From Chiloscyllium plagiosum (Eukaryota), in assembly GCF_004010195.1 (NCBI RefSeq), contig NC_057749.1:15371726-15435725 (forward strand): DNA of 64,000 bases, given 5' to 3'. This document shows, piece by piece, positions 1 through 64,000 of this stretch. Under the pieces are notes generated by a model. The model made no database searches. It saw only the letters and a list, made by a program, of their open reading frames with translations, and had not been told where the DNA came from. Position numbers and translations under genes: made by a program. How positions within the stretch are numbered: the first letter of the stretch is position 1; the number at the start of each line of letters is the position of its first letter.

Positions 1-10
1 GACGAGGCAG

Positions 11-129
11 TCTCTCAGCCCAGCATGACACGGTGGTCTCTCAGCCCAGCATGACGCGCCGGTCTCTCAGCCCAGCATGACACGGCGAACTCTCAGCCCA
101 GCATGACACGGCGAACTCTCAGCCCAGCA
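11..129. repeat. 26-bp minisatellite, about 4.5 copies (tctcagcccagcatgacacggcgaac)
   Basis: Unit starts at 13, 39, 65, 91 and 117. Confidence 0.9.
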
Positions 130-946
130 AGGTAACCTGCCAGTCCAGTATGGCATTCTCTTTGCTGGCATAGCATTTCCCAGTCGGCAAGTGCAGTGAT
201 CTTCAGGTGGTACGTGGAGGTGCCTCAGCCAGGCATGGTTTTGGTGTGGACCTCTGGTCTCGGGGAGGCTAGATGTCAACATGGACTGGGCTAGAAGACC
301 ATTTCTCTGTATTTCTTTTCTCTGTTATATAATGTATTCCTAAATCTGCAATGTGGACATTTCTCATACTTCTCTATTTTTCCATGAACTGTAACTGAAA
401 AGCTGTAACTAGTGAATTTTGTATCTAAAATGGCACCATAAGCAGCAACCTGCACACTTTTCATTGCACTCATTTGAGTACATGACAATAATGATCATTC
501 ATTCATTCATTCATTCAATCTCTCCTCAAAGGAGGATCCAGCCATCCCAGGAATCAGTCTGGTAAACATTTGTTGCCCTCCCACTATGCAAATTTATTCT
601 TCTTTAGCCAAGGCGAGCAAAACCCGTACCCAGCCATCTAACCGCAGTCTCAACAAGAGCTGAGCTGGCAGTAATTTTCCTGATCCTCTACAATTGGTCA
701 CTTGTCAGTTACAGCTTCATGAGGCATGCTGAGAGGCCATTCTTCATCTGGGAGTGGGTCAGCACAGTCCATCCTGACCTCCATGCAACCAGGTATTTGG
801 GAATAGGAACCCTGGCAGGTTTAGTAGCCCTCGAGATCTAAACGCAATCTCGTAAATCCATACATGTGCCCCAGCAGCAACGGCCCTCTATCTATGTGAC
901 TGAGTACCCAGAGCAGGCAGTCCCCAGCTGAGTTAGTTGAAGGGGG

Positions 947-970
947 TGTGTGTGTGTGTGTGTGTGTGTG
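947..970. repeat. (TG)n microsatellite
   Basis: Direct reading. Confidence 0.9.
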
Positions 971-2361
971 AAGCACATTTACAATGCGCAACATCTGCGG
1001 CTTGTAACATTTTCTGAAGTTGAACATGGAATTCTGAACAATGGCAGGAGGCATGGAGTCTAACAGCTGGGAGGCGATTTCTGACAGGAAACAAACTTTT
1101 CTCAAAGTCACCAGGAAATAACTCGGGAAACATTACGGTTGAAAACTGTCAAATTAAATCACCTGCTGCAAATGCTCCACTTGTATGTCTTAAACCCTCC
1201 TCAGTCATTCTCTGCAGCTTGTCTGCAACCACTCTGTGATTTCCATCATTCACTCTGCCTATAATGATGACTCTCCCTGCTGCCATTCTCTAGGAGAGAT
1301 CACTACGTCTTATCAGCTCTGAGTAAACGTACAAAACACGGCCTGTATTTGTTCTGGATGTTATCTTTTTAAGTTCACCGTGTCCTCATAATTTCAAGTA
1401 CCTCTTAATTTGTTTAATGATCTGTATGTGCAATGTTTAGTGTATATTCCAAAGGCAACATGGTCCTCACCTGTGAGACATCTGGGACCTCAGACAGAAT
1501 GAGCCCCATTGCTGGCCAGGGCATGTCATAAAGACACCAGACATCTATAATAACAGGAGCTAGGGCAAGATTTACAGGGTATCTTTTAAATGAGCGTCTA
1601 GGAAGGTTTATATTGATGCTCATTTTCTAATCAGCCTGTTTAGAGATATTATCCAGAGATGTTTGGAGCAGGTGGGATTTTGTTTTTGTCTTCATTCACT
1701 AAATTTGAGCGTCACTGGCTGGACCAGCTCTTATTCTCCCTGAATTGCCCTTGAGAAGGTGGTGATGAGCTGCTTTCTCAAACAGCTGCAATCCACTGAA
1801 TCTGGGATTCCTGGCTCAGAGGTAGGGACTCCACCACTTCACCACAGGACTCTCTCTGCCTTGAACATACTTGGCCTCTAAAGCTTTCTGAGGTAAAAGA
1901 TTTCACAGATTCACTATCCTCTGAGAGAAGAAGTTCCTCCTCAGCTCTATTTAAACAGACACCTTATTCAGAGAATATGTCCTCTGGTCCTAGACCCTTT
2001 AGAAGGGGAACAACCTTGCCACATCCACCCTGTCAAGTCCCCATAGAGTCCTGTATTTTCAACTTGAAAGCTTTTTTTTAACATTCACCTACGAAATGTG
2101 GGTTTGCTGGATAGGTCAGTGTTTACTGCCTATCTCTAACTGTCCTGAAGAAGGTGGGGGTGAAATGTATTCTAGAACCACTGCAGTCCATGAGCTGTAG
2201 GAACACTTACCGTGCTGTTAGCCAGGACTGACAATGAACAGTGATGTACCTCCGGGTCAGGATGCTATGTCACTGGTGAGGGAGTTTGAGGTAGTCGTGT
2301 CTCCATGTATCTGTTACCCATGTCTCTCAAGATAGTGTTGGCAATGAGCCAAGCTAAAGAA

Positions 2362-2892
2362 TACTCTAATTCTGGTCTCCTTCCTATCGGAAAGATGTTG
2401 TGGAACTTGAAAGGGATCAGAAAAGATTTATAAGGGTAGGGTTGGAGGATTTGAGCAATACGGAGAGGCTGAACAGGCTGGAGCTGTTTTCCCTGGAGCG
2501 TCAGAGGCTGAGGGGTGACCTTACAGAGGTTTATAAAATCATGAGGGGCATAGATAGGGTAAATAGACAAAGTCTTTTCACTGGGGTTGGGGAGTCCAGA
2601 ACTAGAGGGCATAGGTTTAGGGTGAGAGGGGAAAGATATAAAAGAACCATAAGGGGCAACATTTTCACACAGAGGGTGGTACGTGTATGGAATGAGCTGC
2701 CAGAGCATGTGGTGGAGGCTGGTACAATTACAACATTTAAGAGGCATTTGGATGGGTATATGAATAGGAAGGGTTTGGAGGGATATGGGCCGGGTGCTGG
2801 CAGGTGGGACTAGATTGGGTTGGGATATCTGGTCGGCATGGACGGGTTGGACCGAAGGGTCTGTTTCCATGCTGTACATCACTATGACTCTA
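2362..2892 (+). mobile_element. CR1/HER1-type LINE, 5'-truncated 3' end
   Basis: ORF2 C-terminus (LERxQKRF...LFSLERQRLRGDLTEVYKIM...WNELP) plus a 3' tail ending ctatgactcta. Confidence 0.92.
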
Positions 2893-3019
2893 AAGGCTCC
2901 ACCTGATAAAATTACCATGGTTTTTTGCTGCTTCCAGTTTCCCACATTCCTCTCCTGGCTCCACTCACTGGTCTTGGGTTACAGGTCATCAAAAGGTGCC
3001 TCTGAGCATGAAATAAAAC

Positions 3020-3230
3020 AAAAGAAACCCGCAGATGCTGAAGATCTGAAACAAGATCAGAAATTGATGGATAAATTCAGCAGCAGGTCTAGCAGCATCT
3101 GTCGAGAGAAAGCAGAGTTCAGGAAGGGTCCCTGAAGAAGAGTCGCTGGACTTGCAACATTAACTCTGATTTTTCTCCACAGACGGTGCCAGACCTGCCG
3201 AGCTTCTCCAGCAATGTCTGATTTTGTTTC
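3020..3230. mobile_element. Fold-back Penelope-derived cassette (family C) with degenerate hammerhead core
   Basis: Inverted arms gcagatgctg...gcaggtctagcagcatct / gccagacctgccgagc around cctgaagaag...gcaacattaactctg. Confidence 0.6.
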
Positions 3231-3705
3231 CCGCTGAGATCTTGCTCAGAATGGGTGTCGCAGCTGGGTCTAATCCTGCTCTCTTTCCCCTAGACAACAT
3301 GTATGCAATTCTCCAACTGCAATACAGGCTGATTCCCCGAACCCTGAGCCCTGAGAGATCAGAGCTGGCTTTTACAAGTTCTGAGAAACATTAACTTTGA
3401 TTTCTCTCCACAGCTGCTGCCAGACCTGCTGAACTTTTCCAGCAATTTCTGATTTTGTGCCTTTACAATGCCCTCTGTCCACCTAGCAGACGCCAGTTCA
3501 CTCAGGGCGAGGACCTGAGATGGAATCTTATAATCTGCAGGGTTCAATGATGCACCAGTCACACAATCAGCCAGCCACTAAAATGATCACTTCAAACTGG
3601 TGGTGACACAACAGTTAAAGAAGCTGGTTAGTAGCTCACTCGAAAGTTCCACACAGCTTCAGCCAACTCGGTCATTGATCTGATGGTCACTGAGGCATCA
3701 CTTAC

Positions 3706-3788
3706 TTGGATAAGAGTTTGACTGTTTCCTGAGTGGCTCTTGTCTTTTTGTGCTGTGACCCATACAGAAAGGTCTGAATTCCCAGGCA
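3706..3788 (-). CDS. TTC23L: Coding exon (CLGIQTFLYGSQHKKTRATQETVKLLS-K/N); not in the ORF track
   Basis: Acceptor ctctctgtttggcag, donor AA|gtaagt; 83 nt, phase 0 to 2; resembles the TTC23 CLQIQTLLYGPQ exon. Confidence 0.9.
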
Positions 3789-4184
3789 CTGCCAAACAGA
3801 GAGATTAAAGTGTTTAATTAGAATTCTACATTCAGCAACTACCAGTTATACTGGGTCAGCATATTTACCCCTCGCAACTGAACAGCAAAATGCAAATTGC
3901 AGCAAAATGGTGTGCTGAACTCTTTGCTTTACAGCTTCTTCGTATGCACCCCCACCCACCCCCACCCCACCCCACCCCACCCGGAGGTGCTACCTCTTCT
4001 GGGGTGTGTTTTACCATCACCAGCATTGACCCATAAACAAAGGAACAAGTTCAAATTTTGTGTCTTTATTGCATTGTTCACAGGCCTAAAGACTCCTCGT
4101 TGCTCTCTCCACAGCAACACCTCAAGAGTCAACTAGCCAACCAAATCAGGACCTTTTTCTCCTATAGTATAGACTGTAGCGAAC

Positions 4185-4265
4185 ATTTGAAATTTGGCAT
4201 TCTTGCATTTGTCCTGATGAAAGCAGAATGAAAAGCTTCAACACCATCTCTCATTTCAACAATAT
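4185..4265 (+). mobile_element. Family D element end with hammerhead-like core (gtc-CTGATGA...GAAAAGCTTC-aac)
   Basis: Homologous to 11535-11615 (+) and to 39338-39400 and 42289-42351 (-). Confidence 0.55.
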
Positions 4266-4659
4266 GACTGCGGTTGCCATTCTACCCAGATGGCTCAGCA
4301 TAGATGGAGAGCCGGGGGAAAATCTGAAGAAGAGTTATATCACACTTGAAATGTTTCTCTCTCCACAGATGCTGCCAGACCTGCTGAGTTTCTCCAGCAT
4401 TCTCTGTTTGTTTCAGATTTCCAGCATCTGCGGTCTTTTGCTTTTATTCGACCATTTATGAACTGTTGGCATGGCCTTAGTGAAAGAAGGGGATTTCTAA
4501 ACCAAATGATATTTCTAAGATCAATTGCTTGAACACAGCTTTACAAAACTGGCTTACATAAACCACATTTCTATTTATTATTAATTATTCCCCCTCAAAG
4601 TTTCCTGTCCATTTTTTTTGGCTTAAAGAGCAATGTGTTTTTATCCAGTACCTTTATTT

Positions 4660-5490
4660 TGTTCATTCATTCAGGAGATCTGGGTGTCGCTGGCTGTGCC
4701 CTTGAGAAAGTGGTGGTGAGCTGCTCTCCTGAACCACTGCAATCCATTTGCTGTAGGTAGACCCACAATACCCCTTGGGAGGGCATTCCAGGATTTTGAC
4801 TGAGAAACAGTGAAGGAACGGCGATATATTTCCAAGTCAGGATAGTGAATAGCTTGGAGAGAAAAGCAGTAGTGTTCCCATGTATCTGCTAACATCGCCC
4901 TTCTAGATGGGAGTGGTCATGGGTTTGGACAATACTGTCTCAGGAGCCGTCATGATTTGCTGCAGTGGATTGGAGGTGGAGGGGGTGAATGTTTGTGGAT
5001 GCAGTGCCCATCAAGCGGGGCCTGCTTTGTCCCGGATGGTGTTGAGCTTCGAGGGTTGTTGGCGTTGTATCCACCCAGGCAGGTATTCAATCACACTCCT
5101 GACTTGCACCTTGTCGATAGTGGACAGGCTTTGGGGAGTCAGGAGGTGAGTTACTCGCCTTTGACCTGCTCTTGAAACTACTGTATTTATATGGCAAGTC
5201 CTGTTCAGTTTCTGGTCCGTAGTCCAGATTGTTGATAATGGAGTATCAGTGATTACAATGCCATTGATTGTCAAGGGGCAATTGTTTGATTCTCTCTTGT
5301 CAGAGATGGTCATTGCCTGGTAATTGTGTGGCATGAATGTTACTAGCCATTTGTCAGCCCAAGCCTGAATATTGTTCAGGTCTTGATGTATTTGGATACG
5401 GGCTGCTTCAGGATTTGAAGTGTTGCAAATGACTTTGAATGTTGTGAAATTATCTGGAAACATGCGTACTTCTGAGCTGAAGGTGGAGAG
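4660..5490 (-). mobile_element. Old CR1-group LINE 3' fragment (RT C-terminus)
   Basis: Translation SEVRMFPD...QDLNNIQAWADKWLVTF is a degenerate (M/Y)ADD region. Same family at 36880-37190, 50590-51010 and 62850-63475. Confidence 0.8.
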
Positions 5491-5764
5491 GTAGGGGTGT
5501 GTGTGTGTGTTAATGTGGCTGCTTAGATGCTGACCTCTCAGCCTGGGATCCATTTGAAAAGTCTGTCTAGACTGATGGAGTCAAAGTTTCCTATAGCTGT
5601 GGCCTTGTTTAATTCCATGGAAAAATCATTAACAAAGTACACCATTAGTTTGTTAAGGTTTGGAAAATGCTGGGGTTTTCACGTAAAGCATCAACATTGA
5701 GTAGTCTCCTCCAAACAAAATTCTTCAGTGGTGTTATCTAATTGCAATTAGGAAACGTGAGCAG

Positions 5765-6095
5765 AGAACCCTGGCTGATGTTCACAATGCAGTACCGAGA
5801 GAGTGCCGTACTGTCTGAGGTACCATCTTTCAGATGAAATATTAAACCAAGGCCCCGTATTTCCTCACAAATTGATACGAATGATTTTGTGGGTCTTTTC
5901 TAAGAGCAGGGAATTATCCTCAGTGTCCTGGCCAATACTTATCCCTTGAATGACACAAATTATTCTGCCACTATCACATTGCTGCTCATGGGCGAATCTG
6001 GCTGCAGTGTTTTGAGGCTACAATTCAGAAAGACTTAATCAAATACAAAGTACATGGTGAAGCCATGAATAGGTGCAATAAGGATGCAATTTTTA
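5765..6095 (+). mobile_element. Deu-domain SINE (SacSINE1/AmnSINE1-like), degenerate
   Basis: gcagtaccgagagagtgccgtactgtctgaggtaccatctttcagatgaaatattaaaccaaggccccgt resembles the Deu core. Related copy at about 51755-52030; tails at 12300-12455 (-) and 48800-48945 (+). Confidence 0.65.
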
Positions 6096-7654
6096 ATAAC
6101 ATTTTAGGAAAAAGGTGTTATTGTTAAAGTAATAGATCTGCACTTTTTATCCTCCAAGTCCATGTAAGAGACAAATATTGCCCTGCAGCTGCTGCCTGGG
6201 TGAGCAATAGAATCTCAAATAGCTGAATAGTATATCAGGTGTCCCAGTGTGTCTGCGCCAGGCTCATCTTCCACCATACGTACTTAGCAACCAGGGAGGA
6301 AACCTGTGATTTATTTCCCGACACTTGTGGAATCCTCTGCATGATTCAGACAGCATCAGCACAACAGCAATCTTTGCCAGTTGTTAACTGATCACTTTAG
6401 CAACATTACTTTACTGAAATAAAGCAGAAGCATGCAGTGAAAGATAGCCTTCTGTTATGGAAGGCTAGGAAGATTGTGCAAAGGCAATGTGAACGTTGAT
6501 GCATTTAGTGCAAATTGCTGAGAGCCCACGTAGAGGGGGTGATTGTGTACTTTTGAGTTGTCACAAGACACGTTTTACAGAATCATCATGGTACAGTAGG
6601 AGGCCACTCAGCCCATCTTGCTTGCACTGGTTCTCTGAGTATTTTAACTTTGTGCCAAACTCTTGCCTTTTCCCCGTAACCCTATACATTGTTTCTAATT
6701 AAATAATTATTGACTGCTTTCTTGACTGCCTCAGTTGGATCTGCCCATCACACTTATAGATAGTGCATCCACATTCAGATCATTTGCTGTGTGATACAGT
6801 TTCTTCTTGACTTGCAATTGCTTCTATTTCAATCTGTGTGCTCTGGCTTGCGATCCTGTCATGAGTGGAAACAGTTTCTCCCTCTCTACTCTTATCAAAT
6901 CTCCCCTCTGCCATCATTAACTTCCCTCAGTGTTGGCCCAGCTGAATAGTCCTCTGTCTACACGGAGTAGTCACTAGTGTGTGAGGTGCTGCACAGCCAT
7001 CACTGCGAATATATGTCAAAGTGCAAGTCAGTGCTGAAAATAAGAAAAAGGAGAGAAACACTCACTGACCCAACCCTGCCATTTTACTGAAAAAATGTGT
7101 AATTACTTACTATTTCTTCAGAAAGTCCCCAGGAGTTTTGCATTCAATGTGTGACCACATCTATGACCAGCGATTAGGAGACATTGGTAATAGGGGGGAG
7201 CTGAGCTTTCTTTCAGTGACACAGTTGCTTCAAAAGATTTCCGAAAAGACTATTGAACCCATCCCCTCTAATCAAGAGTTCAAAAAGAAGTTACAGCTTC
7301 TATTAAGTTACTTCTTTAATAATTACAGACAAAACAGTACTTGCTGGGAAGTGATTTTACAAAGCTCTCTCTTCAAACAACCCGTACTGATTTACAAACT
7401 GACCATTTGATGAGGAAGATCACAGAAGGAAAAGCATTGCACTTGTTTGATGTCTAATCCTCAGGATATCCCCAAAAGACACTGAATGAGCCACTTCAGA
7501 AATGTAATCACTGATCTGATGTAGGCCAATGTGTTTCTCTTCATTCTTACAGCGTTTGTGGATGTTGCTGCTTATTCCCATTGACCTTCAGCTGAGTGTC
7601 TCATTAGGGCGACTCCACAGGGCAGTTAACAGTCAACAACATTGCTGTGGGTCT

Positions 7655-7974
7655 ATTAGATTCCCTACAGTATGGAAACAGGCCCTTCAGCCCAACAAGT
7701 CCACACCGACCCTTCAAAGAGTAATCCACCCATACCGATTCCCCTACACTACATTAACTCCTGACTAATGCACCTATCACTACGGCCAATTTAGCATGAC
7801 CAATTCACCTGACCTGCACATCTTTGGACTGTGGGAGGAAACTGGAGCACCTGGAGGAAACCCACGCAGACACGGGGAGAATGTGCAAACTCCACACAGT
7901 CACCTGAGGTGCGAATTGAACTCAGGTCCCTGATACTGTGAGGCAGCAGTGCTAACTACTGAGCCACCGTGCTG
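7655..7974 (-). mobile_element. HE1-type V-SINE (tRNA-derived)
   Basis: Pol III A/B-box head, V-domain (tttgcacattctccccgtgtctgcgtgggtttcctcc) and HER1-like tail. Confidence 0.9.
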
Positions 7975-9407
7975 TCTGGAATCACATGTAAACCAGACTG
8001 GGTAAGGATGGCAGATTTCCTACCCTGAATGACATTATTGAACCAGGTTTGCTTTTAAAACAAACAGTGGTCACCACCAGCTTTCAATTCCAGATTCTTT
8101 TATTCATTGAATTTAAATTTCACTACCTGCTGTGGTGGGATTTGAACCCACATCTACAGAACAATAACTTGGGCCTCTGGATTACGAGTTCAGTACACTA
8201 TCAGTCCCTACCAGTTGCACAGAGCAAAAGCTCCTTTGAAAGCAACTGAGATAAATAATCACTTTATCTCAAAAGTGGGGGAGTCTTGGCCAGTGTAGAG
8301 TTTTCATCCTTTTCTGGACAATGATAAGGTACGTTTTGCATCTTTGAACGCAGAAGGAAATTGCTTTCAATGATAAAGCACTCACTCAGTACCGGGAGTG
8401 ATTATACCGTCTAGTCTCTGAAATGGGATTTGAACCTTTAATCGTCTGACTTGGAGGCCAGGGTTTTAGACATGATGCCAGCACCACACGAGATGGACTG
8501 CCTCTGCTTTTGTCTTTGCGGTTAATTATTCAGATGCTTGAAAGACGAATAGCAGTTTTTTTAAACAATTCAGCATCAACTGCATTTATTTCAAACGTGC
8601 CCTCTTAAAACTGGCTTTGTCTTTTCAAGAAAAGAAATGAATTATGGGCATCTTACAACAAACTCCTCTTTCAGTGAAGTAGCCAAAATGTGCTTCATAT
8701 TCAAGCTGACATGACATTAAACTAAATCAACTGATTGTGCTAATACAAAGCCCTTTTGTGCGCAGGAATATCGAGTTAAATGTTGGGTAGTTCATAACAA
8801 ACAGCTATAACCAATTGTAAAGGAATATTTATTGATCCTAATTTGTGTGTTTATTGGTCAGATGAATTCACATGTGTTGGAAGAGCAACAAAACAAAATT
8901 AACTGGCACGCTGCTTTCAAAACAAGTCAATAAACAGCCAAAATTTTAACTGGTTAGCTCGAACAATTACAACTACTGTCAGACTGCTGGGCGTTGTAAT
9001 TCAATAAAGTCCATCACAAAATACATTAGCTGTCTCAGTCTCTCAGCCATTTTCTCCCACTTCAATTGGAATACTGTTGTTTCATTTGAATTAGTCATAG
9101 GATATGAGTCTTAGCAACAAGCCCAGCAATTGTCGCAAATTCTTAACTGCCTTTGAGAAGGGGGTGGTGAGCTGCCTTTTTAAAACCGCTGCTGACCATG
9201 TGATGTAGTATACCCCATGGTGCTTTTCCTGATGCCGGTTTATAGAAACAAGTGGCTTGCTGGGCCATTTCACAATGGATTAAAGAATCAGCACATCACT
9301 GTCTGCCAGACTGGGTAAGAAGAGCAGACGTCCGTCCTTGAAGGACATTACGTTATTTAGACGATTTTGGACATGGTCATTACTACTGAGATTACCATTA
9401 TATCCAG

Positions 9408-9698
9408 GTTTAGATTAGATTCCCTACAGTATGGAAACAGGCCCTTTGGCCCAACAAGTCCACACCAACCCTTCGAAGAGTAATCCACCCAGACCCACTC
9501 CTCTACATTTACCTCTGACTAATGCACCTGTTGCTATGGGCAATTTAGCACGGCCAATTCACCTGACCCGCGCATCTTTGGACTGTGGGAGGAAACTGGA
9601 GCACCCTGAGGAAACCTACACAGACACGGGGAGAATGTACAAACTCCACACAGAGTCTGGAATTGAATCCGGGTCCCTGGCGCTCTGAGGCAGCAGTG
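9408..9698 (-). mobile_element. HE1-type V-SINE
   Basis: Same body and tail as 7655-7974. Confidence 0.88.
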
Positions 9699-9997
9699 AA
9701 TTAATGAATGAATGAATTAATTGAATTTAAAATCCAGAGTCACTGTGGTGTTATTTGAATTTATGTCTCTAAAATGTTAGTCCAGCCTCTGGATTAGTGG
9801 TCCAGTTTTATTACCACTATGCTACCATCCGAAAGAACAGATTCAAGAACAGCTTCTTCCCTGCCGTTATCAGGTCTTTCAATTGACCTCTTCAATCTTA
9901 ATGTTGATCTCTCTCTGCACTTTCTCAGCAGCTGTGACACTCTATTCTGCACCCTGTTCAGTTACCCTGATGCACTTGTACAGTATGATCTGTCTGT

Positions 9998-11275
9998 AAA
10001 TTCACCTGGACCACCTCGGACACTCCCCTCCCCTTCCTAGACCTCTCCATCTCCATTAACGGTGACTGACTCAACACGGACATTTAGCACAAACCCGCTG
10101 ACTCCCATAGCTACCTGGACTACACCTCCTGCCAACCTGCCTCCAGTAAAAATGCTATCCCTTATTCCCAATTCCTCTGCCTCCACTGCATCTGCTCCCA
10201 GGAGGACCAATTCAACTCGAATCATACTCGATGGCCTTCTTCTTCAGAACCACAATTTCCTCTTCCATGTAGTCGATGAAGCCCTCCAGCGCATCTCATC
10301 CACTTCCAGCACCTCAGCCCTTGAACCCCACCCCTCCAATCACAACAAGTACAGAACCTCCCCTGGTTCTCACCTTCCACACCACCAACCTCCGTACACA
10401 TCGCATCATCTCCGCCATTTTCACCACCCACAAACAGACCCCACTACCAGAGATATATTTCCCTTCCCATTGCTATCCATGTTCCAGACAGACCATTCCC
10501 TCCGCAACTCTCTTGTCAGGTCCATGCCCCCACCAACCCACTCTCCCTTCCTAACATCTTCCTCTGCCACCACAGGAATTGCAAAACCTGTGCCCACACT
10601 CCTCCCTTATCTCCGTCCAAGGTTCCAAAGGAGCCTTCCACATCCATCAGAGATTTACCTGCATTTCTACACATGTCATCTATTGTATCCATTGCTCCCA
10701 ATGTGGTCTCCTCTATATTGGGGAGACAGGAACTCTACATGTGGAACACTTCAGAGAACATCTCTGGGACACATGCACAAAACAACCCCACCGCGCTGTG
10801 GCTGAACACTTCAACTCCCCCTCCCACACCCCCAATGACATGCAGGTCCTGGGCCTCCTCAATTGCCAAACCCTTGCCACCCAACGCCTGGAAGAAGAAT
10901 GCCTCATCTTCCGCCTTGGGACTCTCCAACCACATGGGATCAATGTGGATTTCACTAGTTTCCTCATTTCCCCTCCCCCACCTTATTCCAACTTGGCACC
11001 ACCCTCTTGACCTGTCCTACCTGTCTATCTTCCTTCCCACTATCCGCTCCACCCACCTCTCCGACCTATCACCTTCACCCCCCCCACCTTCACCCACCCA
11101 TTGCATTCCCATCTACCTACTCCCCAGCCCCAGCCCCACCCGCTCCCATTTATCTCTGAGTCCTCTTGGCCCACAAGCCTCATTCCTGATGAAGGGCTTA
11201 TGCTAGAAACGTCGATTCTCCTGTCCCTCGGATGTTGCCTGACCGGCTGTGCTTTTCCAGCACCACACTCTTGAC
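9998..11275 (+). mobile_element. Penelope-like retroelement (family A): RT thumb remnant, GIY-YIG endonuclease, 3' region and hammerhead-bearing terminus
   Basis: ORF 10579-11010 FTCISTHVIYCIHCSQCGLLYIGETG...FREH...VAEHFN...RLEEECLIFRLGTLQPHGIN is a PLE GIY-YIG domain. Terminal cctgatgaagggc...gaaacgtcga at 11185-11215. Confidence 0.9.
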
Positions 11276-11744
11276 TGTAAATCACCTGAGACAATGTTTT
11301 TCACTCTATCTTGATACACGTGAAAGTAGTAAATTAAATCAAATCTCCTCCAATGGCTCTAAGTGTTAAGATTTTGATTCTCTATAAACAAAAGGGGCAT
11401 GTTCAAACCTTGCACCGTTTCTGAATTTCCCGGGAGTTTGGGGAGCCTACAGTTCCCTCTGCTTTCGCCCTGGCAATGCCTCGATTTATCAGAGCCAACT
11501 TGCCAACCAATCATATCCTAACTTGTTGTGATTGTTTGAAGTTTGGCATTCTTGCATTTGTCCTGATATATGCAAAAAGAAAGGTTTCAGCCAGGTGTTC
11601 CTTTTCAGCAATATACAACATGTAGATGATAAGCTCAGCCCTGCTGGAGAAAGTGAAGTGAATCTTGGGATGAGACGTGATGTCCTCCAGTTTGATCTGG
11701 ATGTCATGGCCATGCTCACTGTCTAAGAATCATAAAATAAAATC

Positions 11745-12083
11745 ATTGAATCCCTAGTGTGGAAACTGGCCATTTGACACTTGAGTCCACACCGACCCTC
11801 TGAAGACTAGCCCACCCAGACCTAACCCCTACCCTAACCCTGTAACCCTGCATTTCCCATGGCTAATCCACCTAACCTGCACATCCCTGGACACTATAAG
11901 CATCTTAGCAGGCCAATTCACCTAACCTGTGCATCTTTGGACTGTGGGAGGAAACAGAAAACCTACACAGACACGGGGAACATATTCAAACTCCACACAG
12001 ACAGTGGCCGAAGGGTAGAATTGAATCTGAGTCCCTGGCACTGTGAGGCAGCAGTACCAAATACTGAACCACTGCACTACCCG
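11745..12083 (-). mobile_element. HE1-type V-SINE
   Basis: V-domain and tRNA-like head on the minus strand. Confidence 0.85.
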
Positions 12084-12534
12084 CAAAGGCTGACACTTTG
12101 AGGCTGGTCAATCAGGTGAAGTACATAAGTGCAATCAAACAAAAACATCAATCATTACCTTCAGGACAGAAGAAAATACAGAAGAGGACAGGGAGGAAAA
12201 GACTACAAGATAGGTTCCAGAAATCAGCCATTAAAACAAAAAATAAATGGGCTACGGCCTTTCTGACATTCCATCACTGGTATCAATTAAGGAAAACCCC
12301 TGCATTTATATAGCATCTTTCACGCTGTGAGGATATACCAATGCCAGTGAAGTACTCTGCTCTTGAAGAGTATTCACCGTTTTATCACAAGTAAGGGTGA
12401 CTCTGCCAATTTTGGAGCGGCAAGGTTCCCACTATTAGCGCTACAATAAATGATCAGGTAATCAGGGTTTAAGTGTTGGTTGAGAATACTTTGTCGCAAT
12501 GATTACATTGTTCCACCACACACTCAGCACTCAC

Positions 12535-12684
12535 CTTCTTGAACATTTTGTAAGCTGCTTTTTGATGCCCCTCTGCTAGTTCGATTCCTCCAAACAGATG
12601 ATACGTTTCTTCTACCTCGACGCTGAAGTCTCCAAATGTGGAAAGCTTGGCCGGGAGAGATTCGTGAAGTAACCTTGAGGCAGT
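12535..12684 (-). CDS. TTC23L: Coding exon (TASRLLHESLPAKLSTFGDFSVEVEETYHLFGGIELAEGHQKAAYKMFKK)
   Basis: Acceptor ttggttgcag, donor AAG|gtgagt; 150 nt, phase 0 to 0; FGDFSxEVxETY motif of TTC23. Confidence 0.93.
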
Positions 12685-12976
12685 CTGCAACCAACACACA
12701 ATCAACATTAACTTGCATCTACGCAGAAATAAACCCAGCCACACCTTCATTTTAAGGTGCCTATGTTGGTTTTCAAGCCCCCCCCCGCCAACTCAGTGAC
12801 CTCTTCCAGCCCTACAAACCTCTCAGATCTCTGCCCACCTCAAATACTGGATTCTTGCGCACTCTCAATTTATCACCAACATTTTCCTGTTCCCTGCTTT
12901 CCCGAAAGTTAGATACCATTCAGAAGCTGAAATCTAAAAAAAGAAATCCAACAAAAATTTGAGTACTTCCTCTTAC

Positions 12977-13104
12977 CGCATAATTTTTGGTCAGGATTAA
13001 GAATCGACAGTAATCATCAAGGATTGAGAGGGATGTTGCATGTTCAGCTCCCAAGGCTGTCTGGTAACATTGCAGGGTCTGCTTGTAGAACTTCTCTGCT
13101 TCAT
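12977..13104 (-). CDS. TTC23L: Coding exon (Y-EAEKFYKQTLQCYQTALGAEHATSLSILDDYCRFLILTKNYA)
   Basis: Acceptor gatcttttag, donor GCG|gtaaga; 128 nt, phase 1 to 0. Confidence 0.92.
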
Positions 13105-13244
13105 CTAAAAGATCCAAACAACCTTGCAATTAGTGGATATAACAACATTTGTGAAGATATTGTCACATATAAATAAGAGCACTATAAATAGTTTTACTGT
13201 TGTGATCACTATACAAATGATCTCAATACAAACAGAGATTGTCC

Positions 13245-13610
13245 AAAGTTAAACATCACACATCACCAGGTTATAGTCCAACAGGTTTAACTGGAAGCAC
13301 TAGCTTTCGAAGCACTGCTCCTTCATCAGGTGGCTGTCATACCCCTGATGAAGGAGCAGCGCTCCGATAATTAGTGCTTCCAATTAAACCTGTTGGACTA
13401 TAACCTGGTGTTGAAGGGATGAAGGGCTTTTCCCGAAACGTCGATTTTCCTGCTCCTTGGATGCTGCCTGACCTGCTGTGCTTTTCCAGCACCATTCTGA
13501 TCTAAACTCTGGTTTCCATCATCTGCAGTCCTCACGTTTGCCTATAACCTGGTGTTGTGTGATTTTTAACTTTGTACACCCCAGTTCAACACCAGCATCT
13601 CCAAATCATG
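13245..13610. mobile_element. Fold-back Penelope cassette (family B) with a nested family A fragment (13414-13541)
   Basis: Inverted arms carry two hammerhead cores. The nested insert is flanked by a 16-bp TSD ctataacctggtgttg (13398-13413 / 13542-13557). Confidence 0.8.
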
Positions 13611-13934
13611 ATATTGTACAGAAATGTTTATGCAACAAAATATCACAGAAGGCAAGTGTGGAAAAGGAGAATAACAAGGATGAATTGAGAGTTTTGGAAT
13701 GTAGCTAAAGGTAGGTTTGGAATAATGTGAAATAAATGTGACGGGGAGGGTGGTAGTAAGGTAGATGGGGATGAGAGTGGACATTCTGGGGTTGAGAGTT
13801 ATGGTGACTTAAGACCAGGGCACCAAGTGAGCAGGGGAAAGGAAAATCTGAAACTCCTTCAAGATTGGATTTCCTGTACAATCACTTTTAAATTTTCACT
13901 TCACTGAAACTATGATGAATGGTAAAAAGTAACT

Positions 13935-14600
13935 GAAAGGACTGCGGATGCTGTAAATCAGGAACAAAAATAGAAGTTGCTGGAAAAGCTCAGCAGGTCT
14001 GACAGTATGTGTGCAGAGAAATCAGAGTTAACGTTTCGGGTCGAGTGACCCTTCTTCAGAACTGATGGTAGCGAGGAAAATGTGGTTTATAAGCAGAAGA
14101 TAGGGTTGGGGTGAGGGAGAGGAGTAAATGATAGGTAGGAATAGAGCACACAGAGAGAGAAGAACAGTTGGACAGACAAAGGAGTGGCTAATGATTTAGC
14201 TAGGAAGGTGAATAGCTATTAACGAGGACTGTTGGTGGCTAACAATGGGTTGTGCGCAATAGCAGACTATATGATAACAAGGTCCTGATGAAGGGCTTTT
14301 GCCCAAAACGTCAATTTTCCTGCTCCTCGGATGTTGTCTGACCTGCTGTGCTTCTTCAGCACCACTCTGATCTAAACTCTGGGTTCCACCATCTGCAGTC
14401 CTCACTTTTGCCTATATGTCAGTGGGGGTAGGAGTAAGGTTATGGGAGAGCTCAAGCCCTAAAGCTTTTCAACTCAATATTGAGTCCAGAAGGCTGCAAG
14501 GTCCCCAAGTGGAAAATGAGATGCTGTTCTTCCAGCTTGCGCTGAGCTTTTCTGGAGCACTGCAGCAACCCTGAGGCAGACATGTTGCCCAGAGAACAGC
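13935..14600 (-). mobile_element. Penelope-like element (family C): GIY-YIG C-terminus plus hammerhead terminus, with a nested family A fragment (14281-14412)
   Basis: Minus strand 14470-14550 reads AQRKLEEQHLIFHLGTLQPSGLNIE; intact hammerhead at 14021-14066. Confidence 0.8.
14021..14066 (-). ncRNA. Putative minimal type-I hammerhead ribozyme (family C)
   Basis: aucaguu-CUGAAGA-a-GGGUC acuc GACCC-GAAA-CGUU-aacucugau: stem I AGUU/AACU, 5-bp stem II, ACGU palindrome, GUU cleavage triplet. Confidence 0.7.
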
Positions 14601-15338
14601 CTTTGTCTATGATGGATGGTGCTCACCGCATTGTAAAACAATGCATACTGCTCTTATTAACAATGTAGAGCATTCCTTCCAGTAAAAGCCTGGTTCTGTC
14701 ATAGACAGTTCACACAACACAATCAACACTGAAACAAAAACAGAAATCGGCAGTGAAACTCAGCAGGTCTGGCAGCATCCGTGTGAAGACAGCAGAGTTC
14801 ACATTGAGTCTGGTCCTATGACAGTCACTGGATTTGAAATCTTTTTCCCCACTGATGCTGCCAAACCGCTGCGGTTCATCAGCGATTTCTGCTTTTGTTT
14901 CAGATATCCAGCTTCCGCAGTTCTTTGTTTTATTTTCAAATCAACACAGTGTCTGCCTGTTGATTGGGAGCCAACGATCAGAGCTGCAAATGTACATTTA
15001 TATAGTGCCTTTAACATAGTAAGATTCCCCAAAGTACTTTACACCACAGGCACTTAAAGAAAACCAACACTGAGCCAAAGGCTTGGGGAGAAGGGGTAGG
15101 TCTTAAAGGATGAAAGGCAGAGCATTAGATAGCTTTAAGGAGGGAGTTCCTAAACAATGGCTGAGGTAGCTGAAGGGCACAGTCACCAACGGTGGGATGA
15201 AAGAGGACTTTTAAGAAGCGAGAATTGTAGGAATGTTTTGAGAAAGGGTGTGATTTTACACACAGGGGTGACTGAGGAAAGAAATGGGTGGTGTTTGGCG
15301 TCTGTGATGGGGCACAGAAATGCTTCTAAGAGACTTAC

Positions 15339-15444
15339 AGTGATCCTCAGCTCTGCCAGTGGATGCGTAGGCCTCTGCTAGAGCATGAGTTATTTGTCCC
15401 TCCTCCTCTCCAGAGGCAGAATTAGTCAGTACGATGGAATGAGC
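15339..15444 (-). CDS. TTC23L: Coding exon (AHSIVLTNSASGEEEGQITHALAEAYASTGRAEDH)
   Basis: Acceptor gtgtgttttacag, donor T|gtaagt; 106 nt, phase 0 to 1. Confidence 0.9.
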
Positions 15445-15874
15445 CTGTAAAACACACAAGAGATCCAGGTTTACATTACAGGGCTGGAACTGCCAGCTCC
15501 TTATTGCAGGCCAGGAGACTGAAACTGATCATGGTGGAACACTGGAGAAATTCTACAGAGTATGTCCGAGTACAAGACATTAGAAACTCCATTCAGTGAC
15601 AGTAATATGTAGGACTGAGCAAATTTTACAAATTAAAATAAATGACATTAAATCTCAAAATATTAAATGATAACGTTATCCTTTAAAAAGAGGGCCTAAA
15701 TCCATGTAGCAAGTTAAGCTGTGCTGCCCAGATCACAGTGGTTTCTGCTTGCCCCTGCATTGCAGGTGAGGATGACTGTCTTCCATGAGTCCAGAGGTGA
15801 TAGAGTAAGCTAATTTGGGATTGGCAGGCTTTATAGCAAGTTGGCCATTTATTGTCCTGTGGGATGTCTTGTCA

Positions 15875-16590
15875 TAGAGTCATAGAGAGGTACAGCATGG
15901 AAACAGACCCTTCAGTCCAACTCGACCAAGCCGACCAGATATCCCAACCCAATCTAGTCCTATTTGCCAGCATTTGGCCCATATCCCTCTAACCCTTCCT
16001 ATAGATATACCCATTCAGATGTCTTTTAAATGTTGAAATTGTACCAGCCTCCACCACTTCCTCTGGCAGCTCATTCCACACACGTACCACCCTCTGTGTG
16101 GAAAAAGTTGCCCCTTAGGCCGTTTTTAAATCTTTCCCCTCTCACATTAAACCTATGCCTTCTAGTTGTGGTCTCCTCCACCCTGGGGAAAAAAACTTGT
16201 CTATTTATCTAATCCATGTCCCTCATGATTTTACAAACCTCTAAAAGGTCACCCCTCAGCCTTCAATGCTCCAGGGAAAATAGCTCCAGCCTATTCAGCC
16301 TCTCCCTACAGCTTAAACCCTCCAACCCTGGCAACATCCTTGTAAATGTTTTCTGAATCCTTTCAAGTTTCACAACACCCTTCCCATAGCAGGGAGACGA
16401 GAGTTGCACGCAGTACTCCAAAAGTAGCCTCAATAATGTCATATACAGCTGCAACATGACCTCTCAATTCTTGAAGAAGGGCTTATGCCCGAAACGTCGA
16501 TTCTCCTGTTCCCTGGATGCTGCCTGACCTGCTGCGCTTTTCCAGCAACACATTTTCAGCTCTCAATTCCTATACTCAATGCTCTTATAA
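15875..16590 (-). mobile_element. CR1/HER1 LINE 3' end with a nested family A Penelope fragment (16471-16559)
   Basis: ORF2 C-terminus on the minus strand; insert flanked by a 10-bp TSD ctctcaattc (16461-16470 / 16560-16569). Confidence 0.88.
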
Positions 16591-18304
16591 GAGGACTCAA
16601 AATAATTTTTATTTGTCAAGGATCCTTCTTGAAATTAGCTGCAGGGCCCAGTTTTGATTTTCAGGGGCTACTTTCTGGCTTTCAGGGGCTCCTTTTTGCA
16701 GTATCATTAACTCCTTCATTCGGTAATGCAGTCACCTAGTAAAAACACCATCTGAATTTGTGTTGGTTTATGAAGGAATTGGACCCACACTGAAGCAGAA
16801 TTAGGAAAATTCTTCAATGTCCTCAATAAGTATCACCATTCCTTTAAACTTACATCCACAATACACAAGGTATGCCTTAGCTTCTTATACATCTCAGTAT
16901 TTAAATTGACATGGACAACAGGCAAAAGTTAGCAAATACTTTTATAAAGGAAGTACAGAATACTGACACCCTTCAGTACACAAAAATCAACATCTTCAAC
17001 ATGCTTTTTCATGGTCTGGTGGGGTTACAGCTAAACCATTGCATGGTTACCTCAAACACTTATCACTGCACCTTAAGTAATTTGTAATATCTAAGATGCT
17101 TTGAGATGTGATAACACACAGATGCCAAATTTTAGGGAATAAAGCTGCTTGATATTAAGTGATATAATCGCTAGTGCTGATTACTAAAATATCCACATTT
17201 CACATTGTAGCTCCTGATCACCTGCAGCTTTAACCAAGAGACTCCACACTGATTTGCACGGAATTCATGACCTCAATTTTCCCATTTCCGGCTAGGTGAT
17301 GATTCCTTTGTTGTAAAGTTTAAAACTATTTCTACCCTTCGCAATCCTTTGCAGGCTCTTACTCCCTGTTGCAGCCACACTCCCCACTTTGCAGCCTCTC
17401 AATCTCCCCTGACAGCTCCTCCCTCCACAACGTTACAGCCCCACACGCTGCACCTCTCTTCACACTTTGCAGCCTCACTTCCTCTCCAGGCTCTCGAGCT
17501 CGAGCCACCCAATTAAAACAGACCAGGAGGACTTTCCTGTCTTGGAAGGTAGTGAATTTGCGAAATCTTTCCTGCAGAAGGCTGTCGAGTCTGGGATGTG
17601 AAGTTCAAGGTTGAGATAGACTTTTAATCAGTAAGGGAATCAAGGGTCAGGGGGAAAGGCAGGAAAATACAGGTGAGGATGAACAGATCTCACTGAGTGG
17701 TGGAGCAGACTTGATGGGCTGAATGGCCTACTTCTGCTTCTATCCTTACGGTCTTATAGTAGGATCTGCTAAATGTTTCCAGTTATTGCAACTCCTGAAT
17801 TTATAAAACCTTAAACTATTCACTCCCCATTTATTTGCAAAGAATTTATTCTCCTCAGGGATTTTAAGTTTTCTTGGGTTCCTGTTAACTGAATGTTCCT
17901 TTTCTGACATGTTTAAAACTGCTCTCTCTTATTTATAGCCTTTGCCTCCTTCTCTTGTGGCGTGGCATGGCACCGCACCTCATCTCACCTGTTCCAATGA
18001 CCATCTAATAGCCAACTCTCTCCTTTTCTCCAACACTCTCCCACCACCAGAGGACAAATCTCCTTGCCTTGGCACAAAGTGAGGACCCAGAGACTCCCTC
18101 GCTGCTATCATGCTGACTCTATGAGCTGCCACAGTGAACTCATAGAGTCAGCAAATACAGGAGACAACTAACCTGTGATTGGAGGAGTTCCTCCTTCCTG
18201 TTCTACTCATGGGCAGGGGTTGACATCACCTTGTGAGTGAGGTTTCATGGGAGGTGGTCATTGCCTGCCACCTGTGTAGCATTAACGTCACTTGCCACTT
18301 AGCA

Positions 18305-18520
18305 TCAGAGAGTTGGGGTCAGTTAGCTGGATGGCTGGTTTGTGATGCAGAGATGCTAGCAGCTTGGGTTCAATTCCTGCACTGACTGAGGTTACCATGA
18401 AGAACTCTCCTTCTCAATGTCATCCCCTCACCTGACCCTCAGGTTAAACCACCACTACCTGTCTTGCTGTCTCTAATGAGGAAGCAGCCCTTTGGTTCAG
18501 TAGGAATATGGCTACTTTAT
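18305..18520 (+). mobile_element. tRNA-derived SINE of a different family
   Basis: B-box GGTTCAATTCC with an upstream A-box-like tagctgg, followed by a non-tRNA body. Confidence 0.55.
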
Positions 18521-18998
18521 CTTTACTTATCAGCCCAAGCTGCTGATGTGGATGGTAACTTGTATGAGATGCTACCTGGGTGGGGAATGAAAAAACACTT
18601 CTATCCAACTGAAGAAGCCACAACCTACATGGAAAATTTATGAGCATATCAATGCAACAGCTGCACATTTAATGCCTTTTTTTTCGTTATTCATCGCTTG
18701 TGAGGGCATCACAGCTGAATGTGGACACATACAACCACATGTCAGTGACCAGGATAAGCAATCCTTATTTTACTGTACTTTCTTCCTGGGTCCCACAGGC
18801 ACTGAACCCTCCCCGCTGCCTTTTTCAAACAACTGACCCTGCACAGACTGAGGAGTGAGTCCGAGAGCTCTGTAACATCTGCAGCCCAGTTCCATTTGAC
18901 TGGATCATCAACAGAGGTGTCACAAAGCTAGTCCACTTTTTTTTCCTAAAAGCTGTTCCTTGGCTCAAGGATACTCTGTCCTTGCTATTTTTCAGAGG

Positions 18999-19560
18999 GG
19001 TAACAAACCAGGCCAGGCTCCGATCAGTCTGGCTTGGTACAGAGATGAAAAGAATTTTGACAGGTCTTTTGTTTATAGGTAAACAGATGCGACTTCAGGC
19101 CAAAGTGGTCATGTTTTAGAAGTGACCTGTATAATGAAAGGGGAGTGGTCAGCTCTCTAGCTGAGTAGTTTAGTCTAGCCTTGAACTGGTGAGGGATTCA
19201 ACAGGGAGCTGTGTGGAAACTCTCTCTCTCTTTCTGGCCTTCAACTTCAACATGTAAGTATGTGTTCCATTTATATTGGTTTTTAAAGGGAGTTTGCTTA
19301 TTGGGACTGTTGTGTATATTCGGAACAGCATAATTAAGTCTAGTTTGGATAGACTGAGTTCTTAGGGGTTCTTTATTCTGTTCTTTGAGTTTCATTGTGT
19401 AATTTTGTGAATAAGTTTTTGTCTGTTTTAAAATCTAGTAGTCAACCTAGCTAACCTACTCCGGGCAATTTTCGGTGTACACTTACCGAAACAAATTGCA
19501 AAGTTAGATCTGGGCTGCCTGCTCAAGAATGTTTTGAATGGTCTGGCCTAATCCATAACA
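18999..19560. mobile_element. Probable solo LTR (Gypsy-like)
   Basis: Begins (T>G)GTAACA, ends ATAACA, and is flanked by a 4-bp direct repeat GAGG (18995-18998 / 19561-19564). Confidence 0.5.
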
Positions 19561-19824
19561 GAGGCAGAGCAGTGTTTCCCAAACATATCCCCCCAAATGT
19601 GACCCCATGCCGAGGTTTGAAAATTGGTGCGCCTGGCCTTCCAGTCATAATGGGATGACAGAGTGTAGGAGGGAGCTGTCAGAGTAAGGACCTTGTTAAA
19701 AGGGGGTACAGCTGTTTTAACTCGGTTAGAGCTCCACAGTGACCACTCTGGAGTCTCAGAACACCAAACTCTCAGCTTGTGAACCCACCTTGAAGCAGAT
19801 AGTGAATTGCAACCTTTATATCGA

Positions 19825-20428
19825 CAGGATTGGAATTCATGGATGAAGAACTTATGCTGCAGTTATACAAAACTCTGGTTGGACTGCACTTGGAGCACTG
19901 TGAGCAGATCAGGGCCCAACACCTTAGGAAGGATAGATTGGAGGGTGTACAATGTAGGTTTATAAGAATAATACCTGGACGGCAGGGGTTACATTATGAG
20001 GACAGACTATACAAATTTTGCCTGTTTCTCCAGAATTCAGAAGGGTAAGGGTTGATCTGATTGAAGTCTTCAAGGTATTAACAGGAAATGACAGGGTTGA
20101 CAAACTACTTCCACTGGTTGGGGATTCTAGAACAATCAGTCATAGTCTGAGAATTAGGACCGGACTATTCAGGAGAGATGTTAGGAAGCACTTTTACACA
20201 CAAAGGCTGGGAGATGCTCTGAACTCTTTTTCACAAACTACAGTGGATGCTGGATCAATTGTTAACTTTCAAATTAAAATAGATAATTTTTGTTAAGCAA
20301 AGGTATTAAGAGATATGGGCCAAAGGCAGGTATATGGAGTTAGGCCACAGATCAGCCAAGATCTCATTGAATGGCAGAAAAGGCATGGGGGGGCTGAATG
20401 GCCTCCTCCTGTTCCTATGTTCCTATAA
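19825..20428 (+). mobile_element. CR1-group LINE 3' end (second subfamily)
   Basis: LYKTLVxxHLEHCEQ...RRVRVDLIEVFK...; tail gggctgaatggcctcctcctgttcctatgttccta. Confidence 0.85.
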
Positions 20429-21274
20429 ACCCATTCCACCAAAACTCTGAACAACTGATGTTTTGAAAATAGATTATATGCCTCCACTATGGAGGCAGAA
20501 GCAAATGTTCTCTACTCTTAACCTTGGTAAATGAAATTATTTAGGGCATCAATTTAAAATAAAAGGTACTAATCTGCTAATACCATTAATGTAGAGCTTC
20601 TTTTAATTATATTCAGATGAGTGAAGTTCCAAATGTTCAGCTCTCAAAGGAAAGTGGGTGTGGTTGGGATTAATTGAATCGAGGGATAAAATGGAGATAT
20701 ATTTATTGTAATCTATGGTAAGTCTAGCACTTGGAAGTGAAATGAAAATAGATTAGCACTCAAGGTGTGTGGGCACAGCCCATTCATCAATTTGAAAGAC
20801 AGATTGAACATTAAACATTCCAATACATTGCTTCGTGCAGTTTGCTAATCCTACAGAGGACGTGCCCAATATTAACTTCCTTGAGACGATTTTTATTTTG
20901 ACCATATTAACCATGTCTAAGCCTGCAGTGAGCTGCCACTTCATTTATGAGAGTGAGTGGCCAATTGTTTTGGCTTGTCTATTTAAGTGAGGATCCTTGA
21001 ACTTATGGTGAGCATATTTATAAACATAAAATCAGAAACCATGAGAAGCTCTGATTTGTTTTTAAAAACAGAAATGAGAAAGTTCTTGATGACTCGTGTT
21101 TTTGATCATGGAAAGTTAACACAAACCAATTCTGTAGTCTCAACATACAGCTCAGGAGGTTTTGGGTTCAAATCCTAATCCAGGAACTCAAGCACAAAAG
21201 TCTTGGCTGATCCAGTATTTATTTAATGAGGGAAGGTGAAACCAGCCTTGGTTGACTATTTGTATGGAATTTGT

Positions 21275-21522
21275 TCATTTTCCCTTTGTCTGCGTGGGTT
21301 TCCTCCGGACAGTCCAAAGGTATGCAGGTTAGGTACAATGGCGACGCCAGAATGCCCCATAGTCTCCAGAGAGGTGTCTGCTAGGTGGATTTGCCATGGG
21401 AAATAGGGGCATTACAGGGATAGGAGAGGTGTGGTAGGTCAGGCTGGGATGCTCTTCACAGGTTATGTGTGGACTCAATGGGCTGAATGGCCTGCTTCCA
21501 TGCTGTAAGGATTCCATGATTC
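21275..21522 (+). mobile_element. HE1-type SINE, degenerate
   Basis: V-domain remnant and tail. Confidence 0.7.
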
Positions 21523-22414
21523 ACCCATGGGAGTTTCGAAGAATGAGTGTGAACTTAGAGTCACAGAGCTTTTACAGCACAGAAATAGGCTATTTGGCCC
21601 AGCTGTCATCAAACTCTAATCTCATTTTCCAGGACTTGGCTCATAGCCTTATCTGCAATGGTGTATCAAATGCTTAGCTAAATGCTCCTTAAATGTCTTT
21701 ATGTTTCCTGTCTCTACTATCCCTTTAGGCAGAATCCAGATATTCATAAACCTCTGGGTGAGAAAAATGTTTCCTCAAATTCCCTCTGTGGGAATTGGAC
21801 TGTGGGAGGAAACCCACCCAGACACAAGCAGAATATGCAAACTCCAAACAAACAGCTTTGTAGAGCTGTAAACTTCCTGCTTCTTACCTTAAACTATGCT
21901 GTTTGGTTTCTGACCCCTGTCCTCAGGGGAGAAGGTTCTCCTTGTCTAACCCCCCCCTCAGAACTTTGTACACTTCAAACAGGTCCCCCTGAGCCGTATC
22001 CACACTAAGGAAAATAATGCCAGGCTGTCTCACCTCTCTTCACAGTTGAATTGCTCCAGTCCAGGTAACATCCTGGTGAGTCTTCTGTGTAACCATATCA
22101 TCCTACAGTGTGATGGCCAGAACTGTAAACAGTACTCCAGCTGTGGCCTAACTAACATTATATACAGCTCCATCATATCCTCCTTGAAACATATACAGTT
22201 ACTTCATTAGGAGACTGCATAGGTTGGATATCAGGTGTTTCCTCATGGAGACTAGAACCAGGAAGCACCATTTAGGAATAAGAAGTCTCCACTTTAAGAT
22301 AAAGATGAGAATTTGTTTCCCTCAGAGGCTCAGCTGGTGAAAGGCTCTTCCTGAGAAAGCAGTTGAGGTTGGGTCATTGAATTCTTGAAGGCTGAGTTAG
22401 ATTGCTTTTTACAA

Positions 22415-23190
22415 AAAGCAAATTACTGCTGGAGATTTGAAAGAAAAACAGGGAAGCTGGAGTAACTCAACAGGTCTGGCAGCACATGTGGAGAGAGAAA
22501 CAGAATGGACGTTTTGAGTCCTTTCTGACTCTTGTTTGGAACTGAAGGAGGCTGGACAACTGATGGTTTCTCTGAAGCTGACAAAGTGGGGAGAAGGAGC
22601 ACAGGGAACAAACAGGAAAGGTGGCCAAAGCAAACAGAGTGCTAATGGTAGGAGAGGAGATACAAATAGAGGGTCGATGTTAAGCAGCAGAAAATAGGTC
22701 AGCTTTGTTGAGAGTGAACTCATGCAAGTGGCACAGTGGTTAGCACTGCTGCCTCACAGTGCCAGGGATTCAGGTTCGATGCCGGCCTTGGGCAACTGTC
22801 TGTGTAGAGCTTGCACATTCTCCCCACTTCTGGATGGGTTTCCTCCCACAGTCCAAAGATGTGCAGGTTAGGTGCATTGGCCATGCTAAATTGCCCATAG
22901 TGTCCAGGGATGTGTAGGTTAGGTGCATTAGTGAGGGGAAATGTAGAGCAATGTGGGAAACTCTTTGGAGGGTCAGTGTGGACATGTTGGGCCAAATGGC
23001 CTGTTTCCACACTGGAGGGATTCTATTCTTCTATGTAAATAAATCAGGGAGTGAGGGTGGGCTAATCAAAACGGGGGAGAGGGATCATGGTCTGAAGTTG
23101 TTGAACTCAACGTTGAGTCCTCAAGGGTGTAAAGTGCCTGAGTAGAAAATGAGGTATTTTCCTCTTGTTTGCATTGAGCTTTACTGCAGT
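22415..23190 (-). mobile_element. Penelope family C remnant split by an HE1 SINE (22725-23020, +)
   Basis: GIY-YIG C-terminal remnant (LIFYSGTLHP*GLNVEFN) at 23095-23155; terminus at 22415-22545. Confidence 0.7.
22725..23020 (+). mobile_element. HE1-type V-SINE
   Basis: gtggttagcactgctgcctcacag...ggttcgat head, V-domain and tail. Confidence 0.88.
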
Positions 23191-23436
23191 AGACCGAGGG
23201 GAAACCCCTTGCTCTCCTCCTCATGTTTCTGTAACCATCACTCTCCAGCCAACCAGCAACAGTACTCTCTCATCCGCTGAGCTACAACTCATCTCACTGG
23301 ATCTGAAATTTCACCCAGGGGCCTCATCCAGAAACTGAAGAATGACAACGTTCAGTGGGGATTTCTTCTGACCATTTCTCTGCACTTGCCCATGATGCTG
23401 AGTCCAAATGGACCATGATGTCACCTCAGCTCTTAC

Positions 23437-23614
23437 CTCCATGAGGAGCTGTGTGCTGGTGTCATGGGCACCTCTAGCACGCTCTGCTGCTGCCAAATCC
23501 CGATAGATAGAGACACACTCTATGCTGTTTTCACCCTTATCGACCTTCACTATTTGCAGCACTTTCTCAAAACACGCCACGGCTTCTACTGCCTTGTTCT
23601 CCTTCATGTACAAC
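23437..23614 (-). CDS. TTC23L: Coding exon (R-LYMKENKAVEAVACFEKVLQIVKVDKGENSIECVSIYRDLAAAERARGAHDTSTQLLME)
   Basis: Acceptor atcctccag, donor GAG|gtaaga; 178 nt, phase 2 to 0; TPR-like KGExSxECV motif. Confidence 0.92.
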
Positions 23615-24575
23615 CTGGAGGATTACAGATACATTCATTCAGCTGTAGTACGTTTCAGACCAATTCCAACCCGATGTTCAAATTTTGAGCGATGGGAATA
23701 CAAACTGGAAGAGATGGTTGCTAATGTGCTATCCACCATGATGCACTACAGCGCACACTTGGACCCACCTGAATGACCTCTAATTTATGAAATGAAATCT
23801 CCAATGAGGAGGCTGAGTGGCTCTCGGGGACATCAGCATGTCTGTCACATTGCAAAATGCACATAGTCTACTCAGAGTGGAAAACATGATGGCTAAACAC
23901 GTTCTATGTTACTTTATGTGGTCTCACTGACTTCTACCTCAATACCTTTCTCTACACCAAAGCTTTCTGACATCTCTGGAACATGAATCTTCTCAGCAAC
24001 TATGACTCTAAATGGGACTAGATCTGTTTAGAATGTCTGGTTGGTACAGATGAGTTGGACTGAAGGGGCTGTTTCTGTGCTGCATAACTCTGCCTGTTGT
24101 GGGCTATGCCTGTGACCTCCAGCACAGGAAGGGCATTGGCAATAGATCCTTAATCCACTCCAGGGATTGTGCCATGTGGTGTTGCCACCAATCTGACCCA
24201 CACTTTACATGCAGCTTTGAGCTACAGCTGGTAATGGCAGAAGCTCCATATATTCTTCCTGACACATGGTCGTCTAAGAATCTATCCCACTGTCACCTTT
24301 GGAAAGATTGTATCTTCCTTGGAGGTTATGTCCTGGAGTAAGACTTGAACACTGAGCTTTTGGCTCAGAAGCAGGGAGGCTATCCACTGTGCCAGAAGAC
24401 CTTCTGTAACACAAATAAATGAACCAAATTTAATTCAATCATGTTCATAGTCACAGATGGAGAAACCATCCTGAGATTCCCCAGTAAAGGGAGGTGGGAC
24501 AATCAGGGAGATTCCCTGCTCCTAACTGGAACTAGATCAAAAGTCACATGACACCAGGTTATAGTCCAACAGGTT

Positions 24576-24892
24576 TAGATTAGATTAGATTAGATTAGAT
24601 TACAGTGTGGAAACAGGCCCTTCGGCCCAACAAGTCCACACCAACCCGCTGAAGCGAAACCCACCCATACCCCTACATTTATCCCTTATCTAACACTACG
24701 GGCAATTTAGTATGGCCAATTCACCTGACCCTACACATCTTTGGACTGTGGGAGGAAACCAGAGCACCCGGAGGAAACCCACGCAGACACGGGGAGAACG
24801 TGCAAACTCCACACAGTCAGTCGCCTGAGGCGGGAATTGAACCCGGGTCTCTGGCGCTGTGAGGCAGCAGTGCTAACCACTGTGCCACCGTG
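24576..24892 (-). mobile_element. Young HE1-type V-SINE with (TCTAA)n tail
   Basis: Near-consensus copy; short TSD gttta; inserted in a family B Penelope arm. Confidence 0.92.
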
Positions 24893-25007
24893 TTTATTTG
24901 AATTACAAGCTTTTGGAGCATTGTTGAGAGTGTGCTGCTGGAAAAGCACAGCAGGTCAGCATCCGAGGAGCAGGAGAATCGACGTTTCAGGCATAAGCCC
25001 TTCATCA

Positions 25008-26345
25008 CAGAACATAGAACATCGCAGTACAGGCCCTTCAGCCTTCGATGTTGCGCTGACCTGTCATACCAATCTGAAGCCCATCCCACCTACACTATTC
25101 CATGTACGTCCATATGCTTGTCCAATGACAACTTAAATGTACTTAAAGTTGGCGAATCTACTACCGTTGCAGGTAAAGCATTCCATACCCTTACTACTCT
25201 CTGAGTAAAGAAACTACCTCTGACATCTGTCCTATATCTATCACCCCTCAATTTAAAGCTATGCCCNNNNNNNNNNNNNNNNNNNNNNNNNNNNNNNNNN
25301 NNNNNNNNNNNNNNNNNNNNNNNNNNNNNNNNNNNNNNNNNNNNNNNNNNNNNNNNNNNNNNNNNNNNNNNNNNNNNNNNNNNNNNNNNNNNNNNNNNNN
25401 NNNNNNNNNNNNNNNNNNNNNNNNNNNNNNNNNNNNNNNNNNNNNNNNNNNNNNNNNNNNNNNNNNNNNNNNNNNNNNNNNNNNNNNNNNNNNNNNNNNN
25501 NNNNNNNNNNNNNNNNNNNNNNNNNNNNNNNNNNNNNNNNNNNNNNNNNNNNNNNNNNNNNNNNNNNNNNNNNNNNNNNNNNNNNNNNNNNNNNNNNNNN
25601 NNNNNNNNNNNNNNNNNNNNNNNNNNNNNNNNNNNNNNNNNNNNNNNNNNNNNNNNNNNNNNNNNNNNNNNNNNNNNNNNNNNNNNNNNNNNNNNNNNNN
25701 NNNNNNNNNNNNNNNNNNNNNNNNNNNNNNNNNNNNNNNNNNNNNNNNNNNNNNNNNNNNNNNNNNNNNNNNNNNNNNNNNNNNNNNNNNNNNNNNNNNN
25801 NNNNNNNNNNNNNNNNNNNNNNNNNNNNNNNNNNNNNNNNNNNNNNNNNNNNNNNNNNNNNNNNNNNNNNNNNNNNNNNNNNNNNNNNNNNNNNNNNNNN
25901 NNNNNNNNNNNNNNNNNNNNNNNNNNNNNNNNNNNNNNNNNNNNNNNNNNNNNNNNNNNNNNNNNNNNNNNNNNNNNNNNNNNNNNNNGACCTACCCTTC
26001 ACAAAACCGTGCTGACTATCCCTAATCAAATTATTCTTTTCTAGTTGATTATAAATCCTATCTCTTATAACCTTTTCCAACACTTTACCAACAACTGAAG
26101 TAAGGCTCACTGGTCTATAATTACCTGGGTTGTCTCTACTCCCCTTCTTGAACAGGGGAACCACATTTGCTATCCTCTAGTCTTATGGCACTATTCCTGT
26201 AGACAATGACGATTTAAAGATCAATGCTAAAGGCTCGGCAATCTCCTCCCTGGCTTCCCAGAGGATCCTAGAATACATCCCATCTGGCCCAGGGGACTTA
26301 TCTATTTTCACACTCTGCAGGATTTCTAATACCTCTTCCTTGTGA
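25008..26345 (-). mobile_element. CR1 LINE (RT region and 3' end) spanning an assembly gap
   Basis: VPLFKKGSRDNPGNYRPVSLTSVVGKVLEKVIRDRI...QHGFVKGR, with the tail at the left end. Confidence 0.88.
25267..25988. other. Assembly gap (N run)
   Basis: Run of N. Confidence 1.
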
Positions 26346-26386
26346 ATTGCCCTGGACTATAATCTGGTATCGTGTAGCTTTTGATC

Positions 26387-27015
26387 TAGTATTGAGTACA
26401 GGAGTTGGGAGGTCGTGTTGCGGCTGTACAGGACATTAGTTAGGCCATTGTTGGAATATTGTGTGTAATTCTGGTCTTCTTCCTATCAGAAAGATGTTGT
26501 GAAACTTGAAAGGATTCAGAAAAGATTAACTTGAAAGGATTCAGAAAAGATTTACAAGGATGTTGCCAGGGTTGGAGGATTTGAGCTATAAGCAGAGGTT
26601 GAAAAGGCTAGGTCTGTTTTTTCTGGTCGTTGGAGGCTTAGGGGTGACCTTTTAGAGGTTTATAAAATCATGAGGGGAATGAATAGGATAATTAGATAAA
26701 GTCTTTTCCCTGGGGTTGGGGAGTCCGGAACTAGAGGGCATAACTTTAGGGTGAGATATAAAAGAGACCTAAGGGGCAACTGTTTCACTCAGAGGGTGGT
26801 ACGTGTATGGAATGAGCTGCCAGAGGAAATAGTGGAGGCTAATACAATAGCAACATTTAAAAGGCATCTGGATGGGTACATGAATAGGAAGGGTTTGGAG
26901 GGATATAGGCCAGGTGCTGGTAGGTAGGACTAGACTGGGTTGGGATGTCTAGTTGGCATGAAACGAGTTGGACCGAAAGGTCTGTTTCCGTGCTGTACAT
27001 CTCTATGACTCTATC
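26387..27015 (+). mobile_element. CR1/HER1 LINE 3' end
   Basis: Same family as 2362-2892; small internal duplication at 26503-26550. Confidence 0.9.
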
Positions 27016-27029
27016 TAGAAAAAAGAGGA

Positions 27030-28835
27030 GGAGGTGAGGACATCTTAAAATGCATAAGTATGGGTAAATTCCTCAGACCTGATCAGGTGTACCCTAGAAC
27101 TCTTGTGGGAGGCTAGGGAAGTGAGACATTTGTATCATTGAGAGTGAAAGGCAAGGTGCTAGAAGGCTGAGGGTTGATTCATGTGGTGCTACTATTTAAG
27201 AAAGGTTGTAAGGAAAAGCAAGGAAATTATAGAGGTGTGAGCCTGATTGTGGTGGGCAAGTTGGAGAGAATCCTGAGGGCCGGGTTTACATGTATTTTGA
27301 AAGGCAAGGACTGATTATGGATAGTTAACATGGCTTTGTGCATGGGAAATCGTGTCTCACAAACTTAATTGAGTTTTTTGAAGTTGAAACTTGAAAGGGT
27401 TCAGAAGAGATTAAGAGGCAACTTTTTCATGCAGAGGGTGGTATGTGTATGGAATGAGCTGCCAGAGGATGTGGTGGAGGCTGGTACAATTGCAACATTT
27501 AAGAGGCATTTGGATGGGTATATGAATAGGAAGGGTTTGGAGGGATATGGGACGGGTGCTGGCAGGTGGGACTAGATTGGGTTGGGATATCTGGTCGGCA
27601 TGGACGGGTTGGACCGAAGGGTCTGTTTCCGTGCTGTACATCTCTATGATTCTAAGTAACAAAGGGATTGATGATGGAACAGCAATAGATGGGATCTATA
27701 TGGACTTCAGTAAGGTGTTCAACAAAGTTCCTCATGGTAGACTGGAATAGAGAAAAAGCTAGCTATTTGGATATGGAACTGGCTCAAAGGTAGAAGACAG
27801 AGGATAGTGGTGGAGGGTTGCTTTTCAGATTGGACACCTGTGACCAGTGGGTGTGCCACAAGGATTGGTGCTGGGTCCTCTGCTTTTCATTATTATTTAA
27901 ATGATTTGAATATGAACTTAGGAGGTATAGTTAGTAAGTTACCACATGACAGCAAAATTGGAGTTATAGTGGATGGCAAAAAAGGTTATCTCAGAGTACA
28001 ATAGAATCTTAATCAGATGGGCCAATGGACTGACGATTGGCAGATGGAGTTTAATTTAGTTAAATGTAAGGTGTTGCATTTTGGAAAGGCAAATCAGGGC
28101 AGGACTTAATGGTAAAGTCCTGGGGAGTGTCACTGAATATGAAAACTTTGGGGTGCACATTCATTCCCCTCCAAGGTGAGTCACAGGTAACAGGATAGTG
28201 AAGAAGGCCTTTGTTATGTTTACCTTTATTGGTCAGTGCATTGAGTACAGGAGTTGGAGGGTCAGGTTGTGACTGTACAGAACATTGTTTCGGCCACATT
28301 TGTAATACTGAATGCAATTCTAGTCTCCCTGCTATAGGAAGGATGTTGTGAAACTTGAAAGGATTCAGAAAAGATTTACAATGATATTGCCAGGGTTGGA
28401 GGGTTTGAGCTATAGGGAGAGGCTGAATAGGCTGGGCTATTTTCCCTGGAGTGTTGGAGGCTGAGGGGTGACCTTATAGAGGTTTATAAAATCATGAGTT
28501 GCATGGATAGGGTAAATAGGCAAAGTCTTCCCCACAGAGTGGGGAAGTCCAAAACTAGAGGGCATTGGTTCAAGGTGAGAGGAGAAAGATTTGAAAGGGA
28601 CCTGAAGGGCAACTTTTTCACGCAGAGGGTGGTGTATGTACAGAATGAGCTGCCAGAGGTAGAGGCTGGTATAATTACAACATTTAAAAGACATCTGGAT
28701 GGGTATACGATCAGGAAGGGTTTAGAGGGACATGGGCCTCTAATGGGACTAGATTTATTTAGGACACCTGGTCAGCATGGACAAGTTGGACTGAAGGGTC
28801 TATTTCTGAGCTGTATAATCTCTATGACTCTATGG
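27030..28835 (+). mobile_element. Decayed CR1 LINE (RT to 3' tail) with a nested, internally deleted CR1 copy (about 27384-27653)
   Basis: RT motifs (YMDFSKVFNKVPHGRL), ORF2 C-terminus and tail; the nested copy has its own tail at 27640-27653. Confidence 0.88.
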
Positions 28836-30244
28836 TTAAATGCCTTCCCATTTAGAGGATGAATTCTTACTTGCTGATCATTGTGAAACATCTCTGCTGC
28901 TGTGGTGCTCATAATGGTTAAAATGAAGTGGGACTGGTTCCAGCAAAACTTGATTAACTGCGTCTCAGACTCCTGCAATAATACTGCAGCAGCTGGGTGC
29001 TGTTCCAATTCCAACAGCTGCAATTGGTTAATTCGATTGAGAGAGAATTTCTGTACTGTTCTATAATACAGCCTCCAGTAAAAAGTGTGCTTTGTACGTA
29101 CCCCCCTCCCTACTTTCTTAGGTCACTATCTTTGAAAATCTGCTAGGGCAGAAGTTGCACATAATAATATGATTTACTCATTTTCTTGATTTCCTATCGT
29201 GTTGAACAGGGAATGTTAAGATTAAGTGTAGTCTTCAGGCGAAGAGTGTGGAGCTTTATAAGCATCATTGTAGTCAGGCTGGACTGAATGGCCTCTCACT
29301 GTCCTGTATATTTTACGTGAAGCAGAATCAGAGGACAAAAGGGTTATGACATCAAGATACCTGCCTAGTAATTGGACTGATCACTGCATTAACGATCCAG
29401 AGGTCCAGCCTAATGCTCTGAAGAGACAGGTTCAAATCTGGGATGGCAGCTGGTGAAATCAGAGTCCAATTCTTAAATCTGGGATTGAAAGCTCAACTTG
29501 GGTCCTCTTGTGGTTCGGTGGTATTGTCCCTACCCCTGGACTGGAGTCTCATTTGCTTCTGACATATGTAATAACATCACTGAACAGACTGTTTGGAAAA
29601 TTAGGTTATTTAAAAAATTATGAAAGCTGTTCTCACTGATGGTGACCATGATTGTTGTTAAAATCCCACTTGGTTCAGTAATGTGCTTCAGAGCAGGCAA
29701 TCTGCTGTTCTTACTGGGTCTGGCCAATATGCAACTCCACCCATAGCAACGTGATTGAGTGCTAACCGCCAGCCTTTGGCCTGTATTAATGCAGTATCCG
29801 GTCTGTGGCAAATCTTGCTGAAGCAGCTCAGAGAGAGGAAAATGTTTGAAAGTCAATGGAAATATGAAGTCAGGAGATGTTAGAAAAAAGAGCCAATTCA
29901 CTAATGTTCAACGTCAAAACACCTCCCCAGTGTAAAAGGAGGAAAGGCTTTCATTCATAAAGCATCTTTCACAACCTCAACATCTCAAAGTGCTTTCTAG
30001 CCAACAAAGTGTTGTCACTTTTGAAGTTTAGTAAACAATATATGAAAAGCGTTGAGATGGCTCAATGAAAAGGTCAAATGGTGGCATAGTTCCAATTTCA
30101 CTAGAGTAGCAATTCAGAATCCCAGACCACTATTCAGGGAATGGGGCTTCAAATCCCGGCATAGCTGATGGTGAAATTTGAATTCAATAAAATCTGGAGT
30201 AAAGAAGTGACAAAGATCACCTACTGGGCATCGCTGCTCAACAG

Positions 30245-30940
30245 AGACATGGAGTGAGGTTCATGGTTTCTTGAAAGTGGAGTTGCAGGTAGATAGATAA
30301 TGAAGAAGGTGTTTGGTCTGCTTTCCTTTGTTGGTCAGAGCATTGAGTATAGGAGTTGGGAGGTCATGTTGTGGCTGAACAGGACATTGATTAGGCCACT
30401 TTTGGAATACTGCGTGCAATTCTCATCTCTCTTCTATAGGAAGGATGTTGTGAAACTTGAAAGGGTTCAGAAAAGATTTACAATGATGTTGCCAGGGTTA
30501 GAGATTTGAGCTATCGGGAGAGACTGAAGAGGCTGTGACTATTTTCCCTGGAGCATCGGAGGCTGAGGGGTGACCTTATAGAGTTTATAAAATCATGAGT
30601 GCCATGGATAGGGTAAATAGACAAGGTCTTTTCCCTGGGGTGGGGGAGTCCAAAACCAGGGGGCATAGGTTTAAGGTGAGAGGGGTAAAGATTTAAAAGG
30701 GACTGAAGGGGCAACTTTTTCACGCAGAGGGTGGTGTGTGTATGGAATGAGCTGCCAGAGGAAGGAAGTGATGGAGGCTGGTACAATTATAATGTATGAA
30801 AGGCACCCGGGTAGGTACCTGAACAGGAAAGGTTTAGAGGGATATGGGTCAAGTGCTGGCAAATGGGACTAGATCAGTTTAGGATATCTGGTTGGCACGG
30901 ATAAGTTAGACCGAAGGGTACTGTACAATTCCATGACTCT
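30245..30940 (+). mobile_element. CR1/HER1 LINE 3' end
   Basis: RPLLEYCVQF...LERVQKRFT...; tail. Confidence 0.9.
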
Positions 30941-31779
30941 TATTGCCCTCTGAAATGGCTGAGCAAGCCCTCATCTCAAGGGACTTGGAAAACAGATGCT
31001 GGCCTTGCCTGCAACACCCACATCCCATGAAAGAATAAATAAAGAAACAATGTAGAAAAAGACACTATTCCACAAAGAAAGATAGAGAATGATAAGAGTT
31101 CTAAGCCTTTGCAGGTGCAGTTTGGTTTCAGATTTCCAGTACCCGCACCTGTCTTGCAGCCACATATTTATCAGAATCAAAATACACAGAAAACATATTG
31201 CAAGGAGGAAACAGGAAAAGGAAGATGAAACACTGTTAAGGTTGCAAGGTCATACAAGAAATAGAAGATACTGTTTCTATCAGAATTAGGAAGAGGAAGA
31301 TTATTATTGGAGAGGCACTGGTGTAATGGTAACATTTTTAATTTGCTGAACATAGCTATGAGCTAAAAAAAGAACATTAAATCTTTGTCTTGGTGAATTG
31401 ACGAGGTTGAAGAGAATGGGGAAACTGATTTACCTCTCCCTGCCTGATTGTAACACGCTACAGATGCAGAAACTTACCCTTTCCCATCTATCACTAGCGT
31501 TCTGCACCCAATGGTATCACCCAGAAACATGTCAGTTCCTACTCATAAGCTAACAACATCCAGTCCTACCTGATGACCCTTTCTCTGCCTCAAACATGTC
31601 AGATTATGACCTTCAGTAAAGGACAGGCAGAAATTTTCTCCAACTAAATTTTGGGGAAGCCGGAATCCATTGCCTTCAGCTCCTGTCACGAACTCCGTTG
31701 CTTAGCTTTGGACTCCATCCCTCTACCTGGTCACCATAGCAGACTGTCTGAACCTTGGTATCATACCTGACCTAGAGGG

Positions 31780-32052
31780 ATCTTCCTTTCCACCTATCGA
31801 CTCCACCCTCCTCTCTGACCTATCACCTCCACCCCTACCCCCATTCACCTATTGTACTGTATGCTACTTCCCCCCCCACCTCTCATTTATCTCTCCACTC
31901 TGCAGGCTTCTTGCCTCTATTTCTGATGAAGGGCTTTTGCCTGAAACATCAATTTCCTGCTCCTCGGATGCTGCCTGAAATGCTGTGCTCTTCCAGCACC
32001 ACTCTAAACCAGACTCGGGTTTCCAGCATCTGCAGTCCTTGTTTTTACCACC
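31780..32052 (+). mobile_element. Penelope family A 3' terminus with hammerhead core at about 31923-31952
   Basis: Matches 11030-11275. Confidence 0.8.
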
Positions 32053-33809
32053 CTGACCTTGACCCAACCAGGTGCAGAGTACATTGAAAATTGTGTGATG
32101 AGGCCAAAGCATAACAAGGGTTAGACTTACAAATGCTACTGCAAAGAGCTGACTTGCGGGTGCCCTCAAAACGAGGGGAATTGTATCGGCGCAGATAAGA
32201 AGTACTTGCCAAACAGACTATTGCAGAGGTCTTGTAATTAGGGTGTGGGGAATAGTTTGCATGAACTTACTGCAGTATGTCACTGTAAGATATCGCAGAA
32301 TAGATAAACAGAAGGTACTGACCATTACTTGCGATTTCAGGAGTTCGAGTAAAAAAAAGTATAAAGAGTCTGAAAACAGCTGTTGTTGCGGAGTTCTCAA
32401 CTGGCAAACATGCAATCGACACACACGGGAAAAAGCCAGATATTCTAAAAAATTGCGGACTCGTTCTGTATTTCTTAGGAACCCAACACAAGTGTCCAGC
32501 ATTTGAAGCCAAAAACATTTCAGGAAGGAGTTAGATACTGTTCTTAAGGTTAAAGGGCTTCAAGGGTATGGGGAGAAAGCTGGAACAAGTTACTGAGTTG
32601 GATGATCAGCCATGGTCATAGTGAATGGTGGAGCACGCTCACTGGGCTAAATAGCCTACTCCTGCTCAATGTATCCAGACCGTCGCTAAAAACTACATAC
32701 TTCCACCTCTGTAACATGGAACTGACTCTGCCGCTGCTTCAGGACAACTGTTATGCAAACTCTCATTCATGGTTTTACTTCTAGGCTTGGTGATTCTAAC
32801 ACTGACCTGAAAGGCCCCATGTTCGACCCAATGTACACCTGAGATCAGCAAAACCTGTTACCCGCTCCAGCCTGCAAACCTCCGAGATCTTTGATTTTAT
32901 CTGATTATGTGAAACTTGACCCCAACCCATTGCAGTCATTCCCCCCGTTCATGTGAGGATTCATTTCCAGAGAACCCTCGCAAAACTCCGCGAGTGCGGA
33001 GCTCATTAAAAATAGGTTAGAAGTATCACAGACAAGTGGTTTTTGCCTGCGGAGTTTGAGTTTTATTACTTGATTTTCGGTGAATTTGTGATTCGGTGCC
33101 TACTTCATGATGGAAAGGGACGGAGTGGGCAAGTACTTCCATTCTGAGAGGCAGATTGGTAACTTTAACACCCATGATGGACACGACCTGCCTGTGTGCA
33201 CGGGTGGTCACTGAGCCTTTGAGCCACTGACCTCACCATCACACTGACCCCCATGGCCTCCACCTCCCTCCCACCCAATGGTCACTGCCTTACCCACCTC
33301 TCCCAATGCTGCCCATAAGCCTGGAGAAAGTGAGGTCTGCAGATGCTGGAGATCAAAGTTGAAACTTTATTGCTGGAACAGCACAGCAGGTCAGGCTCCA
33401 CCTCCCTCCCACCCAATGGTCACTGCCTTACCCACCTCTCCCAATGCCGCCCATAAGCCTCCCCATATCGACTGCATCGTCCTTCGCATGGCTCATTATT
33501 TCAGCTTCTTTTCCGAATGCACAGGTCAGTATTGGCCGTGAACCACCGCTGCTGATTAACTCCCAATGGGTCAGTGTGCTTGGAGCTGAACAGCGGGACC
33601 GGGTAACTCAGCTTTCCGCGGAGACAGCAGACGTATCCAAAGGGCGTGCACTTTCTCCGCTCAGCTCGTCTGGCCAAAGAGTGCGAGCACCTCACCCAAA
33701 CTAGCTCTATGGTCCCAAAAGTAAACCCACCCTCATCTCCAGGAAGCCCAACCCTCTGAGACGCAACGTTCTCTGCTTTGTGATCAAACTCCACCCGGTT
33801 TGTAAAATT

Positions 33810-34110
33810 CCCAGAATCCCTATAGTGTGGAAAGAGGTCATTGGCTCACCGACCCTCCCAAAAGCATCCCTATCCCCATAAACTTGCATTTATCATGGCT
33901 AATTTACCTAGCCTGCACATCCCTGAGCACTGTCGGTAATTTAGCATAGCTAATCCACCAAACATGCACATATTTGGAGCACCCAGCAGAAACCCCCGCA
34001 GTTATGGGGAGAATGAGCAAACTCCAGACAGACAATTGCCCGAGTCTGGAATCGAACCTGGGTCCCGAGTGCTGTGAGGCAGCAGTGCTAACCACCATGC
34101 CACTGTGCTG
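33810..34110 (-). mobile_element. HE1-type V-SINE
   Basis: Head and V-domain on the minus strand. Confidence 0.82.
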
Positions 34111-34371
34111 CATCCTAGAACTCTGTGGGCACGTTTGCCTTTATTGGTCAGTGCATTGAGTATAGGAGTTGGGATGTCATGCAGATGTACAGGACATTGG
34201 TGAGGCCACTTTTGGAATACTGCATTCAATTCTAGTCTCCCTGCTATAGGAAAAATGTTGTTAAACTTGAAAGGGTTCAGAAAAGATTTACAATGTTGTT
34301 GCCAAGGTTGGAAATTTGAGCTATAGGGAGAGGCTGAATAGGCTGGGGCTGTTTTCCCTGGTGTGGAGGGA

Positions 34372-35395
34372 CCAGTGTTGAAATGGGATGAACAAAGTCA
34401 GAAGTCACACAACACCAGGTTATAGTCCAACAGGTTTACTTGAAATCACCAGACAAGAGTGTTCCCTCCCAATCGGGGAACACTTCAGTGGTCAAGGACA
34501 TTCAGCCTCTGATCTTTGGGTGAGCATCCACCAAGGTGGCCTTTGAAATAGACAACAACACAGAACAGCTGAGCAGAAACTGAGAGCCAAGTTCCGTACT
34601 CAGGAAGCCAACCTCAACCATGATCTTGGATTCATATCACGTTACATGTTACTTCATCATACTGTCCTACATCTGTAAAATCTTCCTTACTCTCCTGCTT
34701 TGACACCATCACCTTGATAACTTGCTATGATCTCTCTACCTTAATTAGTTTGTACAATTTTGGATTACTTGTTACTTTGGTTAGACTCTTGGCTCAAGAC
34801 TCTTACATCTATTATGTGATTCCAGGCATTTGGTTTGTCTCTAGCACCATCTTGTTTTAAATTTATTGTAATTATCACTCTGCCTTAATTAATCAGATAA
34901 AAGCAAATTACTGTGGATGCTGGAATCTGAAACCAAAAGAGAAAATGCTGGAAAATCTCAGGTCTGGCAGGTCAAAGCTTTGACAAAGGGTCAGTTAGAC
35001 TCAAAACGTCAGCTCTTTTCTCTCCTTACAGATGCTGCCAGACCTGCTGAGATTTTCCAGCATTTTCTCTTTTGGTTAATTAATCAGATCATTGTTCATC
35101 CTTTCACTTGCTATTCAGCTGCTGACTTTACTCACACCATTTGACACTTGTGATCACCTGCAAAGCCTTGTTATTCAGCTTGTTGACAGTTCACTCACAC
35201 CACTTGTACTATCCTTTAACACTCTTAATTACCTGGAATTATCTTGCACTGATCCCTCCAGCTATAAAAGTTCTGTCCCTGTTTGCTTCCCTCCACTTCA
35301 CCTGATCAAAGAGCAACACCCCAAAAGTTTGAGATTTCAAATAAATCTATTGGACTATGAACTGGTATTGTGTGACTTCTGACTTCTGACTTCTG
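34372..35395 (+). mobile_element. Penelope-like element (family B): inverted terminal arm, GIY-YIG C-terminus, 3' region and degenerate hammerhead; contains a fold-back cassette at 34900-35075
   Basis: 34450-34650 reads RQECSLPIGEHFSGQGHSASDL...AEQKLRAKFRT...LNHDLGFISRY; the terminal arms are inverted. Confidence 0.78.
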
Positions 35396-35397
35396 AT

Positions 35398-35668
35398 GGG
35401 TGGCACGGTGGTTAGCACTGCTGCCTCACAGCGCCAGAGACCCGGGTTCAATTCCTGCCTCAGGCGACTGTGTGGAGTTTGCACATTCTCCCCGTGTCTG
35501 CGTGGGTTTCCTCCGGGTGCTCCGGTTTCCTCCCACAGTCCAAAGATGTGCAGGTCAGGTGAATTGGCCATGCTAAATTGCCCGTAGTGTTAGGAGTATG
35601 GGTGGGTTGCGTCGGTGTGGAGTTGTTGGGCCGAAGGGCCTGTTTCCACACTGTAATGTAATCTGACT
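35398..35668 (+). mobile_element. Young HE1-type V-SINE
   Basis: Near-consensus head, V-domain and tail. Confidence 0.92.
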
Positions 35669-37970
35669 ATTTTCCCTGGAGGCTGAGGAGTGGCCTTACA
35701 GGGGTTCATAAAAATCATGAGGGGCATGGATAAGGTGAATAGTCAAGGTCTTTTTCCCAGGGTAGAGGTGTTCAAAACTAGAGAGCATAGGTGAGAGGGG
35801 AAAGATTTAAAAGGGACCTAAAGGGAAACCTTTTCATTCGGTGAGTAATGAGTGGATGGAATGAGCTGCCAGAGGAAATGGTGGAGGCTGGTACAATTAC
35901 AGCATTTAAAAGGCATCTAGATGGGTATGTGAATAGGAAGGGTTTAGAGGGATATGGGCCAAATGCTGGCAAATGGGACTAGACTAATTTAGGATATGGG
36001 TCGGCATGGACAAGTTGGACCGAACGGTCTGTTTCCACGCTGTACATCTCTATGATTCCAAAATAACTGGAAATGACAAGAGGCAGTTTCCCCTGTGGTC
36101 TCTCCCCATTCCCCCACCTCCCACACACCATGATCTCTTTCTCTCTCTCCCTCCCCCGCAGTCCACAGGCACGGTCCTCTGCTACTGACCTTTCTGCCTG
36201 CCCGGCAGCCAGCCCGGCGCCCTGGATAAAATGGCAAGTTTCCTTTCCTAAAAAGGACATAGAAAGAGCTAGTTGGGCTTCTCTCAACAATCTGACAGCT
36301 TCACGCCCACTCAAACGGACATGATAAAAAGATTAGACTCCTTATACTCCTGGGAGTATAAGAAACCACTCGTTCAACCAGGGGAGTATTTATACTTTTC
36401 TTTCTCTCCTCCATGTCTTTTGCCAACTTCCCTTTTCATCTCCAGCAAGTGGGACTGGGTTCAGGTGTGGCATCTTCTTTCTGTGCAATTAACTCAATGG
36501 GGGAATGCAGTGAATGAATCCTTTGTTTCCAACCTCACTGGTTAATAAGCAGCTTGACACTGAATGACCTCATCCTTTCCCTGTCTGTGCAACTAGGGGA
36601 AAAAAAAACTTCTAATTTACAATCCACTTTGAGAATGTACTACAGAGCTTCAAATTAACCCGTTGGAGACCATTTGACTTAGCATCTCATGCTTTATTAA
36701 ATGTATACATTGTACCTCAGACAGGACAAAAATGAAATTTAATGAAATTAGCTGGCAATCTTATTCATGATTCCACACTGATGCTAATGGGAGCTTGCTG
36801 TGCATATTTTTTTTACTTTTCATGGAATGTGGTTGTCACTGGCAAGGCCAGAATTTGTTGCCCATCCTAATTCACCAAAGGTTCCTTCTAAACCCATGAT
36901 CACTATCATCTAGAAGGACAAGGATGGCAGAAATACGGGAATGCCACCACCTGCAAGTTCCACTCCAAGTCACACACCATCCTGACTTGGAAACAGATCA
37001 CGGCTCCTTCACTGTTGCTGGGTCAAAATCCTGGTATTCCCTTACTAAGGGCATTGTGGGTCAATCCAGAGCACATGGACAGCAGTGGCTCAAGAAGGCA
37101 TCTCACCACCACCTTCTCTAGGGGGCAACTAGGGACGGGGCAATAAATGCTGGCCCAGCCTGTGACACTCGCATCCTATGAGTGATTTTTTTAAAAAAGT
37201 ACCCTTTACCTTGCTGGGGGAAATTAAGAGTCAACCTCATTGCTATGGGCCGGAAATCACATGTAGGCCAGACTAGCTAAAGATGGCAGATTTCCTTCCC
37301 TGAAGGGCATTAGGAAACCCTAAAAGTTTTTATGACAATCGATGGTGTAGTCAACATTACTGGGGATAGCTTTTAATTCCTGATTTATTAAGTGAATATA
37401 AATTCCACCAGCTGAGTCCCTAGAACATTAGTCTAAGCTTCTGAGTACTAGCCCAGTGATGGGACCACTTACTTTATGGGCTGTGGGATTACAACAGTGC
37501 TTACACCAAAAACTCTTGAATTGCTCTGATGGGCTGTGGATATCCTAAGGCTGGGAAAGGCATTATACAAATTACTTTCTAATTAAAAGAATAAAGAATT
37601 CTCTGGTGAGTTTCTAAGTGGTAAAGGGGGTGATGCAGCTCTTTCCTGCAGGTGATTTGGTTTCTTCTCATCAAGCTGGGGGGCCATACTTTAGTTCCTT
37701 GAAGCATTAAAATTGCAATTGATCACATGGTGTACAAATGAGGTACAGGTGCTCAGCACCCCCTTGGAGTGGAGCTGAATCGACTTGCCCATTCCTACCG
37801 CAAGCCATACTATCCTTTACTCTCCCCGAATATATTCCCTCCTCCTTATTTATCCGACACACCACAGTACTGCCATCTCAGTGTTCACCCTCCCATCATA
37901 TCTGAGAATTTCTCTTCAGCCCTTCCCTAAAACAGCACATCCTGAGCTTGGAACTCCCTCTTCTTATTTG

Positions 37971-38092
37971 ACCCAAGAAGCCTCCCTGAACAATACCCCA
38001 AGAAGCCCCCTGAACAATACCCCAAGAAGCCCCCTTAATAATACCCCAAGAAGCTCTTGAACAATACCCCAAGAAGCCCCCTGAAGCCCCCA
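37971..38092. repeat. 24-bp minisatellite (ccccaagaagccccctgaacaata), about 5 copies
   Basis: Direct reading; a longer array is at 40799-41044. Confidence 0.9.
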
Positions 38093-38924
38093 AAATTCCT
38101 TCATCATTCTATTACATCATCAATCTCTCCCTCCTTTATGGCAGAGACAGAAGACAAAAACTTTGTTTTCAGTCACCCTGATGTTTTTACTGGAGAGGAG
38201 AAGGTCTCCAACTGAGAAAACACAACCGATGGCTTAGGGGAAACGACTTTAAATTCCTGTCTACTCGACATCGCTCATGAACTGTCCATCAGAATGCCAG
38301 ACAGCATGGAATAGGTTAAGAAAGAAAATACTTCAGTTATCATGCACACGACAGTTTTATTGCACAGATCACCAAACAAGTTCACTATCACTGACTTTCT
38401 GTTTTATCTACTTTCCCTTATTTCTTTGGCAGGCTCCATTTCCACTACCACATGGTAAAAGAATTTGCCATAAACCCGTGCTTTGAGATGAGGGTGGAAC
38501 TTGCTAAACAAATGCGAACATTGTCACGTCATTGTGCACAAACTGTGCTTGACCTGCTGGCAATCTTTTTAAGGACAGATGATAGCTCAGTTTTTTCTCT
38601 TTGGAAAAGTAATAGGAGTACACCAAATTTCTGCCAGCCTTTGGGCTGTTAACGCAATCTCTGGTCTGTGGCAGATCTCACTGAAGCAGCACAGAGGGAA
38701 GGAATGTTTGAAGGTCGATGGAAACTGTTAAACAAAGTGCCAATTCCCCGATTCTCAAAGTCAAAAGGACTCCCCAGTGTAAAAGGAGGGAAACACTTGC
38801 ACTCATATAGAACCTTTCAGAACCTCAGATCATCTCTCAGTGCTTTCCAGCCAATATAGTGTTGTCAGTTTTGAGGTTTAGTGAGCGGTGTATGAAAGGC
38901 TTTGAGAAGGCTCAGGTGCAACAC

Positions 38925-39230
38925 AGTGGCAATGTCACTAGAGTAGCAATTCAGAATATCAGGCCATTATTCAGAGGATGGGGTTCAAATCCCACTGTAG
39001 CAGATGGTGAAATATGAGTTAGATAAAATATGGAATAAAGAGACGGTGATCATATAAAGACTCTAGATTTGTAAAATCCCATCTGGATCACTAATATCCT
39101 TTAGGGAAGGAAATCTGACTCCAGACCCCCAGCAATGTGGCTGACTCTTAACTGTCCTCTGGCCAATTAGGGACTGGCAATATGTACTGGCCTAGCCAGC
39201 AACACCCAGATCCAGGAACAAATGACTAAA
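38925..39230 (+). mobile_element. tRNA-derived SINE family sharing its tail with the old LINE at 62850-63475 (duplicate at 41877-42182)
   Basis: B-box GGTTCAAATCC; tail ggccaattagggactggcaatatgtactggcctagccagc. Relatives at 7540-8200 (-), 29365-29760, 30080-30200, 37215-37470 (-) and 53055-53215. Confidence 0.7.
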
Positions 39231-39648
39231 AAGTAGTATTCTTTACATGTGCATTCTCTGTAATTTATATTTTCAGAATCAGTTCATCTAACAGTCCTGT
39301 GGCAATATAAAGGTTGAATAGTGCTGCAAAAAAAGGCATGATGTTGAAGATTTTCAATGTGCACTCATCAGAGCAAAATTGCAAGAATACTAAATTTCAG
39401 AAGGAAACAACAATTTAGACTGCATGAGAAATGAGTGCTGATCAGTTGGTAGGGGAGTCTGATTGGTACAGGTATCACAGATAATGCATCAGTCCAGATA
39501 ATTGCAAAATGTAACGTTTTGAAAGGATACCTCTCTCTCTCTCTTCAGCAAGACTCTAGTTTAGTTAACTAGTGAAATTCTTCAATTTTTGTATCTCCTG
39601 AACAGATACACTGTTCACTGGCATCACCTCTGCAAGTGAAAGTATCTA

Positions 39649-39822
39649 CAGAACAACTTTGATTATCCAAACGAGACGGGCGGGGAGTCATTTGTTTGGA
39701 TAACTGATTGTTTAGATAACTGATTATTTGGCTAATGGATAATGTTTTTACGGGACCTTAAGATCTTGTTCAGATAATCCGAAATTTGGATAACTGACAT
39801 TCGGATAACCGTGGTTGTTCTG
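39649..39822. mobile_element. Tc1/mariner (Tigger/pogo-like) MITE; duplicate at 42600-42773
   Basis: TA-CAGAACAACTTTGATTATCCAAA ... TTCGGATAACCGTGGTTGTTCTG-TA: about 23-bp imperfect TIRs with TA TSD. Confidence 0.82.
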
Positions 39823-40087
39823 TATTTAAATGACTTGGCACCAAACTGAAGTCAACTAATGTAATAAATATGCGTCACACATTCTCATGCAAGTTAGCCC
39901 CTAAACACTTCCTTTGCCTCACCATCAGTGTATAGGGTTGGAATCTAAGGGGAACATAGAACATTACAGTGCAGTACAGGCCCTTCAGCCCTTGATGTTC
40001 TGCTGACCTGCGAAACCAATCTAAACCCCATCGAACCTACACTATTCCATTATCATCCATATGTTTATCCAATGACCATTTAAGTGG

Positions 40088-40322
40088 GTGGCATGGTGGC
40101 TCAGTGGTTAGCAATGTTGCCTCACAGCACCAAGGTCCCAGGTTCGATTCCAGCCTCAGGCAACTGTCTGTATGGAGTTTGCACAGTCTCCCCGTGTCTG
40201 CGTGAGTTCCCTCTGGGTGCTCCGGTTTCCTCCCACAGTCTAAAGATGTGCAGGTCAGGTGAATTGGCTATGCTAAATTGCCCATGCTAAATTGCCCATA
40301 GTCAGAGGGAAATGGGTCTGGG
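40088..40322 (+). mobile_element. HE1 SINE truncated by a gap (duplicate of 43039-43335)
   Basis: Identical to the 43039 copy up to the N run. Confidence 0.85.
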
Positions 40323-40798
40323 NNNNNNNNNNNNNNNNNNNNNNNNNNNNNNNNNNNNNNNNNNNNNNNNNNNNNNNNNNNNNNNNNNNNNNNNNNNNNN
40401 NNNNNNNNNNNNNNNNNNNNNNNNNNNNNNNNNNNNNNNNNNNNNNNNNNNNNNNNNNNNNNNNNNNNNNNNNNNNNNNNNNNNNNNNNNNNNNNNNNNN
40501 NNNNNNNNNNNNNNNNNNNNNNNNNNNNNNNNNNNNNNNNNNNNNNNNNNNNNNNNNNNNNNNNNNNNNNNNNNNNNNNNNNNNNNNNNNNNNNNNNNNN
40601 NNNNNNNNNNNNNNNNNNNNNNNNNNNNNNNNNNNNNNNNNNNNNNNNNNNNNNNNNNNNNNNNNNNNNNNNNNNNNNNNNNNNNNNNNNNNNNNNNNNN
40701 NNNNNNNNNNNNNNNNNNNNNNNNNNNNNNNNNNNNNNNNNNNNNNNNNNNNNNNNNNNNNNNNNNNNNNNNNNNNNNNNNNNNNNNNNNNNNNNNNN
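40323..40798. other. Assembly gap (N run)
   Basis: Run of N. Confidence 1.
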
Positions 40799-41044
40799 TG
40801 AACAATACCCCAAGAAGCCCCCTGAACAATACCCCAAGAAGCCTCCTGAACAATACCCCAAGTTACCCCCTGAACAATACCCCAAGAAGCCTCCTGAACA
40901 ATACCCCAAGAAGTCCCCATAATAATACCCCACGAAGCCCCTGAATAATACAAGAAGCTCCCTGAACAATACCCCAAGCTGTCCCCTTAATAATACCCCA
41001 AGAAGCTCTTGAACAATACCCCAAGAAGCCCCCTGAAGCCCCCA
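40799..41044. repeat. 24-bp minisatellite, at least 10 copies, running into the gap
   Basis: Direct reading. Confidence 0.9.
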
Positions 41045-42902
41045 AAATTCCTTCATCATTCTATTACATCATCAATCTCTCCCTCCTTTATGGCAGAGAC
41101 AGAAGACAAAAACTTTGTTTTCAGTCACCCTGATGTTTTTACTGGAGAGGAGAAGGTCTCCAACTGAGAAAACACAACCGATGGCTTAGGGGAAACGACT
41201 TTAAATTCCTGTCTACTCGACATCGCTCATGAACTGTCCATCAGAATGCCAGACAGCATGGAATAGGTTAAGAAAGAAAATACTTCAGTTATCATGCACA
41301 CGACAGTTTTATTGCACAGATCACCAAACAAGTTCACTATCACTGACTTTCTGTTTTATCTACTTTCCCTTATTTCTTTGGCAGGCTCCATTTCCACTAC
41401 CACATGGTAAAAGAATTTGCCATAAACCCGTGCTTTGAGATGAGGGTGGAACTTGCTAAACAAATGCGAACATTGTCACGTCATTGTGCACAAACTGTGC
41501 TTGACCTGCTGGCAATCTTTTTAAGGACAGATGATAGCTCAGTTTTTTCTCTTTGGAAAAGTAATAGGAGTACACCAAATTTCTGCCAGCCTTTGGGCTG
41601 TTAACGCAATCTCTGGTCTGTGGCAGATCTCACTGAAGCAGCACAGAGGGAAGGAATGTTTGAAGGTCGATGGAAACTGTTAAACAAAGTGCCAATTCCC
41701 CGATTCTCAAAGTCAAAAGGACTCCCCAGTGTAAAAGGAGGGAAACACTTGCACTCATATAGAACCTTTCAGAACCTCAGATCATCTCTCAGTGCTTTCC
41801 AGCCAATATAGTGTTGTCACTTTTGAGGTTTAGTGAGCGGTGTATGAAAGGCTTTGAGAAGGCTCAGGTGCAACACAGTGGCAATGTCACTAGAGTAGCA
41901 ATTCAGAATATCAGGCCATTATTCAGAGGATGGGGTTCAAATCCCACTGTAGCAGATGGTGAAATATGAGTTAGATAAAATATGGAATAAAGAGACGGTG
42001 ATCATATAAAGACTCTAGATTTGTAAAATCCCATCTGGATCACTAATATCCTTTAGGGAAGGAAATCTGACTCCAGACCCCCAGCAATGTGGCTGACTCT
42101 TAACTGTCCTCTGGCCAATTAGGGACTGGCAATATGTACTGGCCTAGCCAGCAACACCCAGATCCAGGAACAAATGACTAAAAAGTAGTATTCTTTACAT
42201 GTGCATTCTCTGTAATTTATATTTTCAGAATCAGTTCATCTAACAGTCCTGTGGCAATATAAAGGTTGAATAGTGCTGCAAAAAAGGCATGATGTTGAAG
42301 ATTTTCAATGTGCACTCATCAGAGCAAAATTGCAAGAATACTAAATTTCAGAAGGAAACAACAATTTAGACTGCATGAGAAATGAGTGCTGATCAGTTGG
42401 TAGGGGAGTCTGATTGGTACAGGTATCACAGATAATGCATCAGTCCAGATAATTGCAAAATGTAACGTTTTGAAAGGATACCTCTCTCTCTCTCTTCAGC
42501 AAGACTCTAGTTTAGTTAACTAGTGAAATTCTTCAATTTTTGTATCTCCTGAACAGATACACTGTTCACTGGCATCACCTCTGCAAGTGAAAGTATCTAC
42601 AGAACAACTTTGATTATCCAAACGAGACGGGCGGGGAGTCATTTGTTTGGATAACTGATTGTTTAGATAACTGATTATTTGGCTAATGGATAATGTTTTT
42701 ACGGGACCTTAAGATCTTGTTCAGATAATCCGAAATTTGGATAACTGACATTCGGATAACCGTGGTTGTTCTGTATTTAAATGACTTGGCACCAAACTGA
42801 AGTCAACTAATGTAATAAATATGCGTCACACATTCTCATGCAAGTTAGCCCCTAAACACTTCCTTTGCCTCACCATCAGTGTATAGGGTTGGAATCTAAG
42901 GG

Positions 42903-44345
42903 GAACATAGAACATTACAGTGCAGTACAGGCCCTTCAGCCCTTGATGTTCTGCTGACCTGCGAAACCAATCTAAACCCCATCGAACCTACACTATTCCA
43001 TTATCATCCATATGTTTATCCAATGACCATTTAAGTGGGTGGCATGGTGGCTCAGTGGTTAGCAATGTTGCCTCACAGCACCAAGGTCCCAGGTTCGATT
43101 CCAGCCTCAGGCAACTGTCTGTATGGAGTTTGCACAGTCTCCCCGTGTCTGCGTGAGTTCCCTCTGGGTGCTCCGGTTTCCTCCCACAGTCTAAAGATGT
43201 GCAGGTCAGGTGAATTGGCTATGCTAAATTGCCCATGCTAAATTGCCCATAGTCAGAGGGAAATGGGTCTGGGTGGGTTACTCTTCGGAGGGTCAGTGTT
43301 TCCACTCTGTAGGGAATCTAATCTAATCTAAAAAAGTGCCCTTATTGTTGGCGCGTCCACTACTGTTGCAGACAGGGTATTCCACGGCCTTACTACTCTC
43401 TGAGTAAGGAACCTACCTCTGACATCTGTTCCATATCTATCACTCCTCAAATTAAAGTTATGTCCTCTCATGCTAGCCATCACCATCCAAGGAAAAAGGC
43501 TCTTGCTGTCCACCCTATCTAATCCCCTGATCATCTTGTATGCCTCTATTAAGTCACTTCTTAACCTTCTTCTCTCTAACGAAAACAGCCTCAAGCTCCT
43601 CAGCCTTTTCTCATAAGACCTTCATTCCATTCCAGGCAACATCCGAGTAAATCTTCTCTGAACCCTTTCCAAAGCTTCCACGTCCTTCCTATAATGTGGC
43701 GACCAGAAATGTACACAATACTCCAAGTGTGGCCGCACCTGAGCTATATACAGCTGCAATATGACCTCATGACTCCGAAACTCAATCCCTCCACCAATAA
43801 AAACTAACATGTCGTACACCTTCTTAACAACCCTATTAACCTGGGTGGCAACTTTCAGGGATCTATGCACATGGACATAGAGATGTCTCTGCTCATCCAA
43901 CACTACCAAGAATCTTACCATTAGCCCAGTACTCTTTTTTCCTGTTATTCCTTCCAAAGTGAATCACCTCGCACTTTTCCGCTTTAAACTCCATTTGTCA
44001 CCTCTCAGCCCAACTCTGCAGCTTATCTATGTCCCTCTGTAAACTGCAACATCCTTCCACACTGTCCACAACTGCACCAACTTTAGTGTCATCCACAAAT
44101 TTACAAACAGCCCTCATCCAAGTCATTTATAAAAATGACAAACAGCAGTGACCCCAAACCAGATCCTTGTGTTACACCACTAGTAACTGAACTCCAGGAT
44201 GAACATTTCCCATCAACCACCACCCTCTGTCTTCTTTCAGTTCGCCAATTTCGATCCAAACCACTAAGTCACCCTCAATCCCATGCCCCTGTATTTTCTG
44301 CAATAACCTATCATGGGGTACTTTATCAAAAGCTTTACTGAACTT
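42903..44345 (-). mobile_element. CR1 LINE 3' portion interrupted by an HE1 SINE (43039-43335, +)
   Basis: [35 protein letters not shown]; the SINE is flanked by a short aagtg duplication. Confidence 0.88.
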
Positions 44346-46257
44346 CAGCCACTATGGAAGATTGGAAGCATTCAAGGTATTGTTGGTGAAACCTTAGAGG
44401 CAAATACACATCACCATTTACCACTAGTATTCTAACATTACACTAAATGTAATTTCCACATGTATAAATGTTTGTAGCCCTGGTTACCAGGAAACCAACA
44501 TGACATGCATTGATTTGTAATACAAGGATAGGTGGCCAGCCTGCAGGAATTAGACACAGCTCCCTCTCACTGCTAGCTATGAGAAAATAAACCTTTTTGC
44601 ATCATATGAAATCTGAAAGAGAGAAATTCTGGTTTAAAGAACTGGAGCACCGTTTCAAGATTAATCTCGAGAACAGAACATAAGGGTTAAGTTTAAACTG
44701 ACAAAAGGCACATTTACTGATGTCAGGACGATTACCAGGATATAAAGAATGGTCAACAATCACAACAACTTCAGATCAGTGAAGATTTCAAGCAGTAATT
44801 CGAAGCATATGCTATTTTATGAGAAAGAGAATGCAATGGTCAAAGGACTCTTTTCAGGACTGCTTTCTTACGGTAATTAATTGAAGGCAACTGCGTTTTG
44901 ATTTAGGGTATTATCCAGACTGGAAAGTTTGAGTTATAAGGAGAGGCTGGGTAGGACAGGACGGTTTTTCCCCTACAGTGTAGGAGGCTGAGAGGTGACA
45001 TTATAGAGGTTTATAAAATCATGAGGGGCTTGGATAAGGTGAACACTGAGAAATGGTTGGCGGCGGTTCAACCCGAGGGTTACCAAGCCTTAGATGAGGG
45101 AATAAGATTGGTAACCTCAGCTGGTGAGGGAAGTGAGCCCACCTTATCCCTTACCTGAAAGCAAAGGTGTAACAAAGGGACGGGGCTATCCCAGCAAGAC
45201 GTAGGCTGGTGATAGATGCCCCCCATTTCAAATGGGGGCAGGGCAGGGGGAGGGGAGACCAAGATAGAGACATCATTGAGTTTGCCAACATTGTAAGGGC
45301 CACAGCAGAATTGTGATTCTCAAACCAGACTCCACGAAATCTCTCTCTCTCTCTCCAAAACTAAAGAGGGTTCTCCACAACCTGTGACCAATCAAGGCTG
45401 GATTTCCCCCTCAGGCTGACAGCCATAGGTAAGTGCAATCAGTACATCAGTAGGATGCGCCATGCGACATTGAGTCTCAGGAAGACCCAGCCACAGATCA
45501 GCATAGCAAGAGGAAAACTCAAACACACAACAGAAACAGAAGAAGACATTGATGGAGAACGTGTTAGAGAAGCAAATGTGTCACTAAAGCAAGTACTAAA
45601 TCCAAAATGTAACAGTATATGACAAGTTGATACTTTCTTTTCCTGTCCTGATGAGTTAATCCATGAGTTGGCGATTCTATGAATACTACATAGCACCTGG
45701 GATTGTGCCTAAATAGCCAACTGTCGTGTGCTGACATAGATAGCGAACACTGACAGAGGCAATCAACTACAGGAGGCATCACAGATGCACTGTGCCCTTG
45801 AGCAGCTGTGCACTCTTCAACAAGAATCACTGAATAATGACTTGGTCTTAAGAAGCCTGGCTAGACAGTTCTTCCTCTTAGTATCCTCCGATGTTGAGTT
45901 CAAATTGCAGTATCCAGCCCCACCACGTACAATCAGGTAACTCAGCAGAGACCAGGGATCAAATGGGCTCCTCAGCAGAGTTGCACACAGAGTCTACTGG
46001 AAATGACTAAGACAGTAGTTGTAAGAGGCTCACATGTGAAACTTGGCTTCTTGTATTGGCACCAGCAAAAGTGCTCACTTCTTGGTACAGAATCATCACA
46101 CTGTATAGAAGGAGGTCATTTGGTCCATTCTGCCTGTTTGTAAAGAGCAGTCTAATATTATAATCTGGTAAGGTCTGGCAAGGTTGCCTGGAACCAAATG
46201 GAACTGTGGATGAGATGGTGATTATGTGTTAATTAAGGGATAAATGGGTGAGGACTT

Positions 46258-46722
46258 AAGGGTTCAGAAAAGATTTACAAGGATGTTGCCAGAGTTGGAG
46301 GGTTTGAGCTATAGGGAGAGGCTGAATAGGCTGGGGCTGTTTTCCCTGCAGTGTCGGAGGCTGAGGGGTGACCTTAAAGAAGTTTATAAAATCATGAGGG
46401 GTATGGATAGGGTGAATAGTGAAGGTCTTTTCCCCAGGATAGGGGAGTCCAAACCTAGAGGGCATAGGTTTAAGGTATGTGGGGAAAGAGTTAACAAGGG
46501 GCTACTTTTTCATGCAGAGGAATGAACTGCCAGAGAAAGTGGTGGAGGCTGGTACAATTACAGCATTTAAAAGGCATCTGGATGGGCAAATGAATAGGAA
46601 GAGTTTAGAGAGGGATTGGGCCAAATGCTGGCAAATGGGTCTAGGTCAGTATAAGATATCTGGTCAGCATGGATGAGTTGGACCAAAAAGTCTGTTTCCA
46701 TGCTGTACATCTCTATGACTTG
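46258..46722 (+). mobile_element. CR1/HER1 LINE 3' end
   Basis: RVQKRFTRMLPELEGLSYRERLNRLGLFSL...; tail. Confidence 0.9.
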
Positions 46723-47699
46723 ACTGGATGAACCTACAGGGGGAACACGTATCACTGGTGTTAAGAGTTCTGCAATGTGCAAGATGAAGTAAAATTCTTG
46801 ACTAGGAAAGTACATTCCCAGACTCTTTGGAGGCCAGTATTAAACTCTGGTGTTAATTTGCTCCAATCCCTCCTGACTCATGCCCCAAATGCAAATATTT
46901 CAAGTACTTTTCCAATTTCCCTTTGAAAGCTACCATTTGATCTGCTTCCAACAACATCTGAGGCAGAACATTACAGATCACAACAAAAACACACTCTGCA
47001 AACAAAAAGTTTCTCCTCATCTGCCCTCTGTTTTTTTAACCAGTTATTTTAAATCTGGGTTCTTCAGTTACTGATTATACTCAGTCCCTCTCTATCTATT
47101 CCAACTCTACTCGAGTATCCAAACTCTTCCATATTTTGAGCAATTTTCTTAAATGTTAATCTTCTCCTGACAATGTTTTAAAATGAGGTCATATTCTCAA
47201 AGTGTACAACTTGATGCATTTTAGAATTGAACTGTGACCCTTGTTCCCCCTCTGTTGGTTAATTTAAAAATAACTTTTATTTTTGTAACACTGAGAGTCT
47301 CTCTGCTGTTCAGAAAGCAGGACTAAAATTAAAGTGAGGTTACTGGCATGCAGATAAACACTTCAGAGCAATCAATTTGGACCTGAGTGTACACCAATCT
47401 ATCACTGTGTCTTATGTTTATGGTGCTATCTGTTACTGTATTGAATATCCCAACACCTATTCCAAAGGTCACTTACTGTTTGGTCACTCTTGAACCCAAC
47501 AAAACAAAGTTGCTGAATCAGGAACTATAGTTTATTTGTAAAGGCTGCAGAGAAGATTAGAAAACAGTATTTAACAAAATATTTCTAAAGAAGCAGTCCT
47601 TTAAGTCCCACCCAACTCCTCCCTATCCCTCCCTAAGGTGTTGGTTTCAGTTAGTTCATTGTTTAAAAACGAGCAACAGCTCAAGGCTCCTGTGAGCCC

Positions 47700-47828
47700 T
47701 TCCTGATGAAGGGCTTATGTCCGAAACGTCGATTCTCCTGCTCCTTGGATGCTGCCTGACCTGCTGTGCTTTTCCAGCACTGCACTTCTGACTCTGATCT
47801 GCAGCATCTGCAGTCCTCACTTTCTCCG
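47700..47828 (+). mobile_element. Family A Penelope terminal fragment with intact hammerhead core (47703-47730)
   Basis: CUGAUGA-a-GGGC uuau GUCC-GAAA-CGUC. Confidence 0.8.
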
Positions 47829-48448
47829 GTGAGGGGACGACTGGATTGGGCAGCAGGCTATTTGACTTTGGAAGACATTGCAGCTGAGAAGAGGCAAGCA
47901 TGGAATCGACAATTTGGCTGACACCACAGTTATGAGACACTAAAGTTTGCCTGAATATCCTGGATTCCTGCTCCAATCTAAACAATTGTGAGTACCGGCT
48001 ATGATATTCGACTCGTACACCATAAAAACACACGATCAAAGCTCTCTGTGGGCAATATGAATTCAGCTAAAAAAAAATTAAAAATATACAAATGAAAATC
48101 CATCTGAGTGTTGTAAAAAAAAACACAAGTAAATCACTCATGAAGGAAACCTGCCATTCTTACTGGGTCCAGACTACACTTGACTCCATGCTATATATTA
48201 ACCAGGTAAGTTATACAATCGTGCCCATGTCCCAGGAATTTCTTTCCTCTTTCATGGGATGTAGGAATCCCTGGCAAGACTGGTATTTGTTGTTCATCCC
48301 TAAATGACCTGTATGTCTTCCTCGGCCATTTCAGAGTTATATGTACGACAGATAGGATAAGAACAACACATTTCCCTTTCTCTCGGCACCCTTGTTAACC
48401 AGATGGATTTTTATAAGAATTGATGATAGTTTCAAGGTCACCATTGTT

Positions 48449-48583
48449 AGGAATTCCTGATGAAGAGCTTCTGCTCGAAACGTCGACTCTCCTGCTCCTT
48501 GATGGCTGCCTGATGGGCTGCGCTTTTCCAGCCCCACACATTTTGATTCTGATCTCCACCCATCTGCAGTCTTCACTTTCTCC
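48449..48583 (+). mobile_element. Family A Penelope terminal fragment with intact hammerhead core (48457-48484)
   Basis: CUGAUGA-a-GAGC uucu GCUC-GAAA-CGUC; compensatory stem II change relative to other copies. Confidence 0.8.
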
Positions 48584-49130
48584 CCACTGAAACAGTAGTC
48601 CAGTGACAATACTGAATACATAAAGTAAAGGTTCACCAAGACCAGGAGAAGCACTCCCACTGCTATCACAACTGATTCAGTTCAGCCTGCAGCACAGAGA
48701 GGTGAGCATTATTTGAAGCTATGATCTGTACAACATTGTACTCCAGTAATGTCATTACGATACTTAATTTTAAAATATGCAATGGTGGAGTCTGGTCTTC
48801 GTTTGTGGGAGCTTGCTGTGCACAGATTGGCGGCTGCATCTCCCACATTACAGCTATGATGACATTTCAAGATTATTTTATTGCCTTTAAAGTGCTTTGG
48901 GAAATCCCGTGGTCATGAAAGGCCCTGTATAAATGCAAGCCTTTTTCATATTCTAAAGCTCATTAGCAGGGCTCCTTCATGCTCTAACGTCCTTCCATTG
49001 TGAGTTGTGCATCAGAATCCTTTCGGAGTGTGGCTAGCCTTTGAAACGGCTATTTGAATGCATTTGATTTTGCAAAAATATACATATTAAGACACATGCA
49101 CAAATGGAATTTCCAAATCTTAGCGCTTAC

Positions 49131-49256
49131 CTTCCCAAGGTCAAAGTAATTTCAGCATTTATTCGTCTAATCTCTTCCAGTGGCACTTCCTCGGCCTGTC
49201 GAAGCTCGTCTACAACCTTCTCCGACTTGAGCAGGTTTTGCTCTGCCTCTTTCAGA
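49131..49256 (-). CDS. TTC23L: Coding exon (N-LKEAEQNLLKSEKVVDELRQ...EITLTLG-R)
   Basis: AC acceptor after the U12 branch site; donor AG|gtaagc; 126 nt, phase 2 to 2. Confidence 0.9.
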
Positions 49257-49522
49257 GTGAGCAAAGTTAAGGGAAAGCAGACTATGTGTAGAGGACATTC
49301 TCTGTTGAAGAAAACAAGAAAAAAGGGCATAGGTAGGCCCGAGTGTCTTTCAAGCTTGCCCTGCCATTCTGTAAGACCTTAGCCAATCTTTTAGATCCTT
49401 TCTCCACCTCTGTAGCCCTTTGGCACCTGAGGATGTGCTCCTAACTATTTCATTCTTTCACAGGGCTTGACATCACTGACTGGGTTAGTGTTTATTTCCT
49501 GTTCCAAATTGCCCTTAAGAAG

Positions 49523-49814
49523 TTAAAAATCACACAACACCAGGTTCTAGCCAAACAGTGTTATTTGGAAGAACTAGCTTTCGGAGTGCTGCTCCTTCAT
49601 CAGGTGGTTGTGGAGAATAAGATTGTAAGACACAGAATTTATAGCAAACTTTGCTATAAATTCTGTGTCTTACAATTGTGTACTCCACAACCACCTGATG
49701 AAGGAGCAGTGCTCCGAAAGCTAGTGCTTCCAAATAAACCTGTTGGACTATAACCTGATGTTGTGTGATTTTTAACTTTGTACACCCCGCTCCAACACCA
49801 GTGTCTCCAAATCA
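49523..49814. mobile_element. Family B fold-back Penelope cassette with two opposed hammerhead cores and a 13-bp TSD
   Basis: Inverted arms 49521-49648 / 49650-49777; TSD tgcccttaagaag at 49510-49522 / 49815-49827. Confidence 0.88.
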
Positions 49815-49959
49815 TGCCCTTAAGAAGGTGGGTGAATCGGATTGCTAACTAATTTAAATTGCCTTTTTTTATTCATTTGTAGAACGTAGGCACCACTGGC
49901 TGGCCTGTATTTACAGGCCGACCCCTAGCTGCCCTTGAGCAGGTGGTGGTGATAGTAAT

Positions 49960-50594
49960 TGTAACAAGGTCAGCCAGGTGGACTTTACAAAATATAAGTT
50001 TTCTGTTTGGGGCTGTTAACCTAATCCAATCAGTGAGCCCTGACTGACAGATATAAACTGGAGTGAAAATATGCACTACCGCAGTTAGGCGGTAGTGTGG
50101 GGGTAAAAAAAATATAAAAATAAACAAAAAATAAATAAACTGCAGTGAACAAAAAAATATAAACAGGAGTGTCAGAGGTTCTGTGCAAAAAAAACAGGAA
50201 TGTCTCTCTATTTTGTGAAAAAACATAAAATAAACAGGAGCGTCCTCTCCTTCACCTTTTGATCACGCAGCATTGCCCTCTCTTGAGAAGGGCGCTGCTT
50301 GTAACTGTCCACTCAAGTGTTTCCTTTCTTCCTTGTGGTGGAATATAAATAAAGATTTACGCACTTGTTCTTCACTGTGTTCGACACCTGCACACACACA
50401 TGGGTGTTGGGGAAAAATAACCACTACTGCTGTTAGGCAGTAGTGTGGGGGAAAGTTTTTAAAAAAACAGGTGTCAGAGGTTCTGCTCACTCTGAGAGCT
50501 GGCTCTGAGGGAGCTGGATCAGTGTCAAGGACTCTCCATGTGTAAATAAAGGGTGATTTGGTGACTGAATACCGGCCTCTGGGGAGTCATTTCA
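49960..50594. mobile_element. LTR-like element (TGTAACA...ATTTCA) containing secondary A-tailed insertions
   Basis: TG..CA ends with CCAAT, TATAAA and AATAAA motifs; internal duplicated segments at 50053-50485. Confidence 0.5.
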
Positions 50595-51346
50595 GTGGTG
50601 AGCTGCCTTCTTGAACTGCTATAGATAGAGCCACAATGCTATTAAGGAGGGAGTTCCAGGATGTTGACCCAATGACATGCAGGAGTAGCCATATAGTTCC
50701 AAGTCAGGATGGTGTGTTGCTGAGAGGGGGACTTGCAGGAGGTGGTGTTCCAATGTATCTGCTGCCCTTGTCCTTCTAGTTGGCCTTGTTGAGTTGCTAC
50801 AGTGCATCTTGTAGATACTGTGCATCACAGGTGAAGGAAGTGAATGTGGTGCGTATCATGCAGGCTGCTTTGTCCTGGATGCTGTTAAGCTTTATGAATG
50901 TTTTTAGAGCTTCACTCATCCAAGAAAGTAGAAAGTAATTGATCACACTCCTGACTTATACCTTGTAGATAATGGAATTGCTTTGGGAAGTCAAGAGGTG
51001 AGTTATTTGTTGCAGTAACACACTTTATTGCTAGTTTGATGTTACTGCTGTGTATTGCTAACAGACATTAGGATTTGAAGATGGTCCCCTTCAGGTGAAA
51101 GTGCAAATAACTGGCTGATGAGGGGCTTAAACAAATAAATTTGACCTTTTTTAAAAAAGTGATAATGTCTGTTTTCCTTTCTTGTGAAAATTAACTAACA
51201 AAATGACAGGCGTGTGTGGACTCAGAATGTGTGAATCCAATGAAATTCCACATCATTGATTTTTTAAGAGCAGAGTTTCACCAGTTTAAATTCACTGAAG
51301 TATAATCTGCAGTTCAGTTGCTGGAACAATTGTCTACATTAAGCAC

Positions 51347-51543
51347 GAGGAGAAAGTGAGGTCTGCAGATGCTGGAGATCAAAGTTGAAACTTTATTGCT
51401 GGAACAGCACAGCAGGTCAGGCAGCATCCAGGGAACAGGAGATTCGACGTTTCGGGCACAAGGGCCTGTGCCCGAAACGTCGAATCTCCTGTTCCCTGGA
51501 TGCTGCCTGACCTGCTGTGCTGTTCCAGCAATAAAGTTTCAAC
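51347..51543. mobile_element. Family A fold-back cassette: perfect 78-bp inverted repeat and 14-bp TSD
   Basis: Arms 51383-51460 / 51467-51544; TSD tctacattaagcac at 51333-51346 / 51544-51557. Confidence 0.9.
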
Positions 51544-52551
51544 TCTACATTAAGCACATCTGACACCTCAAAGTCTGTCGGCCATGTACGAAGGAGACGT
51601 GGGAAGTGTGATAGAATACTCCCCCAGTTGCTTGGATGAGTGCAGCTCCAAAAACACTCAAGAAGCTTGACACCAACCAGTCTGCTTGATTGGCACCTTA
51701 GTTGATCAAACAGTTGCCCCTACAACTTTCTAGGTTCACGTCTCACTACAGAAACTTCAGCACAAGCTCTAGACTTGTGGCCTCGCTGCGGGAGTGAGGG
51801 GATGCTGCACTATCGGAACAGCTGTCTTTCAGACAAGATCTTGAACTAAGGCTTTATTTGTCATCAGGTGAATGTTAGAGATTGCATCTTACTTCTCTTG
51901 ACTATTCTCTCAGCATCCTAACTAATTGTCACCTGTGGCCAAATCACTGAAATAGATGTTCTCTTCTCATAGTTTATGGAACCTTACTGTGTACATGGAT
52001 TCTCTATTTCTCTACATTACAGCAATGACTAGACATAAAACTGTTTAATGTAAAAACAAAGAAAATAGGAGGAAGGATAGGCCATCTGATCTATTTGGCC
52101 CGTTCCACCATTCAATAAAATCATGGCAGATCCTCGAGCAATGTGATACTCCTGCTCTCTATTCCTTGATGTCTTATTCAACCCATAAAGTATTTTGGGA
52201 TGCTCTGAGGTTGCAAAAGGCACTATAGAACACTATTTTTAAAGTTTTCTTCCTGCTCGGTGAAGGAGAATTGAGAAAAGGAGTAGAGGTTACATTTCCA
52301 GTTGTTTCAATAGAACTGCGAAGGATCTGTTTCCATGCTGTACATCTCTATGACTCTATGCTAAATGGTCAACAGTGGACAAAATGCAAGGCACCGATTG
52401 TGAATGCATAAGGGGCAGAATGGCCTACTCCTACCCCTAATTTCTATGTTTCTATAACGTAGCAGCAACTACATGTCTGTAGACCGGAGTTTATTCTCTC
52501 AAAAAGTGGTCGTAAGTCTTGTAAAGTGCAATCAGTACAATAAAAGGATAT

Positions 52552-52708
52552 TTCTGAAGTCCCACCATCGCTTTACCCAGCGTGAGGAACATGGCAATCA
52601 AACATCGGAGGATATCTTTCCTCTCCTCCTCAGAAACTGGATGCCGAGTGTTTGAGTACATGATCTCTTTGGCCTTTTCACAGTGTAGCTTTGCTTGCGG
52701 GGCCTGTC
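52552..52708 (-). CDS. TTC23L: Coding exon (GQAPQAKLHCEKAKEIMY...MFLTLGKAMVGLQ), ending at a U12 AT donor
   Basis: Acceptor ctgctcccacag; 157 nt, phase 1 to 2; followed by ATATCCTTTT. Confidence 0.9.
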
Positions 52709-53756
52709 CTGTGGGAGCAGTACGGCTTGTGAGAGAACGATTGTGCAACCTTTGGCTTACTGCTACAGATTACACTTTACTTTTGATCAGCAGCAATTTA
52801 AAATTGTTAACCATTCCTTATCTTCCCCCTCCCTCCCCCACTAGATGGGTCAGCAGCTGCCCAGTTATGTCCCAGGTTTTCATTCCACCCACCCTACATG
52901 GCATTACAATGAATATCCAGCTAGCGATTCACCTGTGATGAACACCACAAACATGTGCATTTACCAGGGAAAATGCCCTTTTAGCTCTAGTTAAGAAGGA
53001 CACTTCAGTGGATGTCCACTACTGATTTATTCCAAGACCACACTCAACTGAGGAGGTATTATCACCAGCCTGTTAATTCAGAAACTCAGTTATTGTTCCA
53101 GGGACCTGGGTTCAAATCGAATCATAGCAGATGGTGGAATTTGCATTCACTACATATCTAGGGTTAAGTGTCTAATGATGACCATGAAACCACTGCAGAT
53201 TGCTGAAAAACCCAATGGAGATCAGTGACCTCAGCAGAGACCTGAAATGAGGACCCAGTGGGCTGTTCAGTTTACTAACCATGTGAAGCTTAAATGTGCC
53301 AGCCTGATTGACATATGCAGCTTAGGAGGAGGAGGAAGGTAAGTAAGTAATGTTGACTTGTGCACAGGAATGGGCAGAAACACCCCAGCAGGCAAATATT
53401 TTTCAGTCGCATCTAAAGATGTGTGTGGGCAAAGGGGGTTAATCCTTCTCAGATATGTTTCCCCCGCCATGGACTGTTCTCCGAACTTCAAGCCCCATAT
53501 GTGGAATGCTCCAATGTATATAGCAGTTGTCAGACGAGGCTGCATAAGGTCTCGGGAGATGCCAGAAATAGCTTGGCTCACAGTCTGCAGTCTGTCAACA
53601 TGAGTCCACAACACACTCCTCGGAAGTAGTTTCATTACCATCATGTTTTATAATCAAACAGTGGATTGCTTGTTAGGAAATGGCTTGCTTCAGCAAAGAA
53701 ATAAACTGAGAACAAGGGAAACTAACAGAGGCGACATATTTATTAGAACATTAGAA

Positions 53757-54092
53757 GAATCATAGAAGCCATACAGTATTGAAAGAAGCCATTCGGCCCA
53801 TCAAGTCTGCACCAACCCTCCAAACAGCATCCCACCCAGAACCACTCCCTACCTTAACCCCGCATTTACCATGTTTAATCCATTTAGCCTATACATCCCA
53901 GGACATTGTGGATAATTTAGCAAGGCCAATCCACCTAACCTACACATCTTTGGACTGTGGGAGGAAATCCACGCAGACACGGGGAGTATGTGCAAACTCT
54001 GTACAGACAGACAGTCAGCCAATGCTGGAATCAAACCAGAGTCCCTGGTGGCCTGAGGTAGCAGTGCTAACCACTGAGCCACTGTACCCACC
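53757..54092 (-). mobile_element. HE1-type V-SINE
   Basis: Head, V-domain and tail on the minus strand. Confidence 0.85.
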
Positions 54093-54772
54093 TTATTAGA
54101 ACTGGTTTTATTTTCAACTGAGCACATTTAAGATTGGGGATCGATTCACATTGGGGAATTGTAGCACAGGTGCCATGTAGCACTTCAACCCTATACAGGC
54201 TTTCAAAGTCTGAGTGGAACACTGACAGCAACATGACTCTTCCCCTCACCCCTAGATTCATGGACCCACAGAAAACTCCATCAGGAATAAAAGGCAGAAA
54301 TTGCTGGAGAAACTCAGCAGCTCTGGCAGCATCTGTGGAGAGACAGGAGAGTTAGTGTTTTGAGTCCAGTGACCTTTCTTCAGAGTTGAAATAACTTTGA
54401 TTCCCAGCAGAACCCATTTCCTCATACATGGATAAAACACAGAATTTTAGGGACTGTTGAGTGAGTGGGAAACAGGGAGCTGTTGAGAAGTTGAGCTGTC
54501 AATACTGCGCTGTCTTTTGAACCATTTCCACACACTGGTGAATTGGCATTAAATACCAAAATGGCTTTCGTGGAAATTGGATACATTATGGGCTTGTGCA
54601 GGATAAGCAATGGGGATTTGAAAGAAAAACGCGCATTTATACAGTGGGTGGAATCTTTGTTTTGTCAGAGGCAAAGGGCTTCCTAAAAGGTTCCAACAAG
54701 TTCAAGAAGAGCTTCTTCCCTGTTGTTATTAGTCTTCTGAATGGACCTCTCAAATATAAAATCTAATCTACA

Positions 54773-56390
54773 CAGAACATAGAACAGTACAGGGCCTTCA
54801 GCCCTCAATGTTGTGCTGACCTTTCATCCTACTCTAAGATCAAACTAACCTAAATACCTTTTGTTTTACTATCATCCATGTGTCTATCCAAGAGTCGTTT
54901 AAATGTCCCTAATGTATCTGACTCTACTACCGCTGCTGGCAGTGCATTCTACACACCCACCACTCTCTGTGTTAAAAAACCTACCTCTGACATCTCTGCT
55001 AAACCTTCCTCCAATCACCTTAAAATTGTGCCCCTTTGCGATAGCCATTTCCACCATGGGAAAAGTCTCTGGCTGTCCACTCTATCAATGCCTCTCATCA
55101 TCTTGTACACCTCTATCATGTCACTTTTCATCCTTCTTCGCTCCATAAGACATGCCCTCCAATCCAGGCAGCATTCTGCTAAGTCTCCTCTGCACCCTCT
55201 CTAAAGTTTCCACATCCTTCATATAATGAGGCGACCAGAAGTGAACACAATATTCCAAGTGTGGTCTAACCAGGGCTTTAGAGAGCTGAGTATGACCTTG
55301 TGGTTCTTAAACTCAATCCCCCTGCTAATGAAAGCCAATACACCGTATGCCATCTTAGCAACCCTATCAACTTGGGTGGCAACTTTGAGGGATCTACGTA
55401 CATGGACCCCAAGGTCCCTCTCTTCTTAAACACTGCCAAGAATCCTGCCTTTAACCCTGTAATCTGCATTCAAATTCCACCTTCCAAAATGAACCACTTC
55501 ACACTTTTCCAGGTTGAACTCCATCTGCCACTTCAGCCCGGTTCTGCATCCTGTCAATGTCCCGTTGCAATCTACAACTGCCCTCCACACTATCCTCAAC
55601 TCCACCAACCTTCATGTCATCAGCAAACTTACTAACACACCCTTCCACTTCTTCATCCAAGTCATTTATAAAAATCACAAAGAGCAGAGGTCCCAGACAG
55701 ATCCTTGCAAAACACTACTGGTCACCGATCTCCAGGCTGAATACTTTCCATCTACTACCACCATCAGTCTTCTATGGGCCAGCCAATTCAGTATCCAGGC
55801 AGTCAAATTTCCCTGTATCCCATACCTCCTTACTTTCTGATTAAGCCTACCATTGGGAACCTTACCAAATGCCTTGCTAAAATCCATATACACCACATCG
55901 ATTGCTCTACCTTCATCAATGTGTTTTGTCACATCCTCAAAAGAATTCAATAAGGTTTCTGAGGCATGGCCTACCCCTCACAAAGCCATGCTGACTATCT
56001 CTAATCAAACTATGGTTTTCCAAATAACCATAAATCCTGTCTTTGAGAATCCTCTCCAATAATTTGTCCACTACCGACATAAGACTGACTGGTCTGCAAT
56101 TCCCAGGTTTATCCCTACTCCCTTTCTTGAACAAGGGAATAACATTTTCTGCCCTCTAAACATCTGGTACTACTCTAGTGGACAGTGAGGACACAAACAT
56201 CATCACTAAGGGCACAGCAATCTCTTCCCTCGCTTCCTGTAACAACCTTGGGTATATCCTGCCTGGCCCAGGGTACTTATCTATTCACATGTTTTTCAAA
56301 ATTTCCAACACATCCTCCTTCTGAACATCAATCTGTTTGAGTATTTCAGCCTGTTTCACACTGCCCTCACAAAAGACAAGGTCCCTCTCA
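54773..56390 (-). mobile_element. Decayed CR1 LINE (RT to 3' tail)
   Basis: FKKGSRDKPGNCRPVSL, VYMDFSKAFGKVPNGRL and KWQMEFNLEKCEVVHFGR in shifted frames. Confidence 0.9.
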
Positions 56391-57324
56391 GTAGATCTTG
56401 CTTTTTGTGCACGTTCGTTGCAGCTGTAACCTTGTGTTCCTCGCCCTGTTGTATCACCCTATGACCTCGCTGGGTATTGCTTATCATTTTGCCTCGAGCT
56501 CAAGATAAATAGATTCCCCAACCAACCTGTTATTATACCCCAGGGCAGCTGGGACTTGAACTCGGGTCGTCCTGATGCAGAGGTAGGGACACTACCACTG
56601 CCCGACAAGAGCCCCTCAACTGGAGCTGAGAACAATTGCAGCCGAGATAATGAGCCCTTGAGTGCACAATATTTGGCCTGAAATCGGTAGCAGGGCCAAG
56701 TGATTAACCCTGGGCCTTTCTACTCAGACAGTGGGACGTGGGCATCATTAGCTTAGCCAGTTCTTGTTGCATATTCTTAGTGGAAGGTTAAAGCAAGGAA
56801 ATAAGGTTTAAATTGTACCCAAACCTCAGTTGGTCACTGATTACAACGCTACTTGTAACAATGTTATTTGGCTACCGTGCACGTAGGAAGCTCATTAAGA
56901 CAGGGCATTGAACAATGATGCTGGGTTTGAGGGGCTCATATGCGACATGTGTTTGGGTTTTATGGCTTCTCTCTCTGCTCTGTGCTCTATGTTATATTTA
57001 GGATTAGCAACTTGAAATATCGAGAAAGAAGCAAGGCTAAAGGAGGATAAACATTATGAAAAGATTTTTAACTGGAGATGGATTACAGTATATCAATAAA
57101 ATGCGAACAGGCTGAGCTGCAGCAGGAGAATAACAGAGGGGAAGTTAAAGAAGTGCTTTCACACGGATTTATTAGAGCACAAAATGCTTCTCCAAACTGT
57201 CCAATTAAGTTGCCTTTCCGCAGAAGATTCTGCCCAGTAAAAAATCGAAAGCGGATGCTGGAAGTCTTAGATTTTATTGTCACGCGTACTCAAGTATGAG
57301 AGTACAGAGAAAACTGTGAGATCA

Positions 57325-57430
57325 GAATCAAAAACAGCAACTGCTGGAAAAGCTCAGCAGCTCTGGCAGTGCCTGTGGAGAGAAATCAGAGTTAACGCTT
57401 TGGGTCCACAGACCCTTCTTCAGAACTAAA
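57325..57430 (-). mobile_element. Family C Penelope terminus with degenerate hammerhead
   Basis: Matches 13960-14066; a similar copy lies at 54285-54388. Confidence 0.7.
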
Positions 57431-57597
57431 TTTCTGAAGATTCCACCCAGTGCCTGTCCCTGATCCTTCAAACATTACTACTGGACGTCCTAAGCTTACA
57501 AAACACATGCAAGACCTTCCTTTGTCCATATTTTTAGTGATACAGTACAGGAATTCCAGACAACAGCACATATTCTAGTCCTTGGTGCTTCACCTAC

Positions 57598-57721
57598 CTT
57601 TGATCTGCAGGTAACCTTCTGCTAGGTTAACATGTGCCCTGGCCACCTTCCAGTGCAGGTCCCCAAAACTGATCCTGGCCAGGGCCACGCAGCGTATGAG
57701 TTCCTGCATCGCAGGAGCATC
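57598..57721 (-). CDS. TTC23L: Coding exon ([42 protein letters not shown]); not in the ORF track
   Basis: Acceptor tttctgtcccactgtag, donor AAG|gtaggt; 124 nt, phase 0 to 1; the most conserved TTC23-family segment. Confidence 0.93.
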
Positions 57722-57868
57722 CTACAGTGGGACAGAAATCACAAACTCAAGGTAAGAACAAAGAGAAAATGCTAAAAGAGAAACCAACATGGTTGCCCAG
57801 TTGAGATGTTCAATGACATAACATTCCTTAAAAATTTCAAAGAGGAGACTCTCAGCTACGTCTGTATT

Positions 57869-59450
57869 GACTGCAGCATTGCAGGGGCCCGCAGAGACTG
57901 CAGCGTCGCAGGGGCCCGCAGAAACTGCAGCGTCGCAGGGGCCCGCAGAGACTGCAGCATCGCAGGGGCCCACAGAGACTGCAGCATTGCAGGGGCCCAC
58001 AGAGACTGCAGTGTCGCAGGGGCCCGCAGAGACTGCAGCGCTGCAGGGGCCCGCAGAGACTGCACCGTCGCAGGGGCCCGCAGAGACTGCAGCATCGCAG
58101 GGGCCCGCAGAGACTGCAGTGTCGTAGGAGCTCGCAAAGACTGCAGCGTCGCAGGGGCCCGCAGAGACTGCAGCGTCGCAGGGGTCCGCAGAGACTGCAG
58201 CGTCGCAGAGGCCCGCAGAGACTGCAGCGTCGCAGGGGCCCGCAGAGACTGAAGCGCCGCAGGGGCCCACAGAGACTGCAGCGCCGCAGGGGCCCACAGA
58301 GACTGCAGCACTGCAGGAGCTCGCAAAGACTGCAGCGTCGCAGGGACCCGCAGAGACTGCAGCATCACAGGGGCCCACAGAGACTGCAGCGCCGCAGGGG
58401 CCCGCAGAGACTGCAGCGTCACAGGGGCCCACAGAGACTGCAGCGTCATAGGAGCCCGCAGAGACTGCAGCGTCACAGGAGCCCGCAGAGACTGCAGCAT
58501 TGCAGGGGCACACAGAGTCTGCAGCACCAGAGGAGCCCACAGAGACTGCAGCATTGCAGGGGCCCGTAGAGACTGCAGCATCACAGAAGCCCGCAGAGAC
58601 TGCAGCGTTGCAGGAGCCCGCATAGACTGCAGCGTCGCAGGAGCCCACCGAGACTACAGCGTCGCAGGGGCCCACAGAGACTGCAGCACCAGAGGAGCCC
58701 GCAGAGACTGCAGCGTCATAGGAGCCCGCAGAGACTGCAGCGTCGCAGGGGCCCGCAGAGACTGCAGCGTCACAGGGGCCCACAGAGACTGCAGCGTCGC
58801 AGGGGCCCGCAGAGACAGCAGCGCTGCAGGAGCTTGCAAAGACTGCAGCGCTGCAGGGGCCCACAGAGACTGCAGCACCAGAGGAGCCTGCAGAGACTGC
58901 AGCGTCATAGGAGCCCGCAGAGACTGCAGCGTCATAGGAGCCCGCAGAGACTGCAGCGTCACAGGAGCCCGCAGAGACTGCAGCGTCACAGGAGCCCGCA
59001 GAGACTGCAGCATTGCAGGGGCACACAGAGACTGCAGCACCAGAGGAGCCCAGAGAGACTGCAGCATTGCAGGAGCCCACAGAGACTGCAGCATTGCAGG
59101 GGCCCGTAGAGACTGCAGCGTCGCAGGAGCCCGCAGAGACTGCAGCATCACAGAAGCCCGCAGAGACTGCAGCGTTGCAGGGGCCCGCATAGACTGCAGC
59201 GTCGCAGGGGCCCACTGAGACTACAGCGTCGCAGGGACCCACAGAGACTGCAGTGTCGCAGGAGCCCGCAGAGACTGCAGCACCAGAGGAGCCGCAGAGA
59301 CTGCAGCGTCGTAGGAGCCCGCAGAGACGGCAGCATCACAGGGACCTACAGAGACTGCAGCACTGCAGGGGCCCGCAGAGACTGCAGCATCACAGGGGCC
59401 TACAGAGACTGCAGCACTGCAGGGGCCCGCAGAGACTGCAGCATTGCAGA
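57869..59450. repeat. GC/CpG-rich 27-bp minisatellite (gagactgcagcgtcgcaggggcccgca), roughly 58 units
   Basis: Direct reading; it explains the 9-aa periodic ORFs on both strands. Confidence 0.95.
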
Positions 59451-59639
59451 CACAGTCAGCCAGTACAGCACACAACCTGCATACAGAGCCCAGTAAAGAA
59501 AGGTTTGACGTTTACAATCAATTAATTATTTTTACAAAGTGCATTCACCGTTGCAATGTAGGAAATATCTCAGTTAATTTGGGCATAGCCATCTCTCAAT
59601 GCAACACCAGTTTTAAACAAGCAAATTTGAGGGTTAAAT

Positions 59640-60492
59640 ATCATAGAGTCATAGAGATGTACATCATGGAAACAGACCTTTCAGTCCAACCCGTTCATGC
59701 CGACTAGATATCGTAAATAAGCCTAGTCCCATTTGCCAGAATTTGGCCCATATCTGTCTGAACACTTCCTAATCATATACACATCTAGATGCCTTTTAAA
59801 TGTTGTAATATTGTACCCACCTCCATCACTTCCTCAGGCAACTCATTATATACACACACCACCCTCTGTGTGAATGCATTGCCCCTTGGGTCCTTTTTAA
59901 ATCTTCCCCCTCTCATGTTAAACCTATGCCCTCTAGCTTTGGACTCCCCTACCCCGGGAAAATGACTTCGGCTGTTCATTCTATCCTTGCCCCTCATGAT
60001 GTTATAAGCCTCTACAAGGTCACCTCTCAGCCTCCGAAACTCCAGGGAAAATAGCCTCAGCGTATTCAGTCTCTCCCTATAACTCAAACCCCACCCCCCT
60101 CAGTCCCAGCAACATCCTTATAATCTTTTCTGAACCCTCTCAGGTTTAACAGCATACTTCCTATAGAAGGGCAACCAGAATTATATGCAATATGCCAGAA
60201 AGGGTCTCACCAATATCCTTTACAGCTAGACATCGAGATGACATCTCAACGCTTATACTCAATGTTCTGATCAATGAAGGCAAGCACACCAAGTTCCTCC
60301 TTCACCACCGTGTCTACCACTTTCAAAGATCTACACACCACACGCTAAGTCTCTTTTGTTCAGCAATACTCCCAAGTCCCTTATCATTCACCGTATAAGT
60401 TCTGCCCAGGTTTGCCTTATCAAAATGCAATACCTCACATTTATCTAAATTAAACTCCATCTGCCAATCCTCGGCCCATTCACCCATCTAAT
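59640..60492 (-). mobile_element. CR1/HER1 LINE 3' end
   Basis: SYRERLNTLRLFSLEFRRLRGDLVEAYNIM...; tail. Confidence 0.9.
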
Positions 60493-60994
60493 CAGGCCAT
60501 GCCACTTTGTCAGTCCGAGTCAATGGAAGGGGTTGATGGCCACGAGATTTCTTACCCAAAGATCTCTTCCATCTCTATGCAAAGCAACAATGCACAGTTG
60601 AATTAGTAGCAATTCTAATCGTTAGGACAAACGGTGGTATGTTTAAATTCAACCAGAATTCTTTCCTACTCATTCAATAGCCACCTACACTCTCTGTTGG
60701 GCCCCACATTAAAAGAGCGGTCACTTGGACAGTGGAGTTGGAAATTGTGAGGCCACATCTTAACAAAGTGTCCCAGAAGCTAGGAGTAGAAAGCTGGTGA
60801 ACAAAAAATAGACATTGCATTTCTATTTACAGCACAGAAACTGATGTCCATTCCAACTGCTCTTTATTCTTCACACCTGCCTCCTCCAAATCTCTACTTC
60901 ACTCTCTCAGCATAACCTTCTATTCCTTTCCCCTGCATGTATTTATCCAGCTTCCCCTTAAATGCATCTATACCACCGCGCCTCAGCAACACTA

Positions 60995-61495
60995 TTTTAA
61001 GGTGAGAGGAGAAAGACTTCAATAAAATTACATGAGGGGCAACTTGTTTTCCACAGAGAGTGGATCGTGTGTGGAATGAACTTCCAGAGGACATGGTGGA
61101 TGCAGGTGCAAAAACAAAGTTTAAAAGGCATTTCGATAAGTACATGAATAAAAAATGTTTGGAGGGATATGGGCCAAGTGCAGGTAGGTGGGACGAGTTG
61201 AGAAAGACTTCAATAAAATTACATGAGGGGCAATTTGTTTTCCACAGAGAGAGGATCGTGTGTGGAATGAACTTCCAGAGGATATGGTGGATGCAGGTGC
61301 AAAAGCAAAGTTTAAAAGGCATTTCGATAAGTACATGAATAAAAAATGTTTGGAGGGATATGGGCCAAGTATGAATAAAAAATGTTTGGAGGGATATGGG
61401 CCAAGTGCAGGTAGGTGGGACGAGTTTAGTTTGGAATTACAGTCAGCATTGACTGGTTGGACCGAAGGGTCTGTTTCCGTGCTGTATGACTCGAC
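60995..61495 (+). mobile_element. CR1 3' end with internal tandem duplications
   Basis: WNELPEDMVDAG occurs twice (about 191-bp period), plus a 36-bp duplication at 61335-61406. Confidence 0.85.
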
Positions 61496-62505
61496 AGTTT
61501 ATGTTAATGAGTTCCGCATTCTCACCACTCTCTGGGGGGAAAAAAGATCTTCTTCTGAATCCCTTCTTGAATCAATTAGTGATTAACCTATATCTATGGA
61601 CTCTAGGTTTGATCTGCCCCACAAAATGCGGGAGTGTTTTCTCTCTGACTACCCTATCCATCGCACTCTTAATTTTAATCACCTCCATCACATTTCCCCT
61701 CCAGCTACAGCCTGTTCATATTTTCCACAGAATCACAGAGCAGGACACCATTCAGCCCATCATGTCAGTACTAGTCTCTGAGCATTCTGACCAATTGCCA
61801 AACTCCCGCCTTTCCTTATAAAATTTTAATTTAAAAAAAGTTAACCTAGTTTCCTGTTCAGAAATGTTACTGCCCAGCTCTGGACTTGAACTCAGACCTC
61901 CCTGTCCAGGGGTAAGAACACAACCACTGTACCACAAGAGGGATCTCCCTGCCTTCCCTGCTAATGCTGTATGTTGGGTGATTATTTGAGTAGTAACAAT
62001 GCTCTCTGAAATGCCTTAATTGAACCCGTCTCCACCTCATGTCCAGCTGGTGCATTCCAGATAACTCTGTGTGGAAAAAGTTATTTCTCATCTGGTATTT
62101 CTTTCTTTTGTAAAACTTTTTAAATCTGTACCCTTTGGTTCTTGATCCTCTTATGGGCTACAACATTTTCTGCCTATTTACTCTATCCAGACCGCTCATG
62201 ATTTTGAAAGCTTCTGTCAAATCTCTCCATACCCCTTTCACCTCCAACGAAAACATTCCCAACTCTCTAATTTATCCTCACAACTGAGATTTCCCATCGT
62301 TGGAACCATTCTGGTAAAATGTTTCTGCATTCTCTCCAATGTGTTCACAATCTTCCTTAGTGTCATCCAGAATCTGAGGTCTAACTTGTACATTTCTGAT
62401 AATTTTAAGCTTTGGGTTTGAGTGTCAGGCTTGGAGACTTTGTTTTTGCACCTGCTCCAGTGCTTGTTTCACGATAGTGGGTAAGTTAGTCAATTTTCAC
62501 TTCAC

Positions 62506-62683
62506 CTCTTGACTTGCAGCATGTATTCTTGCTCTCTGCTCCGACTGCACTAGCTTTTCTTCTGGTGGAATCATAATTGCTGCTTCATTTGAGCCATTTC
62601 TGTATCTCCGCCCGAATCGCGATCTTTCGTTAGGGGTGTTGGGTGTGATAGCTCCTTCTGAACTTCTGCCAGTGTCACACAAC
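62506..62683 (-). CDS. TTC23L: Coding exon (LCDTGRSSEG...IPPEEKLVQSEQRARIHAASQE)
   Basis: Acceptor ttctcctcattccag, donor GAG|gtgaag; 178 nt, phase 2 to 0; contains the PPxEKL motif of the TTC23 family. Confidence 0.85.
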
Positions 62684-62849
62684 CTGGAATGAGGAGAACG
62701 TCAAGTAAAATTACAAGATTACATTATTGTACAAGATTTTCCTGTCAAGACACAGTATTCTGTAAAATCATTGTTCACAACTGCATAGCCAAATTATGCC
62801 CCACATCATTATTGGTTTTACTCTCTTAAAGGAAAGGTAAGGGTTATTA

Positions 62850-63475
62850 ACCAAAACTATCAATGTCCTGGGGGTTACCATTGACCAGAAACTCAACTGG
62901 ACTTGCCACATAAAAATAACAGCTGCACAAGCAGGTAAGAGGCTAGGAATATTGCAGTGAGTAATTCACCTCCTGACTCCCCAAAGCCTGTCCACCGTCT
63001 ACAAGTCAGGAGTGTGATTGAATACTCCCCACTTGCCTGGATGGGTGTAGCTCCAACAACACTCAACATCCAGGACTAAGCAGCCTGTTTGATTGGTACT
63101 ATATCCACAAGCAACTAATCCCTCCAACACTGATACTCAGCAGCAGCAGTATGTACTATCTACAAGATGCACTACAGCAATTTAGCAGCATCTTCCAAAC
63201 CCATGACCACTTCTATCTGGAAGGACAAGGGCAGGAGATACATGGGAATACCACCTCTGAGCCACTCACCATCCTGACTTAGAAATACATCGTCGTTCCT
63301 TCACTGTTGCTGGGTCAAAATCCTGGATTTCCCTCTCTAAGGGAGTTGTGGGGCAAACATAGACTGCAGCAGTTCGAAAAGGCAACTCAGCATTACCTTC
63401 TCACAGGGTAACTAGGGATGAGCAATAAATGTTGACCCAGCCATGGTTGCGCAAGTGCCATGAGTGAATAAAAAA
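62850..63475 (+). mobile_element. Old CR1-group LINE 3' end (same family as 4660-5490)
   Basis: gaccagaaactcaactggac...ctcctgactccccaaagcctgtccacc...; tail gagtgaataaaaa. Confidence 0.8.
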
Positions 63476-63749
63476 TCTTAAATTCACAGGCTCAGAAGCA
63501 CTTAACTGCTAAGGCATTATCCTGAGATAGAATCACTGCTGTAACATGGGAAACACGGGTGTAATTGGCACACAGCATGCTCCTGTAGCGCTGCTATAAA
63601 TATTTGAGATGATGGTAAGAGCTCTCTTTCTGTTTTTGAAACAATACCTTAGGATCTTTTGCATCCACTTGAGTGAGCTTATTGCACAACAGTACAATGG
63701 CATGTAGGCCCAGAGTATACAAGATAAAACACACAACGACGACTAGAAA

Positions 63750-63795
63750 ATCCAGTCCAATCCAGTCCAGTCCAGTCTAGTCTAGTCCAGTCCAG
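63750..63795. repeat. (CCAGT/CTAGT)n pentamer microsatellite
   Basis: Direct reading. Confidence 0.85.
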
Positions 63796-63825
63796 CTGCT
63801 TATTCAGAAAACAGAGAGAACTCAC

Positions 63826-63833
63826 CAGCTCAT
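63826..63833 (-). CDS. TTC23L: Putative first coding exon portion (ATG AGC TG; the exon may span 63826-63859)
   Basis: ATG AGC TG is followed by a perfect GTGAGT donor. Its phase-2 end matches the phase-2 start of exon 62506-62683 (TG+G=Trp). An upstream acceptor tttttatgtccag ends at 63860. Confidence 0.5.
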
Positions 63834-64000
63834 TATATCAAACCATGGTATCTTGAACACTGGACATAAAAACGGAATTCAAATATTCCTCTGGCAATGA
63901 AGCTTTCCCCCAACAATGCACTTAATCTCGATTATGCACTGAAAACTGTACTGAGGAACCTTACCATACAACCTTCTGTCTCATACGTGAGAATTGGGTC

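Follow-up and report, generated by a model that had tools for sequence, protein, structure and literature searches.

Minimal hammerhead motifs in three repeat families of a shark genome that are probably 3'-terminal modules of Penelope-like elements

The 64,000-nucleotide stretch of DNA analysed here (the window) harbors many short dispersed sequences that resemble minimal hammerhead ribozymes, which raises the question of whether these are genuine hammerhead motifs, to which elements they belong and how they were inserted. The window holds 19 occurrences of the loose pattern CTGAWGA-N8-30-GAAA where 3.75 would be expected (sd 2.37, shuffle maximum 11), and this number was attained in 0 of 100 shuffles. 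A strict descriptor that asked for CUGANGA, no more than one unpaired nt, a stem II of 4-8 bp beginning with G..C, a loop of 3-7 nt, GAAA, a self-pairing dinucleotide, U, and an H17 that is not G gave six matches, starting at 13329-, 14059-, 47703+, 48457+, 49603- and 49695+, and none in the reversed window or in 50 Markov shuffles. In the fetched genomic loci 42 matches were obtained, with none in the reversed sequence and none in 50 shuffles. Counted genome-wide with exact family patterns, intact motifs numbered 87,506 for family A, 17,087 for family B and 355 for family C, and the reversed patterns gave zero. As judged by BLAST and sequence reading, all 17 sites that a preliminary description had assigned to these families lie inside genuine repeat copies; BLAST of the window added 12 further fragments. 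All core and pairing features are retained in only six of the resulting 29 fragments; the motif occurs far above chance, but most copies are decayed. The proposed check with the Rfam hammerhead covariance models gave no match in the whole window at the gathering threshold or at E<=10, nor any on a 1.2-kb piece holding five copies. If the models require a hairpin for stem III, this outcome is no surprise, but it still counts as a failed test. Taken together, the pattern in the window is largely real, and the initial observation is partly confirmed.

Motifs of families A, B and C consist of CUGANGA, one unpaired A, a stem II of 4-5 bp, GAA and a palindrome, ACGU or AGCU, that replaces stem III. 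This anatomy supports their description as minimal type-I hammerheads of the Penelope-like element (PLE) kind with a stem III reduced to a palindrome, whose dinucleotide reads CG in A and C as against GC in B. The reference pairs likewise bear out that the stems differ by family while the core is kept: stem II reads G-C, G-C, G-C(U), C-G in A, G-C, G-C, A-U, G-C, C-G in B and G-C, G-C, G-C, U-A, C-G in C, and stem I reads C-G, U-A in A, C-G, A-U, C-G in B and U-A, U-A, G-C, A-U in C. Among copies covering the ribozyme, CUGANGA is retained in 50/57 (A), 46/53 (B) and 29/32 (C), GAA in 48/57, 42/53 and 21/32, an unpaired A following position 9 in 56/57, 51/53 and 31/32, and an H17 other than G in 57/57, 52/53 and 31/32; within stem II, every pair is formed in 85-100% of copies. 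When compared within a family, the core was conserved no better than its flanks, which leaves the evidence for selection resting on three lineages only, two of them related.

It is conceivable that the motif is conserved as a module with a structural or protein-binding role in the PLE 3' end, or as a PLE-parasitic passenger, and merely looks like a hammerhead. The Rfam result is in line with this, as are the very short stem I of family A (two Watson-Crick pairs, then U.U, then A-U) and the minimum-free-energy fold of the A monomer, in which the core part UGAUG pairs with CGUCG to give an inactive fold. In the literature, low in-vitro activity is described for minimal hammerheads (min-HHRs; PMC4209133), core mutants of the Anolis PLE hammerhead left in-vitro insertion unchanged and RNA-seq reads ending at the cut site were absent in Anolis (PMC11167929), PLE clades without hammerheads proliferate well, and it has been suggested that hammerheads may 'simply parasitize PLEs' (PMC8557442). 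Given the low activity and the neutral Anolis mutants, the function of the ribozyme is not established, and the role of cleavage in the life cycle of the element is unsettled. Against a non-ribozyme role, all invariant catalytic positions, the pairs G10.1-C11.1 and A15.1-U16.1 and a non-G17 are kept across the three families, the stems differ by compensatory changes, and the palindrome required for dimers is kept though changed from CG to GC. Moreover, the hammerhead of PAc, the Poseidon PLE of Anolis carolinensis, and other PLE hammerheads cleave in vitro, where C3G/G8C rescue works (PMC11167929). A role other than that of a ribozyme is thus considered very unlikely.

Four families had been proposed, of which A, B and C stand as genuine repeats with the motif. 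Family D was rejected as a hammerhead, since the 9 nt between CUGAUGA and GAAA (AAGCAGAAU or GUGCACAUU) are unable to form stem II. Its copies lie at 4150..4260 (+), 11535-11589 (+), 39338-39399 (-) and 42289-42350 (-), with sites at 4214, 11563 and 39345-; at 11563 the sequence is CTGATAT, only one of the four copies has the AAGCUU palindrome, and folding gave no hairpin at the site (z = +1.1). With 1085 first-look candidates of 78-92% identity, family D is a separate, older and unrelated repeat outside the ribozyme system.

The attachment of A, B and C to GIY-YIG remnants, also part of the preliminary description, holds to different degrees: it is strong for A, good for C and only indirect for B. 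In family A, a 5'-truncated PLE coding remnant with the C-terminus of the reverse transcriptase (RT), a CX4CxxC linker and the GIY-YIG endonuclease was detected by tblastn at 9998..10989 (+), matched by residues 129-459 of the shark PLE-like protein P0001 (E 1.7e-52). It is frameshifted, with a final open piece at 10555-11010, and its translation shows VIYCIHCSQCGLLYIGETG; Pfam gives this endonuclease only a weak GIY-YIG match, whose 14.4 bits (E 0.047) fall short of the 22.6 cut-off. As placed by BLAST, an A unit (11183..11276, +) follows downstream of the reading frame ending at 11010 after about 170 nt; its hammerhead at 11186 has a broken helix II (GGGC/GCUA). Another unit, at 31920..32039 (+), is continuous with an upstream PLE 3' UTR and shows CpG decay (ACGU>ACAU), and a third (14283..14408, +; G12>A) is inserted in the 3' UTR of a minus-strand C-type PLE. 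A 128-bp unit at 13414..13541 (+) lies inside a family B copy, starts without CUGA and has a 16-bp target-site duplication, CTATAACCTGGTGTTG, on its two sides at 13398-13413 and 13542-13557 (sequence reading and BLAST). Two units carry intact hammerheads: the 128-nt unit at 47700..47827 (+), with unique flank on both sides (UUC CUGAUGA A GGGC-UUAU-GUCC GAA ACGU C), and that at 48454..48583 (+), with a compensated stem II pair (GAGC/GCUC). The A-like unit at 16468..16547 (+; core C3>U) belongs to a subfamily sharing only the first 80 nt, which also make up the one at 24936..25007 (-), where the first core base reads G. A fragment at 33323..33396 (-) comprises unit positions 55-128, without the ribozyme part, and in a head-to-head pair found by BLAST (51349-51462, -, and 51460-51530, +) both copies end inside stem II and neither has CUGANGA.

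Family B is represented by a single insertion at 49523..49815, composed of an inverted partial copy (49523-49647, -) and a full copy (49651-49815, +) whose last ~38 nt are absent from the inverted one. It is flanked by a 12-bp target-site duplication, GCCCTTAAGAAG, at 49511-49522 and 49816-49827; its hammerheads start at 49603 (-) and 49695 (+), and AAUAAA is found at 49733-49738. A second head-to-head pair has a partial left arm at 13240..13337 (-), with an intact hammerhead starting at 13329 (stem II GGAGC/GCUUC, one G.U pair), and a right arm at 13344..13413 (+) that resumes at 13542-13610 after the family A insertion and has a decayed core (GAAA>GAUA). The proposed B-type endonuclease, a decayed C-terminal remnant at 34444..34652 (+), was identified by DNA likeness, with 70-78% identity to stretches in six family B loci (L035, L039, L047, L049, L052, L055); in the first four of these the matching stretch reads as an endonuclease C-terminus (tblastn, P0001). 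Compared directly with proteins, 34444..34652 gave a single weak match, with 28% identity over 29 aa and E 7e-5, and other protein searches gave none. On its 5' side lies an inverted partial B copy (34364..34452, -), and the PLE remnant ends in a decayed B unit (35299..35385, +; core CUGAUCA).

For family C, a unit with an intact hammerhead (13931..14066, -; CUGAAGA starting at 14059, stem GGGUC/GACCC, ACGU, U17) is the 3'-terminal part of a minus-strand PLE remnant, of which the C-terminal part of the GIY-YIG endonuclease was detected at 14443..14595 (-; tblastn E 1.3e-11). The other copies comprise a head-to-head pair with a decayed core (3031-3119, -, and 3132-3228, +; GAAA>GCAA), a fragment of unit positions 30-107 (3385..3462, +; BLAST), a strongly decayed copy (4324..4439, +; BLAST covers 4358-4439), and copies at 54280..54384 (-; core decayed) and 57321..57427 (-; GAAA>AAAG). 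BLAST also revealed a head-to-head pair forming a long hairpin (34910-34970, -, and 34986-35077, +), which Rfam gives as a sub-threshold mir-216-like match.

Concerning the relationships of the families, the C endonuclease is 51% identical over 43 aa to the A-linked one (E 4e-14), A and C share post-ribozyme blocks, and the two are sister families. The RT-endonuclease of B-type elements is only ~28-34% identical to the shark PLE-like protein, compared with ~44-70% for A-type copies (tblastn), and B belongs to a deeply different PLE lineage. The suggestion of several ribozyme-bearing lineages is thus upheld in that more than one carries the motif, but A and C are not independent.

In 5'-truncated PLEs (RT and GIY-YIG) the motif is located ~95-135 nt before the 3' end. 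By tblastn, matches to a shark PLE-like protein lie upstream of A units (window and 9 of 29 other A-targeted loci) and of C units (window, L068 and L080), and they adjoin B units, e.g. in L049 (aa 67-455) and L055. Relatives carry RVT_1 and GIY-YIG domains, and P0001, P0002 and the window all show the CX4CxxC linker. The 12- and 16-bp target-site duplications of the window have counterparts of 9-16 bp in L010, L015, L021, L026, L062, L086 and L089. Of 30 A copies, 11 have an adjoining inverted partial copy (by eye); among the first 100 listed intact B motifs, pairs within 2 kb were oriented (-,+) in nine cases, (+,-) in two and never on the same strand, and the inverted B arms end at ~116-138 of 166 nt, the 'tail' signature. 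Target-site duplications, inverted partial copies and such one-sided tails are described for PLEs (PMC4209133, PMC8557442). We conclude, with a probability of about 85%, that A, B and C are 3'-terminal modules (~128-166 nt and more) of endonuclease-positive PLEs, each with a min-HHR motif. Against this reading, a full-length copy with two direct terminal repeats was not seen among the copies examined. By analogy with published PLE biology, copying would proceed by target-primed reverse transcription beginning close to the RNA 3' end and would usually halt or switch template soon after the terminal module, giving the predominance of tail-only copies. With a stem III of A-U plus palindrome, cleavage would be possible only by two paired copies (ACGU/ACGU or AGCU/AGCU), at predicted sites after GUC (A), CUA (B) and GUU (C). 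Most copies show neutral decay, and nearly all genomic copies are probably passive relics.

The preliminary description also held that the short units had been inserted independently, in the manner of a retrozyme or SINE, and this view is partly supported. The form met most often is indeed the short unit with target-site duplications, but such units are continuous with longer PLEs and form no arrays. Especially the 128-nt A unit could nevertheless be a discrete non-autonomous SINE-like element copied in trans by PLE proteins, its short RNA running from the ribozyme 5' edge to the RT entry site. Copies of A often start exactly at this edge, which leaves room for such a ~128-nt unit: all 40 scored genome hits are nearly complete, 39 of them running from query 1-4 to 122-131 and the remaining one being the window copy, although top-scoring hits are biased toward full length. 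Among 148 unselected A-like hits, 72 reach unit position <=6 and 21 of these abut unique flank; stops at the edge are about six times as frequent as the per-nucleotide truncation rate inside the unit. The 5' ends are ragged by 0-5 nt only, at least six head-to-head pairs (L002, L007, L010, L011, L014, L029) have an inverted arm that stops at this boundary as well, C units too start just upstream of stem I, and the Anolis PLE protein takes a short terminal-repeat/ORF-junction RNA as template in vitro (PMC11167929). However, the units grade without a break into longer 5'-truncated PLEs, 9 of 30 A copies running into PLE 3' UTR (by eye), and show both the inverted 5' partial copy and the one-sided tail published for PLEs. 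B copies reach at least 130 nt upstream of the ribozyme, so that a sharp 5' edge is not general. No tRNA-like gene was found in the window by ARAGORN, and, as head-to-tail arrays are absent, the units are not retrozyme-like. RNA reads showed no pile-up of molecule starts or ends, in a poly(A), single-cell library unsuited to this question. According to Cervera & de la Peña (2014, PMC4209133), the majority of min-HHRs occur singly and dispersed and are 'probably related to truncated PLEs'. On balance, a discrete SINE-like element is regarded as unlikely.

The defined ends and flanking target-site duplications would also suit solo terminal repeats left by recombination between the direct repeats of full-length PLEs, as in solo LTRs. 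Repeats of 128 bp, however, are poorly suited to recombination on the scale of tens of thousands of events, and both the irregular 5' ends with their filler bases and the adjoining inverted partial copies indicate reverse transcription. Element-internal sequence follows downstream in none of the 30 best A copies, which indicates that 5' repeats of full-length copies are rare. This origin is scarcely credible, and truncated PLE 3' ends remain the preferred reading.

Among known systems, Sm-alpha of Schistosoma, for which PMC4209133 cites Ferbeyre et al. 1998, is reportedly a SINE-like hammerhead repeat, short, dispersed and very abundant. Sm-alpha is said to have a canonical hammerhead and a tRNA-like promoter region. 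It resembles the shark units as a hammerhead retroposon in a genome having PLEs and differs in these latter two features, which are not seen here. Metazoan non-LTR retrozymes are also non-coding, hammerhead-bearing and PLE-associated, but form head-to-tail tandem repeats of ~170-400 nt with canonical hammerheads, loop-loop contacts and circular RNAs (Cervera & de la Peña 2020, PMC7229834); dispersed monomers and a derivation from PLE terminal repeats are reported as well (Li, Clavereau & Pollet 2026, preprint). In contrast, the shark families have no arrays, minimal ribozymes and the inverted pair as typical arrangement. According to the sections of the PAc study considered (PMC11167929), PAc shares a hammerhead ~100-130 nt upstream of the inserted-copy end and the 'tail' signature, and short RNAs spanning its hammerhead module suffice as in-vitro template. 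Its ORF starts inside the ribozyme region, whereas the post-ribozyme ATG here is open to the unit end in A and stops after 16 codons in C, as read from the sequence; the CX4CxxC linker points to the Neptune/Nematis type rather than Poseidon (motif definition in PMC8557442).

The closest likeness is to the min-HHRs of Cervera & de la Peña (2014, PMC4209133), with which the families share type-I topology, the CUGANGA/GAAA core, the G10.1-C11.1 pair, a short stem I, a palindrome for stem III implying dimers, several consensus families per genome, and mostly dispersed single motifs with nearby opposite-strand pairs. They differ in a stem II of 4-5 bp, as opposed to 7-8 bp in Schistosoma families, and in a cartilaginous-fish-like host, which does not figure in the discussion of that paper as consulted. 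The pattern is thus of a known kind, described in other animals, and a fresh instance rather than a new system. The shark genome stands out by its unusually large number of such tails: its exact intact motifs, which fall into three sequence types, number at least 104,948, about tenfold the highest count cited from that paper (~4,000 in coelacanth, ~9,000 in Xenopus).

The A, B and C tails, repeat units that carry a minimal type-I hammerhead motif (min-HHR) at the 3' ends of Penelope-like elements (PLEs), are a known kind of element that is extraordinarily abundant in this host. The frequency of the motif was compared with chance by means of two patterns. The loose pattern CTGAWGA-N8-30-GAAA occurred 19 times in the window against 3.75 expected, a number that none of 100 dinucleotide shuffles reached. 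The strict descriptor, which calls for a stem II closed by G..C, then GAAA, a dinucleotide able to pair with itself, U and any base but G at the cleavage site, matched six places (13329, 14059 and 49603 on the minus strand; 47703, 48457 and 49695 on the plus strand), with no match in the reversed window or in 50 shuffles. With 273 kb of other loci of the same genome it yielded 42 matches, and none in the reversed sequence. All 17 A to C sites listed in the preliminary description proved by self-BLAST to be members of three real repeat families, and most of them have decayed via point changes, above all at CpG. Self-BLAST detected 29 fragments in the window (11 A-like, 8 B-like and 10 C-like), which corresponds to one PLE tail fragment per ~2 kb; the window is densely filled with retroposon debris and is interrupted by N gaps at 25267-25988 and 40323-40798. 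When the genome (3.56 Gb in 101,977 contigs) was searched with exact intact patterns, 87,506 matches were obtained for A, including many loop II and N7 variants, 17,087 for B and 355 for C, adding up to at least 104,948 sequence-intact motifs. The reversed patterns of A, B and C gave no match genome-wide. Among the matches listed for contig 1, family A subfamilies were seen with loop II UUAU, UUUU, CUGU, UCAU or UAAU and with U, A or G at N7; the CUGAAGA forms were commoner there than CUGAUGA, the form of the window's intact copies.

Natural copies read UUC CUGAUGA A GGGC-N4-GCCC GAA ACGU C in family A, CAC CUGAUGA A GGAGC-N3-GCUCC GAA AGCU A in family B and AGUU CUGA(A/G)GA A GGGUC-N4-GACCC GAA ACGU U in family C. 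To count conservation, every sampled ribozyme-spanning copy (57 A, 53 B, 32 C) was projected on a natural reference copy; the sample is skewed to better copies, since 87 of its loci had been selected as top hits. The core heptamer CUGANGA (C3 U4 G5 A6 N7 G8 A9) was intact in 50/57 A, 46/53 B and 29/32 C copies and GAA (G12 A13 A14) in 48/57, 42/53 and 21/32, respectively, and the departures were single substitutions of the decay type. An unpaired A after A9 was present in 56/57 A, 51/53 B and 31/32 C copies. The first stem II pair (G10.1-C11.1) was G-C or G-U in 55/57 A, 50/53 B and 30/32 C copies and A-U in one further B copy; taken pair by pair, stem II was paired in 85-100% of copies, and its hairpin was predicted in all three natural copies that were folded. 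The A15.1-U16.1 pair was found in 54/57 A, 51/53 B and 29/32 C copies. The inner dinucleotide of the palindrome, CG in A and C and GC in B, was eroded through CpG decay to CA or TG. At H17, C or U was found in A, A in B and U in C, with G in no A copy, one B copy and one C copy. Stem I comprises 3 bp in B and 4 bp in C, where 3 more follow past a 2-nt bulge, and in A it is limited to C-G and U-A, followed by U.U and A-U. Even in this sample of better copies, all features combined were intact in 29/57 A, 25/53 B and 4/32 C copies.

The preliminary description had held that a core no better conserved than its flanks would speak against the ribozyme. Within a family the core indeed does not exceed the flanks, and the weakest columns are CpG sites, but between families the stems differ by compensatory changes. 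Equal conservation of core and flank within a family is what neutral decay of dead copies predicts and thus has no bearing on function, so that the case for selection rests on the comparison of lineages. Between B and C/A, double changes affect two stem II pairs, three stem I pairs and the palindrome of the reference copies, a covariation that draws on three lineages only, two of them related. In B, the third and fourth pairs of stem II are A-U and G-C, in C they are G-C and U-A, and all three stem I pairs differ between families. Within families a single double change was seen among the 57 A copies. Taken together, the core, stem II, the A-U pair with the palindrome and the between-lineage compensation are all present and argue, at the level of sequence, for putative minimal type-I hammerheads. 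Rfam hammerhead models gave no match in the whole window at the gathering threshold or at E<=10, nor at E<=10 in 13200-14400, likely because the stem III hairpin is missing.

A fourth family, D, had been counted among the hammerheads in the preliminary description, wrongly, as no stem II is possible: CUGAUGA and GAAA are separated by 9 nt that do not allow a hairpin. Folding gave no stem II for family D (z = +1.1); the core is absent in one of the four window copies, and the AAGCUU palindrome is found in one of the four. Family D is a different, older repeat with 1085 first-look candidates in the genome at 78-92% identity. Two of its copies, at 39338-39399 and 42289-42350, are identical in their core stretches, and the N gap at 40323-40798 is flanked by two arrays of 24-bp period with the same repeat unit (37972-38085 and 40799-41037); this points to a duplication of the region or to a fault in the assembly around the gap.

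The family A unit is 128 nt long with a fixed 3' end. It had 2534 first-look candidates in the genome, and all 40 scored matches spanned practically its whole length, with 100% identity for the window copy and 90-94% for the others. The family C unit (~136 nt, 3885 first-look candidates) has two blocks 3' of the ribozyme in common with A. Therefore A and C are not independent but sister units, and the independence of the ribozyme-bearing lineages that had been proposed fails for this pair. Family B is unrelated to A and C in sequence outside the core and continues for 130 nt or more 5' of the ribozyme; the search returned 909 first-look candidates, and 40 of 40 scored matches spanned the whole 166-nt query.

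Attachment to a GIY-YIG endonuclease had been claimed for each of the three families. For A it was borne out by tblastn, as 9998-10989 matched amino acids 129-459 of a PLE-like protein of the whale shark (E 1.7e-52); this remnant contains VIYCIHCSQCGLLYIGETG and a CX4CxxC linker and is 5'-truncated and frameshifted. For C, 14443-14595 on the minus strand matched with E 1.3e-11 and is 51% identical to the A-linked endonuclease. The B remnant at 34444-34652 is too decayed for a direct protein match, but shares 70-78% DNA identity with six B loci, in four of which tblastn identified the endonuclease C-terminus in the corresponding stretch. That stretch lies ~560-750 nt from the unit in the loci L035, L047 and L049 and is inverted in L039. 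In the window the unit of each family is continuous with the coding remnant that precedes it. ORF remnant and unit occur on one strand for A, B and C in the window and at the outside loci L003, L013, L023, L027, L030, L049 and L068, which places the hammerhead on the sense strand, towards the 3' end of the element. The B-type RT-EN is ~28-34% identical to the shark protein and A-type copies ~44-70%, which indicates at least two deep PLE lineages and upholds the earlier view that several PLE lineages carry ribozymes. Relatives of the window's PLE protein combine RVT_1 and GIY-YIG; the nearest named ones come from Rhincodon typus and Chiloscyllium punctatum and are uncharacterised, so that the host is probably a shark or closely related to sharks. 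On the window's own 151-aa piece Pfam GIY-YIG was weak (E 0.047, below cut-off). The elements thus appear to be EN+ PLEs with a single ORF encoding RT and then GIY-YIG. The endonuclease remnant had 137,495 first-look candidates in the genome, which are not copy numbers. One long PLE copy outside the window (L091, G000:C28:8650600-8654900), with a reported 973-codon open frame, carries an A unit 3' of the ORF at 3712-3830 and no visible unit in the 653 bases upstream of it (2447 of its 4301 bases are N). An ORF that begins within the unit, the arrangement of the Anolis element, was also considered and is unsupported: the frame of an ATG past the ribozyme stays open up to the unit end in A, but in C it meets a stop after 16 codons.

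The family B insertion at 49523-49815 is bounded by a 12-bp target-site duplication and pairs an inverted partial copy head to head with a full copy; the last ~38 nt are found on the full copy only. This signature of an inverted partial copy with a one-sided tail recurs at 13240-13413 and at other loci, and at 13414-13541 a family A unit lies inside a B copy between 16-bp duplications. By exact matching, target-site duplications of 9-16 bp were detected at 7 of 60 A/C loci, a low number because the copies are ~8-11% diverged. By eye, 30 A copies were divided into 11 that adjoin an inverted partial copy, 9 that run into a PLE 3' UTR and 10 with unrelated flank. Intact B motifs at most 2 kb apart formed nine (-,+), two (+,-) and no same-strand pairs among the matches listed (the first 100, contig 1). 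Head-to-tail arrays were absent from the window and from 87 loci outside it; at one B locus, L052, another copy lies ~340 nt away on the same strand. An inverted 5'-truncated copy adjoining the insertion and a tail at one end are PLE-type anatomy. For published PLEs, partial-tandem pseudo-LTRs are described together with hammerheads close to the 3' end, a one-sided tail of 30-40 bp and an inverted, 5'-truncated copy next to the insertion (PMC8557442); the last three of these features are those seen in the insertions here.

The preliminary description had further proposed that the ribozyme-bearing ends insert on their own, like a retrozyme or a SINE. Against this stand the lack of arrays and of a tRNA-like gene, but a SINE-like reading persists as a minority possibility through the position at which copies start. 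A copies start 0-5 nt from the ribozyme 5' edge as a tendency, and C copies do likewise by eye. Among 148 A-like matches in 337 kb, whose upstream flanks were compared all against all, 72 reach unit position <=6 and 21 of these adjoin unique flank; in at least six inverted A pairs both arms stop at the ribozyme 5' boundary. Random truncation would not produce such starts. They could result from a discrete 5' end of the RNA, from an RT stop or template switch that is programmed, or from an RT start at a 5'-proximal copy of the entry site on the full-length RNA. A free-standing 128-nt A module, as the smallest RNA that the PLE machinery copies, would have its 5' end at the hammerhead edge and its 3' end at the RT entry site, and the main task of its hammerhead would be to mark the 5' boundary of a PLE-driven 'ribozyme SINE' or to act as its recognition structure. 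We consider this unlikely; if true, such a SINE would be present at no fewer than ~10^5 intact copies in a shark-like genome. ARAGORN found no tRNA-like gene in the window with its 29 unit fragments, the E<=10 Rfam scan of the whole window gave no 7SL or 5S head, and a Pol III-type SINE head appears to be lacking. Nor are the tails members of the metazoan non-LTR retrozymes, as there are no arrays and the ribozymes are minimal, not canonical.

The PLE explanation is observed in its anatomy and insertion signatures, and its other steps are taken from published PLE work. The units would arise by target-primed reverse transcription, begun close to the RNA 3' end and in most cases broken off, or switched to another template, once the terminal module has been copied. 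Since the stem III hairpin is absent, activity of the ribozyme would require the pairing of two copies via their palindromes; Lünse, Weinberg and Breaker reportedly dealt with dimeric PLE hammerheads in 2017. Head-to-head genomic pairs cannot provide this pairing in one transcript because one arm is antisense, and this arm would sequester the motif in a long hairpin. Cleavage of min-HHRs in vitro is described as poor (PMC4209133), and mutants of the HHR core of the Anolis element are reported to leave insertion in vitro unchanged (PMC11167929).

Two single-cell poly(A) RNA runs of the same species label, X19 and X20, were mapped to 47600-49900 at 90% likeness. X20 gave no reads, and X19 gave 4494, all on repeat units and on both strands. 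In X19 no molecule-end pile-up stood out at the predicted cleavage sites or the unit 5' edge, a library type blind to 5'-OH ends and to short non-polyadenylated RNAs. Family B carries AAUAAA (49733-49738) 7 nt past the predicted cleavage site, and in the poly(A) run 399 and 625 unit-matching reads, mostly sense, entered non-templated poly(A) after 49750 and 49753, respectively. These reads indicate that B tails act as polyadenylation sites, ~63 nt before the 3' end of the DNA copy, so that host transcripts may be truncated by them.

The head-to-head tail pairs at 13271-13402, 34945-35063 and 49581-49717 form long hairpins and gave sub-threshold Rfam matches to mir-216, mir-67, MIR946 and mir-2005, which were all that the Rfam scans returned. 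As these matches result from the folding of inverted tail pairs, such pairs are likely false miRNA calls in annotation. A G+C-rich 27-bp minisatellite (57869-59449, 58.6 copies, 85% match) is open in several frames and thereby creates a spurious 537-aa ORF. A LINE 3' coding tail (…RLGLFSLERRRLRGDLIEVYKIMRG…FTQRVV..WN.LP…), which we take to be CR1/L2-like, has many copies in the window, at 2370-2813, 20000-20296, 28431-28862, 43328-43963 (minus), 46244-46525, 59785-60099 (minus) and 61009-61586, one pair of which is a 191-bp tandem duplication. The motif …VAQWLALLP(H/Q)(S/A)(A/T)RD(P/S)G(S/L)IP… recurs in stop-to-stop ORFs on the minus strand at 24817-25089, 34002-34397 and 53849-54127 and looks like another abundant short repeat, possibly a tRNA-derived SINE; ARAGORN found no tRNA in the window.

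Min-HHRs were reported in 2014 at ~4,000 copies in the coelacanth and ~9,000 in Xenopus, together with thousands of dispersed single motifs 'probably related to truncated PLEs', opposite-strand pairs 100-700 bp apart, an unpaired nucleotide before stem II and a palindromic stem III (PMC4209133). An expansion of Penelope-like elements is described in whale-shark introns (bioRxiv 10.1101/443036), and a 2026 preprint, with one Chondrichthyes species sampled, derives vertebrate retrozymes from PLE terminal repeats. Retrozymes of the ~28-Gb axolotl reach up to 120,000 canonical copies (PMC7229834; genome size from the 2026 preprint). The A, B and C tails do not reveal a new kind of system; they extend the known association of min-HHRs with PLEs to a large cartilaginous-fish-like genome and to an extreme scale, and with its many subfamilies, loop variants and ages this genome is a natural library for tests of min-HHR function.
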